Part shown: piece by piece, positions 1 to 64,000 of the stretch
Position numbering within the stretch: position 1 is the first letter of the stretch
Layout of the letters: every line of letters begins with the position of its first letter
From: Chloroflexota bacterium
GTDB lineage: Bacteria; Chloroflexota; Dehalococcoidia; DSTF01; RBG-16-68-14
Direction of reading: 5' to 3'
Assembly: GCA_022565155.1 (NCBI GenBank)
Contig: JADFKB010000002.1
Coordinates: forward strand, 5,955-69,954
Length of the DNA stretch: 64,000 nucleotides
Program-made: the position numbers and the translations under genes
Notes under the pieces: model-generated
Database searches by the model: none
What the model was told of the DNA's origin: nothing
The model's input: only the letters and a program-made list of their open reading frames with translations

Positions 1-390
1 CTCTTTTGCTAACGCCACCATGGGCAGCACGCCCTGGGCGTGGCGGACGTTGCCGTCCAGCGCCAGCTCGCCGAGGAGGACAGTGCTGTCCAGGTTGGCG
101 ATCGCCTGCTGGGATGCGATCAGGATGCCGATCGCGATCGGCAGGTCGTAGGCCGGGCCTTCCTTGCGCAGGTCGGCCGGGGCGAGGTTGACGGTGATGC
201 GTTGCCTGGGGAACGGGAAGCCGGAGTTCTGGATCGCGGAGCGGACGCGGTCCTTCGCTTCTTGCAGGGCGGCGTCCGGCAGGCCGACGATGGTGAAGTG
301 CGGCATGCCTCTCGCGATGTCCACCTCGACGTCGACAAGTTCGCCATCGAGGCCGGCCACGGCGCAGGATTGTACCTTAGCGAGTGCCAT
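1..390 (-). CDS. Mg-chelatase-like ATPase (YifB/ComM family), N-terminal part; gene runs off the left edge
   Basis: Reverse-strand translation from the ATG at 390-388 reads MALAKVQSCAVAGLDGELVDVEVDIARGMPHFTIVGLPDAALQEAKDRVRSAIQNSGFPFP, the conserved ComM/YifB N-terminal domain. No stop before the window edge. Confidence 0.7.
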   Translation of the reverse strand, partial: MALAKVQSCAVAGLDGELVDVEVDIARGMPHFTIVGLPDAALQEAKDRVRSAIQNSGFPFPRQRITVNLAPADLRKEGPAYDLPIAIGILIASQQAIANLDSTVLLGELALDGNVRHAQGVLPMVALAKE

Positions 391-653
391 CGGTAACTCC
401 GCGTCAGCTACCTAATCGACAGGTGATGTAAGGTTTGTTTTGCAAGATCGCCCTTTTTCTGTCTACGCCCTTGCGTACTTGCCGGTGCCAAGAGTGCGCC
501 GCGCTCCGGTTGCGCCAAGCAGAGTATGGCACAGAGAACGCCTGTTCTGCAAGTGCTGGCTCGGCGAGCGTACGGACACGGAAGCTTGGTTACTGGCACA
601 GCCTGCCTCCTAATCTTCACCTTAGCGACGCACCAGCTACGCCGACAGGTCTA

Positions 654-697
654 CCCGCAGCCGCACTGGTGGCGATTGCGTCCTGCGACCTAAGAGC
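654..697. repeat. about 44 bp repeat, copy 1 (matches 1998-2042 at roughly 86% identity)
   Basis: cccgcagccgcactggtggcgattgcgtcctgcgacctaagag compared with cccgcacccgcactggtgacgattgcgtaccgtgacctaacgaag. Confidence 0.5.
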
Positions 698-883
698 ATG
701 CGGGCCGACCCATGAGCGCATGTCAAGCCTAGCTAGGCTGCCACTGGCAAGCGCAGCCGGGCTTCTGGATGATATCTAATTTGAACTTGTCCTAACCTGC
801 CTCCCTTTTCCGGGTCCAGTACCCCTGAACACTCGCATCGGCACTGAACTCGCTTACGGGGACAGGTCGCCTGATCCAGAGAC

Positions 884-912
884 TTGACAAGAAGCGAATA
901 AGGAAGTATGAT
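884..912 (+). promoter_or_regulatory. sigma70-like promoter, TTGACA-17 bp-TATGAT
   Basis: Near-consensus -35 and -10 hexamers with 17 bp spacing, about 100 bp upstream of the zinc-ribbon ORF and ECF sigma gene. Confidence 0.5.
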
Positions 913-1009
913 ACTGGCATTAAGAAGCAGGGGTTCGGAATCCGGTAACTAAGTTCGATGGTGTGGTGAGCGATAGACGGATCTAGTGGGGAGGCAGAGG
1001 AGGCTAGCG

Positions 1010-1213
1010 ATGTTTCTGTTCAGGGCATGCCCACGTTGCCGAGGCGACTTGATTGTCGGGGGCGAGGAAGACGAATCTGCTGTTACGTGTCTTCAGTGTG
1101 GTTACGTGGGTGAGTTACCAATCTTGCAATTGGTGGAACCTGAAAGGCCAGGCCCCGTGCCTCAAAGCGGGCCGCAGCACGTAGCTAGTGTATCCCTCCA
1201 CAGCAGAGCGTGA
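1010..1213 (+). CDS. small zinc-ribbon protein (CPRC...CLQC)
   Basis: ATG at 1010 follows a GAGGAGG RBS. Two CxxC pairs. Lies directly upstream of the ECF sigma gene. Confidence 0.45.
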   Translation: MFLFRACPRCRGDLIVGGEEDESAVTCLQCGYVGELPILQLVEPERPGPVPQSGPQHVASVSLHSRA

Positions 1214-1313
1214 GGACGGGTTGCTCGTGGCGGCGGCCTGGCTGGCGCACCTCGTTGAGGGGAACGGAAAGCGCAGTTACTAACTTGGAATGATTTCAGG
1301 GAGGGGATCGGTT

Positions 1314-1862
1314 ATGACTGTAGATGGAATCAAGGAAGACGAGCGCAGGCTAGTTGGGCGCGCCATCGCTGGGGACGATGACGCCTTTGCGGCCCTGTAT
1401 GAGAGACATGTCGTTCGCGTCTACCGCCACCTGTACTACATGGTGGGTCAGGAAGCGGAAGACCTCACTGCGGAGACGTTTCTGCAGGCTTGGAAAGCGA
1501 TCGATAGGTACCAAATGCGAGGCGTCCCCATCATCTCGTGGCTGCTGCGCATAGCTCGCAACCAAGGGGTGAGCTATCTCCGTTCGCGCAGGGAGACGAA
1601 ACCTCTGCCCGAGGCATTGGCCGACAGCACGAGCAGGAGCGACCCTGAAGCGGCCACAGAGCGCCGGCTCGCGCTGGCGAATGTTAAGGATGCAATCTCG
1701 AATCTGGGTGAAGTGCAACGCCAGGTTCTCTCGCTCCGCTTGATGCAAGACCAGGATTACGGAACTGTGGCAGCACAGGTGGGCAGGAACGTGCCGGCCG
1801 TACGCGTCATCAAGCACCGGGGTCTGTGCAAAATTCGCGACCTTTTGCAGGAGGCCGTTTGA
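1314..1862 (+). CDS. ECF-type RNA polymerase sigma-70 factor
   Basis: Region 2 (FLQAWKAIDRY, SWLLRIARN) and region 4 HTH (QVLSLRLMQDQDYGTVAA) motifs. ATG at 1314 follows a GGGAGGGG RBS. Confidence 0.85.
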   Translation: MTVDGIKEDERRLVGRAIAGDDDAFAALYERHVVRVYRHLYYMVGQEAEDLTAETFLQAWKAIDRYQMRGVPIISWLLRIARNQGVSYLRSRRETKPLPEALADSTSRSDPEAATERRLALANVKDAISNLGEVQRQVLSLRLMQDQDYGTVAAQVGRNVPAVRVIKHRGLCKIRDLLQEAV

Positions 1863-1997
1863 ATCACCGCGGTATCAGGCTGGCCCGCCGATCGGGACGC
1901 CCGGTCGATTCCTAAGCAGAGGGTCGAGGGTTCTCGCGCGGATCCCTTCGAGGAAGGTGTGCTCAACCGTCGGCAACGTCTGGGCCGCCACCTCAAC

Positions 1998-2042
1998 CCG
2001 CACCCGCACTGGTGACGATTGCGTACCGTGACCTAACGAAGG
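1998..2042. repeat. about 44 bp repeat, copy 2 (see 654-697)
   Basis: Direct repeat. Together with copy 1 it brackets the promoter, zinc-ribbon and ECF sigma module. Confidence 0.5.
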
Positions 2043-2128
2043 CCTGCCCGCCGCAGGCGCGTTCGACGTGGGAGGAGAGACTCGAACTCGCGGTCCCTTC
2101 GGCCGCGTTCCCTCCTGCGGCGGGCAGG
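2041..2128. repeat. long inverted repeat / hairpin (16 bp arms gcctgcccgccgcagg and cctgcggcgggcaggc, about 56 nt loop)
   Basis: Perfect 16-nt complementary arms. Located between the convergent ECF sigma and GNAT genes. The loop contains a T-arm-like segment. Confidence 0.45.
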
Positions 2129-2223
2129 CAGGGCAGGCCTCTGCTTGGGAAGCTGAGGTGTGGTTCTGAGTCTGATGGAAGGTCCAGATGCCCAAATTGG
2201 CTCGTGGGGAACGCTACGTGGCG

Positions 2224-2874
2224 TTAGAGTTCGCAGCGGAGCTGGCGGACGCCCGGGCACTTGTAGACCGCTTCGAAGTCGGGATGCAGCTTCTCCTCGA
2301 CGACCTCGTACCCAGCTTTCTCGTAGGCGCGCTGAGCGTTGTCGTTACCAATGAACACGCCGATGTCGGCGACGGTCGCGCCCTTGGACCGGCCGCGCTC
2401 CATCATCTCAGCAAGCAGCTTGTCCACCAGACCGCGACGCCGAAACTCGGGCTTCGTCGCCACGTTCTCTGTGATCCAGGCCCCCGGAGCGTGTTCCGTC
2501 CCGACCAACCCGATCGTCCCCGCGCGCTTCCAGCCTTCCTTGATATCGTCCTGGGTCATGCCGATTGTCCGGCAGGCTTCTGCGATGCCCTCCTCGAGCG
2601 ACGACTCAGCGTCGAAGTAGCCCGTCATCGCGGCCGCGGGCGTGCCGTCGACTTCGGCGATAATGAAGCCCTGATAACTACCCCAGTGTTTCGTCTCCGT
2701 CGTCGCGAGCGCCTCAAGAAAGCGCAGAGCGTCCTTCTCCGAGCCGCCGACGAAGAAGTCCCACATGCCCTTGGGAAGGTGCGAACGAAACGCCGTGAGC
2801 TGCACCCAGGCGATGAACGGCAGGTGCTCCTCACGTGCGTCGATGATGCTGACGTCTAGCGCTTCTCTGACCAT
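2224..2874 (-). CDS. GNAT family N-acetyltransferase
   Basis: 216 aa ORF with an acetyl-CoA binding motif (RRRGLVDKLLAEMMERGRSKGA). Confidence 0.75.
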   Translation of the reverse strand: MVREALDVSIIDAREEHLPFIAWVQLTAFRSHLPKGMWDFFVGGSEKDALRFLEALATTETKHWGSYQGFIIAEVDGTPAAAMTGYFDAESSLEEGIAEACRTIGMTQDDIKEGWKRAGTIGLVGTEHAPGAWITENVATKPEFRRRGLVDKLLAEMMERGRSKGATVADIGVFIGNDNAQRAYEKAGYEVVEEKLHPDFEAVYKCPGVRQLRCEL

Positions 2875-3205
2875 GCCTGGATGCCTCCTTCTGGCAGCCG
2901 TAACGATTCCAAAAACTGGCGGCGGAACTACGAGCCATCTGCTCGCCAGCCTGTAGTACTGCCTCTGGGAGGCACAGGGTCCCGGCTATTGGAGGCAGAG
3001 GGCTGGCGTCTCCTACCAGTCCGCTGGGCGGCGTCAGGTGAGCACACGCAGCCTGGCCACGCTCGTCGTCGCCGAACCATACCGCCTACGAAGGCCGTGT
3101 GGGTCAACCGATTCATGCCGTCAATTCTACCTGTTTCCTTACCGTCGTCGATTGCGTCGGGCCACAATGGCAATGTGCTACAATCTCGGCCTTGAGGTCA
3201 CAACG

Positions 3206-3853
3206 TTGATATGGGGAATTCCGTTGAATAATCCCGAAAGCCCCGATGACGTACGCAGCTTCTACAACCGGGCGATGGAGGGGCCGCTACGCATGCTGTT
3301 TGGCCCGCTCGGCCTGCAGGGGGGCGGGTGGCCACTTCTGAACCTGGAGCGTTTGTTCGGCGATGCGGCCAGCCTGCTCGAAGTCGGCTGCGGTCAGGGC
3401 CTCCTGCTGGAGAAGGCGCTTCGACGGCTGAAGCCGCGGCGGGCCGTAGGCGTTGACCTTTCCGACGTGATGTTGGAGATCGCCTGGGAACGTCTGAAGC
3501 GACGAGGCAAGACCGAAACAATCCAGGTCGCACAAGCAGAGGCGACGACGCTGCCCTTCCAGGATGCTTGCTTCGACGGGCTGCTAAGCATGAGTATGAT
3601 CGAGCACCTGGACGAGAGGGCGCTGATGAAGTTCATGGGCGAGGCGAGGCGCGTGCTGAGGCCGGGTGGCAGGCTCTTCGTTTGGTCTTTTTCGCCGCGG
3701 AGCCCCATCGTGCTCGCGCGTCAAACAATGACCGGCCGTTCCTCGGACGAACTGCGCCTCCTGGCCATCCAGGCGGGATTTCGGGAGGCCCGGAGCCCCC
3801 GCGTGGGCCTGCCCTTCCCCTTCAGCTCGACCGTCCTCGCCTATCGAGAGTAG
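3206..3853 (+). CDS. class I SAM-dependent methyltransferase (start uncertain; 3167, 3206 and 3275 are in-frame candidates)
   Basis: Motif I LLEVGCGQG, then VGVDLSDVML and LRPGGRLFV. An extended -10 element TGTGCTACAAT at 3174-3184 argues for a start downstream of 3190. Confidence 0.7.
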   Translation: MIWGIPLNNPESPDDVRSFYNRAMEGPLRMLFGPLGLQGGGWPLLNLERLFGDAASLLEVGCGQGLLLEKALRRLKPRRAVGVDLSDVMLEIAWERLKRRGKTETIQVAQAEATTLPFQDACFDGLLSMSMIEHLDERALMKFMGEARRVLRPGGRLFVWSFSPRSPIVLARQTMTGRSSDELRLLAIQAGFREARSPRVGLPFPFSSTVLAYRE

Positions 3854-3895
3854 GAGCAACTGCCCGCCGAGGCAGCTTCGCCGTTGGAAGATGGG

Positions 3896-5797
3896 CTACG
3901 GAGGCAGACTATCCAACAGCCCTACGACATGCTGCAGGATCAGCGTGGAGTCGACCGCGTTTACTTGTCCATCACCGTTGACATCAGCGTTCTCGCCGCA
4001 CGGAAGGGTAGGAAGGAAGCCTGCTTCGTGCTGGAGAATGAGAGACGCGTCTATGGCACTGACATCGCCGTCACAGCTAACGTCACCGATGATGGCCTCT
4101 GGGGCACCCGCACCCAGCCAAGCCTCGTTCCAGAGGTATAGGCCTGTGCTTCCCAACCCTTGCGGAACGTTCTTCACGAAGCTGTGGTAGAGCGTGAAGG
4201 CTGTCCAGCTCATGATAGGCAGGAACGCCGGGCCCCTCTCATAGATCATTCGCTGCGCGTCCAACACTGCCGCTACTTGCGCCTCAGGGTTGGTAGTCGA
4301 CTTGGATGCCTGAATCGCTTCTTCGACTTCGGGATAGATGCCGCCGATGCCAACCGCGAAGTTGCGGTCGCCCTGCGGACCGGCGGCGGCATGGAAGTCG
4401 AGCGGTATCTCGGGCGTCTCGTAGATCTGGTTGAGCGAGAGCGACGAGTCGTAGTCCAAGTTCTGGTAGGCAGCCAGCCAGGTAGTGAAATCCTGTGCGA
4501 CCTCCTGGATGTTGAAGCCCGCTGCTTGCATCTGGAAGAGGAAGATCGGTAGATGCCTGTTGTGAAACTCGATGTCCGTCACAGGATAGATAACTCTGAT
4601 GTCGATCGAGTCAGATCCCGTGGCATCCATGATTAGTTGCCTCGAGAGCGCTGGGTCATAGGACTGGAGGACATCCAACTCTTCCGGCGGCAGCGCAAAA
4701 TTTCCAAGCGGCCAGTGGACAAGCCCGTTCGGCCTGCCGCCGCCGGGGCCGACGATGAGGTCAACGAACTGCTGCCGGTTCAGCGCATGCAGCGCCGCCT
4801 TCCGGATCCGCTCATCGTTCCACGGCGGTCGTTCCGGGTTCATGGTGAAGGAGATAAACGTGTTCACCGGGTCTTCCGTCACCAGGGCGTCAGGAATCTG
4901 TGCAAGCAGGCCGTCGACTTCCGCGCGGTCTTCCGCGCCGTAGGAATGGATCTGCTCATCGATGAAGGCGCTCCGACGTGGCTGGCGGTCGGAGAGGCGT
5001 ACAGCCTGGATCTGATCGAAGTACGGGAGCTGGTCGCCGTTCCCGGCCCGTCGGTAGTAGTTCGGGTTCCTGTTGACGATGATGCCGCCCCTTTCAGAAA
5101 AGGAGCCGGCTCGAATCGAGCCGAACGGACCGGCGCCGACGCCCTGAGCATTGATGTCGATCCCCTGCTCGAAGAACTCACGCGGGGGAATACAACCTCC
5201 AATCGGAGCGCCGATCCGGAACAGCGTATAGGCGTACGGCGCGACAGTCTTCAGCTGCACAGTTTGGGCGTCCGTCAGGCTGACCGAATCCAGCCATTGG
5301 TTGGTAAACGCGGCCATTACCGCACGGTCGTCTTGTGCGATTCGATTGAACCAACTCCGAACATCTGCGGCGTCCATGTCGCGCTCTTCGATACCAATCG
5401 TGTTCGGCGCGATCTTGACGTCCGGGCGAATCTTGAACAGGTACGTCTCTTCATCTGGCAGCTCAAAATATTCTGCCAGATCGAAGTAGAAGAAGTCAGG
5501 CTGGGTGCGCGAGCGGTCGACTAGACAGTTGTAGATCCGCGGAAAGATACTGGGGCCGAAAGCGACGCTGGTTACTGGATCAAGCGTTCCCCAGTCGCCG
5601 GTGATCGGGTAGATGTAGCGTCCGCCACGCAGGGCCTCACCCGCCAAGGCCGTCGTTCTGACACCTGGGAGCGCCAGGCCCGCACCGCTTGCCGCGCTGA
5701 TCGCAACGAGCCCGGCCGCGCCGAGGCCCGCTCCCTTCAGCAGCCGTCTGCGGGAGATTCTCGATCGTGTTAGCCGCTGCCAGTAGTCGCGCGCCAT
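3896..5797 (-). CDS. family 5 ABC-type solute-binding protein (peptide/nickel class) with Tat signal and C-terminal type I dockerin repeats
   Basis: N-terminal SRRRLLKGAGLGAAGL twin-arginine signal with no lipobox Cys. SBP_bac_5-like body. C-terminal GDVSCDGDVSAIDASLILQ and DVNGDGQVNAVDSTLILQHVVG calcium-loop dockerin repeats. Confidence 0.8.
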   Translation of the reverse strand: MARDYWQRLTRSRISRRRLLKGAGLGAAGLVAISAASGAGLALPGVRTTALAGEALRGGRYIYPITGDWGTLDPVTSVAFGPSIFPRIYNCLVDRSRTQPDFFYFDLAEYFELPDEETYLFKIRPDVKIAPNTIGIEERDMDAADVRSWFNRIAQDDRAVMAAFTNQWLDSVSLTDAQTVQLKTVAPYAYTLFRIGAPIGGCIPPREFFEQGIDINAQGVGAGPFGSIRAGSFSERGGIIVNRNPNYYRRAGNGDQLPYFDQIQAVRLSDRQPRRSAFIDEQIHSYGAEDRAEVDGLLAQIPDALVTEDPVNTFISFTMNPERPPWNDERIRKAALHALNRQQFVDLIVGPGGGRPNGLVHWPLGNFALPPEELDVLQSYDPALSRQLIMDATGSDSIDIRVIYPVTDIEFHNRHLPIFLFQMQAAGFNIQEVAQDFTTWLAAYQNLDYDSSLSLNQIYETPEIPLDFHAAAGPQGDRNFAVGIGGIYPEVEEAIQASKSTTNPEAQVAAVLDAQRMIYERGPAFLPIMSWTAFTLYHSFVKNVPQGLGSTGLYLWNEAWLGAGAPEAIIGDVSCDGDVSAIDASLILQHEAGFLPTLPCGENADVNGDGQVNAVDSTLILQHVVGLLDSLPP

Positions 5798-6000
5798 CGT
5801 GGCACCTTCCGCCTGAGTTCTCTGAGTCCTGTAGGCTGCGATAGTACCTCTCCTGTCGAAACTTGTAAAGCGCCTGTAACCCCCAGCGCTCTTCCGCGTT
5901 AGGGTAGGCAGGAGAGGGATGAGGAGAGGCGGGGCTCCCCTAGTCTCGCTCCCCCAGAGACGCCCGACGAGAGTCAGGGCGTCTTTGTTTTACAGCGATC

Positions 6001-6030
6001 TTGACAGGCCTCTAGCCTCCCTGGTATCCT
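6001..6030 (+). promoter_or_regulatory. sigma70-like promoter (TTGACA-18 bp-TATCCT) for the T-box leader
   Basis: -35 and -10 hexamers about 35 nt upstream of the leader structures. Confidence 0.4.
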
Positions 6031-6036
6031 CACGGA

Positions 6037-6367
6037 ACAATCGAATAGTAATCGGCTGCGATCGGGAAGAGTACGTCGCAAAGCGAGGCTTGCCCGCCAC
6101 CGGCGGGCTTAGAGAGCCGGGTAAGCTGAAAGCCGGCGCCAGCGCTGCGGCCGAATGGCCCCGTGAGCCGCGGACCGAACGTACTTCCACGGAAGGACAA
6201 GTAGGCTCCGCCGGGTTGGGCGCCGTTACCTGAGCCCAAGGTATCGTCCTTCTTCAGAAGGGCTGTACTGAAACGAGATGCCCTTTCATCGAGTAGAAAC
6301 GGGAAGGGCAAGTAGGGTGGCACCGCGAGCCTCTCGCCCCTATAGGGTGAGAGGTTTTTTTGTTTGT
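6037..6367 (+). promoter_or_regulatory. T-box riboswitch leader (Trp-type) with intrinsic terminator, upstream of trpS
   Basis: Conserved T-box sequence AGUAGGGUGGCACCGCG at 6311-6328. The UGGC bulge matches a tRNA with discriminator G (tRNA-Trp). Terminator hairpin cctctcgcccc/gggtgagagg followed by a U-tract at 6355-6367. A candidate UGG specifier lies in GAAUGGCC near 6155. Confidence 0.7.
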
Positions 6368-6407
6368 ATGGAACCAGGAACGAAGAACAAGGAAGCAGGG
6401 ACGAGGA

Positions 6408-7409
6408 ATGAGCGAGGACAAGAAGCGAATACTAACCGGCATCCGGCCCACGGGTGCGTTGCATCTCGGACACTACGCCGGAGCGTTGGAGAACTGGCTG
6501 CGGCTGCAGGACGAGTACGACTGCTTCTTCCTCATCGCCGACTACCAGGTCTCCGACAAGGCCGATGACATCGATTCCGTCCGCGAGGCCGTGCGCGAGA
6601 TCGCGCTCGACTGGCTCGCCGTCGGCCTCGATCCGGAGCGCAGCCACTTCGTAATCGAGAGCCTGATCCCGGAGCACGCGGAGCTGACGTTGTGGCTGAG
6701 CTGGTGGCTGCCACTGGGCATGCTGCAGCGCAACCCGACGCTGAAGGCAGAGATGGCAGAGCTAGGGTCAAATTCGGTACCCGTCGCCTTCTTTACCTAC
6801 CCGGTGATGCAGATGGCGAACATCCTGATGCCGAAGGCGCACCTGGTACCCGTCGGCGAAGACCAGCTGCCGCACATCGAGATGACGCGGGAGGTCGCGC
6901 GGCGGTTCAACCGCCTCTTCGGCGAGGTGTTTCCGGAGCCGGAAGGGCTGGTCGGCCGCGTGCCGCGGCTCGTCGGGCTCGACGGCAACGCGAAGATGGG
7001 CAAGTCGCTGGACAACGCGATCCAGTTGAAGGACGACGCCGAGACCGTGACGAAGAAGGTGAAAGGCATGTTCACCGATCCGACGCGCCTGCGCGCCACC
7101 GACCCGGGCCACCTCGAGGGCAATCCGGTCTTCATGTACCACGATGCCTTCAACCCGGACACAGATGAGGTGCAGGACCTGAAAGATCGCTACGTCGTTG
7201 GCAAAGTCGGCGACGTGGAAGTGAAACAGAAGCTAGCCAATGCCCTGAACGCATTTCTCGATCCGATCCGGGAGCGTCGCGCGCACTACGAAGCGCGGCC
7301 GGAGCTGGTGCGCGAGGCGCTCGCCGCCGGCACCAGCCACGCCAAGCGTATCGCCGAGCAGACGATGGCCGAGGTGCGGAGCGCGTTGCGGCTGAACTAT
7401 CTGGAGTAG
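6408..7409 (+). CDS. trpS: tryptophan--tRNA ligase
   Basis: Class I aaRS HIGH-type motif (TGALHLGHY) and KMGKS. The ATG at 6408 follows an RBS. The longer 6360 ORF starts inside the terminator. Confidence 0.9.
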   Translation: MSEDKKRILTGIRPTGALHLGHYAGALENWLRLQDEYDCFFLIADYQVSDKADDIDSVREAVREIALDWLAVGLDPERSHFVIESLIPEHAELTLWLSWWLPLGMLQRNPTLKAEMAELGSNSVPVAFFTYPVMQMANILMPKAHLVPVGEDQLPHIEMTREVARRFNRLFGEVFPEPEGLVGRVPRLVGLDGNAKMGKSLDNAIQLKDDAETVTKKVKGMFTDPTRLRATDPGHLEGNPVFMYHDAFNPDTDEVQDLKDRYVVGKVGDVEVKQKLANALNAFLDPIRERRAHYEARPELVREALAAGTSHAKRIAEQTMAEVRSALRLNYLE

Positions 7410-8903
7410 ATGATGGCTACCTACACACCAACGCTGGACGAAGCGCGCGCGCTGGCCGATCAGGGCAACCTGGTGCCGGTCTACCGCGAGGTGCCGGCGG
7501 ATCTGGAGACGCCGGTCTCGGCGTTCCTCAAGGTCGCGCGCGGCAAGCATTCATTTTTACTGGAGAGCGTGGAGGGCGGCGAGCGGCTGGCCCGCTATAG
7601 CTTCATCGGCACGGAGCCGTATCGAGTGCTGCGCAACGGGCCGCACGCCGCCCGCAACGAAGAGCCGGGCGATCCGCTCGCTCTTGTCGAGCAGGAGCTC
7701 TCGCGGTTCCAGCTCGCGCCCGTAGCCGGACTGCCCCGCTTTCACGGCGGCGCTGTCGGCTATCTCAGTTACGAAACGATTCGCCACTTCGAGCCGAAAA
7801 TACCCGAGGCCGAATTCGACCCGCTCGGCCTCCCGGACGCGATCTTCCTCTTCATCGACACGCTGCTCGTCTTCGACCACCTGCAGCATGTGATCAAGGT
7901 CGTTTCGCACGTCCGGCTCGACGGCGATATCGATGCCGCCTACCGGCAGGCTGTCTGGCGGATCGAGGAGCTGGTCGGCCGGCTGGCGAAGCCGCTGGCG
8001 GCGTTGCCCTATCGTACAGGCGACGGCGCTACGCCGCCGGGAGAGATCACGTCGAACATGAGCCGCGAGGAGTACGCGCAGAAGGTCGAGCGGATCAAGG
8101 AGTACATCGTCGCGGGCGACTGCATCCAGGTTGTGCTATCGCAGCGGTTCTCCCGGCCGACGACCGCGCACCCGTTCGAGATCTATCGCGCGCTGCGCAC
8201 GATCAACCCGTCGCCGTACATGTTCTATCTGGAGCTTGGCGACGCCCAGGTTGTCGGCGCGTCGCCGGAGATGCTGGTGCGCGTGGAGGACGGCCATATC
8301 GACTACCATCCCATCGCCGGCACGAGGCCGCGCGGCCGCGACGAGGCGGAAGACGCCGCGCTGGAAGCGGAGCTGCGCCGGGACGAGAAGGAGCGGGCGG
8401 AGCATATCATGCTCGTCGATCTGGGGCGGAACGACGTCGGCCGGGTGAGCCAGCCGGGTACTGTCGAAGTGACGCAGCTCATGGACGTGGAGCGCTACTC
8501 GCACGTGATGCACCTCGTCTCGCACGTCACGGGCCGGCTCCGCGACGATATGTCGTCGTACGATGCGCTGCGTGCCAGCTTCCCGGCCGGCACCGTCTCC
8601 GGCGCGCCGAAAGTGCGGGCGATGGAGATCATCGCCGAACTGGAGCGCGACCGGCGCGGCGTCTACGCCGGCGCCGCCGGCTACTTCGACCTTTCGGGCA
8701 ACCTCGATACGGCGATCACGCTGCGCACGATGGTGGTGAAGGACGGCGTCGCGCATGTGCAGGCAGGCGGCGGCATCGTCTACGACAGCGAGCCGGAGAG
8801 CGAGTACCGGGAGACGGAGAACAAGGCGCGAGCGTTGCTGCGCGCGATCGAACAGGCTGAGGAGACAGCGGCGGCGACGCCGCGCGGGAGCCTGGGGTAC
8901 TAG
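7410..8903 (+). CDS. trpE: anthranilate synthase component I
   Basis: 497 aa with chorismate-binding enzyme motifs. Its start abuts the trpS stop (TAGATG). Confidence 0.9.
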
Positions 8904-8905
8904 CG

Positions 8906-10096
8906 ATGCCGGAGCTGCTGTCGCTCGCCCTCTTTGAACGCACCAGCCGCACGCTGGTCGTGAAACGCAAGGACGGCCACCAACCGTTCGCTGGGGCGTG
9001 GCTGCTGCCCGCCGCCGTCGTCGGCAGCGAGGAGTCGGCGGAAGAGGCGTTGGAGCGGCATACCCGTCGCGAGCTGGGCGTCGAGCTGGGCGAGTTGGAG
9101 TTCGCGGAGACGCTCTATCTGGAAGACACGACGCAAGCCGAGCGCTATGTCGTCAACATCTTCAAAGTGCTCGATCACGAGGGTGATCTGCGTTTTCGCG
9201 CAGCCGGCGACTACGACGACGCTCGCTGGCTCAGCGGCGATGAGCTGGCCGGGGTCGGTATCGCGCCTGCGCTGCTCGATTGGCTCCAGGCAGGCCGGCA
9301 TGAGGTGGCGCTGCCCACCGGCCCCGTCCCGGCGCCGGCGGGCGGCGCGACGCCGGACAACCGCCAGGGCTGGAACGCGATCTCGCGGGCGTATCAGGAG
9401 CAGTACCAGATTTCGACCGATAGCCTGGTCTATGGCCCGCGCTGCCCTGACGAATCGGAGCTGCAACTGTTGGGCGACGTCGATGGCCTGCGAGTTGTCG
9501 TCGTCGGCTGTGGCGGCGGGCAGGACTGCATCGTTCTGGCGAAGCAGGGGGCGCAGGTGATCGGCATCGACCTCTCGGACAAGCAGATCGAGTACGGCCG
9601 CCGCCTCGCCGAGCGCGAGCGCGTGGAGGTGACGCTACTGCAGGGCAACGCCGAGGAGCTTATCGGCATTGAGGACGAGAGCCAGGACCTGGCGATCTCC
9701 CTGCACGCGCTGGGCTACGTGGAGCGCATCGACCGCGCGTTCGCCGAGGCGTACCGCGTATTGCGGAGCGACTCAGCGTTTGTGTTCAGTGTGCATCACC
9801 CGTTCTTCGCCTCGCTGGAGGGCGGGCCACCGTACGGCGCGGTGAAGAGCTACTGGCAGCGGGAGCAGGACTGGCAGTGGGACTTCCCGGAGAAGAGCGT
9901 CTCGGCGCGGCTGCGTTCGTGGTACCGGCCGGTGAGCGAATGGTGCTCGCTGCTCACGGATGCCGGCTTCCGCATCGAGCGGCTGCTGGAGCCGCCGCCT
10001 GTGGAAGGCGGCGCGATACCGTGGGACAAGGGCTACAACCTGGAGAAGATGCGCCTGATCCCCGCGACGCTGATCGTAAAGGCGGTGAAGCCGTGA
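8906..10096 (+). CDS. fusion protein: N-terminal NUDIX-like hydrolase domain and C-terminal class I SAM-dependent methyltransferase
   Basis: Degenerate Nudix box GSEESAEEALERHTRRELGVELGE. Methyltransferase motifs VVVGCGGGQD, IGIDLS, DLAIS and LRSDSAFVFSV. Confidence 0.7.
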   Translation: MPELLSLALFERTSRTLVVKRKDGHQPFAGAWLLPAAVVGSEESAEEALERHTRRELGVELGELEFAETLYLEDTTQAERYVVNIFKVLDHEGDLRFRAAGDYDDARWLSGDELAGVGIAPALLDWLQAGRHEVALPTGPVPAPAGGATPDNRQGWNAISRAYQEQYQISTDSLVYGPRCPDESELQLLGDVDGLRVVVVGCGGGQDCIVLAKQGAQVIGIDLSDKQIEYGRRLAERERVEVTLLQGNAEELIGIEDESQDLAISLHALGYVERIDRAFAEAYRVLRSDSAFVFSVHHPFFASLEGGPPYGAVKSYWQREQDWQWDFPEKSVSARLRSWYRPVSEWCSLLTDAGFRIERLLEPPPVEGGAIPWDKGYNLEKMRLIPATLIVKAVKP

Positions 10097-10357
10097 GGGT
10101 GCATGTTCAGGCAATAACCCACGCTGTAGGTCGGGGTCTTCAGACCCTGACAAGGGCCGAGCTTTCCCGCCGCAGGCGGGTCCGCCTCTGGCGGAAGCTC
10201 AACCTCTACAGAGACAGAGGAACGGCAGGGTGTTTTCGGACAATAACCCAAACGGAGGAACGGGGGAATAACCCATGCTGTAGGCCGGGGTCTTCAGACC
10301 CCGACAAGAAGCCAGCGAGGGGTGGAAACCCTTTGCCTAAAGGAGTGGTAGAGAACC
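10097..10357. repeat. REP-like intergenic repeat cluster: two copies of an about 42 bp hairpin unit plus a CCCGCC-N-GGCGGG hairpin
   Basis: aataacccacgctgtaggtcggggtcttcagaccctgacaag at 10112 and aataacccatgctgtaggccggggtcttcagaccccgacaag at 10262. The hairpin gagctttcccgccgcaggcgggtccgcctctggcggaagctc is at 10150-10200. Confidence 0.55.
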
Positions 10358-10921
10358 GTGATCCTGCTGATCGATAACTACGATAGCTTTACCTACAACC
10401 TCTACCAGTACCTGAGCGAGCTGGGGGCGGAGGTGCATACCATCCGCAACGATCAGGCGTCGGCTGCGGAGGTCGAAGCGCTCTCGCCGGAACGGGTCGT
10501 GATCTCGCCGGGGCCCCGCACGCCCAACGAGGCCGGCATCAGCGTCGAGGTCGTCGAGCGGATGGCCGGCCGCGTGCCGATTCTCGGCGTCTGCCTGGGG
10601 CACGAATGCATCGCCGTCGCGTTCGGCGGCGAGATAGCGGGCGCGGGCGAGATCATGCACGGTAAGAGCAGCGCGATTTCGCACGACGGCAAGGGCGTCC
10701 TGCGCGGCCTGCCCGATCCGTTCGACGCGATCCGGTACCACTCGCTGGCCGTGGTGCCGGAGAGCGTGCCGGAGAGCCTGGAGGTGACGGCGCATAGCGA
10801 CAGCGGCGTGATCATGGGCATCCGTCACCGCGAGTACGCCATCGAGGGGATCCAGTTCCATCCGGAGAGCATCATGACCTCCGTGGGGAAGCAGATACTC
10901 CAGAACTTCCTGGAGATGTGA
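10358..10921 (+). CDS. trpG: anthranilate synthase component II (glutamine amidotransferase)
   Basis: Class I glutamine amidotransferase with GVCLGHE catalytic Cys and a C-terminal HPES motif. Confidence 0.9.
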   Translation: MILLIDNYDSFTYNLYQYLSELGAEVHTIRNDQASAAEVEALSPERVVISPGPRTPNEAGISVEVVERMAGRVPILGVCLGHECIAVAFGGEIAGAGEIMHGKSSAISHDGKGVLRGLPDPFDAIRYHSLAVVPESVPESLEVTAHSDSGVIMGIRHREYAIEGIQFHPESIMTSVGKQILQNFLEM

Positions 10922-10987
10922 CGGTTTGCGTGGAGTGTGCAGTACACTCATGTTGATGTACCAGCATTCGTACAAGGACTTTAATCG

Positions 10988-12001
10988 ATGATCCGTGACG
11001 CTATCGCCAAGCTCGTCGACGGCCACGACCTCACCGAAGAGGAAGCTGCCGGCTGTATGGAGCAGATCATGGCGGCAGAGGCGACGCCGGCCCAGTTCGG
11101 CGCGTTCGTCGTCGCGCTGCGGCTGAAGGGCGAGACGGTGGACGAGATCACGGGCATGGCGCGCGTGATGCGTGAGAAGTCGCTCCACGTCGAGGTCGAT
11201 GGCCCGCTGCTGGACACCTGCGGCACCGGCGGCAGCGGCAAGAGCGTCTTCAACGTCAGCACCGCCGCGGCCTTCGTCGCCGCCGGCGCGGGCGTCCGCG
11301 TCGCCAAACATGGCAACCGGGCGATGACCAGCGCCTGCGGCAGCGCCGACGTGCTGGAGGCGCTGGGTGGCAAGATCGATCTGCCGCCGGCAGGCGTGCA
11401 GGCGAGCATCGAGCAGGCCGGCTTCGGCTTCATGTTCGCGCAGGCGTTCCACCCGGCGATGAAGTTCGCCGGCGGGCTGCGGCGCGAGATTGGCGTGCGC
11501 ACCGTCTTCAACATCCTCGGGCCGTTGACCAACCCGGCGGGCGCGGAGGCGCAGGTGCTTGGTGTCAGCGACGTGGCGCTGGCCGAGAAGATGGCGCAGG
11601 TGCTGCTACGCCTGCACACGAAGCACGCGCTGGTCGTCTCCAGCGAAGACGGACTCGACGAGGTGGGCGTGAGCGCGAACACGCGGGTCTACGAGGTGAA
11701 ACAAGGCGCATTCGAGCGCTATATGCTGAATCCTGCCGGCCTCGGCCTCGCGACGCACCCGCTGGAAGAGCTGCGCGGCGGCTCGGCAGAGGAGAACGCC
11801 GCGACGATGCGCCGCGTGCTGGGCGGCGAGGCCGGTGCGCTGCGCGATTTCACGCTGATCAACGCCGCCGCCGCGTTCGTCGCCGCCGACTTAGCAGATG
11901 ACATCACCGCCGGGCTGAAACTGGCGGCGGGGTCTATCGATAGCGGCGCGGCGCTGGAGAAGCTGGAGTCGTGGGTGAAGGTGTCGAATGAGGTGGGGTA
12001 G
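10988..12001 (+). CDS. trpD: anthranilate phosphoribosyltransferase
   Basis: GTGGSGKSVFNVST and KHGNRA motifs. 337 aa. Confidence 0.9.
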   Translation: MIRDAIAKLVDGHDLTEEEAAGCMEQIMAAEATPAQFGAFVVALRLKGETVDEITGMARVMREKSLHVEVDGPLLDTCGTGGSGKSVFNVSTAAAFVAAGAGVRVAKHGNRAMTSACGSADVLEALGGKIDLPPAGVQASIEQAGFGFMFAQAFHPAMKFAGGLRREIGVRTVFNILGPLTNPAGAEAQVLGVSDVALAEKMAQVLLRLHTKHALVVSSEDGLDEVGVSANTRVYEVKQGAFERYMLNPAGLGLATHPLEELRGGSAEENAATMRRVLGGEAGALRDFTLINAAAAFVAADLADDITAGLKLAAGSIDSGAALEKLESWVKVSNEVG

Positions 12002-12028
12002 CAGTATGCAGATGGGAGAGGCGGTGTC

Positions 12029-13015
12029 ATGCAGGAATTAGGGACATTAGAACGGATCGACGCCCGGAAAGTTTGGACGAACGAGGCTCACGATTTCACA
12101 CCGTGGTTAGAAAAAAATATTTCGTTGCTGGGTGCGGCGCTGCAACTCGACCTAGATCTGGTTGAGTCAGAAGTCAGGGTTGGACCGTTCGCCGCAGATC
12201 TTGTGGCGAAAGACGTATCCAATGACAGGTGGGTCGTCATCGAAAACCAGCTAGAAGCGACTGACCACAGTCACCTAGGGCAGCTTCTGACCTATGGAGC
12301 CGGGCTTGACAATGAGGCGGCGGTCTTTGTCTGGATCAGCCCAGAGTTTCGCGACGAACATCGCGCAGCGTTGGATTGGCTCAATGAACACTCGGATGAA
12401 GAGTCGCTCTTTTTTGGCGTCGTGATCGAGTTGCTAAAGATTGACGACTCGCCGCCTGCTCCCAACTTCAGGCTCGTTTCATACCCGAATGACTGGAAGA
12501 AGAGCGGTGGAAGCGCGAGGCCTGCGATGTCGCAGAAGGGCGCGGCGTATAAGCAGTTCTTTGGCGGCCTCCTGAGCCGCTTTAAGGAACGCTATCCAGG
12601 CGAAACGAACGTCGCGACAGCTTCCCCTCAGAACTGGCTCAACCTTAGCATCGGCAAGAGTGGTTTCTTAACGAATTGGAGCTTCACCGGCGACAATCGC
12701 TTCCGTGTGGAGATCTCCATTGATACAGGTGAGGCCGAAATCAATTTAGCGTACTTCCAGCAGTTGCGCCGCAGCAGCGCGGCGATCGAGGAGAAAATCG
12801 GTCACGCTCTGGATTGGGACGAAGTAGAAGGAAAGCGGGTGTGTAGAGTGCACTCCTATTACGACAAGCCGGGTTCGATTTCCAGCAGCGATGAAGAACT
12901 ACGCGCGCTGGAGGAGTGGGCGATAGATGAGATGAAGACGTTTCGAGATGCTCTCCGTCCGGCGATTCAGCAATTGCCGTCCAACGTCTCGCTAAACGAG
13001 ACGGAATCGCCATGA
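12029..13015 (+). CDS. uncharacterised PD-(D/E)XK nuclease-like protein (NucS/DUF91-like N-terminal motif); lower-GC insert
   Basis: GPFAADLVAKDVSNDRWVVIENQLEATDHSHLGQLLTYGAG fits the D...(D/E)x(K/Q)...QxxxY nuclease core. GC by eye is about 52-55% against about 68% in the flanks. The gene overlaps trpC by 4 bp. Confidence 0.55.
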   Translation: MQELGTLERIDARKVWTNEAHDFTPWLEKNISLLGAALQLDLDLVESEVRVGPFAADLVAKDVSNDRWVVIENQLEATDHSHLGQLLTYGAGLDNEAAVFVWISPEFRDEHRAALDWLNEHSDEESLFFGVVIELLKIDDSPPAPNFRLVSYPNDWKKSGGSARPAMSQKGAAYKQFFGGLLSRFKERYPGETNVATASPQNWLNLSIGKSGFLTNWSFTGDNRFRVEISIDTGEAEINLAYFQQLRRSSAAIEEKIGHALDWDEVEGKRVCRVHSYYDKPGSISSSDEELRALEEWAIDEMKTFRDALRPAIQQLPSNVSLNETESP

Positions 13016-13854
13016 CTGACACTACTGAAACCGGCACGATCCTCGACCGCATCGTTGCCGACAAGCGCGAGGAGTTGGAGAAGCGACAGCGCGAGGAGCC
13101 GATCGACGCGCTCCAGCGGCGCATCCGCGAGCTGGACGAGCAGTGGAGCCTGGCCGAGGCGATCCTCGAGGGCCCGCGCGGCCCGCACGCCGGCGGCAAG
13201 CGTGTCCAGCTCATCGCCGAGATCAAGAAGGCCTCGCCTTCGAAGGGGAGGCTCGTCGCGGAGCTGGAGCACCGGTCGCTCGCCCGTACGTATACCATAG
13301 GAGGCGCTGCTGGCATCTCCGTCGTTACGGAGCGCAAGCACTTCCTGGGCGAGGTGCAGTTCATGCTGGACGTAAGAATGGTGCTTAAGGGCTACTACCC
13401 CGGCGGCCGGCCATCGATCCTGCGCAAGGACTTTCTTTTCGACCCCTACCACCTTTGGGAAGCGCGGGCCTACGGGGCCGACGCGGTCCTGCTCATCGCC
13501 GCGATTCTTGAGGGCAGCCAACTGCGCGACCTGATCGACCAGGCGCGGGAGCTGGATATGGAATCACTGATCGAAGTGCACGATGAAGCGCAGGTGGAGC
13601 GCGCTGTCGAGGCCGGCGCGGACCTGATCGGCATCAACAACCGCGATCTGCGCACGTTCAACGTCGACCTGGCGACGACAGAGCGGCTGCGTCCGCAGAT
13701 TCCCGACGACAAGGTCGTCATCAGCGAGAGCGGCATCTCCACCACCGCTGACGTCGAGCGGCTGGCCGACTGTGGGGTGCATGCGGTGTTGGTCGGAGAG
13801 GCGCTGATCACGGCCAGTCATGTTCGCGAGAAAATGAGCGAGGTGCTGTTGTGA
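13012..13854 (+). CDS. trpC: indole-3-glycerol phosphate synthase
   Basis: IAEIKKASPSKG, ISVVTE and GINNRDL motifs. Confidence 0.9.
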   Translation: MTDTTETGTILDRIVADKREELEKRQREEPIDALQRRIRELDEQWSLAEAILEGPRGPHAGGKRVQLIAEIKKASPSKGRLVAELEHRSLARTYTIGGAAGISVVTERKHFLGEVQFMLDVRMVLKGYYPGGRPSILRKDFLFDPYHLWEARAYGADAVLLIAAILEGSQLRDLIDQARELDMESLIEVHDEAQVERAVEAGADLIGINNRDLRTFNVDLATTERLRPQIPDDKVVISESGISTTADVERLADCGVHAVLVGEALITASHVREKMSEVLL

Positions 13855-14567
13855 CGAAGGTGAAGATCTGCGGCTGCATGCGCGTGCAGGACGCGATGGC
13901 GGCGAAAAAGGCCGGCGCGGAGTTCGTCGGCCTCGTCTTCGCGCCCAGCAGCCGGCGCAAGCTCTCGGTCGAACGGGCACAGGCGATCGTCGTGGCGCTG
14001 GCCGACGGCGAACGTAGGCAGCCGCGGCCGCCGCTCGTGTCGGTCAGCGGGGACGATAACATCGAAACCTGGTTTCAGCACGGCGCGGAGGCGTTGGAAC
14101 GCATCCTGGCGCGCAGGCGGCCGCTGACAGTTGGAGTGTTCGAGGATCAGCCGCTGGAGGAGATAAACTCGATCGCAGAGGCCTGTGGCCTGGACATGGT
14201 GCAACTGAGCGGCCATGAATCGTGGGCCGATTGCGTACTGGCCAATCGACAGGTCGTCAAGACGGTGGAGACACCGGCAGGCATCGCCGCCGAGGATGTT
14301 ATGGATGGCATGGAGACTGGTACGGCTATCGCCTGTCTGTTAGACGGCAGCCGTGGCCAGGGACAGCCAGTCAACCTTGAAGTCGCCGCGGCTATCGCCG
14401 CAGAACTGCCGGTTTGGCTGGCCGGAGGCCTGACGCCGGAGAACGTATCGGCCACCATACGGCGGGTGCAGCCCTGGGCAGTCGACGTCTCGAGCGGCGT
14501 GGAGACGGACGGCGTCAAGGACGCGAAGAAGATCCACGCCTTCGTCTCGGCGGCGAAGGGGCAGTAG
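13851..14567 (+). CDS. trpF: phosphoribosylanthranilate isomerase
   Basis: MTKVKICG N-terminus and GLVF motif. GTG start overlaps the trpC stop. Confidence 0.85.
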
Positions 14568-14568
14568 C

Positions 14569-15795
14569 GTGATGGCTACCGCCCGCCCTGACGAACGCGG
14601 CCGTTACGGCGCATTTGGCGGCCAATTCGTGCCGGAGACGCTGATGACGGCGCTCGGCGAGCTGGAGCGCGCCTTCGCCGAGGCGCAGGACGACGCCTCG
14701 TTCCAAGAGGAGCTGGCCGCTTTGCTGCGCGACTTCGTCGGCAGGCCGACGCCGCTCTATCTGGCGGCGAACCTCTCGAAGCGGCTGAGCGGCACGCAGG
14801 CGAACGGTAGCCCGCGCGTGCGCATCTATCTCAAGCGCGAAGACCTGGCTCACACCGGCGCCCACAAGATCAACAACGCAGTCGCCCAGGGCCTGCTGGC
14901 ACGCCGGCTGGGCAAGAACCGCATCATCGCGGAGACGGGCGCTGGCCAGCACGGCGTGGCGGCGGCGACCGTCTGCGCCATGTTCGGCCAGGAGTGCATC
15001 GTCTACATGGGTGCGGAGGACGTCCAGCGGCAGGCGCTGAACGTCTTTCGGATGAAGCTACTGGGAGCGGAGGTGCGCATCGTCGACAGCGGCAGCCGCA
15101 CGCTGAAGGACGCGATCAACGAGGCGATCCGCGATTGGGTGACGAACGTTGAGACGACACACTACCTGCTGGGCAGCGCCGTTGGCCCGCACCCCTATCC
15201 GTTGATGGTGCGCGAGTTCCAGTCTGTCATCGGCAGCGAGGCGCGCGAGCAGATCATGGCCGTGGAAGGCCGGCTGCCCGACTACGCCGTCGCCTGCGTC
15301 GGCGGCGGCTCGAACGCGATCGGACTCTTCCATCCGTTCTACGACGACGAGGCCGTTCGCTTCATCGGCGTTGAGGCCGCGGGCGATGGCATCGAGACGA
15401 ATCGCCACGCAGCGCCGCTAGCGGCCGGACGGCCGGGGGTGCTGCATGGGGCGTACTCGTTCCTGATGCAGGATGAGGGAGGCCAGATCGAGGAGGCGCA
15501 CAGCATCTCGGCCGGCCTCGACTACCCGGGCGTGGGGCCGGAGCACTCCTTCTACAAAGAGAGCGGCCGCGCGGAGTACGCGAGCGCAACCGACGACGAG
15601 GCGCTGGCGGCGTTCCGGCTGCTGAGCGAGACGGAGGGGATCATTCCGGCGCTGGAGCCGGCCCACGCACTGGCACACGTGGCGAAGCTGGTACGGGATA
15701 TACCGGACGATTCTATCGTGCTCGTAGGCCTGTCCGGCCGCGGTGATAAGGACATGGAGATCGTGGCTGGCGCACTCGGCGTCCAGTTAACGTAG
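14569..15795 (+). CDS. trpB: tryptophan synthase beta chain
   Basis: PLP-lysine motif HTGAHKINN and GAGQHG. Confidence 0.92.
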
Positions 15796-15797
15796 TC

Positions 15798-16355
15798 GTG
15801 CAGACCGTGGACTTGCATTCCGATGACCAATCGGCGGTCGAACAGGCTGCGGCGCTGCTTGTCGATCTACTGCCGGAAGGCTGGTCAACCATGGAGTCGG
15901 CGCTGCGGGAGGTGGCGGAATCGTTGCCGGATGAGCGGATCAGCCGCATCGCCAGGGAAGGAGAAGAGGTGGTCGGCTGGGTGAGCGGGCAGGAGGCGTA
16001 TATCGGCCACACTTGGGAGCTGCACCCGCTGGTGGTGAAGCGCGAGCGCCACAGACAGGGCATCGGCCGCGCGCTCGTTGCCGACCTGGAGGAGCGCGTG
16101 CGCGAACGCGGCGGCCACACCGTCTACCTGGGTACCGACGACGAACGCGGCGAGACGAGCCTGGCGAACATCGAGCTTTACCCAGACCCGCTCGAGCACG
16201 CGGCGCGTATCACCAACCCCGGCGGCCACCCATACGAGTTCTACCAACACGTGGGGTACACTATCGTCGGTGTTCTGCCAGACGCCAACGGCTTCGGCCG
16301 GCCCGACATCTTCATGGCGAAGCGTATCGCGCCGCTCGCCGCGCCACAGACCTAG
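15798..16355 (+). CDS. GNAT acetyltransferase, AAC(6')-like
   Basis: RQGIGRALV and LGTDDE motifs, similar to aminoglycoside 6'-N-acetyltransferases. Confidence 0.65.
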   Translation: MQTVDLHSDDQSAVEQAAALLVDLLPEGWSTMESALREVAESLPDERISRIAREGEEVVGWVSGQEAYIGHTWELHPLVVKRERHRQGIGRALVADLEERVRERGGHTVYLGTDDERGETSLANIELYPDPLEHAARITNPGGHPYEFYQHVGYTIVGVLPDANGFGRPDIFMAKRIAPLAAPQT

Positions 16356-16364
16356 GAGGGCGTC

Positions 16365-17219
16365 ATCGAACCTGAATCTCGCTACTACAACTCCCAGCGG
16401 CTGAAGCTGCACTACGCCGTCTGGGGTGACGAATCGAAGCCGCCGCTGCTGCTGATCCACGGCGGCCGCGACCACGTCCGAAACTGGGACTACGTTGCGG
16501 AGGCGATGGTCGATGAGTACTGCGTCTACGCGCCGGACCTGCGCGGTCACGGCGACAGCGACTGGTCGATCGGCGGGCAGTACAGCATGACGGAGTTCGT
16601 GCTCGACGTCTCTGTGCTGGCCGATGTGCTCGACCGCGATCCGCTGACGATCATCGGCCACTCGCTGGGCGGCGGCGTCGCGCTCCAGTACGCCGGCGTT
16701 TGCCCGGAGCGGGTGGTGAAGGTCGTCTCGATTGAAGGGCTTGGCCCGCCGATGCAGCCACCACGCTCGGCGCACGAACGCATGAAGGAGTGGATCGGCC
16801 ACATGCGCCAGTTCGAGCAGCGCAAGCCGCGCCGCTACCCGTCGATCGACGCCGCCGTCACGCGGATGGAAGAAGAGAACCCGCACCTCTCGGAGGAGAT
16901 GGCGCGCCACCTCACCGTTCACGGCCTGCGCCAGAACGACGATGGCACCTACACCTGGAAGTTCGACAACTACGTGCGCATCCATTCGCCGTACCAGTTC
17001 AACATCGAGGACGCGCGCGACATTTGGAACCAGATCCGCTGTCCGGTGCTACTGGTGCGCGGAGATGAAAGCTGGGCGGGCGACCCGGAGAAAGACGGCC
17101 GCGCCAGCGCGTTTCACGACTACTGCTTGGTAACGATTAAGGATGCTGGCCACTGGGTGCACCACGACCGGCTAGAGGAGTTCCTAAAGGTTTCGCGGCG
17201 GTTCCTGCTGGGAGAGTAA
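16365..17219 (+). CDS. alpha/beta hydrolase fold protein (no canonical start codon in frame after the upstream stop)
   Basis: HGGRDH and GHSLGG nucleophile elbow. The homologous sequence begins right after the TAG at 16353, with an AGGAGG at 16354-16359 and then ATC at 16365. Confidence 0.65.
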   Translation: MEPESRYYNSQRLKLHYAVWGDESKPPLLLIHGGRDHVRNWDYVAEAMVDEYCVYAPDLRGHGDSDWSIGGQYSMTEFVLDVSVLADVLDRDPLTIIGHSLGGGVALQYAGVCPERVVKVVSIEGLGPPMQPPRSAHERMKEWIGHMRQFEQRKPRRYPSIDAAVTRMEEENPHLSEEMARHLTVHGLRQNDDGTYTWKFDNYVRIHSPYQFNIEDARDIWNQIRCPVLLVRGDESWAGDPEKDGRASAFHDYCLVTIKDAGHWVHHDRLEEFLKVSRRFLLGE

Positions 17220-17257
17220 GGCGGCTCGCGCTTCTAACGTAGGCGCGGGCCTTCACC

Positions 17258-17311
17258 TGCCCGCCGACAGGCGGGGACCCTCGCGAAGCCAGTCGGGGTC
17301 TAACGACCCCG
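17258..17311. terminator. pair of GC-rich hairpins between convergent genes (cccgccgacaggcggg and cggggtctaacgaccccg)
   Basis: Same hairpin families as at 10130, 10160, 10283 and 29133. Lies downstream of both the hydrolase (+) and DUF2064 (-) genes. Confidence 0.45.
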
Positions 17312-17313
17312 AT

Positions 17314-18018
17314 CTACGGTAGAGCCTTCACTGTTGCTTGGGGTTGTAGCTGGGGATCGAGCATGCGCAGCGTATGCTTCGGCGTCCAGCCTCTCGTAGC
17401 AAACTCGAGCGTCGCCAGGTCGGTGCGAAGACGCTGCAGATCCTCCGGCGTGTCCACGTCGTAGAGCGTGTCGAGCAAGCTGACGCGCAGCCCGGCCGCC
17501 TTCGCATGGCGCAGCGTCGACGATAGCACGGCGCTCGTCCCCCAATCGACGCCTTCGAACAGCCTGGGCTGCGGCGTCCGGCAGGCGAGCAGGTAGTAGC
17601 CGCCGTCGGCGCTGGGGCCGAGGCAGAGGTCGAGCGCGTCCAGCTCGCGCAGGGCTGCGCGCAGGTGGCTTGGTAGGAGAAGAGGCGCATCTGTGCCGAT
17701 CATGACCAGCGGTGCATGGCCCGCGCTCTCCACACGCTGTAGCGCCGCCAGCATCCGCTCGCCCAGGCCGATGCCTTCCTGGGGAATGACAATAGCCCGG
17801 CCTGCGAACTCGGCTGTCGCCCAGGCAACCGCCGAAGCAGGTGTGACAGCGAGATACACGGAGCCCAGGTCCGCCGCCAGCGAGACCTGTACCGCGTCGT
17901 TCAGGAACGCCTGCTGCAACCGAAGACAGGCTTCGGCTGAAAGCGCCGGACGCAGCCTCGTCTTACCCTCGCCCAGGCGAGGCGCGCGCGCCATGACGAT
18001 GACAGCAGGATTAGTCAT
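17314..18018 (-). CDS. DUF2064 / TIGR04282-family nucleotidyltransferase-like (putative glycosyltransferase) protein
   Basis: MTNPAVIVMARAPRLGEGKTRL N-terminus and a GIGLGERM motif. The ORF-track N-terminal extension runs into the upstream gene and is not believed. Confidence 0.7.
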   Translation of the reverse strand: MTNPAVIVMARAPRLGEGKTRLRPALSAEACLRLQQAFLNDAVQVSLAADLGSVYLAVTPASAVAWATAEFAGRAIVIPQEGIGLGERMLAALQRVESAGHAPLVMIGTDAPLLLPSHLRAALRELDALDLCLGPSADGGYYLLACRTPQPRLFEGVDWGTSAVLSSTLRHAKAAGLRVSLLDTLYDVDTPEDLQRLRTDLATLEFATRGWTPKHTLRMLDPQLQPQATVKALP

Positions 18019-19000
18019 CAGCGGCCAGCTCTCCGACGAGTACCAGGGGCTGGCGGCCGCGTTCGTCCTCCGGCCAGGCGGTTGTCGCTTCGTTGGCGTC
18101 GCCGCTCCTCTGCGGGCGGTGCTTCGTGAAGTACTCGTCGCACCAGAGGCAGACGTTGCCCAGCTCACGAATACGCTTACGGGCGTATTCAAGGTCAATG
18201 CCGGTCGTGACGCCCATCGCCGCGGGGTCGCCGCGATTCAGCGCCTCCCACATCGGATCGCCGCGGTGCCGGTCGAGGATGTCGAGCAGCGGCTCTTGGG
18301 CGACGTCCCCCAATGCCTCGACCGTGCCCGGGCAGCACGGGTAGACGGAGGTGAGCTGGATCGCGGTCTCCTGTCGATCGCTGCCGTCATCCAGAAAGCC
18401 GAGCGCGCCCGACCAGAGGGCGCAGACGTTGTGTTCCGGGTCATCCTTCCATATGCCGTTGCGCAGCGCGCGGCCGCGGGCCCAGAGACCGCCCAGCCAG
18501 AGGTCCGGCGTCGCGCCCCAGAACGAGAACGTGCGCAGGGCCGGCTTCTTTGCCGAGGGATCCCCGACGTCGACCTCGAGCAGGCCGCGGCTGACGAGCA
18601 GGGTGTGTAGCCGTTCGCGCAGGCCGTCGCGGCGGGCGTGGTAGGGGTCCTGGCTGGCGATGCTGATGTGTTGAACACCTGCGTCCAGCAGGCGGTCCAA
18701 TGCATCCGCGTCCAGCAGATCACCGTTCGTTTGGAGGGCGAGGTGGGTGCCGCTGCCGTACTTCCGGCGAGCCTTACGAAGGATATGAAGCAGCATCTCG
18801 GGTTCCGTCAACGGCTCGCCGCCGCTGAGGATCAGCCGGTTGGTGTCAGGCAGATGTTCGATCACCGCGTCTGCCTCGCTTAGGGTGACCGTCGGGCCGC
18901 CCGGGCGCGAGTGGTTATAGCAGTGAGCGCAGTACTGGTTGCAGCGGTGGGTGAAGACCCAGTAGATCGATTCCATGATCACAAGCCTATGATAGATCAT
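18011..19000 (-). CDS. radical SAM protein, possibly with extra Cys-rich C-terminal cluster motifs
   Basis: CNQYCAHCY (CxxxCxxC) near the N-terminus, plus C-terminal YPCCPG and CLWCDEY. Confidence 0.8.
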   Translation of the reverse strand: MIYHRLVIMESIYWVFTHRCNQYCAHCYNHSRPGGPTVTLSEADAVIEHLPDTNRLILSGGEPLTEPEMLLHILRKARRKYGSGTHLALQTNGDLLDADALDRLLDAGVQHISIASQDPYHARRDGLRERLHTLLVSRGLLEVDVGDPSAKKPALRTFSFWGATPDLWLGGLWARGRALRNGIWKDDPEHNVCALWSGALGFLDDGSDRQETAIQLTSVYPCCPGTVEALGDVAQEPLLDILDRHRGDPMWEALNRGDPAAMGVTTGIDLEYARKRIRELGNVCLWCDEYFTKHRPQRSGDANEATTAWPEDERGRQPLVLVGELAADD

Positions 19001-19024
19001 CTCGATGTTAGGTGATCGGCAATA

Positions 19025-19699
19025 CTAGCGGACGTGTTGGTAGAAGCGGCCGAGCCAGCGCGGAGAGACCGGCAGGAAGTAGAGCAGCTGCACCGTCCAC
19101 CAGGAGGCCCAGGTGCGCCAGAAGCCGCCGTGACGCCACCGGCGCGACGAGGGTACAACGGTCTGCGCCAGCGCCGCGAGCTTGCCAACGCGTCGCATTC
19201 GAATAACCAGGTTCGCGTCTTCCATGATCTGCCAGTCCGCGAAGCCTCCCAGCCGCTCGAAGAAGTCGCGGCGGACGAAGATCGCAGAGTCGCCGTAGAC
19301 GAGGCCGCGGCCTCCGAACCGAAGCAGGTCGTAGATGACGGCGATGAAGACCTGTTGCAGCGTCCGGCCGAATCGGACGCGGAAAAAGCCGCCGATGACT
19401 TCGGGATCGCGAAGCGCGTCTTCGATTGCGGCCAGGGCGTCGGGCGGCAGCCGGACGTCGGCGTGGAGGAAGAGGAGCGTGTCGCCGGTGGCCCGCGCCG
19501 CGCCGGCGTTGAGCTGCGCCCCGCGCCCCGCGCGCGAGCGCACGATCGTCGTGTGCGGCGCGGCGAGTTCGACCGTGCCGTCGTCGCTGCCGCCGTCCGC
19601 CACGATCACCTCGGAGGGGTGGAGGCGCTGGAGCCGGCGCAGCGCGTCTTCGATGACGGACGCTTCGTTCAGCGTGGGGATGATGATCGAGCAGCGCAT
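19025..19699 (-). CDS. family 2 glycosyltransferase (TIGR04283-like)
   Basis: IIIPTLNE start, ADGGSDDGT and a DxD-like LHADV motif. Confidence 0.75.
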   Translation of the reverse strand: MRCSIIIPTLNEASVIEDALRRLQRLHPSEVIVADGGSDDGTVELAAPHTTIVRSRAGRGAQLNAGAARATGDTLLFLHADVRLPPDALAAIEDALRDPEVIGGFFRVRFGRTLQQVFIAVIYDLLRFGGRGLVYGDSAIFVRRDFFERLGGFADWQIMEDANLVIRMRRVGKLAALAQTVVPSSRRWRHGGFWRTWASWWTVQLLYFLPVSPRWLGRFYQHVR

Positions 19700-19766
19700 A
19701 GACGTTCGCCGGTTGGCCTAGCTGAGGTGATACGCGACAATGCCAGTGTACCAGGAAGGAGCGCGC

Positions 19767-20486
19767 ATGGAGACCGCTGCCCCCGCCTCGGAGCGCGGGA
19801 TCGACCCGAAGCCTTGGGGCATTCCGGCGATCGCCGCCGTGCTCGCGATTCCCGTGGCGTTGTTCGCCTCCAGCTTCCTCGTTGACGCCCCCGATGATCT
19901 CACCACAGGCGAGATCGTGGTAGGGCTCGTCAGCACCCTAGTATTCAAAGATGCGCTGTTCATCGGTCTCGTGGCCGCGTTCGCCGTGTGGCGATATCGG
20001 CTCGGCTGGCAGGGACTCGGGCTCCGGCCCTTCGATCGAAGTCTCTGGTGGCTGCCGGTCGTCGCTGCCGCTGCTGCGCTGGTCACCGTGATCGTCTATA
20101 GCGCCATTCTCGTCGGTCTCGGATTCGACCAACCCGAGCAGAGAGAGGTGCAGACGTTTTTCGAGAGCAATGCCGCGTTGCCTCTTACCGGCTTCGCGCT
20201 CGTGATCATGGCGCCGCTCTCCGAGGAGATCTTCTTCCGCGGCTTCATCTTCCCCGGCCTCATCCGGCCTCTCGGCCTCGCCGGCGGGATGGTGGCGAGC
20301 GGCATCCTCTTCGGCGCCTTCCATATCACGGGCTCGGACACCGTCGCTCTCTTGCTGCCATTCAGTGCCATCGGCGCTCTCTTCTGCTGGCTCTACTATC
20401 GCACCGGTTCGCTCTGGCCGAGCATTATCACCCACCTCCTCTTCAACTCCGTTGGCTTCGCCGTCGGCGCTATCGGAGCGCAGTAA
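19767..20486 (+). CDS. CPBP family intramembrane metalloprotease (CAAX protease/Abi-like)
   Basis: SEEIFFRGF, FGAFH and HLLFN motifs. The ATG at 19767 follows an AGGAAGGAG RBS. The stop overlaps the trpA ATG (TAATG). Confidence 0.8.
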   Translation: METAAPASERGIDPKPWGIPAIAAVLAIPVALFASSFLVDAPDDLTTGEIVVGLVSTLVFKDALFIGLVAAFAVWRYRLGWQGLGLRPFDRSLWWLPVVAAAAALVTVIVYSAILVGLGFDQPEQREVQTFFESNAALPLTGFALVIMAPLSEEIFFRGFIFPGLIRPLGLAGGMVASGILFGAFHITGSDTVALLLPFSAIGALFCWLYYRTGSLWPSIITHLLFNSVGFAVGAIGAQ

Positions 20487-21277
20487 TGAACCGGATTGAG
20501 CAGGCGTTCGACCGCGCCAAGCGCGAAGAGCGCGTGGCGCTGATCGGCTACCTGACGGCGGGCTACCCGGAGCCGGACGCGACGGTGGGTCTGGCGCAGG
20601 CGCTCGTCGCCGGCGGCGCCGACGCGATCGAGCTGGGGCTGCCGTTTTCGGACCCGCTGGCGGACGGCGTGACGATGCAGCGCGCGAACCTGAAGGCGCT
20701 GGAGCAGGGGATGACGGTCGCCCGCAGCCCGGGGCTGATCAAGGATCTGCGCGCGGCGGGGGTTGTCATTCCCCTCATCGTTATGACATACTACAATCCC
20801 ATCCTCGCCTACGGCCAGGATGGGTTTGTCCAGGATGTCGCCGCGGCGGGAGCGGACGGCTTGATCGCCGTCGATCTGCCGCCGGAAGAGGCGGAGGAGC
20901 TCTCTGGCCACTGTCACGCCGAGGGGGTGGCGTTCGTTCCCCTCTTGGCGCCGACATCGACCGATGAGCGGATCGCCCTCGTGACGCGGCGGGCCTCCGG
21001 CTTCATCTACTGCGTCAGCGTAGCTGGCGTGACCGGCGCCAGGAAGGCGCTGCCCCCGGAGCTGGGGGAGTACCTGCAGCGTGTGCGACGGCAGACATCG
21101 CTGCCGCTGGCCGTGGGCTTCGGTATCTCCCGCCGGGAGCACATCGAAGCGCTGCGCGGCCATGCGGACGCCGTCATCGTCGCCAGCGCGATCGTCGATC
21201 TCATCGAGGCGACGCCTCGTGAGGAGAGGGAACAAGCGGTTAGAGAGTATGTGGAGGTGCTCACCGGTCGTGGGTAG
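20486..21277 (+). CDS. trpA: tryptophan synthase alpha chain
   Basis: AGADAIELGLPFSDPLADG and GFGIS motifs. Confidence 0.9.
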   Translation: MNRIEQAFDRAKREERVALIGYLTAGYPEPDATVGLAQALVAGGADAIELGLPFSDPLADGVTMQRANLKALEQGMTVARSPGLIKDLRAAGVVIPLIVMTYYNPILAYGQDGFVQDVAAAGADGLIAVDLPPEEAEELSGHCHAEGVAFVPLLAPTSTDERIALVTRRASGFIYCVSVAGVTGARKALPPELGEYLQRVRRQTSLPLAVGFGISRREHIEALRGHADAVIVASAIVDLIEATPREEREQAVREYVEVLTGRG

Positions 21278-21420
21278 GTCTGAGTCTAACGGTGATGCGC
21301 AGCGACGCTGCGCGATCGTGCCGCGCGCGCTCAGCGTGCTTGCGGCCGGCGCCTATGACGCAGCCCTCCCGGCCGGCACCTTTGGCCGCTAGGCCGGAGC
21401 TGCTAGGGAGCAAGGCCGGA

Positions 21421-21822
21421 ATGGGCATGCGCTGTCGAGGTATCCGCGGGGCGACCACCGTTGACGTGAACACCCCCGAGGCGATCCTTGAGGCCACCGC
21501 CGAGCTGCTGGCGGAGATGATGCGGGCCAACGATCTGTTGATCGACGATGTGGCCAGCGCCTACTTCACCACCACTCGCGACCTGAACGCCGAATTCCCT
21601 GCCGTGGCTGCGAACAAGCTGGGCTGGACGGATGTCGCCTTGCTCTGCGGCCACGAGATGGAGGTTCCCGGCAGCCTGCCACTGTGCCTGCGCATCCTTC
21701 TCCACGTCAATACGGAGAAGGCGGCGCGGGACCTAGCGCACGTATATCTGCGGGGGGCGACAGTTCTCCGCCCAGATCGAACGTATGCGAATGACGAAGT
21801 AACGGAGGCGAAATCGCCATGA
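21421..21822 (+). CDS. aroH: chorismate mutase, AroH class
   Basis: RGIRGATTV N-terminus and TRDLNAEFPA motif typical of AroH-type chorismate mutases. Confidence 0.75.
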   Translation: MGMRCRGIRGATTVDVNTPEAILEATAELLAEMMRANDLLIDDVASAYFTTTRDLNAEFPAVAANKLGWTDVALLCGHEMEVPGSLPLCLRILLHVNTEKAARDLAHVYLRGATVLRPDRTYANDEVTEAKSP

Positions 21823-22862
21823 TGGTCATTATGACTAACGAGCACAGCGAGGAGGAGATGAACGCCATCCTCCGGAGGCTGGACGAGATCGGACTGAAAG
21901 GGCACCCCATTGTCGGTGTCGAGCGCACAGTCATCGCCGTTGTCGGCAGCATCTACCCTGAGCTGAGCGACGAGCTGGAGACGATGGATGGTGTGGAGAG
22001 CACCGTCCGGATCAGCACGCCGTACAAGTTGGCCAGCCGGCAGACCAAGCCAGAGTCGACGGTGGTGAAGGTAGGCGGCGTCGAGATCGGCTCCGGCAAG
22101 ACCGTGATGATCGCTGGGCCGTGCGCTGTCGAGAGCGAGGAGCAGATACTGGCGACAGCAAGAGCGGTGAAAGAAGCCGGCGGCCACCTTATGCGCGGAG
22201 GCGCGTTCAAGCCGCGCACGTCGCCCTACAGCTTCCGCGGGCTGGGGGAGGAGGGCCTGAAGCTGCTCGCCCTCGCTCGAGAGGAGACGGGCCTCGCGTT
22301 CGCCACGGAGGTGATGTCCGTCCGAGAGGTGGAGGTGGTGGCAAAGTACGCGGACATCCTGCAGATCGGCGCGCGCAACGCCCAGAACTTCATGCTGCTG
22401 GAGGAGGTTGGGCGCACAGGCAAGCCGGTGCTGCTCAAGCGCGGCTTGGCGTCGACGATCGACGACTGGCTGTTGGCGTCTGAGTACATCCTGAACACCG
22501 GCAACCCGAACGTGATACTCTGCGAACGCGGTATCCGCACCTTTGAGACCGCGACGCGGAATACGCTGGACATCAACGCCATCCCGCTGGTCAAGCAGTT
22601 GAGCCACCTGCCGCTGATCGCGGATCCGAGCCACGGAACGGGCAAGTGGTCGCTGGTGAAGCCGGTCGGCCTGGCGTCGATAGTGGCCGGCGCGGACGGC
22701 CTGATCGTCGAAGTGCATCCGAGCCCGGATCATGCGCTCTCTGACGGCGCGCAGTCGCTCAACTTCCAGCGCTTCCGCGAGCTGATGGAGCAGATGCGGG
22801 TGATTGGCGAGACGGTCGGCAGGCCGCTCTTGCCCGCCGCGACGGAGCCGGTCCGGACGTAA
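21819..22862 (+). CDS. 3-deoxy-7-phosphoheptulonate (DAHP) synthase, type I-beta with N-terminal regulatory domain
   Basis: KPRTSPYSF, ADILQIGARN and IADPSHG motifs. ATGA overlap with aroH. Confidence 0.9.
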   Translation: MMVIMTNEHSEEEMNAILRRLDEIGLKGHPIVGVERTVIAVVGSIYPELSDELETMDGVESTVRISTPYKLASRQTKPESTVVKVGGVEIGSGKTVMIAGPCAVESEEQILATARAVKEAGGHLMRGGAFKPRTSPYSFRGLGEEGLKLLALAREETGLAFATEVMSVREVEVVAKYADILQIGARNAQNFMLLEEVGRTGKPVLLKRGLASTIDDWLLASEYILNTGNPNVILCERGIRTFETATRNTLDINAIPLVKQLSHLPLIADPSHGTGKWSLVKPVGLASIVAGADGLIVEVHPSPDHALSDGAQSLNFQRFRELMEQMRVIGETVGRPLLPAATEPVRT

Positions 22863-22978
22863 CACTCGCTACGACGCTTATCAACGCGGGGCAGCCATCC
22901 GGCTGCCCCGCGGGCGATCATGGCTGGCGGTGCGTGCGGGTGGTGCGTCTGCTATCCTGCCCTGGAGGTGAGCGCCAG

Positions 22979-23716
22979 ATGACGTTTGAGGTCGAGCCCG
23001 CCACGGCCTTTCAGCTCCAATTGCCGGTCTTTGAAGGGCCGCTCGATCTGCTGCTCTATCTGATCGAGCGGGAGGAGTTGGATGTCACTGCTGTCTCGCT
23101 CGCCGAAGTTACGAACCAATACCTCTCCTATCTTCGCTCCGGCGACCAGGTCGATGCGACGGCGCTGGCGGAGTTCATCGCCACCGGCGCCCGGCTGCTC
23201 CTGTTGAAGTCGCGCGCACTCTTGCCGCAGCCCGACACCGATGACGAAGACGTTGAAGAGCTAGGTGAAGACCTGGTGCAGCGCCTGCGCGAGTACCGGC
23301 GATTCAAGGAAGCCGCCGGCATGCTACAGGACATCGAAGCCGAAGGCCTTCGCACCTACCCGCGCGAGGCGCCGCCGCCGGAGCTGCCGCTGCCCACAGG
23401 GCTGGATGGCGTCACGCTCGATCTGCTGGCGGAGATCGTGCGCGAGGTGTTAGAGCGCCAGCCAGTTGAGGAGCCGGAAGTCATCGTCGAGCGCGAGGAG
23501 TTGACGGTAGAAGAGATGGTGGCGGAGTTGACGCAGGCGCTGCAACGGCAATCGCAAGTCAGCTTCCGGTCGTTCATCTCCTCCTGCCGCTCCCGGCTGG
23601 AAGTGATCGTCGCCTTTATCGCCGTGCTGGAGCTGATCAAGGCGCTGCGGCTGGAGGCGGCGCAGGACGCGCCGTTCGGCGACATCAGTCTGGTCGCGTT
23701 AGCGCCGGCTGGCTAA
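22979..23716 (+). CDS. scpA: segregation and condensation protein A
   Basis: FEGPLDLLLYLI signature. The ATG at 22979 follows a GGAGGTGAG RBS. Confidence 0.8.
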   Translation: MTFEVEPATAFQLQLPVFEGPLDLLLYLIEREELDVTAVSLAEVTNQYLSYLRSGDQVDATALAEFIATGARLLLLKSRALLPQPDTDDEDVEELGEDLVQRLREYRRFKEAAGMLQDIEAEGLRTYPREAPPPELPLPTGLDGVTLDLLAEIVREVLERQPVEEPEVIVEREELTVEEMVAELTQALQRQSQVSFRSFISSCRSRLEVIVAFIAVLELIKALRLEAAQDAPFGDISLVALAPAG

Positions 23717-25308
23717 GCGGCGCGGGCGGCGCCGCCGGGACCGGCGATCATCGTGCGGTTGCGGCCGGCGGCTTTCGCCTCGTACATGGCGTGGTCGGCC
23801 TGGCCGATCAGATCGCCGGGGCCGTTCATGGAATCGTCCCACTGCGCGACGCCAATGCTGACCGTCTGGTGTAGCTGGATAGCCTCAGCAGTCTCTAACG
23901 GATGTTCGGACAGCCGTTCGCGGAACCGCTCTGCGAAGGCGGCCGCTTCTTCCCGTGTCGTCGCCGGCAGGACGAAGATCAATTCGTCACCGCCATAGCG
24001 GGCGACGGTGTCGACCTCGCGGCAGGTCTCCTTCGCGCACTGCGCGACGTAACGGAGCGCGCTATCGCCGGTCTGATGGTTGTAGCGATCGTTGATCTCT
24101 TTCAGGTTATCGAGGTCTGCCATGACGACGCTGAGCGGGTGACCAAACCTGCGTGTGTGGTTGCAGGCCGCGCTGATCGTCTCGTCAGCGTAGCGGCGGT
24201 TGGGCAGGCCGGTCAGAGCGTCGGTGCGCGCCAGGTGACGCTCCAGGTTCATCGTCTCTCGTAGCTGCTGGTTCACGCGCCGCAGCTCGTTTCTGGATTC
24301 ATCCAGCTCCTGGTACAGGTGGATACCTGTGATCGCGGCCGCTACTTGCGTGGTCAAACCTTCCAGCAGCTCGACTTCTTGACTGGAAAATTCGAGAGGC
24401 CGGTGCGATGCGACGGAGAGCACGCCCAGCACTTCGCTCTTCGCTATCAACGGAAAGATGGCGGTTGAGCGAATCAGTGTTCGCGTAAAGAAGTTGCGCC
24501 CGCGCTCGGGGATGCGCTCGTCGTTCTGAGCGTCCGCGAACAGCATGGGCTTGCCAGTGCGGATCACCTCCTCGCGCACGGGATCTTGCCGGTCGGCCCC
24601 TTCCTTCCAGCGGTCGCTCAGCGCTGTAGTGCCGGGCCGTTCGGAGCCATTGAGCGCGCGTAGTGAGACCCGTCCATCCTCATCGAGCACGTCGATAGAC
24701 ACGTAGTTGACGCCGGCGACGGTGGCAATCGTGTGGGCGATGGTGGTGAGCACGGTGTTCAGGTTGTCGCTCTCTGACAGCACGCGATGGATGTTTGCCA
24801 GTGCGCTCAACTGATTGCGCTGGCGCTCCGCTCTCGATCCGTCTAGCCAACTTTCTAGTATTAAGCCCAGCGCTGGCAGGGCGATGTTCACGAAACTGTT
24901 TTGTTGATCCGTGAGCCCGTTAGCCCACGGCCCCTGCGCGATCACCATGTCGGACGTGGTGGCCAAGGGGAGCAGGGCGGCAACGTACCGGCAAGGACGG
25001 CCAAGCGCGACGTCTTGAAGATCGGTAACCCGGCTATCGCGCAACTCGAAAGAGCAAGGTATGTGGCGAGCGGTAAGGTCGCGGTTGATCAGCCAGAAGC
25101 CGATATCGCTCACTTCGAGGCTTGGCCCGGTATTGATCGACCGAAAGCCCTCATGCCAGCCATAGACGAGATGCGCCTCTTGCGCTCCCAGGCCGTCTCG
25201 CAACAGCGACAGGCTCTGTTGGATCGCTTCTTCGGGCGGAGCTGGGCCGCTCGCGAGAGCAGACAACTCTGCCAGCTTGGCTATGCAGCTATCTGTAGAC
25301 GTGGGCAT
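23713..25308 (-). CDS. GAF-domain diguanylate cyclase (GGDEF)
   Basis: C-terminal RYGGDEF-type motif (ARYGGDELIF) and DALTGLPNRR. N-terminal GAF-like region. Confidence 0.85.
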   Translation of the reverse strand: MPTSTDSCIAKLAELSALASGPAPPEEAIQQSLSLLRDGLGAQEAHLVYGWHEGFRSINTGPSLEVSDIGFWLINRDLTARHIPCSFELRDSRVTDLQDVALGRPCRYVAALLPLATTSDMVIAQGPWANGLTDQQNSFVNIALPALGLILESWLDGSRAERQRNQLSALANIHRVLSESDNLNTVLTTIAHTIATVAGVNYVSIDVLDEDGRVSLRALNGSERPGTTALSDRWKEGADRQDPVREEVIRTGKPMLFADAQNDERIPERGRNFFTRTLIRSTAIFPLIAKSEVLGVLSVASHRPLEFSSQEVELLEGLTTQVAAAITGIHLYQELDESRNELRRVNQQLRETMNLERHLARTDALTGLPNRRYADETISAACNHTRRFGHPLSVVMADLDNLKEINDRYNHQTGDSALRYVAQCAKETCREVDTVARYGGDELIFVLPATTREEAAAFAERFRERLSEHPLETAEAIQLHQTVSIGVAQWDDSMNGPGDLIGQADHAMYEAKAAGRNRTMIAGPGGAARAA

Positions 25309-25328
25309 GACTATCTACATAGATAGTC
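25309..25328. promoter_or_regulatory. perfect 20 bp palindrome gactatctacatagatagtc abutting the GGDEF start codon
   Basis: Exact inverted repeat. A related half-site tatctgtaga lies just inside the gene. Confidence 0.4.
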
Positions 25329-25364
25329 GGCTATTTCGGGATAACCCTTAGGGGAAAGAACCTG

Positions 25365-25799
25365 TTACTGTAAGCGTCGCAGTAATAATCGCAGCAGCGC
25401 GGCGGCTGTCACTCCGGCTAGCGCGCCGCCAGCATCGAAAAGCAAGTCAGTCTCCGAGGCGACGCGGCCGTCTACGAACGCCTGGTGGAGTTCATCAGTG
25501 ACGCCGTAGAGTACGGCGAGCGCGAAGCTGATGGCCATCGCGGCCCAGGCGGCCTGCGCGGAGCGGCCCGCCAGCGGCCAGTAGAGGAAGGCAGCGAGAC
25601 CGCAGAACAATACGACGTGGGCCAGCGCGGCGCGCGACGCTCCAGCATCTACGCCGAGCGGCGACGATTGTTGCGAGAGGTAGAAGATGCCTCCCATCCA
25701 AAGAACGGCCGGAAGCCAGCGGAGCGCGCCCATGCGCTGCGGCGTTGAGTTCATCTTGACGAGTGATCTACCCCGTGTTAGCATTTCCGGCGGAACCAT
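25365..25799 (-). CDS. VanZ-like membrane protein (start uncertain)
   Basis: GGIFYLSQ and DELHQAFVDGR motifs typical of the VanZ family. Confidence 0.55.
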   Translation of the reverse strand: MVPPEMLTRGRSLVKMNSTPQRMGALRWLPAVLWMGGIFYLSQQSSPLGVDAGASRAALAHVVLFCGLAAFLYWPLAGRSAQAAWAAMAISFALAVLYGVTDELHQAFVDGRVASETDLLFDAGGALAGVTAAALLRLLLRRLQ

Positions 25800-25868
25800 A
25801 TCTCACATGCGTAATTGGGGAGGGGGATGGCCCCCTCTCTCGTCTTCTAACGGTCTGGGACGGGTAAT

Positions 25869-26882
25869 ATGTCTGGTATGAACAAACGCGAACGCGTCAT
25901 GGCCGCCCTCCGTGGCCAGGAGGTAGATGCTCCCCCCGTCGGCTTCTGGGGCCACGATTTCATGCGCGAGTGGACGGCTGAGGGGCTGGCGGCGGCGATG
26001 CTGGAGCAGGTACGCACGTACGATTACGACTACCTGAAGGTGAACCCGCGCGCCACGTACTATGCGGAGGCGTGGGGCTGTCGCTACCGCAGCGCCAACG
26101 ACCCGGCGAAGCGGCCGGAGGTCGCGCATTGGGTGCTGCGCGAGCCGGCCGATCTGGAATCGGTGCGGCCGGTCGATAGTTCGGCCGGGCCGTTCGGCGA
26201 GCAGCTGGAGGCGCTTCGTCTCATCGCCGAAGGGCTGAACGGCGAGGTGCCGTTCGTCCAGACCGTATTCTCGCCGCTCTCCGTCCTCGGCCGCATGGCG
26301 AACGATCGCGAGCTCATTCAACGTTGGATGACGGAGGCGCCAGATGCGCTGAACGCCGCGCTCGCGGCCGTCGCCGAAACGCTGGCTGCCTACGCGCGTG
26401 CCTGCCTGGAGATCGGCGCGGACGGCATCTTCTTTCCGACGACGGAGTGGGGCGCCGCCGATGCCTGTTCGGCGGAGCAGTACGAGGCGTTCGGCCGCCA
26501 GTACGATTTGCAGGTGTTGGCAGCGGCGGAAGGTGCGTCCTTTAACATCCTCCACGTCTGCCGGCCGCACAACATCATGGACGCGATCTTGGATTATCCA
26601 GCAGCCGTGGTCAACTGGGCGGTGCACGATGATGGTAACGCCACGCTCGCTGATGCGATGAAGCGTACCGGCATGGCTATGATGGGCGGCGTCAACGAGA
26701 AAGAGACGCTGATGAACGGCTCGGTTGCGGACGTGCGCGCTGAAGTTCAGGAGGCGCTGCGCCAGACCGGAGGCCGGCGATTCCTGGTCGCGCCGGGCTG
26801 CTCGATCTCGCCCCAGACGCCTCCGGAACACATCCATGCGGCCGTGGCTGCGGCCCGCGAACAGGGACCCCGCGAACAATGA
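25869..26882 (+). CDS. uroporphyrinogen decarboxylase (URO-D/MtaA) family protein
   Basis: 337 aa with URO-D family architecture (DYLKVNPRA, FFPTTEWG). Confidence 0.7.
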   Translation: MSGMNKRERVMAALRGQEVDAPPVGFWGHDFMREWTAEGLAAAMLEQVRTYDYDYLKVNPRATYYAEAWGCRYRSANDPAKRPEVAHWVLREPADLESVRPVDSSAGPFGEQLEALRLIAEGLNGEVPFVQTVFSPLSVLGRMANDRELIQRWMTEAPDALNAALAAVAETLAAYARACLEIGADGIFFPTTEWGAADACSAEQYEAFGRQYDLQVLAAAEGASFNILHVCRPHNIMDAILDYPAAVVNWAVHDDGNATLADAMKRTGMAMMGGVNEKETLMNGSVADVRAEVQEALRQTGGRRFLVAPGCSISPQTPPEHIHAAVAAAREQGPREQ

Positions 26883-27835
26883 CGATGAGCACCCAGCTCG
26901 CCCGAGATGAGCTAAGCCGAGCGGCGGCCGGCCGGCCGAGCGCCGTTACGATCGGCAAGTTCGACGGCGTGCATCGCGGCCACCAGTATCTCGTCGGGCT
27001 GCTGCTGGAGCAGGCGAGCGCTAGCGGCCTGGCGAGCGTTGTCATTACGCTGCATCCGCACCCGATAAGCGTGCTGCGCCCGGGTACGGCGATTACCTAC
27101 CTCTGTTCGTTAGAGGAGCGGGTGGCGCTGCTGCGTTCGCTTGGCGTCGATGGCGTCGGCGTGCTGTCGTTCACGTCGGAGTTGGCGCAGCTCTCCTACC
27201 GCGACTTCGTCGGCCTCCTGATCGAACAGTTGGATCTGCAACTGCTGCTCGTCGGCCCGGATCTGGCGCTGGGGCGCGACCGCGAAGGCGACGTCGAGGC
27301 GCTGCGCAGGCTGGGCGAAGAGCGGGGCTTTCGAGTCGAGCTGGCACCGATGCTGAGCGAAGACGATGCGAAGGTCGGCTCGGGAGCGGTGCGAACTGCG
27401 CTGGCGGCAGGTGAGATGCAGATAGTGAACGGGCTACTGGGCAGGCCGTTTGCGCTTCGCGGCCCGGTCGTGCGCGGCGAGGAGCGAGGCCGGACGATCG
27501 GTTTCCCAACGGCGAACATCGCCGTCGCGCGCGATCTGGCGCTGCCCAGGTTCGGCGTCTACGTCACGCGCGCCTATCTGGGCGAGATGGCGTATCCGTC
27601 CGTCACGAACGTCGGCGAGCGACCGACGTTTGGGCAGAGCCGGCCGACGATCGAGACGTATCTGCTCGACTTCGAGGGCGATTGCTACGAGCGCGAGTTG
27701 CGCATCGAACTGCTGCACAAGGTACGTGACGAGCAGCGCTTCGACGGCGTGGACGCGCTCGTCGCGCAGATCGGCCGCGATGTGGAGGCGACACGAGCGT
27801 ACTTCGACGAAGCTGGCGAGGCGCCCAAGCCGTGA
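26879..27835 (+). CDS. ribF: bifunctional riboflavin kinase / FMN adenylyltransferase
   Basis: GKFDGVHRGHQ nucleotidyltransferase motif. C-terminal riboflavin kinase motifs PTANI and GERPTFG. Confidence 0.9.
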   Translation: MTMSTQLARDELSRAAAGRPSAVTIGKFDGVHRGHQYLVGLLLEQASASGLASVVITLHPHPISVLRPGTAITYLCSLEERVALLRSLGVDGVGVLSFTSELAQLSYRDFVGLLIEQLDLQLLLVGPDLALGRDREGDVEALRRLGEERGFRVELAPMLSEDDAKVGSGAVRTALAAGEMQIVNGLLGRPFALRGPVVRGEERGRTIGFPTANIAVARDLALPRFGVYVTRAYLGEMAYPSVTNVGERPTFGQSRPTIETYLLDFEGDCYERELRIELLHKVRDEQRFDGVDALVAQIGRDVEATRAYFDEAGEAPKP

Positions 27836-29121
27836 GCAAAGCGAGCGAATCCGGCGGCGCCGTCGAGGAAATTCTCCAGCGCGGCGTCATCGAGATAATC
27901 CCGAAGGCCGAGTTCAAGGAGGCGCTCGCCTCCGGCCGCACACTGCGGCTGAAGTTCGGCCTCGACCCCAGCAAGCCGGACCTGCACATCGGCCACGGCG
28001 TGCTGCTGCGCAAGCTGCGCCTGTTCCAGGAGATGGGCCACCAGGTGGTGCTGATCATCGGCGACTGGACGGCGCAGATCGGCGATCCCAGCGGCCATTC
28101 GGTGACGCGGCCGATGCTCGCGGCCGAGGAGGTAAAAGAGAACGCGGAGACCTACATGCGCCAGTTCTTCCACGTCGTCGACCGCGACAAGACGGAGGTG
28201 CGCTGGCAGAGCGAGTGGTTCAACGAGTTCACGCTGGCCGACGTCATTCGTCTCGCCGCGCGCTTTACGGTGGCGCAGATACTGCAGCGCGATGACTTCC
28301 GCACCCGCTTCGAAGCGCAGAAGCCGCTGGGCGTGCACGAGCTGCTGTACCCGCTGTTGCAGGCGTACGACTCGGTCGCCATCGATGCCGACGTGGAGTT
28401 CGGCGGCTCCGACCAGCTCTTCAATCTCCTCGTCGGCCGCGAGCTGCAGCAAGAGATGGGCCAACAACCGCAGAGCGTCTTCGTGATGGACCTGCTCGCT
28501 GGCACGGACGGCAAGCAGAAGATGGCGAAGAGTCTGGGCAACACGATCAACTTTGAGGACGCGCCGAACGAGCAGTACGGCAAGGTGATGTCGCTGCCGG
28601 ACTCTGCGCTGGTGGACTACCTGGTGCTCGCAACGGACCTGCCGGATGAAGAGGTGGCGGCGATCCGGATGCAGTTGGAAGGGCACACCGTCAACCCCAT
28701 GGACGTGAAGAAGCGGCTCGCGCACGAGATCGTCTCGCAGTTCCACGGCGATGCTACGGCGGAGGAGGCGGCAGCGGAGTTTGGCCGCGTGTTCCAGAAG
28801 CACCAGACGCCGCAGGAGATGAGCGAGTTCTTGCTGGCGGAGATCAGTTCATATGCAGTCGATGACAAAGGTAGACAGACGCAACGGGATTCGACCCGTC
28901 GGATGTACGATCTACCGCATCTGTTGCACGACAAAGGCTTCGCCGGCAGCGTCGGCGAAGCACGCCGCCTGATCAAGCAGGGCGCGGTGCAGGTGGTGGA
29001 AGGGCCGGGCAAAGGGTCGGTGAAGGGCGCTTCTGCAGAGCTGGGCGTCGGCTCCGTCGTCCGCGTCGGCAAGCACCGCTTTCTGCGGATAGTGGATGCT
29101 GATCAAGAGGAATCCTCGTAG
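27832..29121 (+). CDS. tyrS: tyrosine--tRNA ligase
   Basis: HIGH motif, KMAKS and a C-terminal S4-like domain. Confidence 0.9.
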   Translation: MSKASESGGAVEEILQRGVIEIIPKAEFKEALASGRTLRLKFGLDPSKPDLHIGHGVLLRKLRLFQEMGHQVVLIIGDWTAQIGDPSGHSVTRPMLAAEEVKENAETYMRQFFHVVDRDKTEVRWQSEWFNEFTLADVIRLAARFTVAQILQRDDFRTRFEAQKPLGVHELLYPLLQAYDSVAIDADVEFGGSDQLFNLLVGRELQQEMGQQPQSVFVMDLLAGTDGKQKMAKSLGNTINFEDAPNEQYGKVMSLPDSALVDYLVLATDLPDEEVAAIRMQLEGHTVNPMDVKKRLAHEIVSQFHGDATAEEAAAEFGRVFQKHQTPQEMSEFLLAEISSYAVDDKGRQTQRDSTRRMYDLPHLLHDKGFAGSVGEARRLIKQGAVQVVEGPGKGSVKGASAELGVGSVVRVGKHRFLRIVDADQEESS

Positions 29122-29172
29122 GGACAGACCTTTCCCGCCAAAGGCGGGCCCGCCCGGGGCGGAAGGTCTGTC
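29122..29172 (+). terminator. long GC hairpin after tyrS (gggacagacc...ggtctgtcc with inner cccgcc/ggcggg)
   Basis: 11-bp outer stem plus a nested CCCGCC-N-GGCGGG family hairpin. No clear U-tract. Confidence 0.5.
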
Positions 29173-29301
29173 CGCAACCACTGTCGCCCGGCAGTGAGAG
29201 TAGCCCAGCCCTAAATCCGGCTCTAAAGCCACCCCATCTCCTCGCTATCAGACCTGCGACCTGGTAGGCTGACTGCAGTGGCGCAGGGGAGGGCATTGAC
29301 T

Positions 29302-29784
29302 ATGGATTCTGACTTCCGGATCGACATCGGCGAAGTGCAGCGCGCGATCGACGTGGGCGAAATCACCGCCCTCTACTTTCCGCTGCTGCGGAAGACGCTG
29401 CTAATGGACACGCGCACCACCGGCGTCGACGGCCCGATGATCAAGGTAGTGCCGATGGCCTCATCGCCAGAGGAGCGCTTCCGCGACCTGGTGCGCATGC
29501 GCCCCCGCCTGCCCAAGCCGGAGAGCATCAACATTGTCCCGTGGCCGAAGTACGTCGCCAGCCTGGTGCGGCTGCAGGTCTGGGATCACATCGTTCGGCG
29601 CTTCCTTGAGATCGGGCCGCCGGAGATCGTCAAGCGCTGTGAGGAGTGCCTGGAAGAGTTGAAGCGGATGGAGCGCGAGGAGATCCGCCGCGCGATCACG
29701 GGCGAGAACTATGAGACGCTCTGGGACGTCGCCGGTACGCAGGAAGGCGCCGAGGTCGACGACGATGACGAGGAGCTCGTCTAG
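29302..29784 (+). CDS. hypothetical protein with acidic C-terminal tail
   Basis: The ATG at 29302 follows a GGGGAGGG RBS. No recognisable motifs. Confidence 0.45.
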   Translation: MDSDFRIDIGEVQRAIDVGEITALYFPLLRKTLLMDTRTTGVDGPMIKVVPMASSPEERFRDLVRMRPRLPKPESINIVPWPKYVASLVRLQVWDHIVRRFLEIGPPEIVKRCEECLEELKRMEREEIRRAITGENYETLWDVAGTQEGAEVDDDDEELV

Positions 29785-29883
29785 CTAGACTGCTGGTTAC
29801 TTGAATTGAACGCAACGAGCGGGCGACAACGTCGCCCGTTCGCTCTTTCTTCCCCGTTCCTCATTCTCTTATGCCGCCGTAGC

Positions 29884-31947
29884 CTAGGTCGCCTGGGTGT
29901 CTCCGCTCTCGATCACCTTCTGGGCGATGTGCGCCGGCACCTCTTCGTAGTGGCTCATCTCCATCGTGTAGTGGGCGCGCCCCTGCGTGATCGAGCGGAG
30001 ATCGGTAGCGTAGCGCTGCACCTCGGCGAGCGGCACCTGGGCTTCGATCACCGTAAGCGCGCCCTGCGGCGTCATCCCCTGCACCTTGCCGCGCTTGCCG
30101 TTCAGGTCGCTCAGCACGTCGCCGGTGTGCGACTCCGGTACCGTGACGCTTATGCGCATGATCGGTTCCAACAGCACAGGGTTGGCGTCTTTGACGCCCT
30201 GCTTCAGCGCCACCGAACCGGCGATCTTAAACGCCATCTCTGACGAGTCGACCGGGTGCTCCTTGCCGTCGAACAGATTCACCTTGACGTCGGTCAAGGG
30301 ATAGCCACCAAGCACGCCTTCCTTCATCGCTTCTGCCACGCCCTTCTCGACGGCTGGGATGTACTGCCTCGGGACGGAGCCGCCGACGATGCTGCTGGAA
30401 AACTCGAAGCCGCTGCCGCGCTCGCGTGGCGCCAGATCAAGGGCGACGCGGGCGTACTGGCCGTGGCCGCCGGACTGCTTCTTGTGGATGACGTCCACTT
30501 TAGCCGTATTGGTCACCGTCACCAGGTAAGGCACCTTAGGCGTGACGAGGTCGACCTCGACGCCGAACTTGCGCTTCATCCGTTCCGCGGCGACTTCGAT
30601 GTGGGTCTCGCCGAGGCCGGAGAGGATCGTCTCGTTGGTATCTGCATCGCGATGCACGCGGATGCTGGGATCTTCATCCCTGATGCGGCTGAGCGCCGCG
30701 CCCATCTTGTCCAGGTCGGCTTTCGTCTTTGGGTAAACGGCTAAACTGTACGACGGTACGGGGCTGGCGATCTCCGGCAGGACAATCGGACGCTCCTTCG
30801 CGCAGAGCGTGTCGCCGGTCGTCGTCTCGGCCAGCTTGGCGACGGCGCCGATGTCGCCCGCCGCGATCGACGGCGTCTGCTCCTGGTCCTTCCCCCTCAG
30901 GTGGAAGAGCTGGCCCAGGCGTTCGTCCGTCCTGCGCTTGGCGTTCCAGACGTGGGAGTCGCCCTTCAGTGAGCCGGATACGACGCGTAGATATGTGAGC
31001 TTACCGACGTAAGGGTCGGCGGTGGTCTTGAATGCGAGCACGGCCAGCGGCCCGCCGGAGTCGGCCGTCAGCGACAGTTCGCCATCGGCGCCGTCCGTCG
31101 CCTGAACTTCGCTTGCATCGCGCGGCGACGGGCTGTAGCGCACTAACGCGTCGAGGGCGCGCGCGATGCCGATGCTCTTCGTCGCGGAGGCGGCCAGGAT
31201 CGGCACGACGCTGCCCGAGATGACCGCCGCGCGCAATGCGGTGGACAGCTCCTCTGCCGTGAGTTCTTCGCCCTCCAGGTACTTGTTGATCAGGTCGTCG
31301 TCAGTCTCAGCGATCGCTTCCACCAATTGCTCGCGATAGCTGGCCACCTCGGCGCCGAGCGATTCAGGGATCTCGCTCGCGTCCTTGCCTTCGCCGAGGA
31401 ACGCCTGCATCTCGAGCAGGTCGATGACGCCCTCGAAATTGTCCTCGGCGCCGATCGGGAGTTGCAACGCAACGCACTGCTTGCCGAAGCTCTCGCGCAG
31501 CTGCTCCACGGCGGCTGTGAAGTCGGCGTTCTCGCGGTCCATGCGATTGATCAGCACCATGCGCGGCAGCGACTCTTCGTCCGCGTAACCCCAGGCGAGG
31601 TCCGTTCCTACTTCGATGCCCGCTACGGCATCGACGATGATTAATGCCCCGTCCGCCGCGCGCATGCCCTCCTTCACCTGTCCTTGAAAATCGGCGTAAC
31701 CGGGCGTGTCGATCAGGTTGATCTTGACTTCGTTCCACTCGCAGGGTATCAGTGAGAGGCTGATGCTGATCTGGCGCTTCACCTCGTCGGGGTCGTAGTC
31801 AGACGTGGTGTTGCCGTCGTCGACCTTGCCAAGCCGGGTGATGGCGCCCGTCGCGAACAGCGCGGCTTCCGAGAGCGACGTCTTGCCGGCGCCGCTATGG
31901 CCCAGCACCACAACGTTGCGAAGCTGATCCGTCTGATACTCTTTCAT
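29884..31947 (-). CDS. elongation factor G paralog (EF-G2-like translational GTPase)
   Basis: GHSGAGKTS P-loop, DTPGYADF, NRMDR and all five EF-G domains. Confidence 0.85.
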   Translation of the reverse strand: MKEYQTDQLRNVVVLGHSGAGKTSLSEAALFATGAITRLGKVDDGNTTSDYDPDEVKRQISISLSLIPCEWNEVKINLIDTPGYADFQGQVKEGMRAADGALIIVDAVAGIEVGTDLAWGYADEESLPRMVLINRMDRENADFTAAVEQLRESFGKQCVALQLPIGAEDNFEGVIDLLEMQAFLGEGKDASEIPESLGAEVASYREQLVEAIAETDDDLINKYLEGEELTAEELSTALRAAVISGSVVPILAASATKSIGIARALDALVRYSPSPRDASEVQATDGADGELSLTADSGGPLAVLAFKTTADPYVGKLTYLRVVSGSLKGDSHVWNAKRRTDERLGQLFHLRGKDQEQTPSIAAGDIGAVAKLAETTTGDTLCAKERPIVLPEIASPVPSYSLAVYPKTKADLDKMGAALSRIRDEDPSIRVHRDADTNETILSGLGETHIEVAAERMKRKFGVEVDLVTPKVPYLVTVTNTAKVDVIHKKQSGGHGQYARVALDLAPRERGSGFEFSSSIVGGSVPRQYIPAVEKGVAEAMKEGVLGGYPLTDVKVNLFDGKEHPVDSSEMAFKIAGSVALKQGVKDANPVLLEPIMRISVTVPESHTGDVLSDLNGKRGKVQGMTPQGALTVIEAQVPLAEVQRYATDLRSITQGRAHYTMEMSHYEEVPAHIAQKVIESGDTQAT

Positions 31948-32178
31948 ACCGCTCCTCATGCTGGAATCGGCGATGTGTGGATATGTGCGACGTGCGCCTG
32001 AGTCTGGCGGCGACCGCATGGGATTGTACCAGTACCACCTGAAGGCAGGCAAGACGGTTTGCCTTGGGATCTGGCGAGGTGCGTAGAGCGTTGTGTAACT
32101 TTCGTAATAGACAGGCGTTTTGCGCTCCTGCTATAGTCGAGCATCTCTCTCACACCACGAGCAGAAAGGCGGGGCAAC

Positions 32179-33921
32179 GTGATGACGATACATACGCGGC
32201 CGGCAACGACGGTCAAGGTTTGCTCTCTGGAGGAGCTGGAACGGGAGGGCAGCAAGGTCGTCGCTGTCGAAGGGCGCGTCGTCCTCGTCCTGCTGGACGA
32301 AGGCGAGCTATACGCCCTGGACAACCGCTGTCCGCACATGGGGTTTCCGCTGCAACGCGGCACGGTCAAGGGCGGCATTCTCACCTGTCACTGGCACCAC
32401 GCCAAGTTCGATCTCGCCGGTGGCTGCACCTTCGACCCGTTCGCCGACGATGTCGTCGCCTTCCACGTGGAGGCGCGCGATGGCGAGGTCTGGCTGGATC
32501 CCCGGCCGATCGAAGAGGAGCGTCGCGCCCACTGGACGCGCAAGCTGCAGGAAGGGCTGGAGCAGAACATACGCCTGGTGCTGGCAAAGAGCGTGATCGG
32601 CCTAAGCGAGCTGGATGCGACGACCGACGCTCTGCGTGACGCCTCGCTCTTTGCGATCCGAAACAGGGCCGCCGGCTGGAGCACCGGCCTCTCGATCCTC
32701 ACCTGCATGGCGAACGTGCTGCCCGGCCTCGACCGCGATGATCAGCCGCGGGCGATCTACCACGGGCTGGTACACGCGGCGCGTTCAACTGCCGGCCAGC
32801 CGCCGAGCTTCGATCTGGAAGCGCTCGAGACGGCTGAAACGAGGCCGGAGCGGTATCTGGAGTGGTTCCGCAGGTTCATCGAAGTGCGCTCCGGCGATGC
32901 GGCTGAGCGGACACTGCGAACGGCGATCCGCATCGGACTGGCGCCGGAAGCGATCGCGGATATGATCTTCGCCGCCTGCACCGACCACCTGTTTCTCGAC
33001 GTTGGCCACTCGCTCGACTTCGCCAACAAGGCGTTCGAGCTGCTCGACCACATCGGCTGGGAGCACGCCGAGGAGGTGCTGCCGTCGCTGATTCCGAACA
33101 TGGTGTCCGCCCAGCGGATGGAGGAGACCTCCGCGTGGCAGCACCCGGTCGATCTCCCTGCGCTGCTGCGAGATGTCTACGATGACCTCGATGGGGCGGT
33201 CGATAGCGCGGGCGATAGCGCCGCTGGTTGGGAGGGGCATGAGGAGCTGGCGGAGACGATCCTGGACGCCGAGCCAGCGGAGACGCTGGAGTCGCTGCTG
33301 GCGCTCGTGCGCCAGGGCGTGCCTCTCACCGAGCTCTCGGCGGCTGTCGCGTACGCTGCCGCGCGCCGGCCGGTGCACTTCCACGTCTCCAACGAGTTCA
33401 ACGACTGGAACACGGTGCATCACACGTTCACGTACACGAACGCCGTCGACCAGGCGATGCGGCGGGCGCCCTCCCGCCTGCTGGCGCGCGGCATCTTCGA
33501 CGGGGCGATGTCGGTCTACCTGGAACGGTTCCTCAACGTGCCGAAGCAGCCGATTCCGACGGCGACAGACGCCGCGCCCAGCCGCGACGAGCTGCTGGCC
33601 GAATTCGACGCGCAGGGCCACGTGGACCAGACCGCCCAGCTCGCCGCCAACGCGCTCGCGGCCGGCCGGCACGAGGAGCTGATCCAAACGCTGGGCCATG
33701 CGCTGCTGCGCGAAGACTCCGGCTTCCACCAGTTCCAAATCTACGAGGCCGGTGTTCGCCAGTACCGCCAGTTCGCCGGCCGGCCGGCGGGGGATCATAT
33801 CCTGATTGGTGTCGCCCGCTTCCTCACTGCCCACGCACCGACGGTGCGCGCCGTCGGCCAGACGTACGATATCGCCGCGCGTCTGCATCGAGGTGAGGCG
33901 CTCCACGGCGAGGACGAGTAG
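32179..33921 (+). CDS. Rieske [2Fe-2S] domain fused to a large (about 470 aa) helical domain of unknown function
   Basis: CPHMGFPL...CHWHHAKF Rieske CxH/CxxH boxes in the first 110 aa. The remainder has no recognisable motif. Confidence 0.7.
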   Translation: MMTIHTRPATTVKVCSLEELEREGSKVVAVEGRVVLVLLDEGELYALDNRCPHMGFPLQRGTVKGGILTCHWHHAKFDLAGGCTFDPFADDVVAFHVEARDGEVWLDPRPIEEERRAHWTRKLQEGLEQNIRLVLAKSVIGLSELDATTDALRDASLFAIRNRAAGWSTGLSILTCMANVLPGLDRDDQPRAIYHGLVHAARSTAGQPPSFDLEALETAETRPERYLEWFRRFIEVRSGDAAERTLRTAIRIGLAPEAIADMIFAACTDHLFLDVGHSLDFANKAFELLDHIGWEHAEEVLPSLIPNMVSAQRMEETSAWQHPVDLPALLRDVYDDLDGAVDSAGDSAAGWEGHEELAETILDAEPAETLESLLALVRQGVPLTELSAAVAYAAARRPVHFHVSNEFNDWNTVHHTFTYTNAVDQAMRRAPSRLLARGIFDGAMSVYLERFLNVPKQPIPTATDAAPSRDELLAEFDAQGHVDQTAQLAANALAAGRHEELIQTLGHALLREDSGFHQFQIYEAGVRQYRQFAGRPAGDHILIGVARFLTAHAPTVRAVGQTYDIAARLHRGEALHGEDE

Positions 33922-34118
33922 CCTCGCTCTGGCTATATGGAAACGGGGACGCGCCGTTGGCGCGGGGTCCGCCTGCGACGGGTAGACTGGGCTCACGGGA
34001 CATTCTCATTATCGATTGGCGTGTCCTGTTCGTTCTCCACTGGCCCGCCGGTTGATCGCTGCCCTTCTTGATGCGTGGAAGAGTTCCCGGCGCTGCTGCA
34101 ACGCGTCGGCATCGGCGG

Positions 34119-35153
34119 CTAGGTCGGCACGCCCTGCCATTCGAGTTTGCCGAGCATCTCGCCGACGAACGGGATCTCGGCGTGGCCGAGCATCTGGCGG
34201 ATGGCGTTGATCTCGCCGGTGTGGAACCAGGTGTGGAGGACGGCGTTGATGAGAACCGTCCCGATGTTGTCTTGCCCCTGCTTGCTGAGAAGGTGTTCCT
34301 CTCGCGTAGTTGAGAGCAGCGTTTCGTCCGCGTCCGTAAGCCAATCGATGCTGGCCTTGGCGTCACGGAGCAGCTTGAGCGCTTCCTGGAGCGCTGGAGG
34401 CGTCGGATCAGCCGCCTCTCCGACGAACCGCACCAGATGCCACGGAAGTTCGCCGTCTTTGGCGTAAGCCGCGACGCTTAGCCAGTGACCGACGATGTGA
34501 CTCACGATCCAAGTGATCGCGTTCATCTCGCCGCCGCCGGTCTTAGCGATGCGACTCTGGGCCTCCTCCGCTGTCAGACCCTCCAGGCCGCGTGCGAACT
34601 CTGAGATGGCGAAGCGGGCCAGGTCATCAGGCCGGTAGCCCGTATCGACTCCGCCACCGCCGCGCCACTCCAGATGCCCTGTGATCTCCCCGACGAAGCC
34701 GATCTCGTCGTGGCCTAAAATCTGGCGGACGGCGTTGATCTCGCCGATGTGGAACCACGTGTGGAGGACAACGCGCATAACGCGTGTACCGACGCTCTCC
34801 CTGCGTAAGTCGTCCGGCGTGCTGGAGAGAAGCGATTCGTCTGCGCTAAGGAGCCAATCAATGCTGGCTTCAGCTTCTTCAAGCGACCTGAGCGCTTCGG
34901 TGAGTAGTAATGGTGTCGAATCAGCCTTTTGTCCGAAGTAGCGGAGCAGAGCGCGATCTGGCTCTTCATCGCCGCCGGCGCTTGCCACGAGAAGCCAGTG
35001 GCCGGCGATGTGGCCGACCGTCCAGGAGATCGCGTTCATCTCGCTGCCGTCCGCTTTCCGCATCCGAGTACGGGCCTCTTCGTCCGTCAGGCCTTCCAGG
35101 CCGCGCCGAAACTCCGCCTGGGTGAACCGAGCAAGTTCGATTGGCTGATACAT
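34119..35153 (-). CDS. tandem DinB_2 (DinB/YfiT-like) domain protein
   Basis: Two internally repeated halves (ISWTVGHIAGHW...HTWFHIGEINAVRQ and ITWIVSHIVGHW...HTWFHTGEINAIRQ). The ATG at 35153 follows an AAGGAGAG RBS. Confidence 0.7.
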   Translation of the reverse strand: MYQPIELARFTQAEFRRGLEGLTDEEARTRMRKADGSEMNAISWTVGHIAGHWLLVASAGGDEEPDRALLRYFGQKADSTPLLLTEALRSLEEAEASIDWLLSADESLLSSTPDDLRRESVGTRVMRVVLHTWFHIGEINAVRQILGHDEIGFVGEITGHLEWRGGGGVDTGYRPDDLARFAISEFARGLEGLTAEEAQSRIAKTGGGEMNAITWIVSHIVGHWLSVAAYAKDGELPWHLVRFVGEAADPTPPALQEALKLLRDAKASIDWLTDADETLLSTTREEHLLSKQGQDNIGTVLINAVLHTWFHTGEINAIRQMLGHAEIPFVGEMLGKLEWQGVPT

Positions 35154-35188
35154 GGCGCTCTCCTTGTTGGCTGGCGCTGACGCGGCGT

Positions 35189-35986
35189 TCAGCGGGTGGA
35201 TTTCACCTTGAGAATAGCCTCGCGCTCCGCGCCTTTCAGGTCTCGGATGGCGTACAGCGTGATTGTAGACGAGATGCCGGCTCTCCGCATCTCTTTCGCG
35301 AGCGCCACCACCCGGCGCTTCGCTCCCGGCCCCGCACGCATGGTGTCTTTCAGCGCCCAGCCGGCTGCTTTGCGAACGAGGTCGTCTGGATCGTGCTGCA
35401 ACGCCTTGCAGAAGCGCAAAGTGACGTCTGCGAACTCGCCGCTCGCCGCGACAGCGCGGGTGAAGGTGATGACGCTGGCGCGACGCTTCCAGCGGTTCGG
35501 CGAGCGGTTCCACCGCGCCAGGAGCGTCAGCGTCTCCTTAGGGTAGCGCTGCAGCAGGTACCATGTGATGCTGGGCTTGCCGGATGCGAAGTCGTCCGTC
35601 ATCGACCACGATGAGAAGTCATCGAGCAACCTGTCCAGCTCATCGAACGTGCTCGGCGTCAGATCCGCGATGCCGGCACGCAGCGCCGCCAGCGCGACGT
35701 GGCCCTCCTCCTCGATGTGACTGCGCAGCAGGAGCCGCGCCAGGGCCAGCCTATCTTCGATGCCTAGCTCCGAGAATGGCTGTCGCCACTGTTCTTGCAG
35801 CTCGCGCCAGGCGGCTTTCGGAACTCCGTAGAACGTGATCGGCTCGCTCTGGGCATGGGCTGGGCCTGTCGCCGCCGGGCTGCCGGCGGCATCTTGCAGC
35901 GCAGCGGCGATCCGCCGGCGCAGCTTGGCGACCGCGGCCGAAGGCCGGCCTGCTCCTGACGCTGAAGGATGTTTTGGTGGTGACAT
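35189..35986 (-). CDS. DNA alkylation repair protein (AlkC/AlkD-like HEAT repeat)
   Basis: Family pattern WALKD and RRAG in the C-terminal half. Start uncertain. Confidence 0.65.
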   Translation of the reverse strand: MSPPKHPSASGAGRPSAAVAKLRRRIAAALQDAAGSPAATGPAHAQSEPITFYGVPKAAWRELQEQWRQPFSELGIEDRLALARLLLRSHIEEEGHVALAALRAGIADLTPSTFDELDRLLDDFSSWSMTDDFASGKPSITWYLLQRYPKETLTLLARWNRSPNRWKRRASVITFTRAVAASGEFADVTLRFCKALQHDPDDLVRKAAGWALKDTMRAGPGAKRRVVALAKEMRRAGISSTITLYAIRDLKGAEREAILKVKSTR

Positions 35987-36022
35987 CGCCGTGGGCTTTC
36001 GGGTGGCGATGATGAGAGGCAG

Positions 36023-37474
36023 CTAGATGTAGACGGGGTGCACCTTGCGGTGACGCTCGGCGGCGCCGGACTTATACGCAGCCTCGGCTGTGGCTTTGGC
36101 GACCTTCTGGAAGACACCTCGGTTGAAGACGGAGGGGATGATGTACTCATCGCTTAGCTCACTCTTGCCTACGGAGTCGGCGATGGCGTGGGCGGCGGCG
36201 ATTTTCATCGGCTCGTTGATGTCCCAGGCGCGGGCGTCCAGCACGCCGCGGAAGAGGCCCGGGAAGCAGAGGACGTTGTTGATCTGGTTCGGGAAGTCGG
36301 AGCGGCCGGTCGCCATCACGCGCGCGTGCGGCAGCGCGTCTGCCGGCAGAATCTCGGGGTCCGGATTGGCCAGCGCGAAGACGATCGGGTCCTTGTTCAT
36401 CGATTTGATGTCGTCGCCGGTGAGAAGGTTAGGGGCGGAGACGCCCAGGAAGAGGTCGGCGCCCTTTAGAGCTTCTTGAAGCGTACCAGTGTGGTTCCCC
36501 TTGTTGGTGTTCTTGGCAAACCACTCCTTCTGCGGGTTCATCCCTTCCTTCCGCCCTTGATAGATCGCGCCCCGGCTATCGCAGCCGATGATGTTCTCGA
36601 CGCCGACGGACATGAAGATCTTGGCGCAGGTGATGCCCGCCGCGCCGACGCCGCTGATGACGACTTTCAGTTCGGGAATCTGCTTCTTGACGATCTTGAC
36701 GGCGTTCAGCAGCGCCGCCAGCACGACGACAGCGGTGCCGTGCTGGTCGTCGTGGAAGACGGGGATGTCCAGCTCCTTCTTCAGCCGCTCCTCGATCTCG
36801 AAGCAGCGAGGGGAGGAGATGTCCTCTAAGTTTATGCCCCCGAAGCCGGGGGCGAGGTACTTGACGGTGGAGATGATCGCTTCAGTATCTTTCGTATCCA
36901 GGCAGATGGGCCAAGCATCGACTCCGCCGAACTCTTTGAAGAGCATCGCCTTGCCTTCCATCACCGGCAGCGCGGCGAGCGGGCCGATGTCGCCGAGGCC
37001 GAGGACGGCCGTGCCGTCCGTGACGATGGCGACTGTGTTCTTCTTCACCGTCAGCGTCCAGGCCGCTTCCGGCTCGCGCGCGATCGCGAGGCAGACCCGG
37101 GCGACGCCGGGCGTGTACACTCGCGACAGGTCCGCCCGGCCGGAGACGCTGGTTTTGTTGCGAATCTCAATCTTGCCGCCCTCATGGGCAAGGAAGACCG
37201 GGTCCGAGACGCTGCGAATCGTGACGCCCTTGAGGGCGCGCATCTCGTCTAGAATCTCGCGGCCGTGCGCGTCGTCGCGGGCGCCGATCGTCACGTCGCG
37301 TACGATCGTCGCTGCATTGGTGCGCACGAGGTCGACGGCGCCGATGTTGCCACCCAGGTCTCCGATAGTACTGGCGATGAGGCCGAGCATGCCGGGGCGA
37401 TTTGGATATTGGGCCCGAATGGTGATCGTATACGCGGCGGACGCCGCCTCGGCCCTGCGGGAGTTACCGGACAT
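36023..37474 (-). CDS. NAD(P)-dependent malic enzyme with N-terminal ACT-like domain
   Basis: Malic enzyme NAD-binding GVGAAG region and a family-like N-terminus. Confidence 0.85.
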
Positions 37475-37606
37475 AAGCGTGGCTCCTCATAGAAGTGGCT
37501 GTATTATAGCGAATACGCGCTTCTAGCCAAGTCTGTGCAGACTCGTTTTCAGGCGGCCGTGTGGTAAGGTAAAGCGTAGCCTGCGGAGTGCGGGCCGGGC
37601 AGCGTT

Positions 37607-37954
37607 ATGCCAACTGTGAAGATCCTGCCGAAAGGCATCGAATACGAAGCGGCTGACGGGTTGACGATCATGGGCGCCGCCCAGTCGCACGACTACTACT
37701 GGCCGACAACCTGCGGCGGCGAGGGCCGCTGTACCACGTGCGCCTGCCTGGTGGTGAGCGGCATGGAGAACCTGTCGCCGCGAAGCAGGGCGGAAGAGCG
37801 GGTGCTGGTGGAGGAGCGCGGGCAGCAGGCGCTGGAGACGCCGATCCGGCTGGCCTGCCAGGCGCAGGTGCACGGGGACGTCGTGGTGGAGAAGGTTGGT
37901 GTCCGGCTGCCGTTCGCGCTGGGCGGCTCTAGCCTGGGCGACAAAGAGGAGTAA
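37607..37954 (+). CDS. [2Fe-2S] ferredoxin
   Basis: CGGEGRCTTCAC cluster-binding motif and a distal C. Confidence 0.8.
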   Translation: MPTVKILPKGIEYEAADGLTIMGAAQSHDYYWPTTCGGEGRCTTCACLVVSGMENLSPRSRAEERVLVEERGQQALETPIRLACQAQVHGDVVVEKVGVRLPFALGGSSLGDKEE

Positions 37955-37959
37955 CGAGG

Positions 37960-38256
37960 ATGACCTACGTTATCACTGAGCCGTGCATCGACGTGAAGGA
38001 CGCGACCTGTGTCGATGTCTGCCCAGTGGACTGTATCCATACGACCGACGACGACAAGCTGTACTTCATCGACCCGGAGATCTGCATCGACTGCGAAGCG
38101 TGCGTCTTCGTCTGCCCCGTGGATGCGATCTTTTACGAGGAGGATGTGCCGGAGAAGTGGAGCTCTTTCACCGAGATCAATCGCGACTACTTTTCGGCCA
38201 AGACCGATGAAGAGCGCCACACCTTCCGCACACGCACCGAGAGAGACCGAGGATAG
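37960..38256 (+). CDS. [4Fe-4S]/[3Fe-4S] ferredoxin (7Fe type)
   Basis: CIDVKDATCVDVCP and CIDCEACVFVCP motifs. Confidence 0.85.
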   Translation: MTYVITEPCIDVKDATCVDVCPVDCIHTTDDDKLYFIDPEICIDCEACVFVCPVDAIFYEEDVPEKWSSFTEINRDYFSAKTDEERHTFRTRTERDRG

Positions 38257-38359
38257 CGTCGCCGCTTGTGCGAGGTGCGCCTCTCTTGCCGCGTGCCCAG
38301 ATCGCCGATAGACGCTCACGATCCCCACGCTGTTTGCACGACGAGGAGGAGACTAGCCG

Positions 38360-39532
38360 ATGATGGCCTTAGATGACATTCGCGTTCTGGACCTCTCCCG
38401 CCTGGCACCCGGCCCCTTCTGCACGATGATGCTGGGCGATCTGGGCGCCGATATACTCCTCATCGAACCGCCGCCGGACAGCCGCGCCGGCAATGCGCCG
38501 GGAAGCGGACGCGGCGGCGACGCCTACAACGCGCTCGGCCGCAACAAGCGTAGCATCATCCTCAACCTGCGTGACGACGAAGCGCGCGCGGTCTTCTACA
38601 AGCTGGTGGAGACGGCGGACGTGGTGCTGGAAGGCTTTCGGCCCGGCGTCGTCCAGCGGCTGGGCGTCGATTACGAGACGCTGCGGCAGAAGAACCCGCG
38701 CCTGGTCTACTGCTCGCTCTCCGGCTACGGGCAGACAGGGCCGTACGCCGGCCTCGTCGGCCACGATATCAACTACATCTCGATTGGCGGCGCGTTGGGC
38801 ATGATCGGTTGGCCCGGCCAGCCGCCGGCGATCCCGATGAACATCATTGCCGACTTCGCGGCCGGCGGGCTGCACGCCGCCTACGCGATTCTCGCCGCGC
38901 TCCACGCCCGCGACCGTCTCGGTCGCGGGCAGTTCATTGATGCCGCTATGTCGGATGGCGTACTGTACCTGCTGGCGAGCTCTATCAGCGGCTACTACGC
39001 TAGTGGCGGGCGGGTGCCGGAGGCGGGCGCGACGATGCTGAACGGCTCCATCCCTGCCTACAACGTCTACCAGTGCTCCGATGGCGGCTGGATCAGCATC
39101 GGCAGCCTGGAGCCGCACTTCTGGGCCAACCTCTGCCGCGTCATGGGGCGCGAGGATTTCATCCCACATCAGTTTGACGGCGAGAAGCGGGAGGAGATCA
39201 GTGCCCACTTCCGCGCACAGTTCAAATCGAAGACGCGCGACGAGTGGTTCGACGTGCTGCGGGAGACGGACATCTGCGCCGCGCCGGTCTACGGCTTGGA
39301 CGAAGCGTTGAGGGACCCGCACAACCTGGCGCGAGAGATGGTGGTGGAGGTAGAGCATCCGGAGGAGGGCCGCGTGAAGCAAGTCGGCGTCGGTACCAAG
39401 CTCTCGGAGACGCCGGGCAGCGTTCGCGTGCCCGCGCCCGCGCCCGGTCAGCACACGGACGATGTGCTGACCGGGCTGGGGTACGATGCGGAGGCTGTGG
39501 CTTCCCTACGTGAAGCCGGGGCGGTCGCCTAG
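38360..39532 (+). CDS. family III CoA-transferase (CaiB/BaiF; alpha-methylacyl-CoA racemase-like)
   Basis: RVLDLSRLAPGP N-terminal signature and a conserved Asp region. Confidence 0.85.
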   Translation: MMALDDIRVLDLSRLAPGPFCTMMLGDLGADILLIEPPPDSRAGNAPGSGRGGDAYNALGRNKRSIILNLRDDEARAVFYKLVETADVVLEGFRPGVVQRLGVDYETLRQKNPRLVYCSLSGYGQTGPYAGLVGHDINYISIGGALGMIGWPGQPPAIPMNIIADFAAGGLHAAYAILAALHARDRLGRGQFIDAAMSDGVLYLLASSISGYYASGGRVPEAGATMLNGSIPAYNVYQCSDGGWISIGSLEPHFWANLCRVMGREDFIPHQFDGEKREEISAHFRAQFKSKTRDEWFDVLRETDICAAPVYGLDEALRDPHNLAREMVVEVEHPEEGRVKQVGVGTKLSETPGSVRVPAPAPGQHTDDVLTGLGYDAEAVASLREAGAVA

Positions 39533-40161
39533 AGCAGCGAGACGATGTCGGCGAGGCGTTCGCTGGCCGAATCGATGAGAAAGATGCCGGGGGCCAGGTA
39601 GCTCTCTGAGGTAACGAGCAGCCCGAGCACGATCGCCCAGATGGCGAATCCGGCCAGGTTCGCGATGAGGACGTGGGCCGGCCCGGCGGCCGTCGTCGAC
39701 TGAATCGCAATCGTCGTCAGGCCGAAGAAGAGCGCCACGGATGCAAGACCGACGCCGAAGCTGATGCCGGGGATGAACATCGCTAGGGAGAGGCTGAGCG
39801 GCGCGGCGGCCATCCCCATGGTGCGCAGCATCTGTTGCCAGTCCGCATCCTCGCGGAAGATCTGGGTGAGGATGACGTAGGCGACGAACAGCCAGACGAT
39901 CCAGAGTGCGACGGAGAAGACGCTCCCTAGTACGACCGATTCGAATAGGACCTGGCCGCTATCCGGGAAGTCTTGCGTCAGCCACCAGAGCCAGCCGCCG
40001 AGGCCGGCGAGCGCTGTCGATACGGTGACGACGAAGACAGCCGGCAGCGTCGCCGCCGGGTCGTGGCGCACCTCATCGAAGACGCTGGTGTCCAGCAGCA
40101 ATAGCCGTCGCAGGCGGTCGACCAGGATCGCGAAATCGAGGCGGGGCTCCATTGGCATCAT
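39529..40161 (-). CDS. Yip1-domain membrane protein
   Basis: Five predicted TM helices and Yip1-like topology. Confidence 0.55.
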   Translation of the reverse strand: MMPMEPRLDFAILVDRLRRLLLLDTSVFDEVRHDPAATLPAVFVVTVSTALAGLGGWLWWLTQDFPDSGQVLFESVVLGSVFSVALWIVWLFVAYVILTQIFREDADWQQMLRTMGMAAAPLSLSLAMFIPGISFGVGLASVALFFGLTTIAIQSTTAAGPAHVLIANLAGFAIWAIVLGLLVTSESYLAPGIFLIDSASERLADIVSLL

Positions 40162-40298
40162 CTTACGCTGCTCCTTCGGTTTTTCTGCAAGAGGGGCGGA
40201 ATCGTTCCTTGCGCCGTGTTGTCGCTAGTATAGGCGGGCGGCATGATGCGGTAAAGCAGGATGGTCATATGAGGAGCGCGGCCGGCGCAGGCCGCTAG

Positions 40299-41015
40299 CT
40301 AGAGGGGGCGCTTCGCCGGCATGCCTGGCCTTCGGGGGAAGCGGGGCGGCGTCGGCAGGTCTTTGTCGACTATGACTACCTTTTGGTGTTTGTCGGCCAA
40401 CGGGATCGGGGCGACCACGCGAACAATGCCCTTCAGCGTCTCCATTGCGACATCGGCCTCCGCCACCTCCTTCTCCGCCTCTTTGCCCTTGGGCGCGAGT
40501 AGCTGTCCGCCCATGACGAGGAACGGCAGCGTCAGCTCGGCGAGAGTGCGGAGAGGGGCGAGCGCCTTTGCGACGGCGAAGTTGTACTGCTCGCGGTGCT
40601 GCGGATCGTGCCCCAGCATTTCAGCGCGACGGGTGATTACCGTCACGTCTTCCAGCCCGATTTCGGGCAGGAGCGCGGAGAGAAACTCCGACTTTCGCTG
40701 CTTCGCCTCGACGAGCGTGAGCTGGAGGCTGGGCACCAGAATCTTCAGCGGGATACCGGGAATGCCTGCGCCGCTGCCGACATCGATCAGCGAGCGATCT
40801 TCGAGGGAGAGGCCTTCGTCCTCAAGGACGGGGAGCAGCCCCGCGGACTCCAAGAAGTGGCGTCGCTGGACCCCTTCTGCGTCCTTTACAGCGGTAAGGC
40901 TGACGCGCTCCGCCCAGTCCGTCAGTATTTCGTAGTAGCGGTGAAACTGCTCTAGCTGCTGTTGGCTCAGTTCGACGCCCATTTCACGGGCGCCCTCTTC
41001 AAGAATCGGTAACAT
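40299..41015 (-). CDS. rsmG: 16S rRNA (guanine527-N7)-methyltransferase
   Basis: LIDVGSGAGIPGIPL SAM motif and GidB family layout. Confidence 0.85.
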   Translation of the reverse strand: MLPILEEGAREMGVELSQQQLEQFHRYYEILTDWAERVSLTAVKDAEGVQRRHFLESAGLLPVLEDEGLSLEDRSLIDVGSGAGIPGIPLKILVPSLQLTLVEAKQRKSEFLSALLPEIGLEDVTVITRRAEMLGHDPQHREQYNFAVAKALAPLRTLAELTLPFLVMGGQLLAPKGKEAEKEVAEADVAMETLKGIVRVVAPIPLADKHQKVVIVDKDLPTPPRFPRRPGMPAKRPL

Positions 41016-41318
41016 CGTCTCCGCCTTGCACCTCCGCGGTAGTCACGCCAAGCAGCGGCGAGCCGCGCCCCCGTCCGGCGGTTTTACCGTCTCAATCCCT
41101 GCCTGGCAGGGAAAATTTTATCTGGCCTTAGTGCGCGACGCAACGGCAGCTATCTTAGCGCATCGACTCCGCCCTGCGTCAGTCGACAATCTTTTCAGTT
41201 CATCGTCCAGCCGAATCGGCTGGCACCTACGGCCGTCAGTATATGGTACATAACACCTCTGTTGAGCGCTAGGAAATTACTTGAACATGGTGAGAGATAT
41301 CTAAAGAATTTGCGGCTG

Positions 41319-42571
<1,253 letters not shown>

Positions 42572-42572
<1 letters not shown>

Positions 42573-43783
42573 TACTTCGCCGGCCCTCCCGATAGCTCCA
42601 GTAGGACGCCTTCAAGGACATCGAGGCCTTCGCTCAGCTCCTCGCGCGGGATGTTGAGGGCGGGGCAGAGGCGGATCGCGTCCGGCCGGACGTTGTTGAC
42701 GATCAGCCCCCGTTCGAGACACGTCGCGACGATATCTGCGGCGAGAGGCTGCGAGAGCGTCACCGCCCAGAGCAGCCCCTTGCCGCGCGCACCCGAAACG
42801 GCCGGTATCCGATCTTCCATGCTGGACAGCCGCTGCTCAACGTAGCGCTCGTCGTCGGCGACCTTGGCCGGTATCTCGTTCTCGATGATGTGGCGCACGA
42901 CTTCGTAGCCCGCGCGGGTGGCCAGCGGGTTGCCGCCGTAGGTCGAGCCGTGGTCGCCGGGCGCGAAGACGGCGCAGTGGTCTTTCGACAGGACCGCCGC
43001 CAGCGGCACGCCGGAGGCGATCCCTTTGGCGAGCGTCATCACGTCGGGCTCGATGCCGGCCAGCTCGTAGGCGAAGAGCGCGCCGCAGCGGCCGATACCG
43101 GTCTGCACTTCGTCCAGGATCAGGAGGACGTTCTGCTCGTCGCACCAGCGACGCACGGCGGGCAGGTAGTCGTCGTCCGGGACGATCACGCCGCCTTCGC
43201 CCTGTATCGGCTCCAGCAGCACGGCGCAGGTCTTGTCGCTCGTCGCCTGGCGCAACGCCTCAACGTCGTTGTACGGCACGTGGACGAAGCCGGGCGGCAG
43301 CGGCGCGAACGGCTCCTTGTAGCGATCGGTCCCGCTGGCGGTGATCGTCGTCAGGGTGCGGCCGTGGAAGCTATCCAGAGTGCAGATTATCTCGAACGCG
43401 CCGTTCTTCTTCTCGCGGCCCCACTTGCGGGCGAGCTTGATCGCCGCTTCGTTCGCCTCCGCGCCGCTGTTGCTGAAGTAGACCTGGTCGAGGCACGAGT
43501 GGTCGATGAGAAGCTGGGCGAGCTGGAGCTGCGGGACCGTGTAGAAGAGGTTGGAGACGTGGATCAGCGTCTGTGCCTGGTCGGCCAGCGCGTCGACGAC
43601 GGTCGGGTGGCAGTGGCCAAGGCTGGTCGTCGCCGTGCCGCCGAAGAAGTCGAGGTACGACTTGCCTTCATCGTCCCAGACGCGGCTGCCCTGCCCGCGC
43701 ACGAGCACGACCGGCTGGCGATTGCCGGTTCGCATGAAGACGCGCGACTCGATTTCGCGCCAGTCGGTCGTGGGCTCAGTCAT
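42572..43783 (-). CDS. argD: acetylornithine aminotransferase
   Basis: Class III PLP aminotransferase motifs (DEVQTG, TLAK). Confidence 0.9.
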
Positions 43784-43852
43784 GCAGTCGAGGATAGCAC
43801 GGTGCGGAAAGGCGTGGAAGGCGGGAGGCGCCAGGGCGACCAGACGGGCGCC

Positions 43853-45628
43853 CTAGGGATTGGCCGGCGCTCGGTGCCAGGCGACGTAATCGTCCCAATC
43901 GAACAGGCCGTAGTAGCTGCTGATGCGCAGGAGATCGCTCGTCAACCGCTTTGCCTCGCTCCCGTCGGGACGCACCAGCCAGATCTCAGCGTGGGCACCG
44001 GGCAGCGATGCGCGGTTTTCCCTGAACCCCTCGCCATCCGTGCGCACGAACATGACCAGCTCGCCATCGGCCGACCAGCGGGGGTAGAAGTCCAGGTAGT
44101 CGGGGTCGAAGGTGAGCTGACGAAGGTTGGCGCCGTCGGCGTCTACCACCCAGATCCCTTCTCGCGACCCCTCGATCTTCCCCACATCCAGCCTCGGCAT
44201 CGCATCGCGTCTCGCCTCGGATGCCTGGAAAGCGACGCGCTGGCCGTCGGGGGAGAGGACCGGCCAGGCGTCGGAGCGGGCCGGCCAGTCTAGCGCCTCG
44301 GTCGCGAGCCCGGTCGGGCGGAGCGCCGACTCCGGGTCTTCGGTGATGACCTGCGCTCCCGGCACGCCCACCTCGCCGATGGCGAGGCGCTTGCCCCAGT
44401 AGACATCCCGGCCGCCGCCCAGGGTGAAGACGAACCGCGAGCCATCGGGGAACCAGTCCAGCAGCGCGGGAGAGCGGAGCATGGTGCCATGGTAGAGGGG
44501 CGGGCCGCCTTTCGCGGCGACGGTGAAGAGGGGCAGGCCATCAGCCGACATCGAGGCAGAGAGCGAGGAGGCCTGGAAGGCGACGGCCTGTCCGTCCGGC
44601 GACCACTGGAGCCCGCTCACTCCTACCACACCCAGAACGCTGAGAGGCGTGGAACCCGGGCTCTCCCGCGCTTCGCCCTGCGCCCAGACCTGCTGAATCT
44701 CTTCCACCATCGCAAGCGCCTGTGGGTCGCCGCCATCAGCGTCGATGAGATAGACGCCGTTGTCACGGGGGATCTGGACCGTCTGCAGTTCGCGCTCTGC
44801 CAGAGGAACGGACTCTGGGTAGAAGAACGGGCGTACTCGGGCCAGCGCCAGGCGACGCCCGTCCGGCGACCAGGCCACCTCCGTCGCCCCGAAGCCGTCA
44901 CGCAGGATCTGCTCTGCCTCGCCGTGCGGTTCGGTAACCCACAAGCCGCCGTTCGTAATATACGCGAGTCTGTCGCCGCTGGGCGACCATACGGCGTCCG
45001 GCGCGTCCAGCTCGTGCGCGTCGCTGCCGTCGGGGCGCACGAGCCAAGCCTTCCCTTGCAACTCATCGTCTGTGGCTGAGCGTTTGACGAAGAGGAGCCA
45101 GCGCCCGTCCGGCGACCAGCGCGGCGCCGTTGCGGCGCCGTCATCGGTCAGCCTTCGAGCGGGGCCGGTATCGCCTAGCACCCACAGGTTGCCATCGGTA
45201 CCGACATACGCCAGCCGGTCGCCCGCCGGCAGGGCGAGGGACGCGGGAGCGGCCAGCTCGCCATCGCCCCGCGTGACCAACAGCCCCCAGACGAGCAGGC
45301 CGATGCCTGCGGTCACGACGATTGCCGCGCTGGCCGTAACGACGGGCGAGAGCCAGCCGAAGCTGGCCTTGTGCCACAGGAAGCCGAGCGGGGCGAAGGC
45401 CGTCGTCCACCACGGGCGCTGCTCAGGCTGCCAGCGCGCGGCCTCCTCTCGGCTGCTGACACCGAGCTTGCTGAGGATCTCCGAGACGTGGTACTTGGCG
45501 CCTGAAAGGCTGATGCCGAGGCGCTGGGCGATCTCTTCGTTGGAGAGACCCTGGCGCAGGAGGGCGAGCGCCTCCCACTCGCGCGGCGTGAGGATATCGG
45601 GGTGTGGCGGCCGGCCGCGTCTACTCAT
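43853..45628 (-). CDS. membrane-spanning LuxR-family regulator with extracytoplasmic TolB-like (PD40) beta-propeller
   Basis: N-terminal LuxR HTH (LTPREWEALALLRQGLSNEEIAQRLGISLSGAKYHVSEILSKLGV), one TM helix, then repeated SPDG(R/Q)xxAF propeller blades. Confidence 0.75.
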   Translation of the reverse strand: MSRRGRPPHPDILTPREWEALALLRQGLSNEEIAQRLGISLSGAKYHVSEILSKLGVSSREEAARWQPEQRPWWTTAFAPLGFLWHKASFGWLSPVVTASAAIVVTAGIGLLVWGLLVTRGDGELAAPASLALPAGDRLAYVGTDGNLWVLGDTGPARRLTDDGAATAPRWSPDGRWLLFVKRSATDDELQGKAWLVRPDGSDAHELDAPDAVWSPSGDRLAYITNGGLWVTEPHGEAEQILRDGFGATEVAWSPDGRRLALARVRPFFYPESVPLAERELQTVQIPRDNGVYLIDADGGDPQALAMVEEIQQVWAQGEARESPGSTPLSVLGVVGVSGLQWSPDGQAVAFQASSLSASMSADGLPLFTVAAKGGPPLYHGTMLRSPALLDWFPDGSRFVFTLGGGRDVYWGKRLAIGEVGVPGAQVITEDPESALRPTGLATEALDWPARSDAWPVLSPDGQRVAFQASEARRDAMPRLDVGKIEGSREGIWVVDADGANLRQLTFDPDYLDFYPRWSADGELVMFVRTDGEGFRENRASLPGAHAEIWLVRPDGSEAKRLTSDLLRISSYYGLFDWDDYVAWHRAPANP

Positions 45629-45735
45629 GACACTTGCGAGAATACCAGGCCGAGTGCGGAATTACACTAGTCTCGCCATCGCCCTTGTTCTGTCGTTCTC
45701 GACGCAGCGAAGAATCTCACCGCTCTGGCCTGCCG

Positions 45736-46266
45736 CTAGAACAAGCTGCTGGGCAGGCCCTGTAGCACGCGCATGGCGCAGATCTCCCCGAAGTGGGCGT
45801 GGCCGTGCGTCAGGCAGACCTGGCCCAGCGCCTGCGAGGCCTTGATCTCGCCGAAGGGCTGTACCTTAACCGTTCGGTCGAGTGAGTCGTCGTGGAGCGA
45901 CGAGATGTAGTCGTCCGTCGCCTGCCAGACCGCCTGCTGGTAGGCCATCCAGTCACTGATACTGGGCAGCCGCAACGCCTGCGCGTCTTCTGTCGACATG
46001 CCGGTGCCCTGGGCGATCTTGTGGAGGCCGAACTTCTCGAAGTAGCCGTCCTGAATCCAGACGGTCGGCTTGCGGTCCTGGAGGATGAACTGGACGATGT
46101 TGTCCTCCGTGCGGACATAGTGCCAGAGCGTGCAGCCGATGTGGTTGAGCTTCGTCTCGCCCGGCAGCCAATGGAGCTGCGCCGGCGTCAGATCGCGCAC
46201 GGACTCATCGATCATCCGGTGCTGGTTGCGAAAAGCCTGTTTCAGGAACTCGGCGACGGTGGTCAT
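45736..46266 (-). CDS. DinB family protein
   Basis: DinB_2 His triad context (HYVRTED, HGHAHFGEI). Confidence 0.7.
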   Translation of the reverse strand: MTTVAEFLKQAFRNQHRMIDESVRDLTPAQLHWLPGETKLNHIGCTLWHYVRTEDNIVQFILQDRKPTVWIQDGYFEKFGLHKIAQGTGMSTEDAQALRLPSISDWMAYQQAVWQATDDYISSLHDDSLDRTVKVQPFGEIKASQALGQVCLTHGHAHFGEICAMRVLQGLPSSLF

Positions 46267-46399
46267 GGCAGAGGCGTCCTTTCATGGTGCATTGGTCTTT
46301 CCGCCCTGTGAAGGACGGAAGGGCGGGCCTAGAGACGGGCACAGGTTAGCACAGATGGGGGAACGGCCACGACTCCTGACCGGTCCGGAATGCGTACGG

Positions 46400-48256
46400 T
46401 TAGCTCTGGCTCTGCAGCTCTTCGACGAGCTCCGCGGCGACGTCGTAGCGGTTGAAGGCGGGGATCAGGTAGACGCCCTGGACGCCGCCGCGCGCCGCCG
46501 CGACGATCTCGCGTGCAATAGCTGCGCCCTCCGCCAGTCCGTTCTCGCCGGCCTCGCGCATGCGCTGGCGCACCGCGTCCGGCACGACGACGCCGGGCAG
46601 CTCATTGTGGATGAAGTCGGCGTGCCGCTCGCTGTGGAGGGGGAGCACGCCCATGATGATCGGCACGTTAATGCGAAGGCGCGACGCCTTCTCCAGGAAA
46701 CGTTCGAGCGTTTCGATGTCGTACATCGTCTGAGTCATGATGAAGTCCGCGCCGGCCTGTACCTTGCGGCGCAGCAGCTTCATCTCGGCCTCCAGCGATG
46801 TCGCGGTTGGGTTGGCGGCGGCGCCGACGAAGAACGATGTCGGCTGCGCCATCGCGTTGCCCGCCCAGTCGATCCCTTCGTTCAGGCCCTTGAGAATGCG
46901 CATCAGCCCGACAGGCGTCACGTCCCAGACGCCGATAGCCCGCGCGTAGCCGGAGCCGGTCGGCGCGTCGCCCTTCAGGCAGAGGACGTTGCGCTGGCCC
47001 AGCACGTGCGCGCCGATCAGGTCGGACTGCAACGCCATGACGTTGCGGTCGCGCGTCGTCACGTGGACGATCGTCTCCAGGCCGAGCTGCTGGCGGAGCA
47101 GCACGGCGAGGGCGAAGGCGCTCATGCGCACCCGCGCCATCGGGCTATCGCCGACATTGACGGCGTCGATGCCGGCCAGGCGCAGCCGTGCGGCGCCCTG
47201 GAGCGCCCGGCGCGGGTTGAGGCCGCGCGGCGGGTCGATCTCCGCGGTGATAACGAAGCGTCCGGCTGCTAGCTTCTCCCGCAGCGTCACGTCTTCGGTA
47301 TCCAACTCTTCCGCCGGCAGAGCGATGTCGACGACAGCCGCTTTTTCTGGCGCTGGCGGCGTTTCGGCTGGTGCCTCGCTGCGGAGCGCGTCTCGCATCG
47401 CCGCAATGTGTTCCGGCTTCGTGCCGCAGCAGCCGCCGATGACGATGCAGCCCGCGGCGACGAGCCGCGGTGTGTACTCGGCGAAGACGTGCGGCGTAAC
47501 CGGGTAGGAGACCTCGCGCTCGACGACACGCGGGTGGCCGGCGTTCGCCTGTACGGAGAGCTTTACTTTCGTCGCCTGCGCCATCTCTTCGATCACCTCG
47601 AGGGCGGCCTGCGGCCCGGGCAGGCAGTTGACGCCGACGATGTCCGCCCCGCAGCTGTGTAGCTCCCGCGCGACAGGCGCCGGCTCCTCGCCGGTCCAGG
47701 TGCGGCCGTCGCGCTGGAAGGTGAGCTGGGCGATGAGCGGAATGTCCTTGCCCGCTTCGCGCACGGCCAGCACGGCCTCGCGCGCCTCCGCCAGCGAGGG
47801 GAACGTCTCCAGCATGATCAGATCGACGCCGCTCTCGATCAACGCTTGAGCTTGCTCGGCGAACGCGCGATGCGCCTGCTTCAGCGTCACGTCGCCGCCC
47901 GAGGCGAGGCCGACGCCGACAGGCCCCATCGCGCCGGCGACGAACGCCTGGTGGCCGCAGTCGCGGGTGGCCTCCCGGGCGAGGGCGACGCCGCGGGCGT
48001 TGATCTCGGCGGCCTGCTTGGCGAGGTCGAACGAACGCAGGCGGACTCTATTGGCGCCGAACGTGTTCGTTTCGATGATCTCCGCGCCCGCCGTCAGGTA
48101 CTCCTTGTGAACGGCGAGAATTAGCTCTCCGTTCGAGATGTTCTGCTCGTCCAGGCAGACGGAGGCCGGCACGCCTCGATCGCGGAGGACGGTGCCCATC
48201 GCGCCGTCTGATAGCAGCACGCGGCGCTCGATTGCAGCGAGGAAGGGGTGCGTCAT
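46400..48256 (-). CDS. bifunctional homocysteine S-methyltransferase / 5,10-methylenetetrahydrofolate reductase (YitJ-like)
   Basis: N-terminal homocysteine-binding domain (SDGAMGT, GGCCGT) fused to an MTHFR TIM barrel. Confidence 0.85.
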   Translation of the reverse strand: MTHPFLAAIERRVLLSDGAMGTVLRDRGVPASVCLDEQNISNGELILAVHKEYLTAGAEIIETNTFGANRVRLRSFDLAKQAAEINARGVALAREATRDCGHQAFVAGAMGPVGVGLASGGDVTLKQAHRAFAEQAQALIESGVDLIMLETFPSLAEAREAVLAVREAGKDIPLIAQLTFQRDGRTWTGEEPAPVARELHSCGADIVGVNCLPGPQAALEVIEEMAQATKVKLSVQANAGHPRVVEREVSYPVTPHVFAEYTPRLVAAGCIVIGGCCGTKPEHIAAMRDALRSEAPAETPPAPEKAAVVDIALPAEELDTEDVTLREKLAAGRFVITAEIDPPRGLNPRRALQGAARLRLAGIDAVNVGDSPMARVRMSAFALAVLLRQQLGLETIVHVTTRDRNVMALQSDLIGAHVLGQRNVLCLKGDAPTGSGYARAIGVWDVTPVGLMRILKGLNEGIDWAGNAMAQPTSFFVGAAANPTATSLEAEMKLLRRKVQAGADFIMTQTMYDIETLERFLEKASRLRINVPIIMGVLPLHSERHADFIHNELPGVVVPDAVRQRMREAGENGLAEGAAIAREIVAAARGGVQGVYLIPAFNRYDVAAELVEELQSQS

Positions 48257-48444
48257 ACTATGCGCTCCTTAGACGCGCATTATACCAGCAGGTTCAGCGA
48301 AACCCCGTAGGGGAATACCCTATGTTGGGTTGGATGCCGCAGTGACCACGAGCACACGTGTGTGGTGTGGGGGAGCTACTCCCTTCATCGATGAACGTAG
48401 CGGCGGTTCGCGGGTCTGTCCTGTCTAGTGCCGCAGACGCAGCG

Positions 48445-48906
48445 TTACGCTGTCGCCTTGGCCTTCTTCTTGGCCAGGGCGCGCATCTCCTTCTCGATCA
48501 GCTTGTAGTCGGCTTCGGGGATCTGGCGCAGGTTGCCCTGGAACGCCAGACGCCAGTGCTCTGGTGGCCACTTCTTCGTGTACTCCAGGCGCGGCGCCCA
48601 CTCCTGCACGTCTAACCAGTCTTCTTCGTCCAGGACGATCTCGGCCTTCGTCTGGACGCGGAAGGGATAGTCTTCGCTCGGCTTCTTGCTCTTGAAGATC
48701 GGCGCGTGGTCCTCGAACGATTCCGACGTGACGCTGGCGATGCCGCCGAACTTCATGATGCCGGTGAGGTAGAAGATCAGCCTATCGCCCGGCTGCATCT
48801 TGCCGGCCATGCCTCGGCGGGTGCTCTTGAATCCGAAGAGATCGAACCCGCGGTCGATGGCGATCTGGAAGTTCTCGGCGGAGCCGACGACGATCCAATA
48901 GCTCAT
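48445..48906 (-). CDS. EVE (PUA-like) domain protein
   Basis: MSYWIVVGS N-terminus and EVE fold pattern. Confidence 0.7.
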   Translation of the reverse strand: MSYWIVVGSAENFQIAIDRGFDLFGFKSTRRGMAGKMQPGDRLIFYLTGIMKFGGIASVTSESFEDHAPIFKSKKPSEDYPFRVQTKAEIVLDEEDWLDVQEWAPRLEYTKKWPPEHWRLAFQGNLRQIPEADYKLIEKEMRALAKKKAKATA

Positions 48907-48994
48907 GGTGCGCTCCTTTCGATTGTGTGGCGCTGATTCCAGTGTAGCCGGAACGATAGCGATGCAACATCGCGAGGTATAGCAGGAATCGGCC

Positions 48995-49132
48995 GTTGAC
49001 GATCCTCTCCCTGGGCGTTATGCTGCTAGTCTATTCTGCGCGGCGAGCGTTCCGCCGCTGTCTCATCTGCGCGGCGAGCGTCCCGCCGCCGCTGCGTTGA
49101 CGATCCTCTCCCTGGGCGTTATGCTGCTAGTC
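48995..49132 (+). promoter_or_regulatory. tandemly duplicated promoter: two copies of gttgacgatcctctccctgggcgttatgctgctagtc (TTGACG-17 bp-TATGCT) about 101 bp apart, with internal ctgcgcggcgagcgtYccgccgc sub-repeats
   Basis: Exact 37-bp duplicate at 48995-49031 and 49096-49132. The second copy places a transcription start about 40 nt upstream of the GYD-PlsC ATG. Confidence 0.55.
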
Positions 49133-49173
49133 CGTTAGCGTATTGATGCTCGTGCGGTAGGAGGCGTAGCGAT

Positions 49174-50178
49174 ATGGCGACGTTTGTTGTCCTGGCCAGG
49201 TTGACTCCGGAGGGATACAAGCGGCTGGCGCGCGACCCGCAGCGGCTGGCCGCAGTCAACGCAGACGTGGAGCGCCTGGGCGGGCGCGTGCTGCGACAGT
49301 ACGCCGTCTTGGGCGAGTACGACCTCGTTACCTTCATCGATGTGGCGGATAACATCTCGGCGGCGAGCATCGCGGCGGAGATCAGCGGCCTGGGTACGGT
49401 GAAGCTGGAGCTGTTTCCGGCCATCGGCTTCGATCGCTTTGTAGAGCTGCTCAAGATTCGCTCGTATCGGACGGAGCCGCACACCTGGCAGACGCAGCCG
49501 TGGGCGCGCCTGCTGCGACGCGCCGGCCGCTACTGGGTGATGACGCGCCACGTCAATCGACTCTGCAAGCCGCTGACTGTCGAGGGCCGGGAGTTGCTGC
49601 GCGACGTGAAAGGGCCGGCGATCATCATCGCCAACCACACCTCTCACATTGATACGCTGGCGCTACTCACGGCGCTGCCGGGGCACCTGCGAGAGAAGTT
49701 GGCGGTGGCGGCGGCGGCGGATCGCTTCTACCGAACGTCGATGCGGAGCTGGTGGTTCTCGCTCTTCTGGAACACCTATCCGGTCGCCCGCGGCGGCGGC
49801 AAGGCCGCGCTCGATTACACGATGTCGCTGCTGGAGCGGAACTGGTCGATCGTCATCTTCCCGGAGGGCGGGCGATTCAAGCCCGGCCGGTTGCAGAAGT
49901 TTCGCCACGGGCCAACGATCATGGCGATGGAGGCGAAGGTGCCGGTGATTCCCGCCTACCTGGAGGGGCTGCACAAGCTGATGCCGCGAGGTCAGCGCAC
50001 ACCGTCACCGGGTCCCGCCAGCGTCCGATTCGGCGAGCCGGTGTCGCTGGCTGGCGTCGGGTCGATACCGGAGGGGACGAGCCTTCTGGAGCGCTCCGTC
50101 CGCGAGCTTGGCGGCCTGCCGATACGGGATGCTAAGGCAGAACCGGCCGCGGCCGGCGCAGAAGCTGGCCGGCGGTGA
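49174..50178 (+). CDS. GYD domain fused to 1-acyl-sn-glycerol-3-phosphate acyltransferase (PlsC-like)
   Basis: N-terminal MATFVVLARLTPEGYKRL...GEYDLVTFID GYD-like fold. Acyltransferase HxxxxD (NHTSHID) and FPEGGR motifs. Confidence 0.7.
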   Translation: MATFVVLARLTPEGYKRLARDPQRLAAVNADVERLGGRVLRQYAVLGEYDLVTFIDVADNISAASIAAEISGLGTVKLELFPAIGFDRFVELLKIRSYRTEPHTWQTQPWARLLRRAGRYWVMTRHVNRLCKPLTVEGRELLRDVKGPAIIIANHTSHIDTLALLTALPGHLREKLAVAAAADRFYRTSMRSWWFSLFWNTYPVARGGGKAALDYTMSLLERNWSIVIFPEGGRFKPGRLQKFRHGPTIMAMEAKVPVIPAYLEGLHKLMPRGQRTPSPGPASVRFGEPVSLAGVGSIPEGTSLLERSVRELGGLPIRDAKAEPAAAGAEAGRR

Positions 50179-50243
50179 GACTGGACAGAGTAAAGCCCGG
50201 AGCGTTGCGCCCCGGGCTCATTCTCGATTAACGATCCGCGCTC

Positions 50244-50630
50244 TTAGCAGCAGGCCTTGGGCTCGCCGTGGCTCTCCGCGGTGTCGAAGCTGGAGCCGCA
50301 GGCGCAGCTCTTGACAGCGTTCGGGTTGAAGATGGTGAAGCCGCTCTTCATCACGTCCTCTACGTAGTCGATCTCGGCGCCCTTGAGCAGGGGGGCGCTC
50401 TCAGGGTCGACGAAGAGGCGGATACCGCCGTGCTCGATAATCAGGTCGTCCTCTTCGGCCTCCTGTGCCAACGCCATGCCGTACTGATAGCCGGAGCAGC
50501 CGCCGCCCGCGACGAACACGCGCAGAGCGCCCTGCTCGGTCTTCTTCTCCTTCAGCAGGTTCCTCACACGCTCGGTCGCAGCGTCGGTAATAGTCAGCAT
50601 CTCAGTTGCGGTATCTGTGTCGGTCGTCAT
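50244..50630 (-). CDS. Fe-S cluster insertion protein (IscA/ErpA/HesB family)
   Basis: GGGCSGYQY motif and a C-terminal CxC motif (SCACGSSF). Confidence 0.8.
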   Translation of the reverse strand: MTTDTDTATEMLTITDAATERVRNLLKEKKTEQGALRVFVAGGGCSGYQYGMALAQEAEEDDLIIEHGGIRLFVDPESAPLLKGAEIDYVEDVMKSGFTIFNPNAVKSCACGSSFDTAESHGEPKACC

Positions 50631-50679
50631 GCTGCGTCCCCTTCTAGATAGAGCGATCAGATGTTTCTACAGTCGTTAG

Positions 50680-51384
50680 TTAGTATACCACGGGCTGCTG
50701 CGATGGCAAGTCCTGCGCGCTCCGCTCGATATCGGCGTCGCTGGCAGTACGCTCCCGCACACGATAGGCGCAGTAGCCGTCTTCGCCAATCGATTCAGGC
50801 TCCACATAGGTAACATCGGCTGCCAGCAGCGTCGAGAGCAGCCGCTGATCGTGGGCGCAGACCTGCCGATGCTTATCGGCGGCTCTGGGACAGGGGCAGC
50901 CGCGGCCGAGCAGCAGGTACTCGCCGTCCCGCTCTTCGATGTCGAAGTCGATGCCTTCCTCGTTCAGCGCCGCCGTCGTCGCGCGGACGCGCTCGGCGAG
51001 AGTGGAGCCGTGGACGTGCGGGGCGATGCGCTGGGCGAGCCGGTGGGCCATCTTTTCGAAGACCAGGTTCGCCAGCTCCACGCCGCTGCGCTCCGCGGTC
51101 TCTTCCGGCTCCAGCGCGACGATCTCTTCGATCATTCGGTTGGTGATGCGGACGTAGTGCTTGGGAAACAGGTCCTCGCCAGCCTCGCTCAGCGAGAAGA
51201 CGTAGTGCGGCCGGCCTGTTTTTCGCCGTACCTGCGCGACGTCGACGTGGCCGTCGCGGGCGAGGATGTCGAGGTGGCGGCGGACGGTCGCGGGGGCGAG
51301 GCCGAGCTCTTTGGTCAACTGATCGACCGTCGCCCGACGGCGCCGGCGCAGGATGCTGAGGATCGTTTGGCGGGTAGTTTCCAT
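50680..51384 (-). CDS. winged-helix (ArsR/DeoR-like) transcriptional regulator with Cys-rich C-terminal domain, SufR-like (start 51384 or 51414)
   Basis: N-terminal HTH TILSILRRRRRATVDQLTKELGLAPATVRRHLDILARDGHV. C-terminal Cys residues in CPCP and C..C context. Adjacent to Fe-S genes. Confidence 0.6.
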   Translation of the reverse strand: METTRQTILSILRRRRRATVDQLTKELGLAPATVRRHLDILARDGHVDVAQVRRKTGRPHYVFSLSEAGEDLFPKHYVRITNRMIEEIVALEPEETAERSGVELANLVFEKMAHRLAQRIAPHVHGSTLAERVRATTAALNEEGIDFDIEERDGEYLLLGRGCPCPRAADKHRQVCAHDQRLLSTLLAADVTYVEPESIGEDGYCAYRVRERTASDADIERSAQDLPSQQPVVY

Positions 51385-51481
51385 TGGGTAGGACGCCCCC
51401 TCATAGACGCCCATCCAGTATAGCGAGCCGCTTAGGCCCTGTTCAAGTAAATCATGCTATTTATGCTTTTTACCCCCGGCG

Positions 51482-51612
51482 ATGATGCGCCGCCGGACGC
51501 CTTCGAGGCCAGATTCAACGAACTTCGGTTGCCGTGTCTGCTGGCCGTAGAGCACCTCGTGGAACGGGCCGATCTGGAGGTAGCGGCTCTTACGGGCGAG
51601 CCTGAATCAGAC
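51482..51612. repeat. about 132 bp direct repeat, copy A (about 90% identical to 52612-52743)
   Basis: atgatgcgccgccggacgccttcgaggccagattcaacgaactt...gagcctgaatcagacg. Confidence 0.7.
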
Positions 51613-51743
51613 GCTAGGTATGGCCGAGCAAGCACTCGTTGTCTTAGGCCCTCATTGCTGTAGAATGAGGCCCTAAATCGAGGCACGAGAGATCGGCGGC
51701 GGGAGGGTTGGCAGGCCATATTCAATGAACAAGGAGGCACCGG

Positions 51744-52180
51744 ATGCTGCTCAGACGTCAGTCGGAGAAAATGGATGTGCTACAGAAGGTGCCGATCTTC
51801 CAGGGCCTCAGTGCACGCCACCTCAGGCTCATTGCGCGGGAAGCGGAAGAATTTCAAGGGCCGGCAGGCAAGATGCTCGCACGACAGGGGGACATGGGAA
51901 GGGAGTTCATCCTCATCCTGGATGGCAGCGCTCGTGTGGAGATTGACGGCAAGCAGATCGCTCGGTTGGGACCGGGCGACTTTTTCGGGGAGATGTCGGT
52001 CATTGACGGAAAGCTGAGGTCGGCCTCAGTGATCGCCGACACTCGGCTGGTCTACCTTGTCATTCACTGGGGGCTTTCTTGCGTCTACTTGAACGAGTGC
52101 CTGGTCTTTCGCGGAAGCTGCTGGTCGTGCTCTGTGGGCGGCTGCGCGACGCCGATGCTAGGCTCGCCGCCATGAACTGA
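51744..52180 (+). pseudogene. stand-alone cyclic-nucleotide-binding (cNMP) domain gene, apparently frameshifted near 52065-52075
   Basis: The domain reads cleanly (FQGLSARHLRLIAREAEEFQGPAGKMLARQGDMGREFILILDGSARVEIDGKQIARLGPGDFFGEMSVIDGKLRSASVIADTRLVYLVI). The expected C-terminal helix (FLRLLERVPGLSRKLLVVLCGRLRDADARL) continues in the -1 frame and ends at TGA 52178-52180. Confidence 0.5.
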
Positions 52181-52611
52181 CCGAGCCGGATAGAGGTGGG
52201 CATGTCACCTGTTCAACCGCCTGCTACCCGCCAGGGTGGTATCATGCCGGCCTGATGCGCGCACTCATCGCAGCCCTGATATTCATGCTCGCCGTCGCTG
52301 TGACCGCCAGCATCTTTGCGATGTGGCCTGTAGTTGGCGACGCCCCGTGGGAGGACGACGTGCCGATAGTCCAAGACGGGACTAACGAGCTTCGCTTACT
52401 GCTGAGGGTATGTCACCTCACAATCGCCAACGTAGTTCTCTTGCGGTGTTTGCGAACGCTGAAAAACGCGCGCGTGCTCCACTCCGACCACCGCAGCAGG
52501 AGGCGGCTGTGAGGCGGTTAGGGAGAAGCACGCCAGACGCTGCCTCGTTTCACGTTCAACGCTAGCGGCTGTCGTAATCCGCCGCGCATCTAATGCTCTT
52601 GATGTCTCCTC

Positions 52612-52743
52612 ATGATGCGCCGCCGGACGCCTTCGAGGCCAGATTCAACGAACTTCCGCTGTTGTGTCTGCTGGCCGTAGAGCACCTCGTGGAACGGGCC
52701 GATCTGGAGGTAGGCGCGGGCGTGGGTGAGCCTGATTCAGACG
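52612..52743. repeat. about 132 bp direct repeat, copy B
   Basis: See copy A. The copies are about 1.13 kb apart and flank the cNMP-binding pseudogene. Confidence 0.7.
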
Positions 52744-52933
52744 TTTAGTTCTGGCATGGGCGCGCTCTAGTCCGGCGCGTCCCCCTTTCTTATGCTGAGG
52801 GCTGGGTAGGAAAACTGCCCGGCTCTCAGCGCCTCGATAGATCGAGCGGCGTCACGACTCGGTGCGAAGCCCGCCGCTCGCCCGTTTGGTAGAATCCTGC
52901 GGATCGCACCGATGTTACACTCTCTAGAGAGGG

Positions 52934-53884
52934 TTGCTCATGCCGCTAACGAGTCAAGAAGAACGCTGTATCAATCTCGCGTGTAGCCACTTGGCAGGCG
53001 TCTATGGTGGTGCCTGGAAGGTGTCCGATGATTTGGATGAGCTGCATCAGAGCGAGGCGAGTCCGGAAGTGCGGGTTTCTAGCGGCGAGATGACGGCAGC
53101 AATCGAGGTCAAGCGGCTCGTAGGAGACGCACCGTTCATCGAATACCTCGAGAGCATGTTCTCGCTGGAGAAGTATCTCACTCCGTCTTGCGGAGGGTAC
53201 TACAGCCTGAACCCTGCCATCGACTTCCGCGTGCCGATGGAGCGCCCCTTTCGCCGTTACGTGAAGCGGGAGATTGAGCGAGTGGCGCCAACGCTTGCGC
53301 CTGAACAATCGGGCGCGATCCTAATCCGGCGTGAGGCTCATGTTTCTCTGGTCTCGGAGACCGGCCCTGGCTACATCTTCTGCTGCCACAACTCCAGTGG
53401 CCACTTCGTCATGGAGGTTTCCCCCCGATTGACCGGAAAGTTCATGCTCGTTGATGAGAGGATGTGGGAGCATTCATTCGTGACGGAAGAGGGAAAGCTT
53501 GCCTTCCAAGATGCTCTCGTGAAGGCGTGTGAGGCCAGACTGAACGGACACTTCGGGCCCTTCACTTGGAACGAGGAGTGGGAGCTGACGCGGGGAAACG
53601 AGGAAGGCGACGAGTCCGGCGTGTTTCTTATCACGGTCACGGACGCACGGAGCGTACCTGCGGCTGTCGCCGAGAATGTCGACATCATGCTCGACAAGGC
53701 GTTGGAGAAGTTCGAGGATCGGCGTTGGGCTGACCTACACGTAATTGTGCTCGACCGCGCCAGCGCACTGATGACAATCGATAGAGTCCACGACGTTCTC
53801 GCCGACGTCAGCGTGGAGAACTTCTCGTCAGTCGATCTCGTGCTCGCCACTGATGAAGATGACGTGACCCAGGTGTGGCCCTAA
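52934..53884 (+). CDS. hypothetical protein in a lower-GC islet; possible PD-(D/E)XK-type core motif (GEMTAAIEVKRL)
   Basis: Clean 316 aa ORF. Third-codon GC is visibly lower than in neighbours. There is an AIEVKR (D/E)xK-like segment after acidic residues. Confidence 0.45.
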   Translation: MLMPLTSQEERCINLACSHLAGVYGGAWKVSDDLDELHQSEASPEVRVSSGEMTAAIEVKRLVGDAPFIEYLESMFSLEKYLTPSCGGYYSLNPAIDFRVPMERPFRRYVKREIERVAPTLAPEQSGAILIRREAHVSLVSETGPGYIFCCHNSSGHFVMEVSPRLTGKFMLVDERMWEHSFVTEEGKLAFQDALVKACEARLNGHFGPFTWNEEWELTRGNEEGDESGVFLITVTDARSVPAAVAENVDIMLDKALEKFEDRRWADLHVIVLDRASALMTIDRVHDVLADVSVENFSSVDLVLATDEDDVTQVWP

Positions 53885-54050
53885 CGCAACACGAAACTAC
53901 GAGAGCACGTCTCGCCCTCGTTCTTTCTGCTACACTCCGTCGACTACAGAAGGAGGGCGCGCGGTGGACATCGTACGCGACGTTCGGTTATAGCGGCCTG
54001 CGTTGACGGCGTCGCTGGGCGGTTGCTACGTTGATTGAGAGAGTCGATCT

Positions 54051-55235
54051 ATGGATCAGCAGCGCATCTACGTCGATCACGCCGCGACGACGCCGCCCGA
54101 CCCGCGGGTCGTCGAAGCGATGCTGCCCTACCTGACGGAGCAGTGGGGCAATCCCTCCAGCATCTACTCGGAGGCGCGAGAGGCGCGCAAAGGCCTCGAA
54201 GCTGCCCGCCGCTCGGTGGCGGAGGCGCTGGGCGCGCGCCCGAACGAGGTGATCTTCACCAGCGGCGGCACGGAGAGCGATAACCTGGCGTTGCGCGGCG
54301 TCGCCTATGGCGCGCGCCGGCGCGGCAACCACATCATCACGACTAAAATAGAACATCACGCCATCCTGCACACGGCGGAGCGGCTGGAGCAAGAGGGCTT
54401 CCGCGTCACCTACCTGCCGGTAGACGGCGAGGGCTTCGTCGATCTCGACGCGCTGGAACGAGCGCTGGACGACGAGACGACGCTGGTCTCCGTCATGTAC
54501 GCGAGCAACGAAGTCGGCACGGTGCAGCCAATCGATGAGGTGGTGCGCATCGTCAAGGCCCGCGACTCCCATATCGCCGTGCACACGGATGCCGTGCAGG
54601 CGGCGGGCTACCTCGATCTCGCAGGCCTGGGTGTCGATCTGCTCTCCCTGGCCGGCCACAAGATCTACGGCCTGAAAGGTACGGGCGTCCTCTACGTGCG
54701 CAGCCGCACGCCGTTCCTGCCGCAGGCGCTGGGCGGCTCGCAGGAGAGAGACCGGCGCGCTGGGACGGAGAGTGTCGCGGGCGCGGTCGGCATGGCCGCT
54801 GCGCTGCGGCTGGCGGAAGACGAGCGCGCCCAGCGCAGCGAGCACGTGCGGGTGCTCCGCGACAGGCTGCTAGCGGAGCTGCCGCAGCGCGTGCCTGGCA
54901 CACACATCACGGGGCCGGCGGATGCTGATCGACGCCTACCGAACAGCTTCTCCTGCTGCTTCGAGCGTGTCGAAGGCGAGGCTGTGCTGCTCCAGCTCGA
55001 CTTGAAAGGCATCAGCGCCAGCAGCGGCTCCGCCTGCACGACGGGCTCGCTGGAGCCGTCGCACGTCCTGCTGGCGATGGGCGTGCCGCACGCGCTGGCG
55101 CGGGGCAGCCTGCGGATCACGCTGGGCCAGGGAAATACTGAGGGCGATATCGACCGGCTGCTGGACGTCATTCCGGACGCTATCGAGCGGCTGCGCGCGC
55201 TTGCGCCTCCCTCCGGCCGGAGCGTGCGGGCCTGA
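54051..55235 (+). CDS. cysteine desulfurase (IscS/NifS class I)
   Basis: PLP Lys context GHKIYGLKG and active-site SSGSACTTGS. Confidence 0.9.
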   Translation: MDQQRIYVDHAATTPPDPRVVEAMLPYLTEQWGNPSSIYSEAREARKGLEAARRSVAEALGARPNEVIFTSGGTESDNLALRGVAYGARRRGNHIITTKIEHHAILHTAERLEQEGFRVTYLPVDGEGFVDLDALERALDDETTLVSVMYASNEVGTVQPIDEVVRIVKARDSHIAVHTDAVQAAGYLDLAGLGVDLLSLAGHKIYGLKGTGVLYVRSRTPFLPQALGGSQERDRRAGTESVAGAVGMAAALRLAEDERAQRSEHVRVLRDRLLAELPQRVPGTHITGPADADRRLPNSFSCCFERVEGEAVLLQLDLKGISASSGSACTTGSLEPSHVLLAMGVPHALARGSLRITLGQGNTEGDIDRLLDVIPDAIERLRALAPPSGRSVRA

Positions 55236-55373
55236 GGCGCCGAGTCTACTCTTCCCGCTGGGCAAGCACGAAGTATCCTTCTCCATATCGCTATGGAGGA
55301 ACGGCCGCTGCGGTTTCTAGGCCAACGAGCAATAGAACGGGATTATTGGCTGAAATAATCTTCTCGATTACGG

Positions 55374-56606
55374 TCAGTCAGGAGCGATCGCGAACGATTC
55401 CGGCGCAACTCTCTCGTAGGCGCCGGCTAGCTTGGCCGCGACAGCATCCCAGTTCAACTGATCCTCGATGCGTGAGCGGAGGCGCCGGCCTCGGGCGTCC
55501 CACTCGTGGCGAGCATGCAATGCTTCTAGGATTCCTTCAGCAAATGCCAACGGGCTTTCATTCTGGACGTAGTAGCCATCAGCGCCCAGCACCTCCCGAT
55601 TCCCTTCATTGTCTATGCTCACTACTGGCAGCGCCATGCTCATGTAGTTATAGAGCTTGGCATTGCCTTCAGTCTCGCTCAGCTTCGGAGCTACAGCCAG
55701 GTCGACCAACGCTAGATGATCCGGAGCCAACGCATAGTCGAGCCGGCCGGTGAATGTGATCCGCGACATGATTCGTAGTTCGTTCGCCAGCACACGTGGC
55801 TCTTCGTCCGGGTAGCCCATGATCAGGAAGTGACACTGAGGATGCGTCTGCAGCACGATCGCTGCCGCCCTGAGAAGCCGGTCGATGCCCTGTTGTTCGG
55901 TGAGCAACCCGATATAGCCGATGACGGTGGCATCGTCGTCGAGGTTGAGGCGATGCCGAAGTTCTGGGTCAGGCTGGCGGGGAGAGAACATGGCCGGATC
56001 GGCGCCGTCCATGACGCGGGAGATCCGGTTCGCATCGATCCCGAAGCGATCGGTGAGGTCGCGCTCCATCATCCGCGACTTGACGAGGATGAGCGGGGCG
56101 AGCCGGTTGATCCGCCGCTCTAGAAAGCTGATCGCCTTGAATGGGAGGGAACTTGTCTGAAAGGAGCCTTTCTCAGCCATCTCCAGCGACAGGCTTCCTT
56201 GAAGATCGAAGACCCAAGGAATGGCCAACAGGCGCGAGACTATGCCTGCGATGAGGCCACCTTCGTGGAGGTGTCCGTGCAGGAGAGCCGGACGAGTACG
56301 GCGAGCTACCAGAATCGTTTTGATAAGCAATAACACCCACAACGGAAGCCTTGCCAGCGAGGGGCCTATCTTGGAAGCCCCGTAGCCGGGGAATCGAGCG
56401 GCACGATGAATCCGCACGTCAGGTAGGTCGCGTCCGCTGGAATAGCAGACCACCTCCATCTGTATGCCTCGCCTAATGAGCGCCCGCGACTGCTCGTACA
56501 CGGCGACGCCGAAGCCCCGGTCGACGAAGAAGGGCCCCGGCGCGATCATCAGCACGGAGGGGTGTCTTGCTACAGGCTCGTCGACTACTCGATCAGTCGT
56601 TGGCAT
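55374..56606 (-). CDS. GT4 family glycosyltransferase
   Basis: GT-B fold with a C-terminal E...E motif region (SETEGNAKLYNYMSMALPVVS). Confidence 0.8.
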   Translation of the reverse strand: MPTTDRVVDEPVARHPSVLMIAPGPFFVDRGFGVAVYEQSRALIRRGIQMEVVCYSSGRDLPDVRIHRAARFPGYGASKIGPSLARLPLWVLLLIKTILVARRTRPALLHGHLHEGGLIAGIVSRLLAIPWVFDLQGSLSLEMAEKGSFQTSSLPFKAISFLERRINRLAPLILVKSRMMERDLTDRFGIDANRISRVMDGADPAMFSPRQPDPELRHRLNLDDDATVIGYIGLLTEQQGIDRLLRAAAIVLQTHPQCHFLIMGYPDEEPRVLANELRIMSRITFTGRLDYALAPDHLALVDLAVAPKLSETEGNAKLYNYMSMALPVVSIDNEGNREVLGADGYYVQNESPLAFAEGILEALHARHEWDARGRRLRSRIEDQLNWDAVAAKLAGAYERVAPESFAIAPD

Positions 56607-56678
56607 GGGCCGTTCGATGTGCTGCGGGGCAAGCGGGCGTCTCGTCGAATAGCGTCGAAGCGCGAATCCACGGGCTGC

Positions 56679-57602
56679 CTAGCGCGTGCGGCGGACGATC
56701 AGGTCGGCGATGAGCGCGATGGCGCCGATCTGGATCGCCGTCATCGTTAGCAACACCGATGATGTGGTGATGTGCAGGTCGAAGCGGATGATGTCCGTGA
56801 TTCCCTTGCCGACGCCGCCGATGAAAAAGACGAACGCTATCGGCAGCAGGACGCGCAGCGGGTCGACGTACATCACCATGCGGATCACCGTCAACGCCAT
56901 GTTGTACGTGTCTTCGATGGGGCGAAACTTGGAGCTACCGATCACGCGCGCCCGGTAGTCGATCGGGATGAAGGCGATGCGGCCGCGGTGGGAGAGCGAT
57001 GCCAGCGTCAGCGTAGTCGAGTTGGAGAAGCCGTCCGGGATCAGCGGCAGATAGCGGAACGCAGCCTCTCTGGTCAGTACGCGCATGCCGGAATTGAGAT
57101 CGCCGACGGTTTGTCCGCTCAAGAACGTCGCGAATATGCGCAGCATGCGTTTGACCGCGACGCGCAGCAGGCGCAGGCTGCCCTGTTCGCTCTGGCGGTC
57201 ACCGATCACCTGCTCGTAACCGCTCTCCGCGCTGACGGAAACGAGTTTTGGTAGATCCTCCGTCGGATAGGTGCCATCGCCGTCGATGATGACGATGTAC
57301 GCGCCCCGCGATCTTGCGATGCCGGTCTTGATCGCGGCGCCCTGGCCGAGGTTGACCGGGTGAGAGATGACCGTGGCGCCGGCGGCGCGCGCCAACTCCG
57401 CGGAGCCGTCGGTCGATCCGTCGTCGATGACGAGGATCTCCAGCGGAGCGAAGGCTGGCCCGGCCAGCGCCGCGCCGATCTTTTTCACTTCGGCGGCGAC
57501 TGTGGCTGCTTCGTTGTAGACAGGGACGATGACGGATACGGCGTGAGAGGCGTCATCCGCGGTTGCCGTAGCATCGTTCACGGCAGGTCCAGCTTCGACC
57601 AC
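56679..57602 (-). CDS. GT2 polyprenyl-phosphate sugar transferase (ArnC/DPM1-like) with C-terminal TM helices
   Basis: VSVIVPVYNE, IDDGSTDGS and DGDGTYP (DxD) motifs. Two C-terminal TM helices. Confidence 0.85.
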   Translation of the reverse strand: MVEAGPAVNDATATADDASHAVSVIVPVYNEAATVAAEVKKIGAALAGPAFAPLEILVIDDGSTDGSAELARAAGATVISHPVNLGQGAAIKTGIARSRGAYIVIIDGDGTYPTEDLPKLVSVSAESGYEQVIGDRQSEQGSLRLLRVAVKRMLRIFATFLSGQTVGDLNSGMRVLTREAAFRYLPLIPDGFSNSTTLTLASLSHRGRIAFIPIDYRARVIGSSKFRPIEDTYNMALTVIRMVMYVDPLRVLLPIAFVFFIGGVGKGITDIIRFDLHITTSSVLLTMTAIQIGAIALIADLIVRRTR

Positions 57603-57748
57603 GTGTCCGTCCTCCCGGCGGCGCTATCTAGCTGCCGCCTTCCTGTATGGGCGGTATCCGGCTGCCGCTTCCGTGCATGGTAGGGTTATCGTCGTTGCGA
57701 TGTCAACGTTGGCCGTCCGGTGCCGGCGCTAGCCGATACGTCTGAGCC

Positions 57749-58819
57749 GTGCCCTATGGTATGCTCGGCTGTGAACAGGCGCTTCGCCTGACTATTGACA
57801 TGGGGCTAAGAGCGCGCACATCCACTATCATCGCCGTTGCCAGACCCGTGATCGTCTTCGGCGCTATCGTCGCTACCTTCTCTTTCCTGGGCTGGACGCT
57901 GGTCTCAAACTGGAACGATCTCTCGTCGGAGGAGATCGATGTCCAGCCTGCGCTACTGGTCTTATCGATCTTGCCGGGCATCGCTGCTGTCGTTGTCATG
58001 GGTCTCACCTGGGCGGGCCTTATCCGCTACCTCGAGGGCCGCGATACGGCATCGGCGCAATCGTTGTTGAAGATATTCCTCTACTCCTGGGTAGGCCGTT
58101 ACGTACCGGGAAAGGTTGCGTACGTGGCGGGCAGGTTCCTTCTGGGCCGGTCGATCCGCATCTCCTCGGCCTCTTTGGCTGGCAGCATGGCGTACGAGGG
58201 TGTGCTGCAGTTAATGGCGGGGGCTGCCTTAGCGTCGGTGACGCTGGTACCAACGCTCGCTATCGAGTCGGAGAGCTTCTTGCCGTACCTAGCGCTGCCG
58301 GCGCTGGCCGTAGGCGGCGCTATCGTACTGCACCCGCGGGTGCTGGGCTGGGTGCTGCGCTTCGGCTTGCGGGTCGCCGGCCGGGAGTCGGTCGAGTTCA
58401 AGCGGCTGCTGCCGCCCAGGCAGATAGCGAAAGTCACCGGCATGTACGTTGGCGCGTTCTTGTTGAACGGCGTGGGGTTCTACTTGCTTATCATATCGCT
58501 CACGGACTACTCCCCGCGCTACCTGCCGCTGGCGGTGGGGCTCTTCGGGTTGGCTGCTGTCGTGGGGCTGGTCAGCGTCTTTGCACCGGCCGGCATCGGC
58601 GTCCGTGAGGGGATCCTCGTAGTCGTTCTGCAGACGACGATGCCGGTTGAGCTGGCGATCCTCGTCTCGCTTGTCGCGCGAGTGTGGGCAACCGTGATCG
58701 ATCTGCTCTTGATCGCAGGCTGCTTTTTCTACGACCAACTATCCGGTGAGCGGCTGCTGATCAACGCGCTGCGCGGGAGAGGAAGCGAGAACGATGCGCC
58801 CAGCGCGCTCGATCCCTAG
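57749..58819 (+). CDS. membrane protein of the lysylphosphatidylglycerol-synthase TM-region / flippase-like (UPF0104) family
   Basis: Eight or more predicted TM helices. Conserved GYVPGK and APAGIGVREG segments. Confidence 0.65.
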   Translation: MPYGMLGCEQALRLTIDMGLRARTSTIIAVARPVIVFGAIVATFSFLGWTLVSNWNDLSSEEIDVQPALLVLSILPGIAAVVVMGLTWAGLIRYLEGRDTASAQSLLKIFLYSWVGRYVPGKVAYVAGRFLLGRSIRISSASLAGSMAYEGVLQLMAGAALASVTLVPTLAIESESFLPYLALPALAVGGAIVLHPRVLGWVLRFGLRVAGRESVEFKRLLPPRQIAKVTGMYVGAFLLNGVGFYLLIISLTDYSPRYLPLAVGLFGLAAVVGLVSVFAPAGIGVREGILVVVLQTTMPVELAILVSLVARVWATVIDLLLIAGCFFYDQLSGERLLINALRGRGSENDAPSALDP

Positions 58820-59766
58820 TGCCTGGATTCACTAGTTACGAGCCAGCGCCACTGTGCCGCCACTCCGTCCGCCAGGCTGGTCTTGGGCGAAAAGCCGAGA
58901 TGTTGTTGCGCGAGGGAGTTGTCGCCCAGCGTATGAAGGGTGTCGCCTTTCGCTGCCGGCTCGTACTGAACCGCCAGCGGCTTGCCGGTGGTCTCGCCCA
59001 CCAGCTCGATCAGATCGTTGACGCTGATGCGCGAGCCGCCGCAGACGTTGAAGATACGCTCGTCCGCCGGCGCTTCGAGCGCGCGCACGTTCGCTTCAAC
59101 GACGTCGTCGACGAACGTAAAGTCGCGCGTCTGGGTCCCATCACCGAAGACGGTCACCTGTTCGCCATTCATGGAGGCGAAGAGGAAGCGCTGGATCGCC
59201 ATCTCGGGCCGTTGCCGTGGGCCGTACGCCGTGAAGTAGCGCAGCGAGACGGTCGGTACGCGGTAGACTCGGTGATAGAGCGAGCAGAGGTGCTCGGCTG
59301 CCAGCTTGGTGACGCCGTAGGGGGAGACGGGCTGCGGCAGCGTCTCCTCAGTTACAGGCAGGCGTTTGGCGTTGCCATAGATCGACGACGATGAGGCAAA
59401 CACGAACGTCCGGAGTTCCGCCCGCTTCGCCGCCTCCAGTAGCCGTTGCGTGGCTGCGATGTTGTTGCGCAAGTAGACCGCGAACTGGGAGCCCCAGCTT
59501 GGCCGTACGCCGGCCTGGCCTGCGAGGTGGAAGACGTGGTCGGCGCTGACGAGCAAGGCATCGAGATCGATATCGAGCAGGTCGCCATCGATGAGCTGGA
59601 AGCGTTCGTGTCCCTTCGCGTCCGAAAGGTTCCGCTCTTTCAGATGGCGCGCGTAGGAGTCAGTGAAGCTATCGATACCGACGACCTCGTGCCCCATAGC
59701 GAGCAGCCGGTCGGCGAGGTGCGAGCCGACGAAGCCTGCGGCGCCGGTGACGATGCTCTTCGTCAC
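58816..59766 (-). CDS. NAD-dependent nucleotide-sugar epimerase/dehydratase (UDP-glucuronate decarboxylase/4-epimerase-like SDR)
   Basis: TGAAGFVGSH Rossmann motif and YGVTK catalytic YxxxK. Confidence 0.85.
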   Translation of the reverse strand: MTKSIVTGAAGFVGSHLADRLLAMGHEVVGIDSFTDSYARHLKERNLSDAKGHERFQLIDGDLLDIDLDALLVSADHVFHLAGQAGVRPSWGSQFAVYLRNNIAATQRLLEAAKRAELRTFVFASSSSIYGNAKRLPVTEETLPQPVSPYGVTKLAAEHLCSLYHRVYRVPTVSLRYFTAYGPRQRPEMAIQRFLFASMNGEQVTVFGDGTQTRDFTFVDDVVEANVRALEAPADERIFNVCGGSRISVNDLIELVGETTGKPLAVQYEPAAKGDTLHTLGDNSLAQQHLGFSPKTSLADGVAAQWRWLVTSESRH

Positions 59767-59803
59767 GAGCCACCCTCCCGGGCGCTGCCTGTCACCAGCC
59801 TGC

Positions 59804-60595
59804 TCACGGCAGCGTGCCCAGGATGCAGTAGCGGTTCACGCCGTCCTGCAGGTCGTCGGGACATCCGCCCGGCTCTTCCGTCACCACCTCCCGCAGCGCG
59901 ATCACGACGTAGCTTGTACCGTCTGACCGGTACCAGTAGCCGTTGCGGATCGGCGTTCCGAACGGATCGACCGGCGTCGCTGCGAGGTCGCAGCCGACAT
60001 CGAGCGTTGTGTAGGCGCACAACGTCTGCACCTGGCCGCGGGTGTTCGGGTACTCGCCGTTCTGGTGAGCGTAGACGTCCAGTGCTGTCCGCACTGTCTC
60101 GAGGTCCTCGCGGCGAATCTGGTCTCGTTCGGCGGGCGTTCGCGAGTCGGTAGGCGGCACGGGATCCGCCGCCGCCACTATCCGCTCTTCGACGTCGCGG
60201 ACGATCTCCTCTTTCGACGCGCGCCGAATGGTATTAGAACCGTAATTGGCGACGTAAAGCTTCCGATCTTCGTAGATGTCCAAGATCTCGAAGTCGTCTT
60301 CATTGCCTTGGAGCTCGGCCCAGACGACATTGCCGTCGAGGCTGGGACTGTTCAGCCAGAACACGCTGCCGTAGCACCACCAGTGCGGACAGTTCTCGAC
60401 AAGGATCAGCGCGTTATCGAGATCTATCTCGTCCGCACGATCTGGCAGCCGCCGGTCGGTGAAGTTGAAGCCTTCGAGCTGAGATGCGTTCGACGGGGTA
60501 AAAGTGGTGACGCCGCTGCCGGACCACGTCTCGCGCTGGCCGAAGAGCCAGCCGTAGACGCTGAACGCGATCAGGATGGCGGCCAGCCCGTACAC
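59804..60595 (-). CDS. membrane-anchored protein with C-terminal pseudopilin (GspG/type IV pilin)-like domain
   Basis: GTG start directly into a TM helix (YGLAAILIAFSVYGWLFG). The C-terminal LETVRTALDVYAHQNGEYPNT...PVDPFGTPIRNGYWYRSDGTSYVVIA matches the pseudopilin core pattern. Confidence 0.5.
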   Translation of the reverse strand: MYGLAAILIAFSVYGWLFGQRETWSGSGVTTFTPSNASQLEGFNFTDRRLPDRADEIDLDNALILVENCPHWWCYGSVFWLNSPSLDGNVVWAELQGNEDDFEILDIYEDRKLYVANYGSNTIRRASKEEIVRDVEERIVAAADPVPPTDSRTPAERDQIRREDLETVRTALDVYAHQNGEYPNTRGQVQTLCAYTTLDVGCDLAATPVDPFGTPIRNGYWYRSDGTSYVVIALREVVTEEPGGCPDDLQDGVNRYCILGTLP

Positions 60596-62597
60596 CGCGA
60601 AGCTGACGGTGGCGGACGGCGTCGGCGTCGAATCGTTGCGGAAGCGGCGGGCCAGCCAGTCGCCCAGTGGTGGCGGCGTCTCGGATCGACTCGAACCCGC
60701 GGGCGGTGAGGAGGATCAGGAACGGCAGCGACTCGTACCAGAAGCGCGGCCCGTGCATGATCGCCGACGAACGGTAGAAGATAGGCGCGCTGACGATGGC
60801 GAGGAATGAGGCGCCCAGGAAGTAGTCCCACTTGTTCTTCGTTCCTAACAAAAATGGGAGCGCAGCCACGATCAAGCCGATCGCCACGGGCCAGCCGTTA
60901 GCCACGAGAAGCAGCAGCGAGAGCAACTCCTGCTGGTTCTGAATGCCGGCTGTGACGGAGTGGGTGCCGCTGAACCCAACGAAGTCCTCATTAAACGTGC
61001 CTTGTATCTCGTAGGCCGTGGTGTTGAAGTCGCCGGTTGTCATCTGGTTATAGAGGAAGTATGAGCCCAGCAGCAGCAGCGCGCCGGCGGAGAAGGCGAG
61101 GTCTTCGCGTAGGAGGGCCAGACGGTTGGGTCCTGCGCGAAGCAGTTCGTATGCCATGAAGACGCCGAGCACGGGCATGAACGCCACCGCCGTAAACGGC
61201 CGGATGTTGAACAGCAGCCCGATGAAGACGCCGGCGACGAACATTGCGATGATTCGTCGCTTCGTCTGCAAGGTCAACAGAAAGAGGGCTGCGAGGATAG
61301 TGAAGACTGCCGTATTATGTGACATAAAGTTACTGGCGGTCATCAGGAAGAACGGCGAGGAGAGAAGCAGCACGGCTGCAAGCAGGCCCGTAGAGGCGTT
61401 GTAGAGGCGCTTGCCGATGGCGTAAATGAGGGCGACACAGGCCGCCCCCAGGACGGGCGGCACGAGCCAGATTGCGCCAAAGAGCTGTCCGACAGCGAGG
61501 AACAGCGGATGGCCAAAGGGGTAGTGGCTGAACCAACGGCCGTCCACAACTTGGAACATATGCGGATTGAAGATGGAGAAGCTCTCGCGCAAGGGGGGCG
61601 CATCTGCAGTGAGCCGGAACGAGGCGAAGATCTTCGCCTGGAACGTATAGCCGACCGAGTCCGGCACATGCGGAACCGCCTCGCCGACGACGTAGAGCAG
61701 ATACCAGAGCAGTACGAGCGATCCGGCCGCGAGGCCGAAAGCGATGGCCGGCGCGGCCTCCGTGACCAGTCCGGCGGCAGCCCGCAGCCGTCGCTCGAGC
61801 CAGGCGAGCCGGAGCACGAAGGCCAGGCTGATCGCGCCGGCGATCGCGAACAGCGCGTAGGGATACGGCCGCAGCATCATGGCGGTGATCGATTGGATCG
61901 TCTGGCCACGGTCGAGGTTGAGGCGGGCCTGCTCGACGCGTTCTCCGGGCACCGACGATCCGTCTTCAATGCGCGCAAGGACGGCGCCGCCGAGCCCTCG
62001 AAACGGCCGGATGGTGAGGAGGACAGCGTTGTTCAGGTCTTGTAATCGGACGTAGATCGTCGCCTCGGTCGCGTTCCGTATCTTGGCTTCCAGGACGATG
62101 TTCCCCCAGTCCTGCGGGCCTGTCGAGATCGAACCCGTGCCCTCCGTACCAAAGGTGCCGTCATCTACCGACCACGCGCCCCCAGCATCTTGCCAGAGTG
62201 CTGACGGCGAGCCGTTGAAGTCGTCCTCGAAGAGTACGGTGTCCGTGCCGAACTCGGTCACCCGGACGGAGTCGAACCCGAACGGCTTCGGCAACCCAGG
62301 CAGCCGATAGTCGTTTGAGAGCCGCAAGCCGATGCCGCCTTGCGTGGGGCCCTGGAACGTTCCTTCGGCGACCAGCTCGCCGTCAACGAACGCGCGGTAC
62401 TGGGAGCCGTTCGCTTCGATTCGGATGTCTGTCGTCGCGCCGCCACGGCTCCAGAAGTAGAGCGCGATCAGCGCGAGATTGACGACGATGATCAGCCAGA
62501 CAGTAGTGGAGCGCCACGAGCGCGCGGGCAGCAGGCTGGCGATGTTCGAGAATAACGATAGGCGGCTGGCAGCGGTCGCAGGCTCCGGAATTTGCAT
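60414..62597 (-). CDS. GT-C fold glycosyltransferase (PMT/ArnT-like, GT39/GT83-type) with N-terminal extracytoplasmic beta-rich domain; 3' end uncertain
   Basis: One N-terminal TM, about 200 aa extracellular domain, then about 13 TM helices with a PMT_2-like layout. The last about 90 codons are Arg-rich, overlap the next gene by 180 bp and are probably a non-coding read-through. Confidence 0.65.
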   Translation of the reverse strand: MQIPEPATAASRLSLFSNIASLLPARSWRSTTVWLIIVVNLALIALYFWSRGGATTDIRIEANGSQYRAFVDGELVAEGTFQGPTQGGIGLRLSNDYRLPGLPKPFGFDSVRVTEFGTDTVLFEDDFNGSPSALWQDAGGAWSVDDGTFGTEGTGSISTGPQDWGNIVLEAKIRNATEATIYVRLQDLNNAVLLTIRPFRGLGGAVLARIEDGSSVPGERVEQARLNLDRGQTIQSITAMMLRPYPYALFAIAGAISLAFVLRLAWLERRLRAAAGLVTEAAPAIAFGLAAGSLVLLWYLLYVVGEAVPHVPDSVGYTFQAKIFASFRLTADAPPLRESFSIFNPHMFQVVDGRWFSHYPFGHPLFLAVGQLFGAIWLVPPVLGAACVALIYAIGKRLYNASTGLLAAVLLLSSPFFLMTASNFMSHNTAVFTILAALFLLTLQTKRRIIAMFVAGVFIGLLFNIRPFTAVAFMPVLGVFMAYELLRAGPNRLALLREDLAFSAGALLLLGSYFLYNQMTTGDFNTTAYEIQGTFNEDFVGFSGTHSVTAGIQNQQELLSLLLLVANGWPVAIGLIVAALPFLLGTKNKWDYFLGASFLAIVSAPIFYRSSAIMHGPRFWYESLPFLILLTARGFESIRDAATTGRLAGPPLPQRFDADAVRHRQLRGVRAGRHPDRVQRLRLALRPARDVVRQRRHHFYPVERISARRLQLHRPAAARSCGRDRSR

Positions 62598-62608
62598 ACG
62601 GGAGGTAC

Positions 62609-63922
62609 TCAGTCGCCCCTGCGGGCGCGGCCAACGCCGATGTACGAAAAGCCCGCCTTCACTACCTGCGCGGGGTCGAAGAGGTTGCGCCCGTCGATGA
62701 AGAGCCGTGACTCCATGCCGCGGCCGAGCCGATTCAGGTCCAGCTCCAGGAACTGGCTGTGGTCCGTGGCGATGACGATGGCGTGGCAGCCTTCGGCCGC
62801 GCTGTAGGCGTCCGTGTGGAGTTCTGCCTTGCCATCGATAGAGGCCGCTGCAGTGCTATCGGCTAACGGATCGAACGCATGGACGCGCGCACCCGCGTTC
62901 GCAAGTAGACGGATGATCGCCAGCGCGGGAGAGCTGCGCGGGTCGAACGTGCCGCCCTTAAAGCTGATGCCGAGAACGGCCACGGATCGGCCGGCGAGAT
63001 CCGGCAGCACCTCCTGTAATCGTTCGATGACCCAGCGCGGTTGCAGTTCATTCACTTCGGCGATGGCGCGCAGGAGGTGCGGTGTGTAGCCGCCGTTTTG
63101 CGCCGTATTGATGAGAGCAGTCAGGTCCTTAGGGAGGCAACTGCCGCCGAAACCAACGCCCGGCTGGAGATAGGCCTCTCTACCGATGCGCCTATCGAAC
63201 GCGAGCGTTTCCGTGATCTGCGACATATCGGCGCCTGTCCGTTCGCAGATGTTCGCGATCTCGTTGATGAAGCTCACGCTCGCGGCCAAGTACGCGTTGG
63301 CGGCGTACTTCGCTAACTCCGCTGTCGCTAGGTCGGTCAGGACGATCGGGCAGTCGATCTTCGCGTACAACGCCGCGACAGCCTGCGCCGCCTGTTCCGT
63401 GCCGGCGCCGATGACGATGCGGTCCGGTCGCATGAAATCGTCAACGGCGTGGCCTTCGCGCAGGAACTCCGGATTGGACACGATCTCGAACGCGGCGTCG
63501 AGGCGTTTCGCTTGGAGACGCCGAAGAACTTCCGCGTTGGTACCGACTGGCACGGTGCTGCGGATGATGACGATAGCATTGGCGTCCAACTGGGGCGTCA
63601 ACGCATCGGCTGCGGCATAGAGCGCTGAGAGGTCGGACGTGCCGTCGGCGGCAGCTGGAGTAGGCAAGCAGAGCAAAACAGCTTCTGCGTCCGGGACGGC
63701 CAGCGAAACGTCTGTCGTAAACGAAAGGCGGCCAGCCTCCAGGTTGCGCGAAATGACGGCGTCAAGCTGCGGTTCAACGAACGGAGCCGCTCCGCTTTGA
63801 AGCTGGGCTACGCGCTCTTCATCGACGTCGACCGCGCAGACCGTGTGACCGAGGTCTGCCAGGCAGGCCGCCGTGACCGCGCCCGAGCGCCCCGCGCCGA
63901 TTACGGCGAGCGTTGCGCTCAC
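62609..63922 (-). CDS. ugd: UDP-glucose 6-dehydrogenase
   Basis: VIGAGRSG Rossmann motif and catalytic GFGGSCLPKD. Confidence 0.9.
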   Translation of the reverse strand: MSATLAVIGAGRSGAVTAACLADLGHTVCAVDVDEERVAQLQSGAAPFVEPQLDAVISRNLEAGRLSFTTDVSLAVPDAEAVLLCLPTPAAADGTSDLSALYAAADALTPQLDANAIVIIRSTVPVGTNAEVLRRLQAKRLDAAFEIVSNPEFLREGHAVDDFMRPDRIVIGAGTEQAAQAVAALYAKIDCPIVLTDLATAELAKYAANAYLAASVSFINEIANICERTGADMSQITETLAFDRRIGREAYLQPGVGFGGSCLPKDLTALINTAQNGGYTPHLLRAIAEVNELQPRWVIERLQEVLPDLAGRSVAVLGISFKGGTFDPRSSPALAIIRLLANAGARVHAFDPLADSTAAASIDGKAELHTDAYSAAEGCHAIVIATDHSQFLELDLNRLGRGMESRLFIDGRNLFDPAQVVKAGFSYIGVGRARRGD

Positions 63923-64000
63923 GCTGTCACTCCATAGCCGCTCGATAGTGCTGTCTGATTCATAACACGCTGGAAGCTGAGTATGATTGCTCGATCCATG

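Follow-up and report, generated by a model that had tools for sequence, protein, structure and literature searches.

The stretch of DNA analysed here, a window of 64,000 nucleotides from a Chloroflexota assembly, carries on its minus strand (3896..5797) a complete coding sequence for a solute-binding protein (SBP) that ends in a dockerin module. The 633-residue product, followed by a stop codon, is an exact match to NCBI entry MCH8064296.1 (IIC90_00520) on an 80-kb contig of a Chloroflexi/Chloroflexota MAG; the plus-strand reading of positions 3896-5797 is riddled with stops. The host lineage is probably Dehalococcoidia within the Chloroflexi. The SBP-dockerin gene is convergent with a methyltransferase gene (3038-3853, plus strand) and divergent from trpS, and it appears to be monocistronic. 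Consensus matches, and these alone, point to a promoter-like element (TTTACA-17-TACTAT, 5869-5841) and to a Shine-Dalgarno-like sequence (GGAAGG, 5810-5805), both on the minus strand. Because homologs from independent assemblies, 56-82% identical, share this architecture, the SBP-dockerin fusion is no assembly artefact.

Pfam scans of the ~55 ORFs of the 64-kb window revealed no ABC permease, ABC ATPase or cohesin, and two cohesin HMMs gave no match to its six-frame translation. The SBP is therefore a true orphan at its locus, in agreement with an earlier sequence-only reading of this DNA, which had seen no adjacent permease or ATPase. Scans of the window with Rfam (at gathering thresholds) and for tRNAs returned nothing. 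Membership of the ECF sigma factor of the window (1290-1862) in a cohesin-linked ECF sigma group was rejected, as it shows 37-38% identity to that group against 79% within it. Also discarded as a cohesin protein was the ORF adjoining a PMT_2 glycosyltransferase at the end of the window, although in L011/L012 a cohesin-bearing protein has that position; its sequence resembles a nucleotide-sugar dehydrogenase.

The mature solute-binding domain, residues 53-562 (4112..5641, minus strand), was assigned to cluster C / family 5 (DppA/OppA/NikA/MoaA type) by Pfam, AlphaFold and Foldseek. That the protein is a family 5 SBP had been proposed from the letters together with a Pfam search as a check, and in that search SBP_bac_5 (PF00496) matched residues 106-454 (4436-5482, minus strand) with 111.8 bits, against a cut-off of 32.4. 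The full-length AlphaFold model has a mean pLDDT of 89, and its SBP core matches DppA, MoaA, NikA and OppA (Foldseek, E 1e-26 to 1e-30, target TM ~0.8), so that the profile match is joined by the bilobate SBP fold. The nearest solved sequence, the mannopinic-acid binder MoaA (6tfq, E 5e-16), is with 21% identity too distant for a ligand to be assigned. No cognate permease or ATPase gene was found in the window or within 10 kb in five related SBP-dockerin loci and, as none lies nearby, it is family membership only that points to a role in transport. One homolog with a lipobox (P0110) has genes for DppB/DppC-type permeases (BPD_transp_1, OppC_N) directly downstream, which identifies the family as a true transporter family; P0006, with 73% identity the nearest of the lipobox relatives examined, is itself an orphan.

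Residues 1-52 (5642..5797, minus strand) constitute a predicted Tat signal peptide with a predicted signal-peptidase I site at ALA52|G53, after which the leader would be cleaved. Its n-region is conserved, its h-region is rich in G/A/L, its basic c-region contains R47, and residues 1-51 are disordered in the AlphaFold model (pLDDT <50). The twin-arginine leader of the sequence-only reading corresponds to SRRRLLK at residues 15-21 (5735..5755, minus strand), which together with a weakly hydrophobic h-region and a basic c-region agrees with the pattern of Tat substrates, [ST]-R-R-x-[FL]-L-K. Both R16 and R17 are conserved at a level of at least 90% across 80 homologs (alignment A7), while the generic Tat HMM TIGR01409 scored 11.3 bits, under its cut-off of 16.7. 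The protein has four cysteines (residues 91, 202, 575 and 600) and, since the first of them is residue 91, the leader is devoid of cysteine; its end accordingly lacks, as had been noted before, the lipobox of bacterial lipoproteins, [LVI]-[ASTVI]-[GAS]-C.

At the other end of the protein, a linker of ~8 residues (GAGAPEAI) connects the SBP fold to a type I dockerin, residues 570-633 (3899..4090, minus strand), identified by Pfam, profile and AlphaFold evidence. A module of this type had been claimed from the letters; Pfam Dockerin_1 (PF00404) does match residues 571-622, with 35.0 bits (cut-off 22.9), and a profile built from 11 orthologous modules matches solved type I dockerins with an E value of 2.5e-10. 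Structure prediction of the C-terminus, likewise suggested earlier, rendered a dockerin fold (pLDDT 93.6) whose best Foldseek match is 4fl4_A (TM 0.86, rmsd 1.2 A), a cohesin-bound type I dockerin of C. thermocellum; the best 30 matches are all dockerins. The module consists of two tandem repeats of ~22 residues, each with a 12-residue, EF-hand-like loop of the type I pattern D-x-[ND]-x-D-G-x5-D and a helix. Both loops spelled out in the sequence-only reading are present exactly, each followed by LILQ: predicted calcium-binding loop 1, DVSCDGDVSAID (residues 572-583; 4049..4084, minus strand), leads to it via AS and into a helix at 581-591, and predicted calcium-binding loop 2, DVNGDGQVNAVD (residues 605-616; 3950..3985, minus strand), via ST and into a helix at 614-624. 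Loop 1 deviates from the pattern in having Ser for Asn/Asp at positions 3 and 9, and the two loops presumably bind calcium. A covarying cysteine pair, Cys575 within loop 1 and Cys600 in an LPC motif five residues before loop 2, may form a disulfide. As read from the sequence, the repeats are near-identical at A-[IV] positions 10-11 and L-Q positions 17-18, which are the cohesin contact positions of type I dockerins.

The idea that the dockerin is there instead of a lipid anchor was sustained by a comparison of 121 homologs, in which lipobox and dockerin are nearly mutually exclusive. A regex scan scored 106 of them as having a lipobox only, 10 a dockerin only, one both and four neither (Fisher's test for exclusivity, relatedness ignored, p = 2e-11); among the last four, one is truncated and another (P0071) has a lipobox that the regex missed, with which the lipobox-only count becomes 107. 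When the SBP cores were arranged by neighbour joining, in a tree without support values, the dockerin forms fell at about seven places, with seven Fitch changes, and the core of the protein studied here is 80% identical to that of a lipobox form (P0003) and only 70% to that of the next dockerin clade. The leaders differ correspondingly. In nine of the 10 dockerin-only homologs a basic c-region is accompanied by an alanine-type signal-peptidase I site, in which position -1 is A and position -3 is A or L, the exception being P0032 with VQG, whereas their relatives have LAxAAC and a Gly/Asp-rich tether at that place. The single homolog with both features (P0022) carries a dockerin 95% identical to that of P0002 on a core that is 61% identical, as would be expected if the transfer were very recent or the assembly of its 2-kb contig chimeric. 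Similarly, the core of P0170 is 42-45% identical to the others and its dockerin 59-70%. Judged by these identities, the dockerin acts like a module that is shared and can be transferred. Its near-exclusivity with the lipobox, the approximately seven changes of state and the switch of the leader from an SPII to an SPI type together give strong comparative support to the view that it replaces the lipid anchor. Such repeated, reciprocal exchange is unusually direct comparative evidence that lipobox and dockerin are functionally interchangeable.

The cohesin-bearing partner postulated along with the dockerin is absent from the 64-kb window, but candidates for it were found in the lineage, where four Chloroflexi/Dehalococcoidia MAGs encode scaffoldins with 4-8 cohesin matches. 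Cohesin is the sole Pfam domain of these four proteins (60-172 bits), which contain no CBM or enzyme domain; Pro/Thr linkers separate their tandem cohesins, and they end in a cell-surface anchor that is either LPXTG-like or a TM segment. The one with the LPXTG-like anchor is the scaffoldin of locus L006, which has a long Pro/Thr-rich stalk and, at its C-terminus, LPDTG followed by hydrophobic residues and then a basic tail. This locus and the SBP-dockerin locus L003 come from the same source metagenome, Ga0063294, and are similar in GC (0.637 and 0.640, respectively) and tetranucleotide usage (correlation 0.96), a similarity not decisive for a single genome. At two further loci (L008 and L009) the scaffoldin gene is immediately followed by one whose product bears a dockerin 64% identical to those of the SBPs. 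A cohesin profile, which matches solved cohesins with an E value of 1e-6, retrieved 525 proteins (E <= 1e-5); among the 120 of these that were listed, all of them small, 75 combine a single cohesin with a signal peptide and with a TM helix at the C-terminus. Small adaptor proteins were also detected, in which a cohesin is fused to a cysteine-type dockerin like that of the SBP. Cohesin loci were located with the narrow alignments A5 and A8. No cohesin gene lies within 10 kb of the five SBP-dockerin loci examined, and further loci totalling 0.69 Mb, most of them surrounding genes for membrane-anchored single cohesins, contained one dockerin gene of the SBP type and no SBP-dockerin gene. For lack of an SBP-dockerin gene in these 0.69 Mb, a genomic linkage of the membrane-anchored single cohesins to SBP-dockerins was rejected, and these cohesins were kept as candidate receptors only.

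The dockerin itself is widely distributed. Since a query with the 65-aa dockerin alone retrieved only four short proteins, an exhaustive profile search was used instead, which returned 22,498 cluster representatives with dockerin-type matches (E <= 1e-3). The closest 92 dockerin proteins include RCC1, protease-associated, copper-binding and cohesin proteins. In the neighbourhoods of the SBP-dockerin genes, dockerins with the cysteine pair are also borne by CHRD, PD40 and Flg_new_2 proteins. A second SBP family, Peripla_BP_6, has them too; one of its genes adjoins the SBP_bac_5-dockerin gene of L003, and the product additionally contains a cupredoxin-like domain that matches SoxE weakly.

In bacteria that have no outer membrane, SBPs diffuse away unless they are tethered, and the textbook tethers are a lipid anchor, a membrane helix and fusion to the permease. 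Our preferred reading, to which we give a fair degree of credence, is that the protein is the SBP of an Opp/Dpp/Nik-type ABC importer that is exported through the Tat pathway, cut by signal peptidase I and held at the surface by a dockerin-cohesin contact rather than a lipid anchor. According to this scheme the Tat pathway would export the SBP already folded, and cleavage past Ala52 would free it from the membrane. The C-terminal, calcium-dependent dockerin, and not an N-terminal lipid, would then keep it at the surface by binding a cohesin module in a protein that is itself anchored there, substituting for the lipid tether and stopping the SBP from diffusing off. The scaffoldins of 4-8 cohesins with their LPXTG-like or TM anchor, the small cohesin-dockerin adaptors and the single cohesins with a C-terminal membrane helix are candidate receptors, and any of them may supply the partner cohesin. 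One scaffold may group several binding proteins, and the ligand would be delivered to a permease encoded elsewhere. That the SBP is located at the cell surface by means of a protein-protein tether is probable.

Three other explanations were weighed against this one. The SBP could have taken on a binding role outside transport, capturing or sensing a ligand away from the membrane and never serving an ABC permease. Docked on a multi-cohesin scaffold alongside propeller, protease-like and other dockerin proteins, it would resemble a CBM in a cellulosome or a nutrient antenna. This explanation would account for the orphan state of the gene, both here and at each of the five related loci, for the company of non-transport proteins among the neighbouring dockerin proteins and for the added cupredoxin-like domain of the Peripla_BP_6-dockerin of L003. 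It would also suit the long Pro/Thr stalks of the scaffoldins; the stalk of L006 could hold its cargo far from the membrane, which would be awkward for ligand transfer to a permease. The orphan state, however, is not specific to dockerin forms, since the lipobox relative P0006 shares it, and another member of the family, P0110, directly adjoins DppB/DppC permease genes. The core studied here remains 80% identical to a lipobox form, which argues for an unchanged function. We consider a non-transport role unlikely.

Tethering by a cohesin could also be dispensable for anchoring. If the Tat leader stayed uncleaved, it would itself be an N-terminal membrane anchor, and the dockerin would serve to cluster SBPs or to link the membrane with an outer layer. 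The h-region is long enough to invite this suggestion (~22 residues of G/A/L/S), but it is Gly/Ala-rich and only weakly hydrophobic, and in nine of the 10 dockerin-only forms a conserved alanine site precedes the first strand of the fold by ~6-8 residues. If the dockerin were irrelevant to anchoring, its near-perfect exclusivity with the lipobox would also be hard to explain. P0022 demonstrates that the two are not strictly incompatible, yet its dockerin has the marks of a recent transfer or chimera, and we regard an uncleaved leader as quite improbable. Finally, the module might act independently of cohesins, as a calcium-dependent stabilising or adhesive tail on cell-wall or S-layer glycans or on other proteins. 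Many organisms have dockerin-like sequences and no cohesins, dockerin-type matches are very numerous, and neither the window nor the vicinity of the SBP-dockerin genes contains a cohesin; the role of such modules in ANME archaea is likewise unresolved (PMC9012536). Against it, the same bacterial class has cohesins clearly homologous to solved ones, several per polypeptide, cohesin genes directly adjoin genes with SBP-type dockerins, small adaptors fuse the two modules, and the cohesin-contact positions are near-identical in both repeats. A cohesin-free function therefore seems to us highly improbable.

Beyond the single protein, we tentatively entertain a broader proposal, which at present we would not hold as the likelier outcome: that Dehalococcoidia-type Chloroflexi possess a large, non-cellulolytic cohesin-dockerin display system that has repeatedly recruited at least two families of ABC binding proteins, their lipid anchors being exchanged for dockerins. 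Such a system would be built from dockerins with a disulfide clasp, borne by many protein families, from scaffoldins of 4-8 cohesins with an LPXTG or TM anchor, from cohesin-dockerin adaptors and from single cohesins anchored in the membrane, the latter possibly under ECF sigma/anti-sigma control. If true, it would amount to a modular 'nutrient-capture scaffold', in which the displayed set of SBPs could be swapped while the permease stays unchanged. No description of a Dehalococcoidia-type, non-cellulosic cohesin-dockerin system was found in the searchable literature. To the three textbook ways of tethering SBPs, non-covalent docking on a cohesin would add a fourth, and the data point to a widespread cohesin-dockerin system, unrelated to cellulose degradation, in an abundant uncultured environmental lineage. 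Its cohesin-dockerin pairs, including the cysteine-clasped dockerin, could provide new orthogonal parts for protein-assembly engineering.

Several known systems share elements with the one described here. The type I system of C. thermocellum (CipA/OlpB, PDB 4fl4, 1ohz) has the same dockerin fold with a duplicated calcium-loop/helix repeat, and clostridial cellulosomes in general have homologous cohesins and scaffoldins with tandem cohesins, Pro/Thr linkers and a surface anchor. The helix motif of the Chloroflexi dockerin, in contrast, is [ST]-[IV]-D-A-[AS]-L-[IV]-L-Q rather than the clostridial S-T-D-x-x-x-L-K-R-Y, and the cysteine pair is extra. Cellulosomes are further defined by CAZyme cargo and a CBM on the scaffoldin, whereas the cargo here is an SBP, a transporter binding protein and not a glycoside hydrolase; the neighbouring dockerin proteins are PD40, CHRD, Flg_new_2 and RCC1 proteins, and the scaffoldins have neither CBM nor CAZyme domains. 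The lipoprotein SBPs of monoderm bacteria (such as OppA of Bacillus/Lactococcus), which pair a Tat or Sec leader with a lipobox, belong to the same SBP family and have the same need of nearness to a permease. They differ in that the protein studied here has neither a lipobox cysteine nor a Gly/Asp-rich N-terminal tether, its predicted anchor being C-terminal and non-covalent; a Tat leader with a lipobox is the solution adopted by 106 of its 121 homologs. Candidatus Stygibacter (Cloacimonadota), as inferred from MAGs, and systems like it combine a large tandem-cohesin scaffoldin with dockerin-tagged secreted proteins (PMC8542988), as do the Chloroflexi; there the cargo consists of chitinase, amylase or peptidases, CBMs are present on the scaffoldin, and SBPs are not reported among the cargo.

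The closest parallel is found in ANME archaea, in which dockerins on NikA/OppA- and TroA-type SBPs were described together with multi-cohesin proteins (Chadwick et al. 2022, PLoS Biol, PMC9012536). The claim of the sequence-only reading that anchoring of this kind is underexplored has to be qualified in that light. Both cases combine a family 5 SBP with a dockerin, both are non-cellulolytic and both are known from genomics alone (PMC9012536). The Chloroflexi/Dehalococcoidia protein is set apart by being bacterial and carrying a Tat leader; by the alternation of lipobox and dockerin shown for its close homologs; by a dockerin subtype with a covarying cysteine pair; and by scaffoldins with LPXTG-like or TM anchors, not S-layer domains. 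The Chloroflexi SBP-dockerin is thus a bacterial form of a known idea and no new principle. Since the principle had already been suggested for ANME archaea, our results extend this idea and provide evidence for it rather than founding it.

The gene lies at window positions 3896-5797 on the minus strand, where the plus-strand reading is full of stops, and encodes 633 residues identical to NCBI MCH8064296.1 (IIC90_00520, from the 80-kb contig of a Chloroflexi/Chloroflexota MAG); upstream of its start codon are GGAAGG, a ribosome-binding site, and a promoter-like sequence. The sequence-only reading had described a family 5 solute-binding protein (SBP) with a twin-arginine leader, no lipobox and a C-terminal dockerin, and this observation was confirmed overall. 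Pfam places SBP_bac_5 at residues 106-454 (111.8 bits) and Dockerin_1 at residues 571-622 (35 bits; cut-off 22.9), both on the minus strand, and the two calcium loops quoted earlier were found exactly at residues 572-583 and 605-616, with LILQ two residues after each. The motif SRRRLLK (residues 15-21, minus strand) is a textbook Tat leader motif, followed by an h-region rich in Gly, Ala and Leu and a c-region with one basic residue; since the earliest cysteine is residue 91, there is no lipobox. The n-region of this leader (residues 1-13; window 5758-5797, minus) is unusually conserved family-wide, with the consensus xSYWQRFxRQRISRRR and at least 90% conservation of W6 and R13 among 80 sequences; a dedicated factor could recognise this segment, which precedes the arginine pair.

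A full-length AlphaFold model built with 80 homologs reached a mean pLDDT of 89, and the disorder of its residues 1-51 is consistent with a signal peptide predicted to end at Ala52. Foldseek aligns the core with DppA, MoaA, NikA, OppA and further binding proteins of cluster C (E 1e-26 to 4e-30), in line with the family 5 assignment; the nearest solved sequence, the mannopinic-acid binder MoaA, is about 21% identical and too distant to assign a ligand. Structure prediction of the C-terminus, as had been proposed, gave a dockerin model with a pLDDT of 93.6 that fits 4fl4_A, a type I dockerin of C. thermocellum bound to cohesin (TM 0.86, rmsd 1.2 Å), and the next 30 structure matches were all dockerins. 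A profile of 11 orthologous modules also matched solved type I dockerins (E 2.5e-10). Because the sequence, repeat and fold evidence from Pfam, profile and model all agree, the module can be classed as a predicted type I dockerin.

On one side the query gene is convergent with a methyltransferase gene; on the other, trpS and the trp operon are transcribed divergently from it. Pfam scans of the approximately 55 ORFs across the 64-kb window revealed housekeeping genes and neither an ABC permease, an ABC ATPase nor a cohesin, and two lineage-specific cohesin HMMs found no match in the six-frame translation of the window, in which the query dockerin is the only one. The claim that no permease or ATPase adjoins the gene thus extends to the whole window, within which the SBP is a genuine orphan. 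A T-box leader (6049-6344, plus strand), which precedes both trpS (6360-7409) and the trp operon, takes up most of the 560-bp gap 5' of the SBP gene and is accompanied by a promoter-like site (6001-6030) and a terminator-like hairpin (6327-6357); it matches the full-length model with E 1.5e-19 and is missed at the Rfam gathering threshold (87.3 bits against 93). A PMT_2-family gene at 60414-62597 (minus) has no cohesin beside it. Five long ORFs (356-434 aa) gave no Pfam match at E <= 0.05, four on the minus strand (10337-11452, 15885-16985, 21561-22865 and 25803-26879) and one on the plus strand (57749-58819); some of them, with third-position GC below that of their neighbours, may not be real genes.

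The main new result of this analysis is an anchor swap among homologs of the query. In a set comprising the 120 best homologs and one more distant dockerin form, a regular expression identified 106 of the 121 as carrying a lipobox and no dockerin; in these, the Tat leader ends in the lipobox (typically LAVAAAC), and a tether rich in Gly, Asp and Glu comes next. Ten carry a dockerin without a lipobox, one (P0022) carries both, and four carry neither by regular expression: an N-terminally truncated protein, P0071, whose lipobox the expression missed, and two with odd or deleted leaders. The association is very strong by Fisher's test (p = 2e-11), which ignores the relatedness of the homologs, and the states were therefore placed on a tree built from the SBP core by neighbour joining. 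On this tree, which carries no support values, dockerin forms occupy seven separate positions and Fitch parsimony requires seven changes. A lipobox clade is the sister group of the query and the dockerin form P0002; in the core, the query shares 80% identity with the lipobox form P0003 but only 70% with the next dockerin clade. Nine of the ten dockerin-only forms have, in place of the lipobox, an alanine site (A at -1, A or L at -3; ALA, AVA, AAA, AQA, ARA or LAA), the exception being P0032 with VQG; the site follows the basic c-region, 6-8 residues ahead of the first strand of the fold. Because it stands where the lipobox was, the leader has, judging from cleavage motifs, probably shifted from a signal-peptidase II to a signal-peptidase I substrate, a switch expected if the protein is now freed from the membrane and held otherwise.

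Pairwise identities indicate that the dockerins are more alike than the proteins that carry them: the core of P0170 is 42-45% identical to the others and its dockerin 59-70%, and P0022 and P0002 share 95% in the dockerin and 61% in the SBP core. P0022, the sole homolog with both anchors, has 634 aa and lies on a 2,156-bp contig; the closeness of its dockerin to that of P0002 suggests either that a module was transferred very recently, with the exchange still half complete, or that this short contig is chimeric. The query module has Cys575 in loop 1 and Cys600 in an LPC motif before loop 2, for which a disulfide clasp is a reasonable inference; among 353 modules in the 150 best database representatives, 95 have both cysteines, 243 neither and 15 only one. 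An exhaustive profile search returned 22,498 cluster representatives at E <= 1e-3, covering all dockerin types and not limited to this lineage. Cysteine-type dockerins occur in 92 of the best 150, alongside RCC1 propellers, P-domains, PPC, FG-GAP, beta-helix, cupredoxin, CAP and cohesin domains. Related loci hold several dockerin genes: two tandem SBP_bac_5-dockerin genes and a CHRD-dockerin gene at L001, and five within 10 kb at L005, with PD40 propellers and a Flg_new_2 protein among their products. At L003 a Peripla_BP_6-dockerin gene adjoins an SBP_bac_5-dockerin gene, so that a second, unrelated SBP family is involved. This LivJ-like protein (L003 8026-9906, plus), encoded directly upstream, carries its dockerin internally (residues 447-497) and, after it, a cupredoxin-like domain of about 120 residues that matches SoxE weakly. 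No permease or ATPase was found within 10 kb at the related dockerin loci, L001, L003 and L005 among them.

Cohesins were found elsewhere in the lineage. Six small cysteine-type dockerin proteins combine a signal peptide, one cohesin and one such dockerin, and the cohesin profile made from them matches solved cohesins (E 1e-6). Searched against one genome per species, it revealed large scaffoldins at four Chloroflexi/Dehalococcoidia MAG loci, all on the plus strand (L006 5839-11334, 1,831 aa; L007 3973-8466; L008 5827-8811; L009 5728-8586). Each has an N-terminal signal peptide and four to eight cohesin matches separated by Pro/Thr linkers; Pfam scored Cohesin at 60-172 bits and detected no CBM, enzyme or other non-Cohesin domain in them. 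Their cohesins contain invariant cysteine pairs, and a degenerate dockerin-like segment lies near each C-terminus. At the C-terminus of the L006 protein, LPDTG precedes a hydrophobic stretch and a basic tail, together a putative sortase-type or membrane anchor, and the L007 protein has a similar LPGAG/TM/basic tail. At L008 and L009 the gene immediately after the scaffoldin specifies a conserved protein with a dockerin that shares 64% identity with those of the SBPs, and an RCC1-dockerin gene is close by. L006 belongs to MAG SZUA-185 from metagenome Ga0063294, which also yielded a 185-kb contig with the SBP-dockerin P0010, so that the two contigs have their source metagenome in common.

A profile of 21 cohesin modules matched 525 further proteins. 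The best 120 are all small, two being named as Dehalococcoidia cohesin proteins, and 75 of these 120 have a signal peptide and one cohesin, joined by a linker of about 10 residues to a C-terminal membrane helix that carries a basic tail. This large single-cohesin family (190-240 aa; P0280-P0301 and similar proteins in alignment A8; loci L019-L098), whose conserved helix reads GFxWALWGPVIGG...WWxRR, is abundant in sediment metagenomes. From their predicted architecture such proteins would be geometrically ideal membrane-proximal sockets; their link to the query is a conjecture. Across 0.69 Mb of further loci, mostly around single-cohesin genes, dockerin genes of this type were nearly absent, with a single example, and no SBP-dockerin was found. 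Genes for an ECF sigma factor and a DUF5667 protein repeatedly follow cohesin genes (L007 9395-11681, L014 13243-15343, L017 2214-3416). These sigma factors are 74-79% identical between loci and 37-38% identical to that of the window (1290-1862), and DUF5667 presumably resembles an anti-sigma domain. PMT_2/TMEM260_N-type glycosyltransferase genes adjoin cohesin genes at three loci (L011/L012 186-1724, minus; L014 5943-7595, minus), a possible sign that the Pro/Thr-rich linkers are O-glycosylated.

The proposal that the dockerin tethers the SBP in place of a lipid anchor is partly supported, and is strengthened by the anchor swap. We consider it fairly probable that the query would be exported by Tat and cleaved by signal peptidase I, that its dockerin would dock, calcium-dependently, onto a surface-anchored cohesin replacing the lipid tether, and that the docked protein would hand its ligand to an Opp/Dpp-type permease encoded elsewhere. 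As to transport, the lipobox homolog P0110 (51% identical) directly precedes DppB- and DppC-type permease genes on a 3.6-Mb contig, which argues that this is a real ABC-importer family, and the lipobox homolog P0006 (73% identical) is an orphan like the query, so that the orphan state is common here and not tied to the dockerin. That the SBP has instead become a capture or sensing module on the scaffold, no longer feeding a permease, seems unlikely.

Two things chiefly weaken the docking reading: the L006 scaffoldin has a long stalk, and the cohesins found come from related MAGs, the genome of the query having been covered over the 64-kb window. A dockerin acting without any cohesin is very improbable, and we would give little more credence to a leader that persists as an uncleaved anchor with the dockerin serving another role.

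The cohesin-dockerin principle in this lineage is that of the cellulosome, and the ECF sigma/DUF5667 pairs are reminiscent of how SigI/RsgI control cellulosome genes in clostridia. The likeness fails in that no CAZyme cargo and no CBM were found, and the system is therefore not a cellulosome. Non-cellulosomal cohesin-dockerin systems are known. That of Cloacimonadota has enzyme cargo only (PMC8542988). Our literature search found no paper joining cohesin, dockerin and Dehalococcoidia, nothing relevant for SAR202, and no description of large Chloroflexi/Dehalococcoidia scaffoldins in the searchable literature. In ANME archaea, NikA/OppA- and TroA-type SBPs are common dockerin proteins, and proteins with up to five cohesins are also encoded (Chadwick et al. 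2022, PMC9012536). The SBP-dockerin architecture is thus already on record, and the query is a bacterial version of it.

Follow-up and report, generated by a model that had tools for sequence, protein, structure and literature searches.

A Trp T-box trpS-trp operon with embedded passenger genes and a detached trpA in an uncultured member of the Dehalococcoidia

Gene organization of the trp region

The DNA analysed here (the window) is a stretch of 64,000 nucleotides from an uncultured bacterium of the Dehalococcoidia (Chloroflexota); all features are on the + strand unless stated otherwise. Its trpE, G, D, C, F, B and A genes make up the whole-pathway trpEGDCFBA set and follow each other in the canonical order. 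They do not form one contiguous unit: non-trp genes occupy the E/G and D/C junctions, and trpB is split from trpA. Gene identities across the region were confirmed with Pfam and NCBIfam. The first gene, trpS (6408-7409), encodes a tryptophan-tRNA ligase of 333 aa (PF00579; TIGR00233, 286.6 bits against a cutoff of 176.75), whose start at 6408 was corrected from the reading frame. Its stop adjoins the start of trpE (anthranilate synthase I, 7410-8903) through the sequence TAGATG at 7407-7412, just as the initial annotation had described, and 23 of 25 relatives likewise have these two genes closely joined. Profile matches identified trpE as well as trpG (glutamine amidotransferase, 10358-10921), trpD (10988-12001), trpC (13012-13854), trpF (13851-14567) and trpB (14569-15795). 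When the junctions were read directly, trpC was found to overlap the preceding DUF4268 gene by 4 nt (ATGA) and trpF to overlap trpC by GTGA. From trpS to the hydrolase gene downstream of trpB, the gaps and overlaps between genes are 0-66 nt, with the single exception of a 261-bp spacer in front of trpG.

Independent promoters or terminators between gene pairs were not found in the trpS-trpB string. A consensus scan revealed no promoter-like site there (promoters of Chloroflexota are poorly characterised), and a sequence scan detected no intrinsic terminator above chance: the unit contains nine + strand terminator matches, all weak, against 8.3 expected. An Rfam scan of the same unit yielded no further element at E<0.1.

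The Trp T-box leader

The region upstream of trpS (6049-6344) gave a full-length match to the Rfam T-box model RF00230 (87.3 bits, E 1.7e-19, model positions 1-219 covered). This score is below the Rfam gathering score of 93 bits, and the leader is therefore missed by a default scan; sizeable insertions within Stem I and downstream of Stem II lower the score. The specifier loop, GAA-UGG-C at 6153-6159, lies inside Stem I of the Rfam alignment, with the UGG triplet at 6156-6158. GAA-UGG-N is kept in all 39 full-length leaders of relatives. The base 3' of the specifier is C in the window, as opposed to the usual purine; in most relatives it is A. The T-box core GGUGGCACCGCG is located at 6316-6327 and has the bulge UGGC; the slightly longer stretch AGGGUGGCACCGCG (6314-6327) corresponds to the conserved T-box sequence, whose UGGN bulge is the complement of the NCCA 3' end of the tRNA. 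The N of this bulge is C in 33 and U in 8 of 41 leaders, in agreement with the discriminator base of bacterial tRNA-Trp, G73.

The leader ends with an intrinsic terminator (6327-6361), a 13-bp stem at 6327-6357 followed by U7. The 5' arm of this stem is at the same time the 3' arm of the antiterminator, CUCUCGCCCC, and thus the mutually exclusive antiterminator/terminator arrangement is present. A hairpin with a U-run closes each of the 41 leaders of relatives, with varying stem sequences. Upstream of the leader there is a sigma-70-like promoter, TTGACA-N18-(TG)TATCCT (6001-6030), recognized by motif match and by conservation: its -35 and extended -10 elements are kept in five relatives (L085, L001, L004, L002 and L008), and the spacer sequence between them has diverged. 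The prediction of a single Trp T-box heading a trpS-trp operon is borne out by the full-length match, the UGG specifier and the terminator. In 41 related Dehalococcoidia loci there is one UGG T-box per locus, ahead of the first operon gene, and T-box control of the operon is therefore ancestral.

Charged tRNA-Trp would allow the terminator at 6327-6361 to form and transcription to stop. With uncharged tRNA-Trp, we infer that the anticodon would pair with UGG at 6156-6158 and the 3' end with the UGGC bulge, stabilising the antiterminator.

Non-trp genes between trpE and trpC

The gene between trpE and trpG (8906-10096) encodes a protein (NUDIX-MT) in which a degenerate NUDIX domain is fused to a class I SAM methyltransferase, as indicated by Pfam and fold prediction. 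The NUDIX domain gives a weak Pfam match (37 bits), and its fold was predicted with confidence. The Nudix box, GX5EX7REUXEEXGU, with its catalytic glutamates is absent: the window reads G-x5-A...RELGVELG, and over 26 family members the catalytic positions are variable. The methyltransferase part has the motif I VxGCGGGQD, the acidic residue after strand 2 and a Rossmann-like fold; G201, G203-205 and D222 are invariant in the family. It matches Pfam Methyltransf_11 (1.3e-21), and Foldseek retrieved 3g5l, 3bkw and ToxA (E about 1e-14 to 1e-17), the nearest structures being generic small-molecule methyltransferases. About 28 relatives have NUDIX-MT in this same trpE/trpG slot, with identities down to 37%, and its gap to trpG in these is -1 to 14 nt. 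Thus the position given in the initial annotation was correct, whereas its view of the gene as a foreign insert conflicts with this distribution and with the native GC3 of the gene. Judged by sequence comparison, NUDIX-MT appears to be a clade-wide, lineage-conserved operon member. The family is large and appears to be confined to this group of Dehalococcoidia.

The 261-bp spacer between NUDIX-MT and trpG (10097-10357) was recognized as a structured non-coding element by direct repeats and folding. It contains a 45-bp direct repeat (10110-10154 and 10264-10308) with one hairpin per copy, and its fold z-score is -4.7. No genome other than the window and L086, which is 99% identical to it, has this element; in L001, L002, L008 and L085, which do not have it, NUDIX-MT overlaps trpG. 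This distribution marks the repeat element as the most recent gain in the window lineage.

The gene between trpD and trpC (12029-13015) encodes a DUF4268 protein with an N-terminal NucS-like PD-(D/E)XK fold, an assignment based on Pfam, structure comparison and composition. About 105 residues of the N-terminal domain superimpose on the nuclease domain of NucS/EndoMS (2vld, 5gke) with a probability of 1.0 and an rmsd of 2.0-2.6 A. E48, D57, E72 and Q74 are invariant in the family, and the lysine position of the PD-(D/E)XK motif is Q. The earlier description as a lower-GC, nuclease-like gene is supported by this predicted fold and by a GC content of 0.544, compared with 0.64-0.69 in the neighbours. 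Its GC3 is 0.64, as against 0.80-0.90 (about 0.85) in all other genes, and the pattern is the same in all three genomes that carry DUF4268. Homologues sit in defence islands, one of them 62% identical. Going by composition and distribution, DUF4268 looks like the only gene with marks of acquired DNA, gained once in the ancestor of the three genomes.

The trpB-trpA interval and the trpA module

The block of 4.7 kb that had been noted between trpB and trpA, with a GNAT, a hydrolase, a convergent rSAM/GT2/DUF2064 cassette and a CPBP gene, was confirmed; it measures 4,690 bp, 2.4 kb of which is the antisense cassette. Downstream of trpB follow genes for an AAC(6')-like GNAT acetyltransferase (15798-16355; profile match below family cutoffs) and an alpha/beta hydrolase (16365-17219; profile match). 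The most likely hydrolase start is ATC at 16365, which follows AGGAGG and is in frame with the GNAT stop TAG. The convergent intergenic region (17220-17313) folds into three GC-rich hairpins (fold z -3.0 on the + strand and -2.5 on the - strand), which have no U-tract; it is the probable end of both convergent transcription units.

The cassette on the - strand consists of genes for a GT2 (TIGR04283) glycosyltransferase (19025-19699; 215 against a cutoff of 182), a radical SAM protein (18011-19000; profile match) and a DUF2064 (TIGR04282) glycosyltransferase-like protein (17314-18018; 181 against a cutoff of 134), the start of the last being corrected to 18018 from 18198. An assignment as the rSAM-associated 'arsenosugar' cassette (TIGR04282, TIGR04283 and ArsS) was rejected: the radical SAM protein is not of the ArsS type and scores below every NCBIfam cutoff, the best match being NirJ with 52 against 515 bits.

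A candidate promoter on the + strand, TTGGCC-N17-GACAAT (19713-19741), agrees with the consensus in 8 of 12 positions, and CGCGACAAT upstream of CPBP is kept in four genomes. The gene for the CPBP (Rce1-like) intramembrane protease (19740-20486; profile match) more likely starts at ATG 19767, which has an AAGGAG ribosome-binding site. The trpA gene (20486-21277; profile match) overlaps the CPBP stop in TAATG, as read directly at the junction; the overlap, which the initial annotation took as translational coupling of this pair, is present, as is the small overlap at the start of trpC. The aromatic cluster runs beyond 21277 with an aroH-type chorismate mutase gene (21292-21822) and a gene for a DAHP synthase with a ferredoxin-like regulatory domain (21819-22862), both identified by profile matches. 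A 12-bp GC hairpin (22885-22912, fold z -4.6) is the probable end of this unit. CPBP and trpA, with or without aroH, are adjacent in L001, L002, L008, L035 and L052, and the L004 contig ends after CPBP. In L035 a CPBP-trpA-aroH-DAHPS-ScpA array is located upstream of the T-box.

Synteny and order of gains

The initial annotation regarded the non-trp genes as foreign insertions at three junctions. It had named an identical placement of these genes in related genomes as the refuting result, and such genomes exist: L001 and L004 agree with the window at each of the three junctions, and L002 does so at two. As these are separate species-level genomes (60-89% protein identity), the claim is not supported as stated. 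The clade of the window, L001 and L004 and that of these three with L002 both have 100% bootstrap support. Intercalated segments between trp genes occur in 50 of 62 loci of the lineage and make use of almost every operon junction except trpS-trpE. Among them is a toxin-antitoxin pair (ParE/RHH) that relatives keep at the trpG/trpD junction and that the lineage of the window has lost. More distant Dehalococcoidia (L023, L030, L050, L054, L066 and L073) keep an uninterrupted T-box-trpEGDCFBA, from which it follows that, over deep time, the extra genes were indeed inserted. Nesting of the gains on the tree gives their order, with trpS and CPBP-trpA as the oldest, then NUDIX-MT, the hydrolase, GNAT with the rSAM cassette, DUF4268 and finally the 261-bp element. 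The non-trp genes thus seem to be mostly passengers acquired stepwise within the lineage.

Discussion

We read the region, with its observed anatomy, T-box features, synteny, order of gains and composition, as three transcription units with passengers gained stepwise, and assign this reading a probability of about 0.7; the boundaries of all three transcripts are predictions from sequence. The first unit would occupy the + strand between about 6037 and about 17300, from the sigma-70-type promoter into the Trp T-box leader and on through trpS, trpE, NUDIX-MT, trpG, trpD, DUF4268, trpC, trpF, trpB, GNAT and the hydrolase, so that Trp starvation would increase the synthetase along with six of the seven pathway enzymes. 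The second would be the convergent GT2-rSAM-DUF2064 cassette on the - strand, and the third a separately conserved CPBP-trpA-aroH-DAHP synthase module with its own probable promoter. The proposal that one T-box governs trpS and the downstream trp genes together is therefore supported through trpB, where the genes are co-directional and tightly packed. It probably does not extend to trpA, because the hairpin cluster and the 2.4-kb antisense cassette intervene. The third unit is thus probably outside T-box control, with read-through towards trpA across the U-tract-less hairpins at 17220-17313 being possible.

It could be argued that the conserved passengers, chiefly NUDIX-MT and CPBP, have a function in tryptophan/aromatic metabolism and are not neutral hitch-hikers. 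NUDIX-MT keeps its slot and its tight coupling to trpG at great sequence divergence, its family is large and apparently group-confined, and the SAM-binding motif and several tryptophans are invariant in it; CPBP is coupled to trpA in the five genomes in which the sequence reaches trpA, and in L004 it precedes the contig end. On the other hand, these proteins are not homologous to any enzyme known to act in the pathway, the catalytic box of the Nudix domain is degenerate, and many clearly unrelated genes (toxin-antitoxin pairs, kinase, transposase, glyoxalase, cupin, SDR, HAD) are also long-lived in these operons, which makes conserved position weak evidence of pathway function here. We consider this explanation unlikely. 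With similar reserve, NUDIX-MT might be an undescribed dedicated component of tryptophan/anthranilate metabolism or of its control; in one version, a ligand-sensing pseudo-Nudix domain may control whether a pathway intermediate or anthranilate synthase is methylated.

The reach of the T-box could also be shorter, covering only trpS-trpE and perhaps NUDIX-MT, if the spacer and possibly other junctions carried promoters driving trpG-trpB separately. The spacer is highly structured and breaks the NUDIX-MT/trpG translational coupling seen in relatives, it could hide a promoter or processing site invisible to a consensus scan, and toxin-antitoxin pairs, which relatives have between trpG and trpD, normally bring an autoregulated promoter of their own. 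However, the spacer contains neither a promoter-like hexamer pair nor a hairpin with a U-run, its very recent origin excludes it as the ancestral regulatory design, and such a mosaic would leave trpG without Trp-responsive control, since the Rfam scan detected no second leader. A shorter reach is accordingly quite improbable. Least probable is a recent disruption, in which three pieces of foreign DNA (NUDIX-MT, the nuclease-like gene and the 4.7-kb block) entered a canonical trpEGDCFBA operon and were then domesticated into the transcript. The uninterrupted operons of distant relatives and the low GC3 and defence-island homologue of DUF4268 would fit, but synteny largely refutes this model: L001, L004 and L002 share the gene placement, and NUDIX-MT is always between trpE and trpG even in relatives of 37-49% identity. 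Moreover, GC3 is native in NUDIX-MT, GNAT, hydrolase, rSAM, GT2 and CPBP, CPBP-trpA is an old, separately located pair, and the nested gains were sequential over a long time.

In the preferred reading of three units, the operon is an interesting variant of the known T-box trp design and not a new system, and its "foreign" genes are mostly old residents. In Firmicutes such as Bacillus subtilis, a Trp T-box is directly upstream of trpS and acts by transcription attenuation, and the window has the same arrangement. To our knowledge the Firmicutes T-box trpS is monocistronic, whereas in the window trpS comes first after the promoter in a unit that is about 11 kb long and includes trpEGDCFB. The aromatic supraoperon of Bacillus subtilis, which is TRAP-regulated, has trp genes nested with chorismate mutase and DAHP synthase genes. 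Both systems combine trp genes with general aromatic-pathway genes, but gene order differs, the aro genes of the window travel with trpA as a separate module, and the regulator is a T-box and not TRAP.

T-boxes precede trpE and a trpB-like gene in Dehalococcoides (Wels et al. 2008, PMC2494555), which belongs to the same bacterial class as the window. Like the T-box trp operons of Lactococcus lactis, other Firmicutes and Dehalococcoides (PMC2494555), the window has a UGG-specifier terminator/antiterminator T-box before an anthranilate synthase operon; it differs from them in having trpS first, with synthetase and pathway under one leader, a detached trpA and several embedded non-trp genes. Kagan et al. 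2008 (PMC2395257), citing Xie et al. 2003, report trp operons into which genes of unknown function have been inserted, and also aroH/aroG beside trpA. Those operons resemble the present one in having non-trp genes between trp genes, including trpB/trpA and trpF/trpB, and a DAHP synthase or aro gene right after trpA. Intercalation in the window lineage differs in scale (50 of 62 loci), and toxin-antitoxin pairs, a nuclease-like gene and transposases are among its passengers.

Gene content and organization of the trp region

The locus is a Dehalococcoidia T-box trp operon in which trpS comes first, the trpA-aro module is detached, and gain and loss of passenger genes (non-trp genes lodged between trp genes) are documented. 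All gene identities in the initial annotation were confirmed by Pfam and NCBIfam. The probable first transcription unit (unit 1, + strand) contains, behind the T-box, trpS (6408-7409), trpE (7410-8903), a NUDIX-methyltransferase fusion (NUDIX-MT, 8906-10096), trpG (10358-10921), trpD (10988-12001), a DUF4268 gene (12029-13015), trpC (13012-13854), trpF (13851-14567), trpB (14569-15795), a GNAT gene (15798-16355) and an alpha/beta hydrolase gene (16365-17219). It is followed on the - strand by a convergent cassette (unit 2) of DUF2064/TIGR04282 (17314-18018), radical SAM (18011-19000) and GT2/TIGR04283 (19025-19699) genes, then on the + strand by CPBP (19740 or 19767 to 20486) and trpA (20486-21277). 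The gene arrangement, including the junctions TAGATG, ATGA, GTGA and TAATG, was borne out; several coordinates had to be corrected, and the aromatic cluster was found to run beyond the end first assigned to it, into genes for an aroH-type chorismate mutase (21292-21822) and DAHP synthase (21819-22862), which complete unit 3. An assembly artefact was ruled out by the same gene order in two independent assemblies (L085 and the 99%-identical contig L086). No tRNA genes were found in the 64-kb window.

In the minus-strand cassette (17314-19699) the radical SAM gene lies between the two 'arsenosugar' glycosyltransferase-like genes, TIGR04282 and TIGR04283, and its stop overlaps the DUF2064 start by 8 nt. 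The radical SAM protein is non-ArsS-like, and its best NCBIfam match, NirJ, was far under the cutoff.

The T-box leader

Scanning the 64-kb window against Rfam with default settings gave no match. In the sensitive E-value mode, applied to positions 5700-6500, a T-box (RF00230) was detected at 6049-6344, which covered the full length of the model (positions 1-219) with a score of 87.3 bits (E 1.7e-19), slightly below the curated gathering score of 93. By direct reading, the specifier loop is GAA-UGG-C with the UGG at 6156-6158, and the conserved T-box sequence AGGGUGGCACCGCG, with the UGGC bulge, is at 6314-6327. The leader ends in a 13 bp terminator hairpin (6327-6357) and a U-run, and the 5' arm of the terminator is at the same time the 3' arm of the antiterminator. 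The promoter TTGACA-N18-(TG)TATCCT is located at 6001-6030; its hexamers were kept in five relatives, in which the sequence between them had diverged.

Immediately 5' of this promoter (5957-5992) there is a hairpin, GACGCCC-N12-GGGCGTC followed by TTTGTTTT, which is 88-91% conserved in the related loci L085 and L001. It has no + strand gene in front of it; a small RNA may end here, or the hairpin may act as an insulating terminator. The divergent gene upstream of the T-box (3896-5797, - strand) encodes an unusual combination of a family-5 solute-binding protein and a C-terminal type I dockerin.

The T-box core motif was present once in the window and in one copy per locus in 40 related loci, always ahead of the first operon gene. 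This first gene was trpS or trpE, or else a TrpB-like gene with trpS behind it. GAA-UGG-N was found in all 39 full-length leaders, and a hairpin with a U-run terminated all 41 leaders, the stem sequences being different. These comparisons lend good support to the initial proposal that one Trp T-box serves trpS and trpE-trpB. In Dehalococcoides, trpE and a trpB-like gene were reported in 2008 to have T-boxes (PMC2494555), and T-box control of Chloroflexota trp genes is previously known. No description of a shared trpS-trpE T-box operon was found among the papers searched.

The TrpB-like gene, whose PLP-enzyme product shares about 30% identity with TrpB, is missing from the window and from L001. 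It stands between the T-box and trpS in L002, L004, L006, L008, L010, L019, L022, L025, L058, L068, L072, L075 and L087.

Probable transcription units

Genes of unit 1 are separated by 0-66 nt, with the exception of a 261-bp spacer. The number of internal terminators was not above chance (9 found, 8.3 expected), no sigma-70-like promoter exceeded the threshold in the 261-bp spacer or before DUF4268, GNAT, hydrolase and CPBP, and no second regulatory RNA or attenuator was detected within the operon at E<0.1. The close packing and the absence of these elements support co-transcription of unit 1. It is most likely a classical transcription-attenuation T-box operon, in which uncharged tRNA-Trp would stabilise the antiterminator and RNA polymerase would read trpS through trpB, then GNAT and the hydrolase.

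The boundaries that we infer are three GC hairpins (17220-17313), where unit 1 probably ends on meeting the convergent cassette; a weak promoter, TTGGCC-N17-GACAAT, which is the probable start of unit 3 and whose CGCGACAAT is kept in the four closest genomes; and a 12-bp hairpin (22885-22912) as the probable end of unit 3. If unit 3 has its own start, trpA would lie outside T-box control.

Comparison with related loci and order of gene gains

A one-genome-per-species scan with TrpD yielded 80 loci, all from Chloroflexota and mostly from Dehalococcoidia MAGs (best identity 77%), onto which the window proteins were placed by tblastn. Records of complete Dehalococcoidia chromosomes (OZ25xxxx and OZ24xxxx) are among L011-L062. 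Gene order in L001 was identical to that of the window, including DUF4268 and the entire trpB-trpA block, and L004 followed the same order as far as its contig end, which comes right after CPBP. All window genes except DUF4268 were present in L002, and L008 had NUDIX-MT, the hydrolase and CPBP-trpA-aroH without the rSAM cassette. CPBP was immediately 5' of trpA in L001, L002, L008, L035 and L052. In L035 a CPBP-trpA-aroH-DAHPS-ScpA module was found upstream of the T-box-trpS-EGDCFB string, a placement showing that this module is a separate, movable unit. More distant loci (L023, L030, L050, L054, L066 and L073) had a plain T-box-trpEGDCFBA arrangement.

In bootstrapped neighbour-joining trees built on a concatenation of the Trp proteins the window grouped with L001 (99%), L004 joined next (100%) and then L002 (100%). 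On these trees the gene gains formed a nested series. The oldest were trpS at the operon head and the CPBP-trpA pairing; NUDIX-MT, common to a large monophyletic group, was second, followed by the hydrolase (present from L008 inward), GNAT with the rSAM cassette (from L002 inward) and finally DUF4268, restricted to the window, L001 and L004.

GC3 was 0.80-0.90 in every gene, passengers included, except DUF4268, for which it was 0.64 in the window and 0.63-0.64 in L001 and L004. The family is very large and multi-phylum. A 62%-identical homologue was located in or beside a defence-type island (L081, 1378-12337, metagenome contig Ga0315281_10002595) with radical SAM, Cap17-like, QueC, SMODS, Ogg-HhH, PfkB and HEPN_Swt1/DUF499 genes; with such neighbours, trp linkage of this homologue was rejected. 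In a PDB search by sequence DUF4268 had only noise-level matches, and in a fold search the N-terminal domain of its confidently predicted model (pLDDT 86.5) superposed on the NucS/EndoMS nuclease domain. Residues E48, D57, E72 and Q74 are invariant. Because of its low GC3, the homologue in a defence island and the NucS/EndoMS-like fold, DUF4268 is the sole convincing foreign acquisition, a predicted nuclease-like one, gained already in the ancestor that three species-level genomes share. The initial annotation had postulated foreign insertions at three junctions; by the synteny comparison that it had itself proposed, this failed at two of them, and only DUF4268 stands, as an old shared event.

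Passengers of the trp operons

ORFs in the gaps between trp genes were clustered and representatives were scanned with Pfam. Of 62 loci that had four or more trp genes, 50 carried at least one intercalated segment of at least 240 bp; the trpS-trpE junction was tight in 23 of 25. Between trpG and trpD many relatives had a DUF6290/RHH antitoxin gene (26 loci), accompanied in 24 of these by a ParE-family toxin gene, a location that puts the pair downstream of the Trp T-box. The holders include the nearest relatives (L085, 5534-5954; L001, 9521-9935; L002, 9473-9947). In the window the trpG-trpD spacer is 66 bp (10922-10987) and tblastn showed no trace of the pair: it was lost cleanly, which is unusual among the relatives. 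Other passengers were an AAA_33/Zeta-like kinase (trpC-trpF), an IS200-like Y1 transposase (trpF-trpB), and glyoxalase, cupin, SDR and HAD phosphatase genes. Inserted genes of unknown function in trp operons and aro genes adjoining trpA have been described earlier (PMC2395257).

The operon of the more distant L087 (3479-17176) is interrupted still more than that of the window, the order being TrpB-like, 23S_rRNA_IVP, trpS, trpE, NUDIX-MT, trpG, DUF6290, a 196-aa ORF, trpD, trpC, a 431-aa ORF, trpF, a 209-aa ORF, Y1 transposase and trpB.

The non-coding spacer that separates NUDIX-MT from trpG (261 bp, 10097-10357) was gained in the window; it was found only there and in one 99%-identical metagenome contig, whose population is represented in ENA ERZ23486771, and is absent from other relatives. 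It contains a 45 bp direct repeat, AATAACCCAYGCTGTAGGYCGGGGTCTTCAGACCCYGACAAG (10110-10154 and 10264-10308, 91% identical), each copy with a hairpin, GGTCGGGGTC-TTCA-GACCCTGAC, and its predicted fold is much more stable than that of shuffled sequence (z -4.7). The spacer resembles insertions of the REP or MITE type. That it is a remnant of the relatives' toxin-antitoxin module was rejected, as there was no blastn or tblastx similarity.

The locus does not reveal a new mechanism. It contributes a natural design that would put the charging enzyme, together with most of the pathway, under one leader that senses uncharged tRNA-Trp, and a clear, datable series in which a biosynthetic operon gains and loses passengers (methyltransferase fusion, toxin-antitoxin pair, nuclease-like gene, transposase, repeat elements) with its regulation intact. 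This can be of use in annotating Dehalococcoidia MAGs and in studies of operon evolution, and it flags one conserved uncharacterised protein family as worth biochemical study.

The NUDIX-MT family

NUDIX-MT was found between trpE and trpG in about 28 loci, with identities down to 37% and usually -1 to 14 nt from trpG; a 49%-identical member on a 94-kb metagenome contig has the same position. At 90% identity the family falls into at least 120 clusters, none of which is characterised; those bearing organism names are from Chloroflexi or Dehalococcoidia. In an alignment of 26 members the Nudix box was degenerate in all; the invariant features were motif I of the methyltransferase, D222 and several tryptophans. 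A fold search with the confidently predicted structure (pLDDT 90.7) found generic small-molecule methyltransferases as nearest matches, from which no function was assigned. That the position has been conserved for so long hints at a role linked to the pathway; taken alone it is weak evidence, since toxin-antitoxin pairs and kinases are likewise kept in place. A Trp-related role of the family is the most novel possibility raised by the locus, and we regard it as rather unlikely.

Start of the hydrolase gene

In the window, L001, L002 and L004, no ATG, GTG or TTG codon is available to start the alpha/beta hydrolase at its conserved N-terminus. An in-frame TAG (the stop of the upstream gene, within TAGGAGG) is followed in this frame by a conserved ATC, which in the window and the three relatives is 5-9 nt 3' of the Shine-Dalgarno sequence (window 16353-16367; L001 ~15990-16005; L002 ~15385-15400; L004 ~15366-15383). 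Either initiation at ATC or read-through of the TAG would account for this arrangement. The hydrolase gene of L008 has a normal ATG start.

Follow-up and report, generated by a model that had tools for sequence, protein, structure and literature searches.

A Chloroflexota gene trio as a possible variant of the ArsS-associated 'arsenosugar' cassette with a different radical SAM family

Arsenosugars are major arsenic species of aquatic food webs, and to our knowledge the experimental demonstration of their synthesis is limited to the first steps, those of ArsM and ArsS. The window analyzed here, a 64-kb stretch of a Chloroflexota contig (64,000 nucleotides), carries on its minus strand, at 17314-19699, three co-directional open reading frames in the order GT2, radical SAM (rSAM) and DUF2064 (TIGR04282). 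We tentatively read these three genes as a variant form of the ArsS-TIGR04283-TIGR04282 ('arsenosugar') cassette, in which a different rSAM family without a name stands in for ArsS, the enzyme that defines the pathway. The evidence for this view consists of the family memberships of the two transferases, an rSAM protein that is not ArsS, the linkage of this rSAM to DUF2064 across phyla, and its co-localization with organoarsenical genes elsewhere. The genes of the trio and their immediate neighbors are as follows.

19025..19699, minus strand: GT2 (TIGR04283, 'glyco_like_mftF'), 224 aa, leading the trio
18011..19000, minus strand: rSAM of a family without a name, 329 aa, with an N-terminal rSAM core and a Cys-rich, putatively twitch-like C-terminal domain
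17314..18018, minus strand: DUF2064/TIGR04282 ('glyco_like_cofC'), 234 aa, CofC/MobA-like nucleotidyltransferase-fold protein
19740..20486, plus strand: Rce1-like CPBP membrane protease (PF02517, 78 bits), divergent from GT2, context only
16506..17219, plus strand: alpha/beta hydrolase (PF12697 and PF00561 matches), convergent with DUF2064, context only

The original prediction of three tightly packed minus-strand genes is borne out by these reading frames, although the spacing of 4-24 bp that it gave holds in one place only. From the GT2 stop to the rSAM ATG at 19000 there are indeed 24 nt, but between the rSAM stop and the DUF2064 ATG there is no 4-bp gap: the two share 8 nt (ATGACTAA), an overlap that indicates co-translation. 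Homologues favor an rSAM start at the ATG at 18976 ('MESIYW'), which is probably the true one and would widen the first gap to 48 nt; residue numbers below are counted from the ATG at 19000. The space 5' of GT2 is 40 nt. As had been predicted, the trio lies between trpB and trpA, with the divergent CPBP gene adjoining GT2, and the stop of the CPBP gene overlaps the trpA start. The GC3 of the trio is 0.83-0.88, and that of the neighboring genes is alike. A promoter and terminator scan of 16900-20100 gave nothing exceeding shuffled expectation, and an Rfam scan of the entire window gave no family at gathering score, so that no riboswitch or leader was detected.

The arrangement is not a matter of chance, since all seven Chloroflexota/Dehalococcoidia loci examined show these three genes in an unchanged order, with rSAM identities of 55-75%; this is the co-occurrence in other genomes that a gene-neighborhood analysis had been proposed to look for. 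Synteny of CPBP with the trio is kept across the Chloroflexota loci, and an alpha/beta hydrolase adjoins the trio in L001, L002 and L083. The trp-operon/CPBP position is lineage-conserved synteny.

Both transferase assignments made from the sequence hold when the proteins are scored against the HMMs. GT2 reaches 214.9 bits against TIGR04283 (curated cutoff 182), with residues 4-220 covering positions 2-221 of the 221 in the model, and 73.1 bits against PF00535; its closest solved structures are GT2 enzymes of the polyprenyl-phosphate/dolichol-phosphate mannose synthase type. For the DUF2064 protein the scores are 182.3 bits with TIGR04282 (curated cutoff 134), 105 bits with PF09837 and 63.5 bits with TIGR03552 (CofC), the last of which is under the CofC cutoff of 105 bits. 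PF01983, PF12804 and PDB 2i5e also match, and the solved structure nearest to it is 3cgx (E 2e-21), a structural-genomics entry described as a 'putative nucleotide-diphospho-sugar transferase'. The median identity of GT2 to the GT2 genes of ArsS cassettes is 40%, and DUF2064 is about 38% identical to its counterparts there. The TIGR04283 and TIGR04282 genes share one operon here with the rSAM gene between them; elsewhere they are directly adjacent or fused, as in L034, where a single reading frame is a DUF2064-GT2 fusion. None of five more distant DUF2064 homologues lies near an rSAM gene, their contexts being rhodanese, DoxD-like, GT2, rhomboid and methyltransferase genes.

NCBI has named the two families of transferases 'arsenosugar biosynthesis glycosyltransferase' on the ground that both adjoin the characterized ArsS (TIGR04167), and gene association is the sole basis of these names. 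The statement that the function of the cassette is not established therefore needs qualifying: NCBIfam now names both transferases for arsenosugar biosynthesis and the activity of ArsS has been shown, yet for the transferases themselves the statement stands, the literature searched holding no biochemical study of TIGR04282 or TIGR04283, annotation mentions only for their accessions, and no papers for 'DUF2064'.

ArsS adenosylates dimethylarsenite (PMC13598754, PMC12159101), DMAs(III) and the 5'-deoxyadenosyl radical giving 5'-deoxy-5'-dimethylarsinoyladenosine (PMC13598754). Among 80 ArsS loci from metagenomes, ArsS>GT2>DUF2064 was the most frequent arrangement (14 loci); 19 loci were well flanked, with GT2 in 13 and DUF2064 in 12, and the new rSAM occurred in none of the 80. 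The usual companions of ArsS cassettes are DUF547, TVP38/FAD-oxidoreductase and sterol-desaturase genes, and MtnP occurs in them as well. A Thiodictyon plasmid carries GT2, sterol desaturase, ArsS and TIGR04282 in that order, and on an Acinetobacter plasmid ArsS is followed at a distance by TIGR04283, TIGR04282 and a methyltransferase, with MtnP further on. The claim that the trio recurs in many bacteria is accordingly true of the ArsS cassette but not of a trio with the rSAM of the window, which is seen in the seven Chloroflexota loci, GT2 lying near this rSAM in just nine of 80 species loci.

The middle gene does encode a radical SAM protein (PF04055, 66 bits), as predicted, and it carries the CX3CX2C cluster motif expected of ArsS, here as CNQYCAHC. 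An assignment to ArsS itself was considered and rejected. TIGR04167 is outside the best 25 NCBIfam families of the window protein, all of which score at or below 51.8 bits (TIGR04167 cutoff 300), whereas true ArsS proteins reach 418-447 bits; BLASTP aligns 64 N-terminal residues only (E 0.007), and the hhalign match, at 76% probability, is confined to the rSAM core. The C-terminal CDFNQ and HCYGCTAGxGSSC motifs of ArsS are missing, and HNVC, PCCPG and CLWCDEYF are present instead.

The generic Radical_SAM and Fer4_12 models are the only ones in NCBIfam and Pfam that fit the protein. With the C-terminal half alone NCBIfam gives no match and Pfam gives sub-threshold SPASM and CPCC models, while a PDB sequence search with the C-terminal domain yields chance matches only, such as a cytochrome bc1 core protein. 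Family members were retrieved with the pattern CLWCDE[FY]F and conservation was scored over 189 of them. The additional C-terminal cysteines that had been pointed out (YPCCPG, CLWCDEY) are present and invariant in at least 188 of the 189. The motifs, all on the minus strand, are as follows.

18920..18943, minus strand: CX3CX2C (C20, C24, C27; CNQYCAHC), rSAM [4Fe-4S] cluster motif, in 187/189 members
18422..18424, minus strand: Cys193 in 'HN[FV]C' (here HNVC), 189/189, candidate first auxiliary-cluster ligand, preceding a beta-hairpin in the model
18326..18340, minus strand: PCCPG with vicinal Cys222-Cys223, both 189/189, 'PCC' being kept in distant relatives
18140..18151, minus strand: CLWC (Cys284 and Cys287) in CLWCDE[FY]F, 189/189 and 188/189

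In the AlphaFold2 (AF2) model Cys193 is followed by a hairpin (E211-220), C222/C223, helices and C284xxC287. The predicted fold matches EpeE and BtrN. The modeled C-terminal domain fits the putative auxiliary-cluster pattern of twitch/SPASM enzymes, in which a cysteine, a beta-hairpin, a cysteine, a helix and a CxxC follow one another, but the SPASM model PF13186 reaches just E 0.14. The enzyme would probably hold its N-terminal SAM cluster and one auxiliary [4Fe-4S] cluster, for which four of the five invariant cysteines of the C-terminus would serve as ligands, leaving one to spare.

The neighborhoods of the new rSAM were surveyed within ±8-10 kb of each match in the 80 species loci, 54 of them well flanked. 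DUF2064 adjoins it in 32 of these 54, in Chloroflexota, Bacteroidota, Acidobacteriota, Planctomycetota and others, and GT2, rSAM and DUF2064 together, as a complete trio, are essentially confined to Chloroflexota. One locus (L074) strings together a nucleoside hydrolase, a methylthioribose (MTR)-kinase-like gene, the new rSAM, a rhodanese, TIGR04169, ArsS (433.6 bits) and an arsenosugar-type ArsM (569.3 bits). ArsS lies near the new rSAM in L034 and L051 as well, and true ArsS and the new rSAM sharing a locus in three cases means that the new enzyme does not simply take over from ArsS in every case. ArsM-like genes are found nearby in L023, L041 and L062, and DUF547, TVP38/FAD-oxidoreductase and sterol-desaturase genes recur. 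The pair of nucleoside hydrolase and MTR-kinase-like gene (TIGR01767, 107.7 bits) stands directly upstream of the new rSAM in six to seven loci and is a feature of Flavobacteriia and Cytophagia. The 64-kb window itself has no ArsM, ArsS, ars resistance gene, nucleoside hydrolase or MTR kinase, nor TIGR04169, rhodanese, DUF547, MtnP, sterol desaturase or TVP38/FAD oxidoreductase; its methyltransferases (3038-3853 and 8906-10096) are generic class I enzymes far under the ArsM cutoffs, including that of the arsenosugar-type NF038099. The link to arsenic therefore comes from other phyla.

If the trio is a variant of the ArsS cassette, we infer that the rSAM would make or modify a nucleoside-derived pentose. 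One possibility is the type of reaction that ArsS performs on dimethylarsenite, in which the 5'-deoxyadenosyl radical is added to a heteroatom substrate; the other is abstraction of a hydrogen atom from the ribose of a nucleoside or nucleotide. The base would next be removed and C1 phosphorylated, a task that a housekeeping MTA phosphorylase could serve, and in Flavobacteriia and Cytophagia the rSAM-adjacent nucleoside hydrolase and MTR-kinase-like proteins could. The CofC-like DUF2064 protein would convert the sugar-1-phosphate and an NTP to an NDP-sugar, and GT2 would pass the sugar to an acceptor, possibly one located in the membrane. The substituent would most likely be arsenic or a related metalloid or chalcogen, which for the genome of the window is the least secure step.

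More speculatively, and on balance doubtfully, the rSAM family may take part in organo-metalloid metabolism through a radical reaction not yet described, one that feeds the same DUF2064/GT2 module as ArsS. One candidate would be a second way of making a sugar with a C-As (or C-Se/C-S) bond, another the remodeling of 5'-deoxy-5'-dimethylarsinoyl-adenosine or -ribose; the latter, if true, could lead toward thio-arsenosugars, arsenolipids or arsenobetaine precursors. An organo-metalloid role, if it held, would extend arsenosugar-type chemistry to Chloroflexota and many marine Bacteroidota.

The alternative that survives best, though we consider it somewhat unlikely, gives the rSAM a tailoring role, for instance as a sugar epimerase, dehydratase or dehydrogenase. 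Its substrate would be an ordinary NDP-sugar supplied by DUF2064 or else the product of GT2, and neither heteroatom nor arsenic chemistry would take place in this genome. Under such a scheme the enzyme would abstract a hydrogen, and a conserved cysteine would re-donate one, as in EpeE. The five invariant C-terminal cysteines agree with this, being enough for four auxiliary ligands and a spare one, and EpeE has an auxiliary cluster and a catalytic Cys223 (PMC13012085). More distant relatives of the rSAM match the YydG/EpeE family (TIGR04078) weakly, at 47-82 bits (cutoff 300), TIGR04078 being absent from the top matches of the window protein, and the lack of arsenic genes in the window is likewise in keeping with tailoring. 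Yet the family is found repeatedly in neighborhoods of ArsS, ArsM and TIGR04169 and adjoins the nucleoside hydrolase and MTR-kinase-like genes, and the architecture of the cassette parallels that of ArsS, an enzyme that forms the sugar and does not tailor it.

The Bacteroidota loci bring in another consideration. Most of them combine the new rSAM with a TonB-dependent receptor and a YnjB-like ABC importer and are without GT2, partners that could point to uptake or catabolism and so speak against biosynthesis. Among the 54 well-flanked loci a YnjB-like substrate-binding protein occurs in 37, a TonB-dependent receptor in 31 and an ABC ATPase in 29; SusC/SusD genes occur at some loci, and the hosts include many Bacteroidota from marine or aquatic settings. 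The family might then help cells to take up an organo-metalloid or nucleoside-like compound from outside, such as an arsenosugar of algae, and to salvage or break it down, with the Chloroflexota trio as a remodeling module instead of a de novo pathway. We regard this as improbable: the Chloroflexota trios have no transporter inside or adjoining them, GT2 and nucleotidyltransferase are biosynthetic enzyme types, and the biosynthetic ArsS and ArsM share a gene string with the new rSAM in L074.

Far less probable still is a RiPP peptide maturase or a cofactor maturase like mycofactocin MftC, with GT2 and the CofC-like protein decorating a peptide-derived cofactor. The NCBIfam and PDB matches of the N-terminal core include HxsC, PqqE, YydG/EpeE, CteB and SuiB, and the nicknames of the two TIGR models mean 'like MftF' and 'like CofC', but the gaps (24 nt, the 8-nt overlap and 40 nt) are too small for a precursor gene, no independent small ORF is present, no RiPP recognition element or full SPASM domain was detected, and the 80 new-rSAM loci are without a conserved small ORF cluster. 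Least credible of all is a canonical arsenosugar cassette with an ArsS orthologue, which the NCBI names of both flanking genes would suggest and which the TIGR04167, BLASTP, hhalign and C-terminal motif comparisons refute at the level of sequence.

What the preferred reading, the variant cassette, brings into view is a compact, highly conserved rSAM family without a curated model that shares the transferases of ArsS. It would fill the place of ArsS in the Chloroflexota three-gene cassette, and in other phyla it stands between the nucleoside hydrolase/MTR-kinase-like pair and ArsS/ArsM. A testable order of reactions is thereby offered, from modified nucleoside through sugar-1-phosphate and NDP-sugar to glycoside. 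The analysis also advises caution with automatic labels, as TIGR04282 and TIGR04283 are found alongside at least two kinds of radical SAM partner and often lack such a partner altogether; 'arsenosugar' labels on these families have been taken as evidence of arsenic detoxification (for example, PMC13077682).

Several known systems invite comparison. The similarity of the rSAM to the twitch/SPASM enzymes viperin, BtrN, BlsE, SpeY, DesII and AbmM ends at the rSAM core, and none of these is associated with DUF2064 or TIGR04283. EpeE/YydG, a peptide epimerase with an extended twitch domain, is 14% identical to the rSAM, whose partners are sugar and nucleotide enzymes, and the trio of the window has no peptide substrate gene. 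CofC/FbiD (2-phospho-L-lactate/PEP guanylyltransferase) and MobA-like NTP transferases resemble the DUF2064 protein in its profile and PDB matches, a likeness suggesting that this protein uses an NTP to activate a phosphorylated small molecule, although the protein falls under the CofC threshold and no F420 genes lie nearby. Salvage of MTA or 5'-deoxyadenosine (MtnP, or MtnN with MtnK) shares the logic of taking a 5'-substituted adenosine to a ribose-1-phosphate, but the salvage genes are missing from the window, and the isomerase and aldolase of the true pathway are not in the new-rSAM clusters. The closest parallel is the ArsS-TIGR04283-TIGR04282 cassette ('rSAM/selenodomain-associated transferases'). 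Its order is rSAM-GT2-DUF2064 where that of the window is GT2-rSAM-DUF2064, the rSAM here comes from another family, whose Cys-rich C-terminal domain differs from that of ArsS, and no ArsM, TVP38/FAD oxidoreductase or DUF547 gene is near the trio; what the two have in common is a tightly coupled three-gene operon with one rSAM and the same two transferase families, about 40% identical.

Three co-directional minus-strand open reading frames occupy window positions 17314-19699, where the original prediction had placed a three-gene cassette:

19025-19699, minus strand, family 2 glycosyltransferase (GT2; TIGR04283), 224 aa
18011-19000, minus strand, radical SAM protein (rSAM), 329 aa; homologues begin at an internal ATG at 18976 ('MESIYW')
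17314-18018, minus strand, DUF2064 protein (TIGR04282, PF09837), 234 aa

The tight spacing described for these genes holds at the first junction, with 24 nt between the GT2 stop and the first rSAM ATG, but the second is not a 4-bp gap: the two genes share 8 nt (ATGACTAA) at the rSAM stop and DUF2064 start, an arrangement suggestive of translational coupling. The GC3 of the trio (0.83-0.88) matches that of surrounding genes. Both transferases score above the cutoffs of their proposed families, GT2 with 214.9 bits on TIGR04283 (cutoff 182) and the DUF2064 protein with 182.3 bits against a TIGR04282 cutoff of 134. The DUF2064 protein also matches PF09837 (105 bits), CofC (63.5 bits) and the structures 3cgx and 2i5e, and its segment 'PRLGEGKTRL' is P-loop-like. 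The rSAM matches just the generic Radical_SAM and Fer4_12 models of NCBIfam/Pfam.

The trio had been located inside the trp operon next to a CPBP protease, and it does lie there, in the trpB-trpA interval, where its neighbours encode a GNAT protein, an alpha/beta hydrolase and an Rce1-like CPBP protease, the last of these on a divergent gene. The tryptophan/aromatic operon (window 6360-22862) is interleaved with unrelated genes, in the order TrpRS, TrpE, a NUDIX and class I methyltransferase fusion (8906-10096), TrpG, TrpD, a DUF4268 protein (12029-13015), TrpC, TrpF, TrpB, GNAT, alpha/beta hydrolase, the trio, CPBP, TrpA, chorismate mutase and DAHP synthase. The order from TrpB to ScpA is the same in related Chloroflexota MAGs, and most of seven Chloroflexota/Dehalococcoidia loci share the trpB...trpA, chorismate mutase, DAHP synthase, ScpA synteny of the window; the position of the trio is thus inherited gene order. 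The DUF4268 gene in the trpD/trpC interval has a G+C content of 0.545 against ~0.65-0.69 in its neighbours, and a GC3 of 0.64 against 0.8-0.9, suggesting a recent insertion. An Rfam scan of both strands of the whole 64-kb window returned zero families at gathering score.

NCBIfam now names both TIGR04282 and TIGR04283 'arsenosugar biosynthesis glycosyltransferase', the earlier JGI name being 'rSAM/selenodomain-associated transferase'. The basis of these names is that the genes adjoin ArsS (TIGR04167), a radical SAM enzyme that forms 5'-deoxy-5'-dimethylarsinoyladenosine from dimethylarsenite by addition of the 5'-deoxyadenosyl radical (PMC13598754; also Cheng et al. 2021, as described in the citing paper PMC12159101). 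Our literature search found no biochemical studies of TIGR04282 or TIGR04283, papers just restating the annotation. Annotated plasmids illustrate the ArsS setting: Thiodictyon pTs417 carries GT2, sterol desaturase, ArsS and TIGR04282, an Acinetobacter plasmid carries ArsS, TVP38/FAD oxidoreductase, DUF547, TIGR04283, TIGR04282, methyltransferase, phosphate transporter and MtnP, and on Burkholderia glumae plasmids TIGR04282 adjoins MtnP. Among 80 metagenomic ArsS loci (L093-L172), a bare ArsS>GT2>DUF2064 cassette was the commonest arrangement (14 loci), and is almost certainly the recurring trio that the original prediction had in mind. In the 19 loci flanked by 4 kb or more to either side, GT2 is present in 13 cases, DUF2064 in 12, the TVP38/FAD-dependent oxidoreductase in 8 and an ArsM-like methyltransferase in just 3; the 'arsenosugar' label may misdescribe the native role of ArsS cassettes in many bacteria.

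The rSAM of the window is not ArsS. Its best NCBIfam match is NirJ at 51.8 bits (cutoff 515), and TIGR04167 is not among its 25 best families, while real ArsS proteins score 418-447 bits. BLASTP against Thiodictyon ArsS aligned 64 N-terminal residues (E 0.007), and profile-profile comparison matched the rSAM core alone (~103 columns, 76% probability). The C-terminal motifs also differ, being CDFNQ...HCYGCTAGxGSSC in ArsS and HNVC...PCCPG...CLWCDEYF in the window rSAM, in which the YPCCPG and CLWCDEY motifs first noticed are present. Searched alone, this C-terminal half gave zero NCBIfam matches, only sub-threshold Pfam matches and no real match by sequence to the PDB.

Homologues of this protein number 1095 at E <= 1e-3 in a set of 5.8 billion proteins, and at least 520 species-level genome loci encode the family. 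It collapses to ~57 clusters (50% identity, E <= 1e-30), the mark of a compact and strongly conserved family; identity between its Chloroflexota and Bacteroidota members is 45-50%. Source labels are solely 'radical SAM protein', 'organic radical activating enzyme' or 'hypothetical protein'. Eight cysteines are each kept in at least 187 of 189 members, these being the CX3CX2C triad and C193, C222, C223, C284 and C287 (numbered from the ATG at 19000). On structural grounds, the succession of Cys, beta-hairpin, Cys-Cys, helices and CxxC would fit one auxiliary [4Fe-4S] cluster with a spare cysteine. More distant relatives of 280-370 aa (proteins P0258-P0261, P0322 and P0329) retain the order CX3CX2C, NFC, PCC, CxxC and form two groups, P0322 and P0329 matching the YydG family weakly and P0258 having no NCBIfam match; together with the new rSAM they may belong to a larger uncharacterised clade.

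Genomic partners were surveyed in the best 80 of the at least 520 species loci, 54 of them with full flanks. All seven Chloroflexota/Dehalococcoidia loci have GT2>rSAM>DUF2064. GT2 is rare near the new rSAM in other phyla (9/80 loci overall, 6/54 fully flanked), so that the proposed recurrence of the trio in many bacteria holds for ArsS>GT2>DUF2064 but not for the rSAM of the window. The linkage of rSAM to DUF2064 does extend across phyla, with DUF2064 present in 32 of the 54 fully flanked loci, a count that is probably too low because the gene is frequently right at the border of the 8 kb retrieved. In Singulisphaera sp. (L034, 2785-4224) DUF2064 and a TIGR04283-like GT2 form a single 479-aa ORF, which supports a joint function of the pair. 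A conserved Bacteroidota operon (L007, L014, L023, L045, L076 and others, about 400-10600 within each locus) typically begins with a DUF2064-like gene, whose TIGR04282 score of 80.6 bits is below the cutoff. It continues with a TonB-dependent receptor and the genes for a YnjB-like binding protein (385 bits on NF008633), a pair of permeases and an ATPase, and then reaches the rSAM. Some Bacteroidota loci place a nucleoside hydrolase of the IU type and an MTR-kinase-like protein (107.7 bits on TIGR01767) between the ABC genes and rSAM, and some follow rSAM with two ~210-aa paralogue-sized proteins and one of ~125 aa, all three of which lack significant matches in Pfam and NCBIfam. In L072 and L043 the ~210-aa pair is almost the sole conserved partner, and in a few loci the rSAM is solitary, as in L081 beside a PadR gene.

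In some lineages the new rSAM is co-localised with organoarsenical genes. Leeuwenhoekiella sp. (L074, 2429-11890) has an ABC transporter, nucleoside hydrolase, MTR-kinase-like gene, new rSAM, rhodanese (NF045521, 'near glyco'), TIGR04169 (AhpD-like 'arsenosugar biosynthesis-associated peroxidase-like protein'), ArsS (433.6 bits) and arsenosugar-type ArsM (NF038099, 569.3 bits); the isolate appears well suited to experiments. The Singulisphaera locus combines TVP38/FAD oxidoreductase, the fusion, new rSAM, an ArsM-like gene and ArsS, and in L051, from Armatimonadota, the new rSAM is accompanied by ArsS and a TIGR04169-like gene. Genes resembling ArsM are also present in L023, L041 and L062, DUF547 in L020, L049 and L066, and a sterol desaturase in L076. 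Hallmark companions of ArsS cassettes are thus found in ~10/80 loci, by rough estimate far above expectation for genes present about once per genome. The new rSAM occurred in 0/80 of the ArsS-centred metagenomic loci, indicating that the two rSAM families are mostly alternative partners of one DUF2064/GT2 module, and only occasionally found together.

We tentatively favour, with slightly less than even confidence, a scheme in which the rSAM would make or modify a nucleoside-derived pentose, the base would be lost and C1 phosphorylated, the CofC/MobA-like DUF2064 protein would form an NDP-sugar, and GT2 would transfer the sugar. Candidates for base removal and phosphorylation are MtnP in ArsS cassettes, the hydrolase and kinase in Flavobacteriia/Cytophagia, and housekeeping enzymes in the organism of the window. 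The closest solved relatives of GT2 are polyprenyl-phosphate mannose synthases, so its acceptor may be at the membrane. For the rSAM step, the cassette parallel suggests an ArsS-like adenosylation of a heteroatom, and similarity of fold points to hydrogen abstraction as in EpeE, viperin or BtrN. ArsD and ArsM bind As(III) at thiol sites, and the vicinal Cys-Cys pair and CxxC of the rSAM could form a similar putative site. Arsenic as the substituent in this organism is less certain than the general scheme because the 64-kb window has no ArsM, ArsS or ars genes; we infer the chemistry of the trio, and this genome is linked to arsenic indirectly. A pure sugar-tailoring rSAM acting without a metalloid is possible but rather unlikely, and an uptake or salvage role for the family, to which the TonB/ABC partners point, is improbable. 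A RiPP or cofactor maturase is very doubtful, as the trio has no space for a peptide gene, and a plain ArsS cassette, refuted by sequence, can be dismissed.

The transferases of the trio are ordinary members of known, biochemically uncharacterised families, and the cassette type is already known from annotation. The new rSAM cassette bears on the later steps of arsenosugar biosynthesis and is directly testable. In EpeE an extended twitch domain holds an auxiliary cluster, and Cys223 is catalytic (PMC13012085), the same layout as that proposed for the new rSAM. What appears to be new is that a distinct, widespread and uncurated rSAM family has the DUF2064/GT2 module in common with ArsS, is embedded in arsenosugar-type neighbourhoods of other phyla, and takes the place of ArsS in a conserved three-gene cassette of the Chloroflexota.

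Follow-up and report, generated by a model that had tools for sequence, protein, structure and literature searches.

A Rieske [2Fe-2S] domain fused to a helical domain of predicted DUF4243/BTG13-like fold: a probable new kind of redox-reactive metalloprotein

The DUF4243/BTG13 enzymes (PF14027; BTG13, GedK, PaD, and BruN) are non-heme-iron dioxygenases with an all-alpha fold, which in PaD comprises 22 helices. Their recognition dates only from 2022, and most work on them has concerned fungal pathways to natural products; the members characterized so far come chiefly from fungi, and at least one (OzmD) is bacterial. Their iron is held by four histidines together with a lysine that is carboxylated (H...H...H...H-x-x-K), the lysine standing at position i+3 from the last histidine, and we know of no redox-partner domain fused to any of them. 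Rieske non-heme-iron oxygenases (for example NdoB, KshA, and DdmC) consist of an N-terminal Rieske domain and a larger domain with a mononuclear iron, and they activate O2 reductively with electrons from a reductase or ferredoxin; to our knowledge, all known Rieske-dependent oxygenases share one catalytic fold. Rieske-type ferredoxins (BphF, T4moC, CarAc, the NDO and TDO ferredoxins, and NirD) are stand-alone electron carriers of ~105 to 115 aa. Among regulators, some ECF sigma factors carry a sensing extension at the C terminus, and some class III cyclases carry a metallo-sensor domain at the N terminus. A literature search returned no report that connects Rieske domains to DUF4243/BTG13, to extensions of ECF sigma factors, or to the sensor domains of cyclases.

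Here we describe a gene that combines features of these systems. It lies in a 64,000-nt stretch of a Chloroflexota (Dehalococcoidia) genome (the window; contig JADFKB010000002.1, positions 5,955 to 69,954) and had been proposed, in a sequence-only reading, to encode a candidate new Rieske-dependent redox enzyme or sensor. The results described below support that proposal.

The gene, its surroundings, and the Rieske domain

The gene is listed at 32179..33921 (+ strand), with 580 aa counted from a GTG at 32179. The true start is probably the ATG at 32182, because the homologs have 579 aa and this ATG directly follows the GTG; the 579-aa database protein P0001 is 100% identical to the window product. 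The predicted product is soluble, with a mass of ~64 kDa and a pI of 5.1. Its Kyte-Doolittle value, taken over 19 residues, does not exceed 1.38, and hydropathy analysis revealed no hydrophobic segment or transmembrane helix, which ruled out a membrane-protein reading prompted by low-probability Foldseek matches to MFS transporters. A promoter-like site (32108..32137, +; TAGACA, an 18-nt spacer, and TATAGT with an extended -10 TG) lies ~45 nt 5' of the start codon; the consensus scan gave 2 sites where 0.2 was expected, and the site is a pattern match only. The window contains no Rfam match to a riboswitch or other RNA element. Since the upstream neighbor, an EF-G-like gene (29884..32052, -), is divergent and the downstream neighbor, a DinB_2 gene (34119..35513, -), is convergent, the gene looks monocistronic.

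Several other features of the window, whose GC content is ~64%, can be noted in their own right. An antisense ORF (32785..33996, -; 403 aa) covers most of the gene and is most likely a shadow ORF, as high-GC DNA typically contains; we infer this from the strong conservation of the plus-strand product. The EF-G-like GTPase has all five EF-G domains, probably starts near MKEYQ, ~35 codons inside the listed ORF, and may be an EF-G paralog rather than the main fusA product. The single protein encoded at 34119..35513 contains two DinB_2 domains (DinB superfamily) in tandem, and its listed GTG start is probably too far upstream. Farther away, 43853..45628 (-) encodes an unusual protein in which an N-terminal LuxR/GerE helix-turn-helix is followed by PD40/WD40-like beta-propeller repeats.

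The N-terminal part of the protein is a Rieske [2Fe-2S] domain (aa 12 to 110; 32212..32508, +). The two boxes pointed out from the sequence are indeed those of a Rieske domain: C51-P-H53-M-G-F (32329..32346, +) and C70-H-W-H73-H (32386..32400, +), the latter without the extra cysteines of the bc1-type disulfide. The Pfam profile PF00355 matches aa 12 to 92 with 61.7 bits, above its curated cutoff of 20.3, the fold is the Rieske beta-sandwich, and the predicted cluster ligands C51, H53, C70, and H73 have the PF00355 spacing (C51-x-H53, 16 residues, C70-x-x-H73). All four are unchanging across 248 full-length sequences; C51 and H53 are read in 247 of them, the single exception being an alignment gap. 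The best sequence and fold matches of aa 12 to 110 are soluble Rieske ferredoxins, which share with this domain the Cys-x-His...Cys-x-x-His spacing and the absence of the bc1-type disulfide. In contrast to these stand-alone carriers, the Rieske domain studied here is always fused to a helical domain of 466 aa. A pattern search found no bc1/b6f-type boxes (C-x-H-x-G-C and C-x-C-H); because these disulfide boxes are absent, established knowledge of Rieske proteins suggests that the domain is of the low-potential ferredoxin/oxygenase type. As had been noticed earlier, there is also no cytochrome bc partner: no cytochrome b or c gene was found when the annotated ORFs from 21.8 to 45.6 kb were examined.

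Fold and conserved residues of the helical domain

The sequence-only reading had left ~470 aa without assignable motifs, and database searches gave the same picture: residues 115 to 580, searched whole, in pieces, and as a profile at E ≤ 10, matched nothing in Pfam, NCBIfam, or PDB sequences. Pfam searches with three sub-segments and 39 diverse family members also left the helical domain unmatched; for PF14027 (DUF4243), neither the query, its pieces, nor the 39 members gave a match at E ≤ 10. No sequence or profile match led from the family to PDB entries 7y3w, 8z4q, or 8yxs, and a profile search of PDB with MgsA_C, the C-terminal domain of MgsA/RarA/WRNIP1 (PF12002), did not reach the DUF4243 chains. 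The further remark that no oxygenase catalytic domain is recognizable also stands, as the C-terminal domain matched none of the Pfam ring-hydroxylating catalytic families and a pattern search for the 2-His-1-carboxylate motif of Rieske oxygenases ([ED]-x3-D-x2-H-x3-4-H) found none in the protein.

Structure prediction was more informative. AlphaFold was run on the full protein and on the C-terminal domain alone. The two models had pLDDT values of ~82 and pTM values of 0.80 and 0.83, respectively, and in both the helical domain is all-alpha with 22 helices, in agreement with the ~22 helices of the DUF4243/BTG13 type. The best whole-domain fold matches of the modeled domain are DUF4243/BTG13-type iron enzymes, and not the alpha-subunit fold of Rieske oxygenases. 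Identity to the DUF4243/BTG13 enzymes in the structural alignments is ~10 to 15%, and sequence similarity is undetectable. Because the BTG13 structure was released in 2022, later than the AlphaFold2 training cutoff, the likeness should not be a template echo.

In the AlphaFold secondary structure, the helical domain begins with a five-helix part (aa 115 to 225; 32521..32853, +). To judge from profile alignments, the remainder seems to be built from three repeats that resemble MgsA_C. Repeat A (~aa 226 to 340; 32854..33198, +) carries T-D269-H270...G276-H277-S-L-D280-F-A-N283-K284-A-F-E287; repeat B (~aa 350 to 460; 33226..33558, +) carries an invariant loop, R397...F401...N405-E406..D409-W410, followed by H414-H415; and repeat C (~aa 465 to 575; 33571..33903, +) carries R-E512-D513-S-G-F516-H517-Q-F-Q520..E523 and A-P-T555-V-R557. 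The invariant loop of repeat B has a pLDDT below 50 in the AlphaFold models. With hhalign, MgsA_C was aligned to repeat A over residues 230 to 314 (E = 0.006; 85 columns), to repeat B over residues 351 to 460 (E = 0.013 in local and 0.037 in global mode; 36 and 89 columns), and to repeat C over residues 467 to 568 (E = 0.041; 99 columns), and repeats A and B were aligned to each other at E = 2e-4 (local, 38 columns) and 0.0017 (global, 100 columns). As a negative control, the N-terminal part (residues 115 to 225) gave E = 0.25 over 6 columns against MgsA_C, and reversed-profile controls gave E values of 0.09 to 0.66. The protein does not qualify as a member of PF12002, since it has no above-threshold profile match in an AAA+ ATPase context: its Pfam score is far below the threshold, and in contrast to MgsA/RarA/WRNIP1, it has the unit three times and lacks the AAA+ ATPase module.

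The alignments place the conserved residues of the three repeats at equivalent positions. The acidic loops T-D269-H270, S-N405-E406, and R-E512-D513 each align with the invariant S-E-D of MgsA_C; in repeat C, RED is aligned to SED and APTVR to APKSN. In the first turn of the helix after each acidic loop stands a histidine (H277, H414/H415, and H517), whereas MgsA_C has no histidine at the equivalent positions in these alignments; a conserved histidine was gained in each repeat. H277 is present in 247 of the 248 homologs, as is a histidine at either 414 or 415; H517 and Q520 are each found in 244; H277, D280, K284, and E287 are each retained in at least 245; and R397, N405, D409, and W410 occur in all 248. 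The further invariant residues are D280, N283, K284, E287, E316, W320, R397, N405, D409, W410, and seven arginines. Many of the invariant Arg, Asp, and Glu residues may be a structural legacy of the MgsA_C fold and not part of an active site.

How far this arrangement corresponds to the DUF4243 iron site can be judged from the order of the residues. H277, H414/415, and H517 (163, 300/301, and 403 in C-domain numbering) are collinear with three of the four DUF4243 histidine ligands, and for the first DUF4243 ligand no counterpart was found. The DUF4243 site as such does not seem to be conserved: a pattern search found no H-x-x-K in the C-terminal domain, the corresponding motif being H517-x-x-Q520, so that a near-invariant glutamine takes the place of the carboxylated lysine. 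The three histidines may be equivalent to DUF4243 ligands, as the collinear numbering and the repeat alignments, with their weak E values (0.006 to 0.04), suggest.

A divergent subgroup (P0172 and P0184) has lost H277 and D280 (GVGLALSNK and DGQAVYMPNS) together with H517 (GHPYW and GLQHW); members that have the Rieske domain retain its ligands. That H277, D280, and H517 are lost jointly fits residues of one site, and the subgroup may be a degenerate paralog.

Distribution, gene context, and signaling fusions

A database search returned more than 7,900 homologs, of which the best 120 are all ~579 aa long and 70 to 100% identical. When the helical domain alone was searched against 1.84 billion cluster representatives, 1,691 clusters were found, 270 of them with E values below 1e-30. 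A genome scan, which followed up the suggestion that the distribution of the fusion be traced, located relatives in at least 596 species, among them members of Chloroflexota (several classes), haloarchaea, Nostocales, Gemmatimonadota, Actinomycetota, and Armatimonadota, and further searches added Planctomycetes and one alphaproteobacterium. In contrast to the characterized DUF4243 enzymes, the family occurs in bacteria and haloarchaea, as one gene that lies outside biosynthetic clusters. A Rieske domain always forms the N-terminal part of the fusion, and almost every full-length member has its helical domain directly behind, starting at residue 105 to 130. No complete stand-alone C-terminal domain was found among the homologs; the proteins of ~450 aa that contain the C-terminal domain only proved to be partial ORFs with a non-Met start, a cut within the domain, or a frameshift. 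An artefactual fusion of two genes, which had been raised as a concern, is ruled out by an architecture conserved in at least 596 species. One Dehalococcoidia genome has two family copies on a single contig (L028 and L045 on CBDBDT010000002.1). The gene may usually be single copy, since the other chromosome-level assemblies appear only once each among the best 80 loci.

Across 80 loci from many phyla, we found no conserved neighbor or operon partner. Genes for short-chain dehydrogenases/reductases (SDR), luciferase-like proteins, and aldo-keto reductases recur near the family only within Dehalococcoidia, where these families have many paralogs, and the remaining neighbors are heterogeneous. 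An SDR gene directly adjoins the family gene in ~10 of the 80 loci, all from Dehalococcoidia and roughly 6 of them independent, against ~2.4 expected by chance in a rough calculation. Gene context indicates no substrate, pathway partner, or reductase. The two nearby ferredoxin genes mentioned in the sequence-only reading are both real, a plant-type Fer2 gene (37607..37954, +; 115 aa) and a dicluster Fer4 gene (37960..38256, +; 98 aa), but they are not adjacent, lying 3.7 to 4 kb downstream behind three minus-strand genes. They were rejected as dedicated partners: they belong to a different transcription unit, and no ferredoxin cluster is among the recurrent neighbor clusters. The tandem pair lies directly upstream of a family III CoA-transferase gene, and the whole stretch (37607-39532, +) may form a redox-dependent acyl-CoA operon of its own. 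The ferredoxin genes are overlapped on the minus strand by ORF 37696..38328, which has no Pfam match and is probably spurious.

Of the listed family members, ~95% are stand-alone proteins without an output domain, as is the window protein. The others include two kinds of fusion to signaling outputs. In the first, the Rieske and helical domains precede a class III cyclase domain in proteins of ~740 aa (P0128 and P0271-P0297; ~26 clusters at 90% identity, 54 to 88% identical to the reference P0128); the fusion is a single ORF on a 113-kb contig (L081 6001-8250). The cyclase domain is divergent and of the adenylate/guanylate type; in P0128, comparison by eye with the canonical motifs suggests an Asp in place of the substrate-specifying Lys and a His in place of the transition-state Asn. 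In the second, an ECF sigma factor (regions 2 and 4) is followed by a linker of ~80 aa and then by the Rieske and helical domains (P0136 and P0390-P0402; 775 to 870 aa, ~13 clusters), again as a single ORF, on a 123-kb contig (L082 6001-8523). The Rieske-helical module occupies the position taken by sensing domains in known ECF sigma factors and cyclases. Each of the 26 cyclase fusions retains all key residues, as do most sigma fusions; in the sigma group, H277, H517, and Q520 are somewhat relaxed (9 to 10 of 13). In the fused lineages, the state of the module is evidently read out as a signal.

Possible functions of the module

The analysis shows how the domains are arranged, the likeness in fold, which residues are conserved, and the existence of the fusions. 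The protein is probably a metalloprotein of a new kind, reactive toward oxygen or in redox chemistry. Our best reading, to which we assign a probability of about 0.4, is that the Rieske domain feeds a non-heme-iron center of BTG13 fold; O2 or another oxidant would react at this center, and the fused relatives would read its state out as a signal. From the observations above we infer a second metal, electron transfer between the centers, O2 reactivity, catalysis, and use of a substrate, which would combine as follows. The soluble, stand-alone protein would have two probable metal centers. The Rieske cluster (C51, H53, C70, and H73) would take single electrons from a general ferredoxin or reductase and pass them to the conserved polar center of the C-terminal 22-helix domain of BTG13/PaD/BruN (DUF4243) fold, where H277, H414/415, and H517, helped by Q520, E523, K284, and E287, would bind one non-heme iron. 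This putative 3-His iron would be the site of reaction with O2 or a related oxidant. Since DUF4243 enzymes need no external electrons, the obligatory Rieske domain points to reductive O2 activation, with monooxygenase, oxidase, or oxidant-reductase chemistry on a substrate; both the order of domains and the source of electrons would then be as in the Rieske non-heme-iron oxygenases. In the ECF sigma factor and class III cyclase lineages, the redox or ligand state of the module would be the signal input. Heme binding by two invariant histidines is a variant that we rank below the 3-His reading.

The sigma and cyclase fusions fit a noncatalytic sensor at least as well as an enzyme. The module could sense redox state, O2, or an oxidant, with the state of the cluster or metal switching its conformation; the stand-alone form would signal via partners, and the fusions would be its one-component versions. 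Two independent, evolutionarily maintained fusions to signaling outputs, both with the module in a typical sensory position and with its conserved residues kept, speak for this, as does the lack of any metabolic operon conserved around the stand-alone genes. However, ~95% of the listed members have neither an output domain nor a conserved signaling neighbor, the closest folds are those of enzymes, Rieske domains are normally electron carriers and not sensors, and the SDR gene adjoining ~10 of 80 loci hints at metabolism. We regard this explanation as tentative and somewhat unlikely.

We consider it distinctly improbable that there is no second metal and that the MgsA_C-like repeats are a scaffold for oligomerization or partner binding, with the Rieske domain alone performing electron transfer or redox switching. 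The best whole-domain matches are iron enzymes, and the three histidines are conserved at equivalent positions where MgsA_C has none. Moreover, a histidine that shifts between 414 and 415 and yet is almost never lost suggests selection for a ligand. Finally, the presence of a Rieske domain and weak, sub-threshold NCBIfam matches to dioxygenase ferredoxin subunits could be taken to mean an ordinary alpha subunit of a Rieske oxygenase, a Rieske protein of the bc type, or an artefactual two-gene fusion, but these readings are extremely improbable given the lack of a catalytic Pfam family, a 2-His-1-carboxylate motif, bc1 boxes, or a transmembrane helix, the all-alpha fold, and the conserved architecture (motifs, fold, and hydropathy between them rule out the classical oxygenase and the bc1-type protein).

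Both building blocks of the protein belong to known kinds; what is new is their combination, the apparent triple-repeat construction, and the signaling fusions. That the family constitutes an unrecognized, widespread class of metalloproteins, in which a Rieske cluster is wired to a 3-His iron in a BTG13-like fold and which serves both as an enzyme and as the input domain of one-component sigma factors and cyclases, is a speculative and rather doubtful extension. If true, it would provide a third catalytic scaffold for Rieske-dependent oxygen chemistry and would connect the BTG13 dioxygenases of fungi with a prokaryotic ancestor made up of MgsA_C-like repeats, suggesting an evolutionary route from such helical repeats to a metal site. 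If our best reading is right, a highly conserved family present in at least 596 species would bring a new architecture to biological oxygen or redox chemistry, a large block of proteins now annotated merely as "Rieske (2Fe-2S) protein" would gain a function, and ECF sigma factors and cyclases would be seen to have an input domain of a new type. Homologs in Haloferax and Nostoc, two genera with established genetic systems, make the family directly testable.
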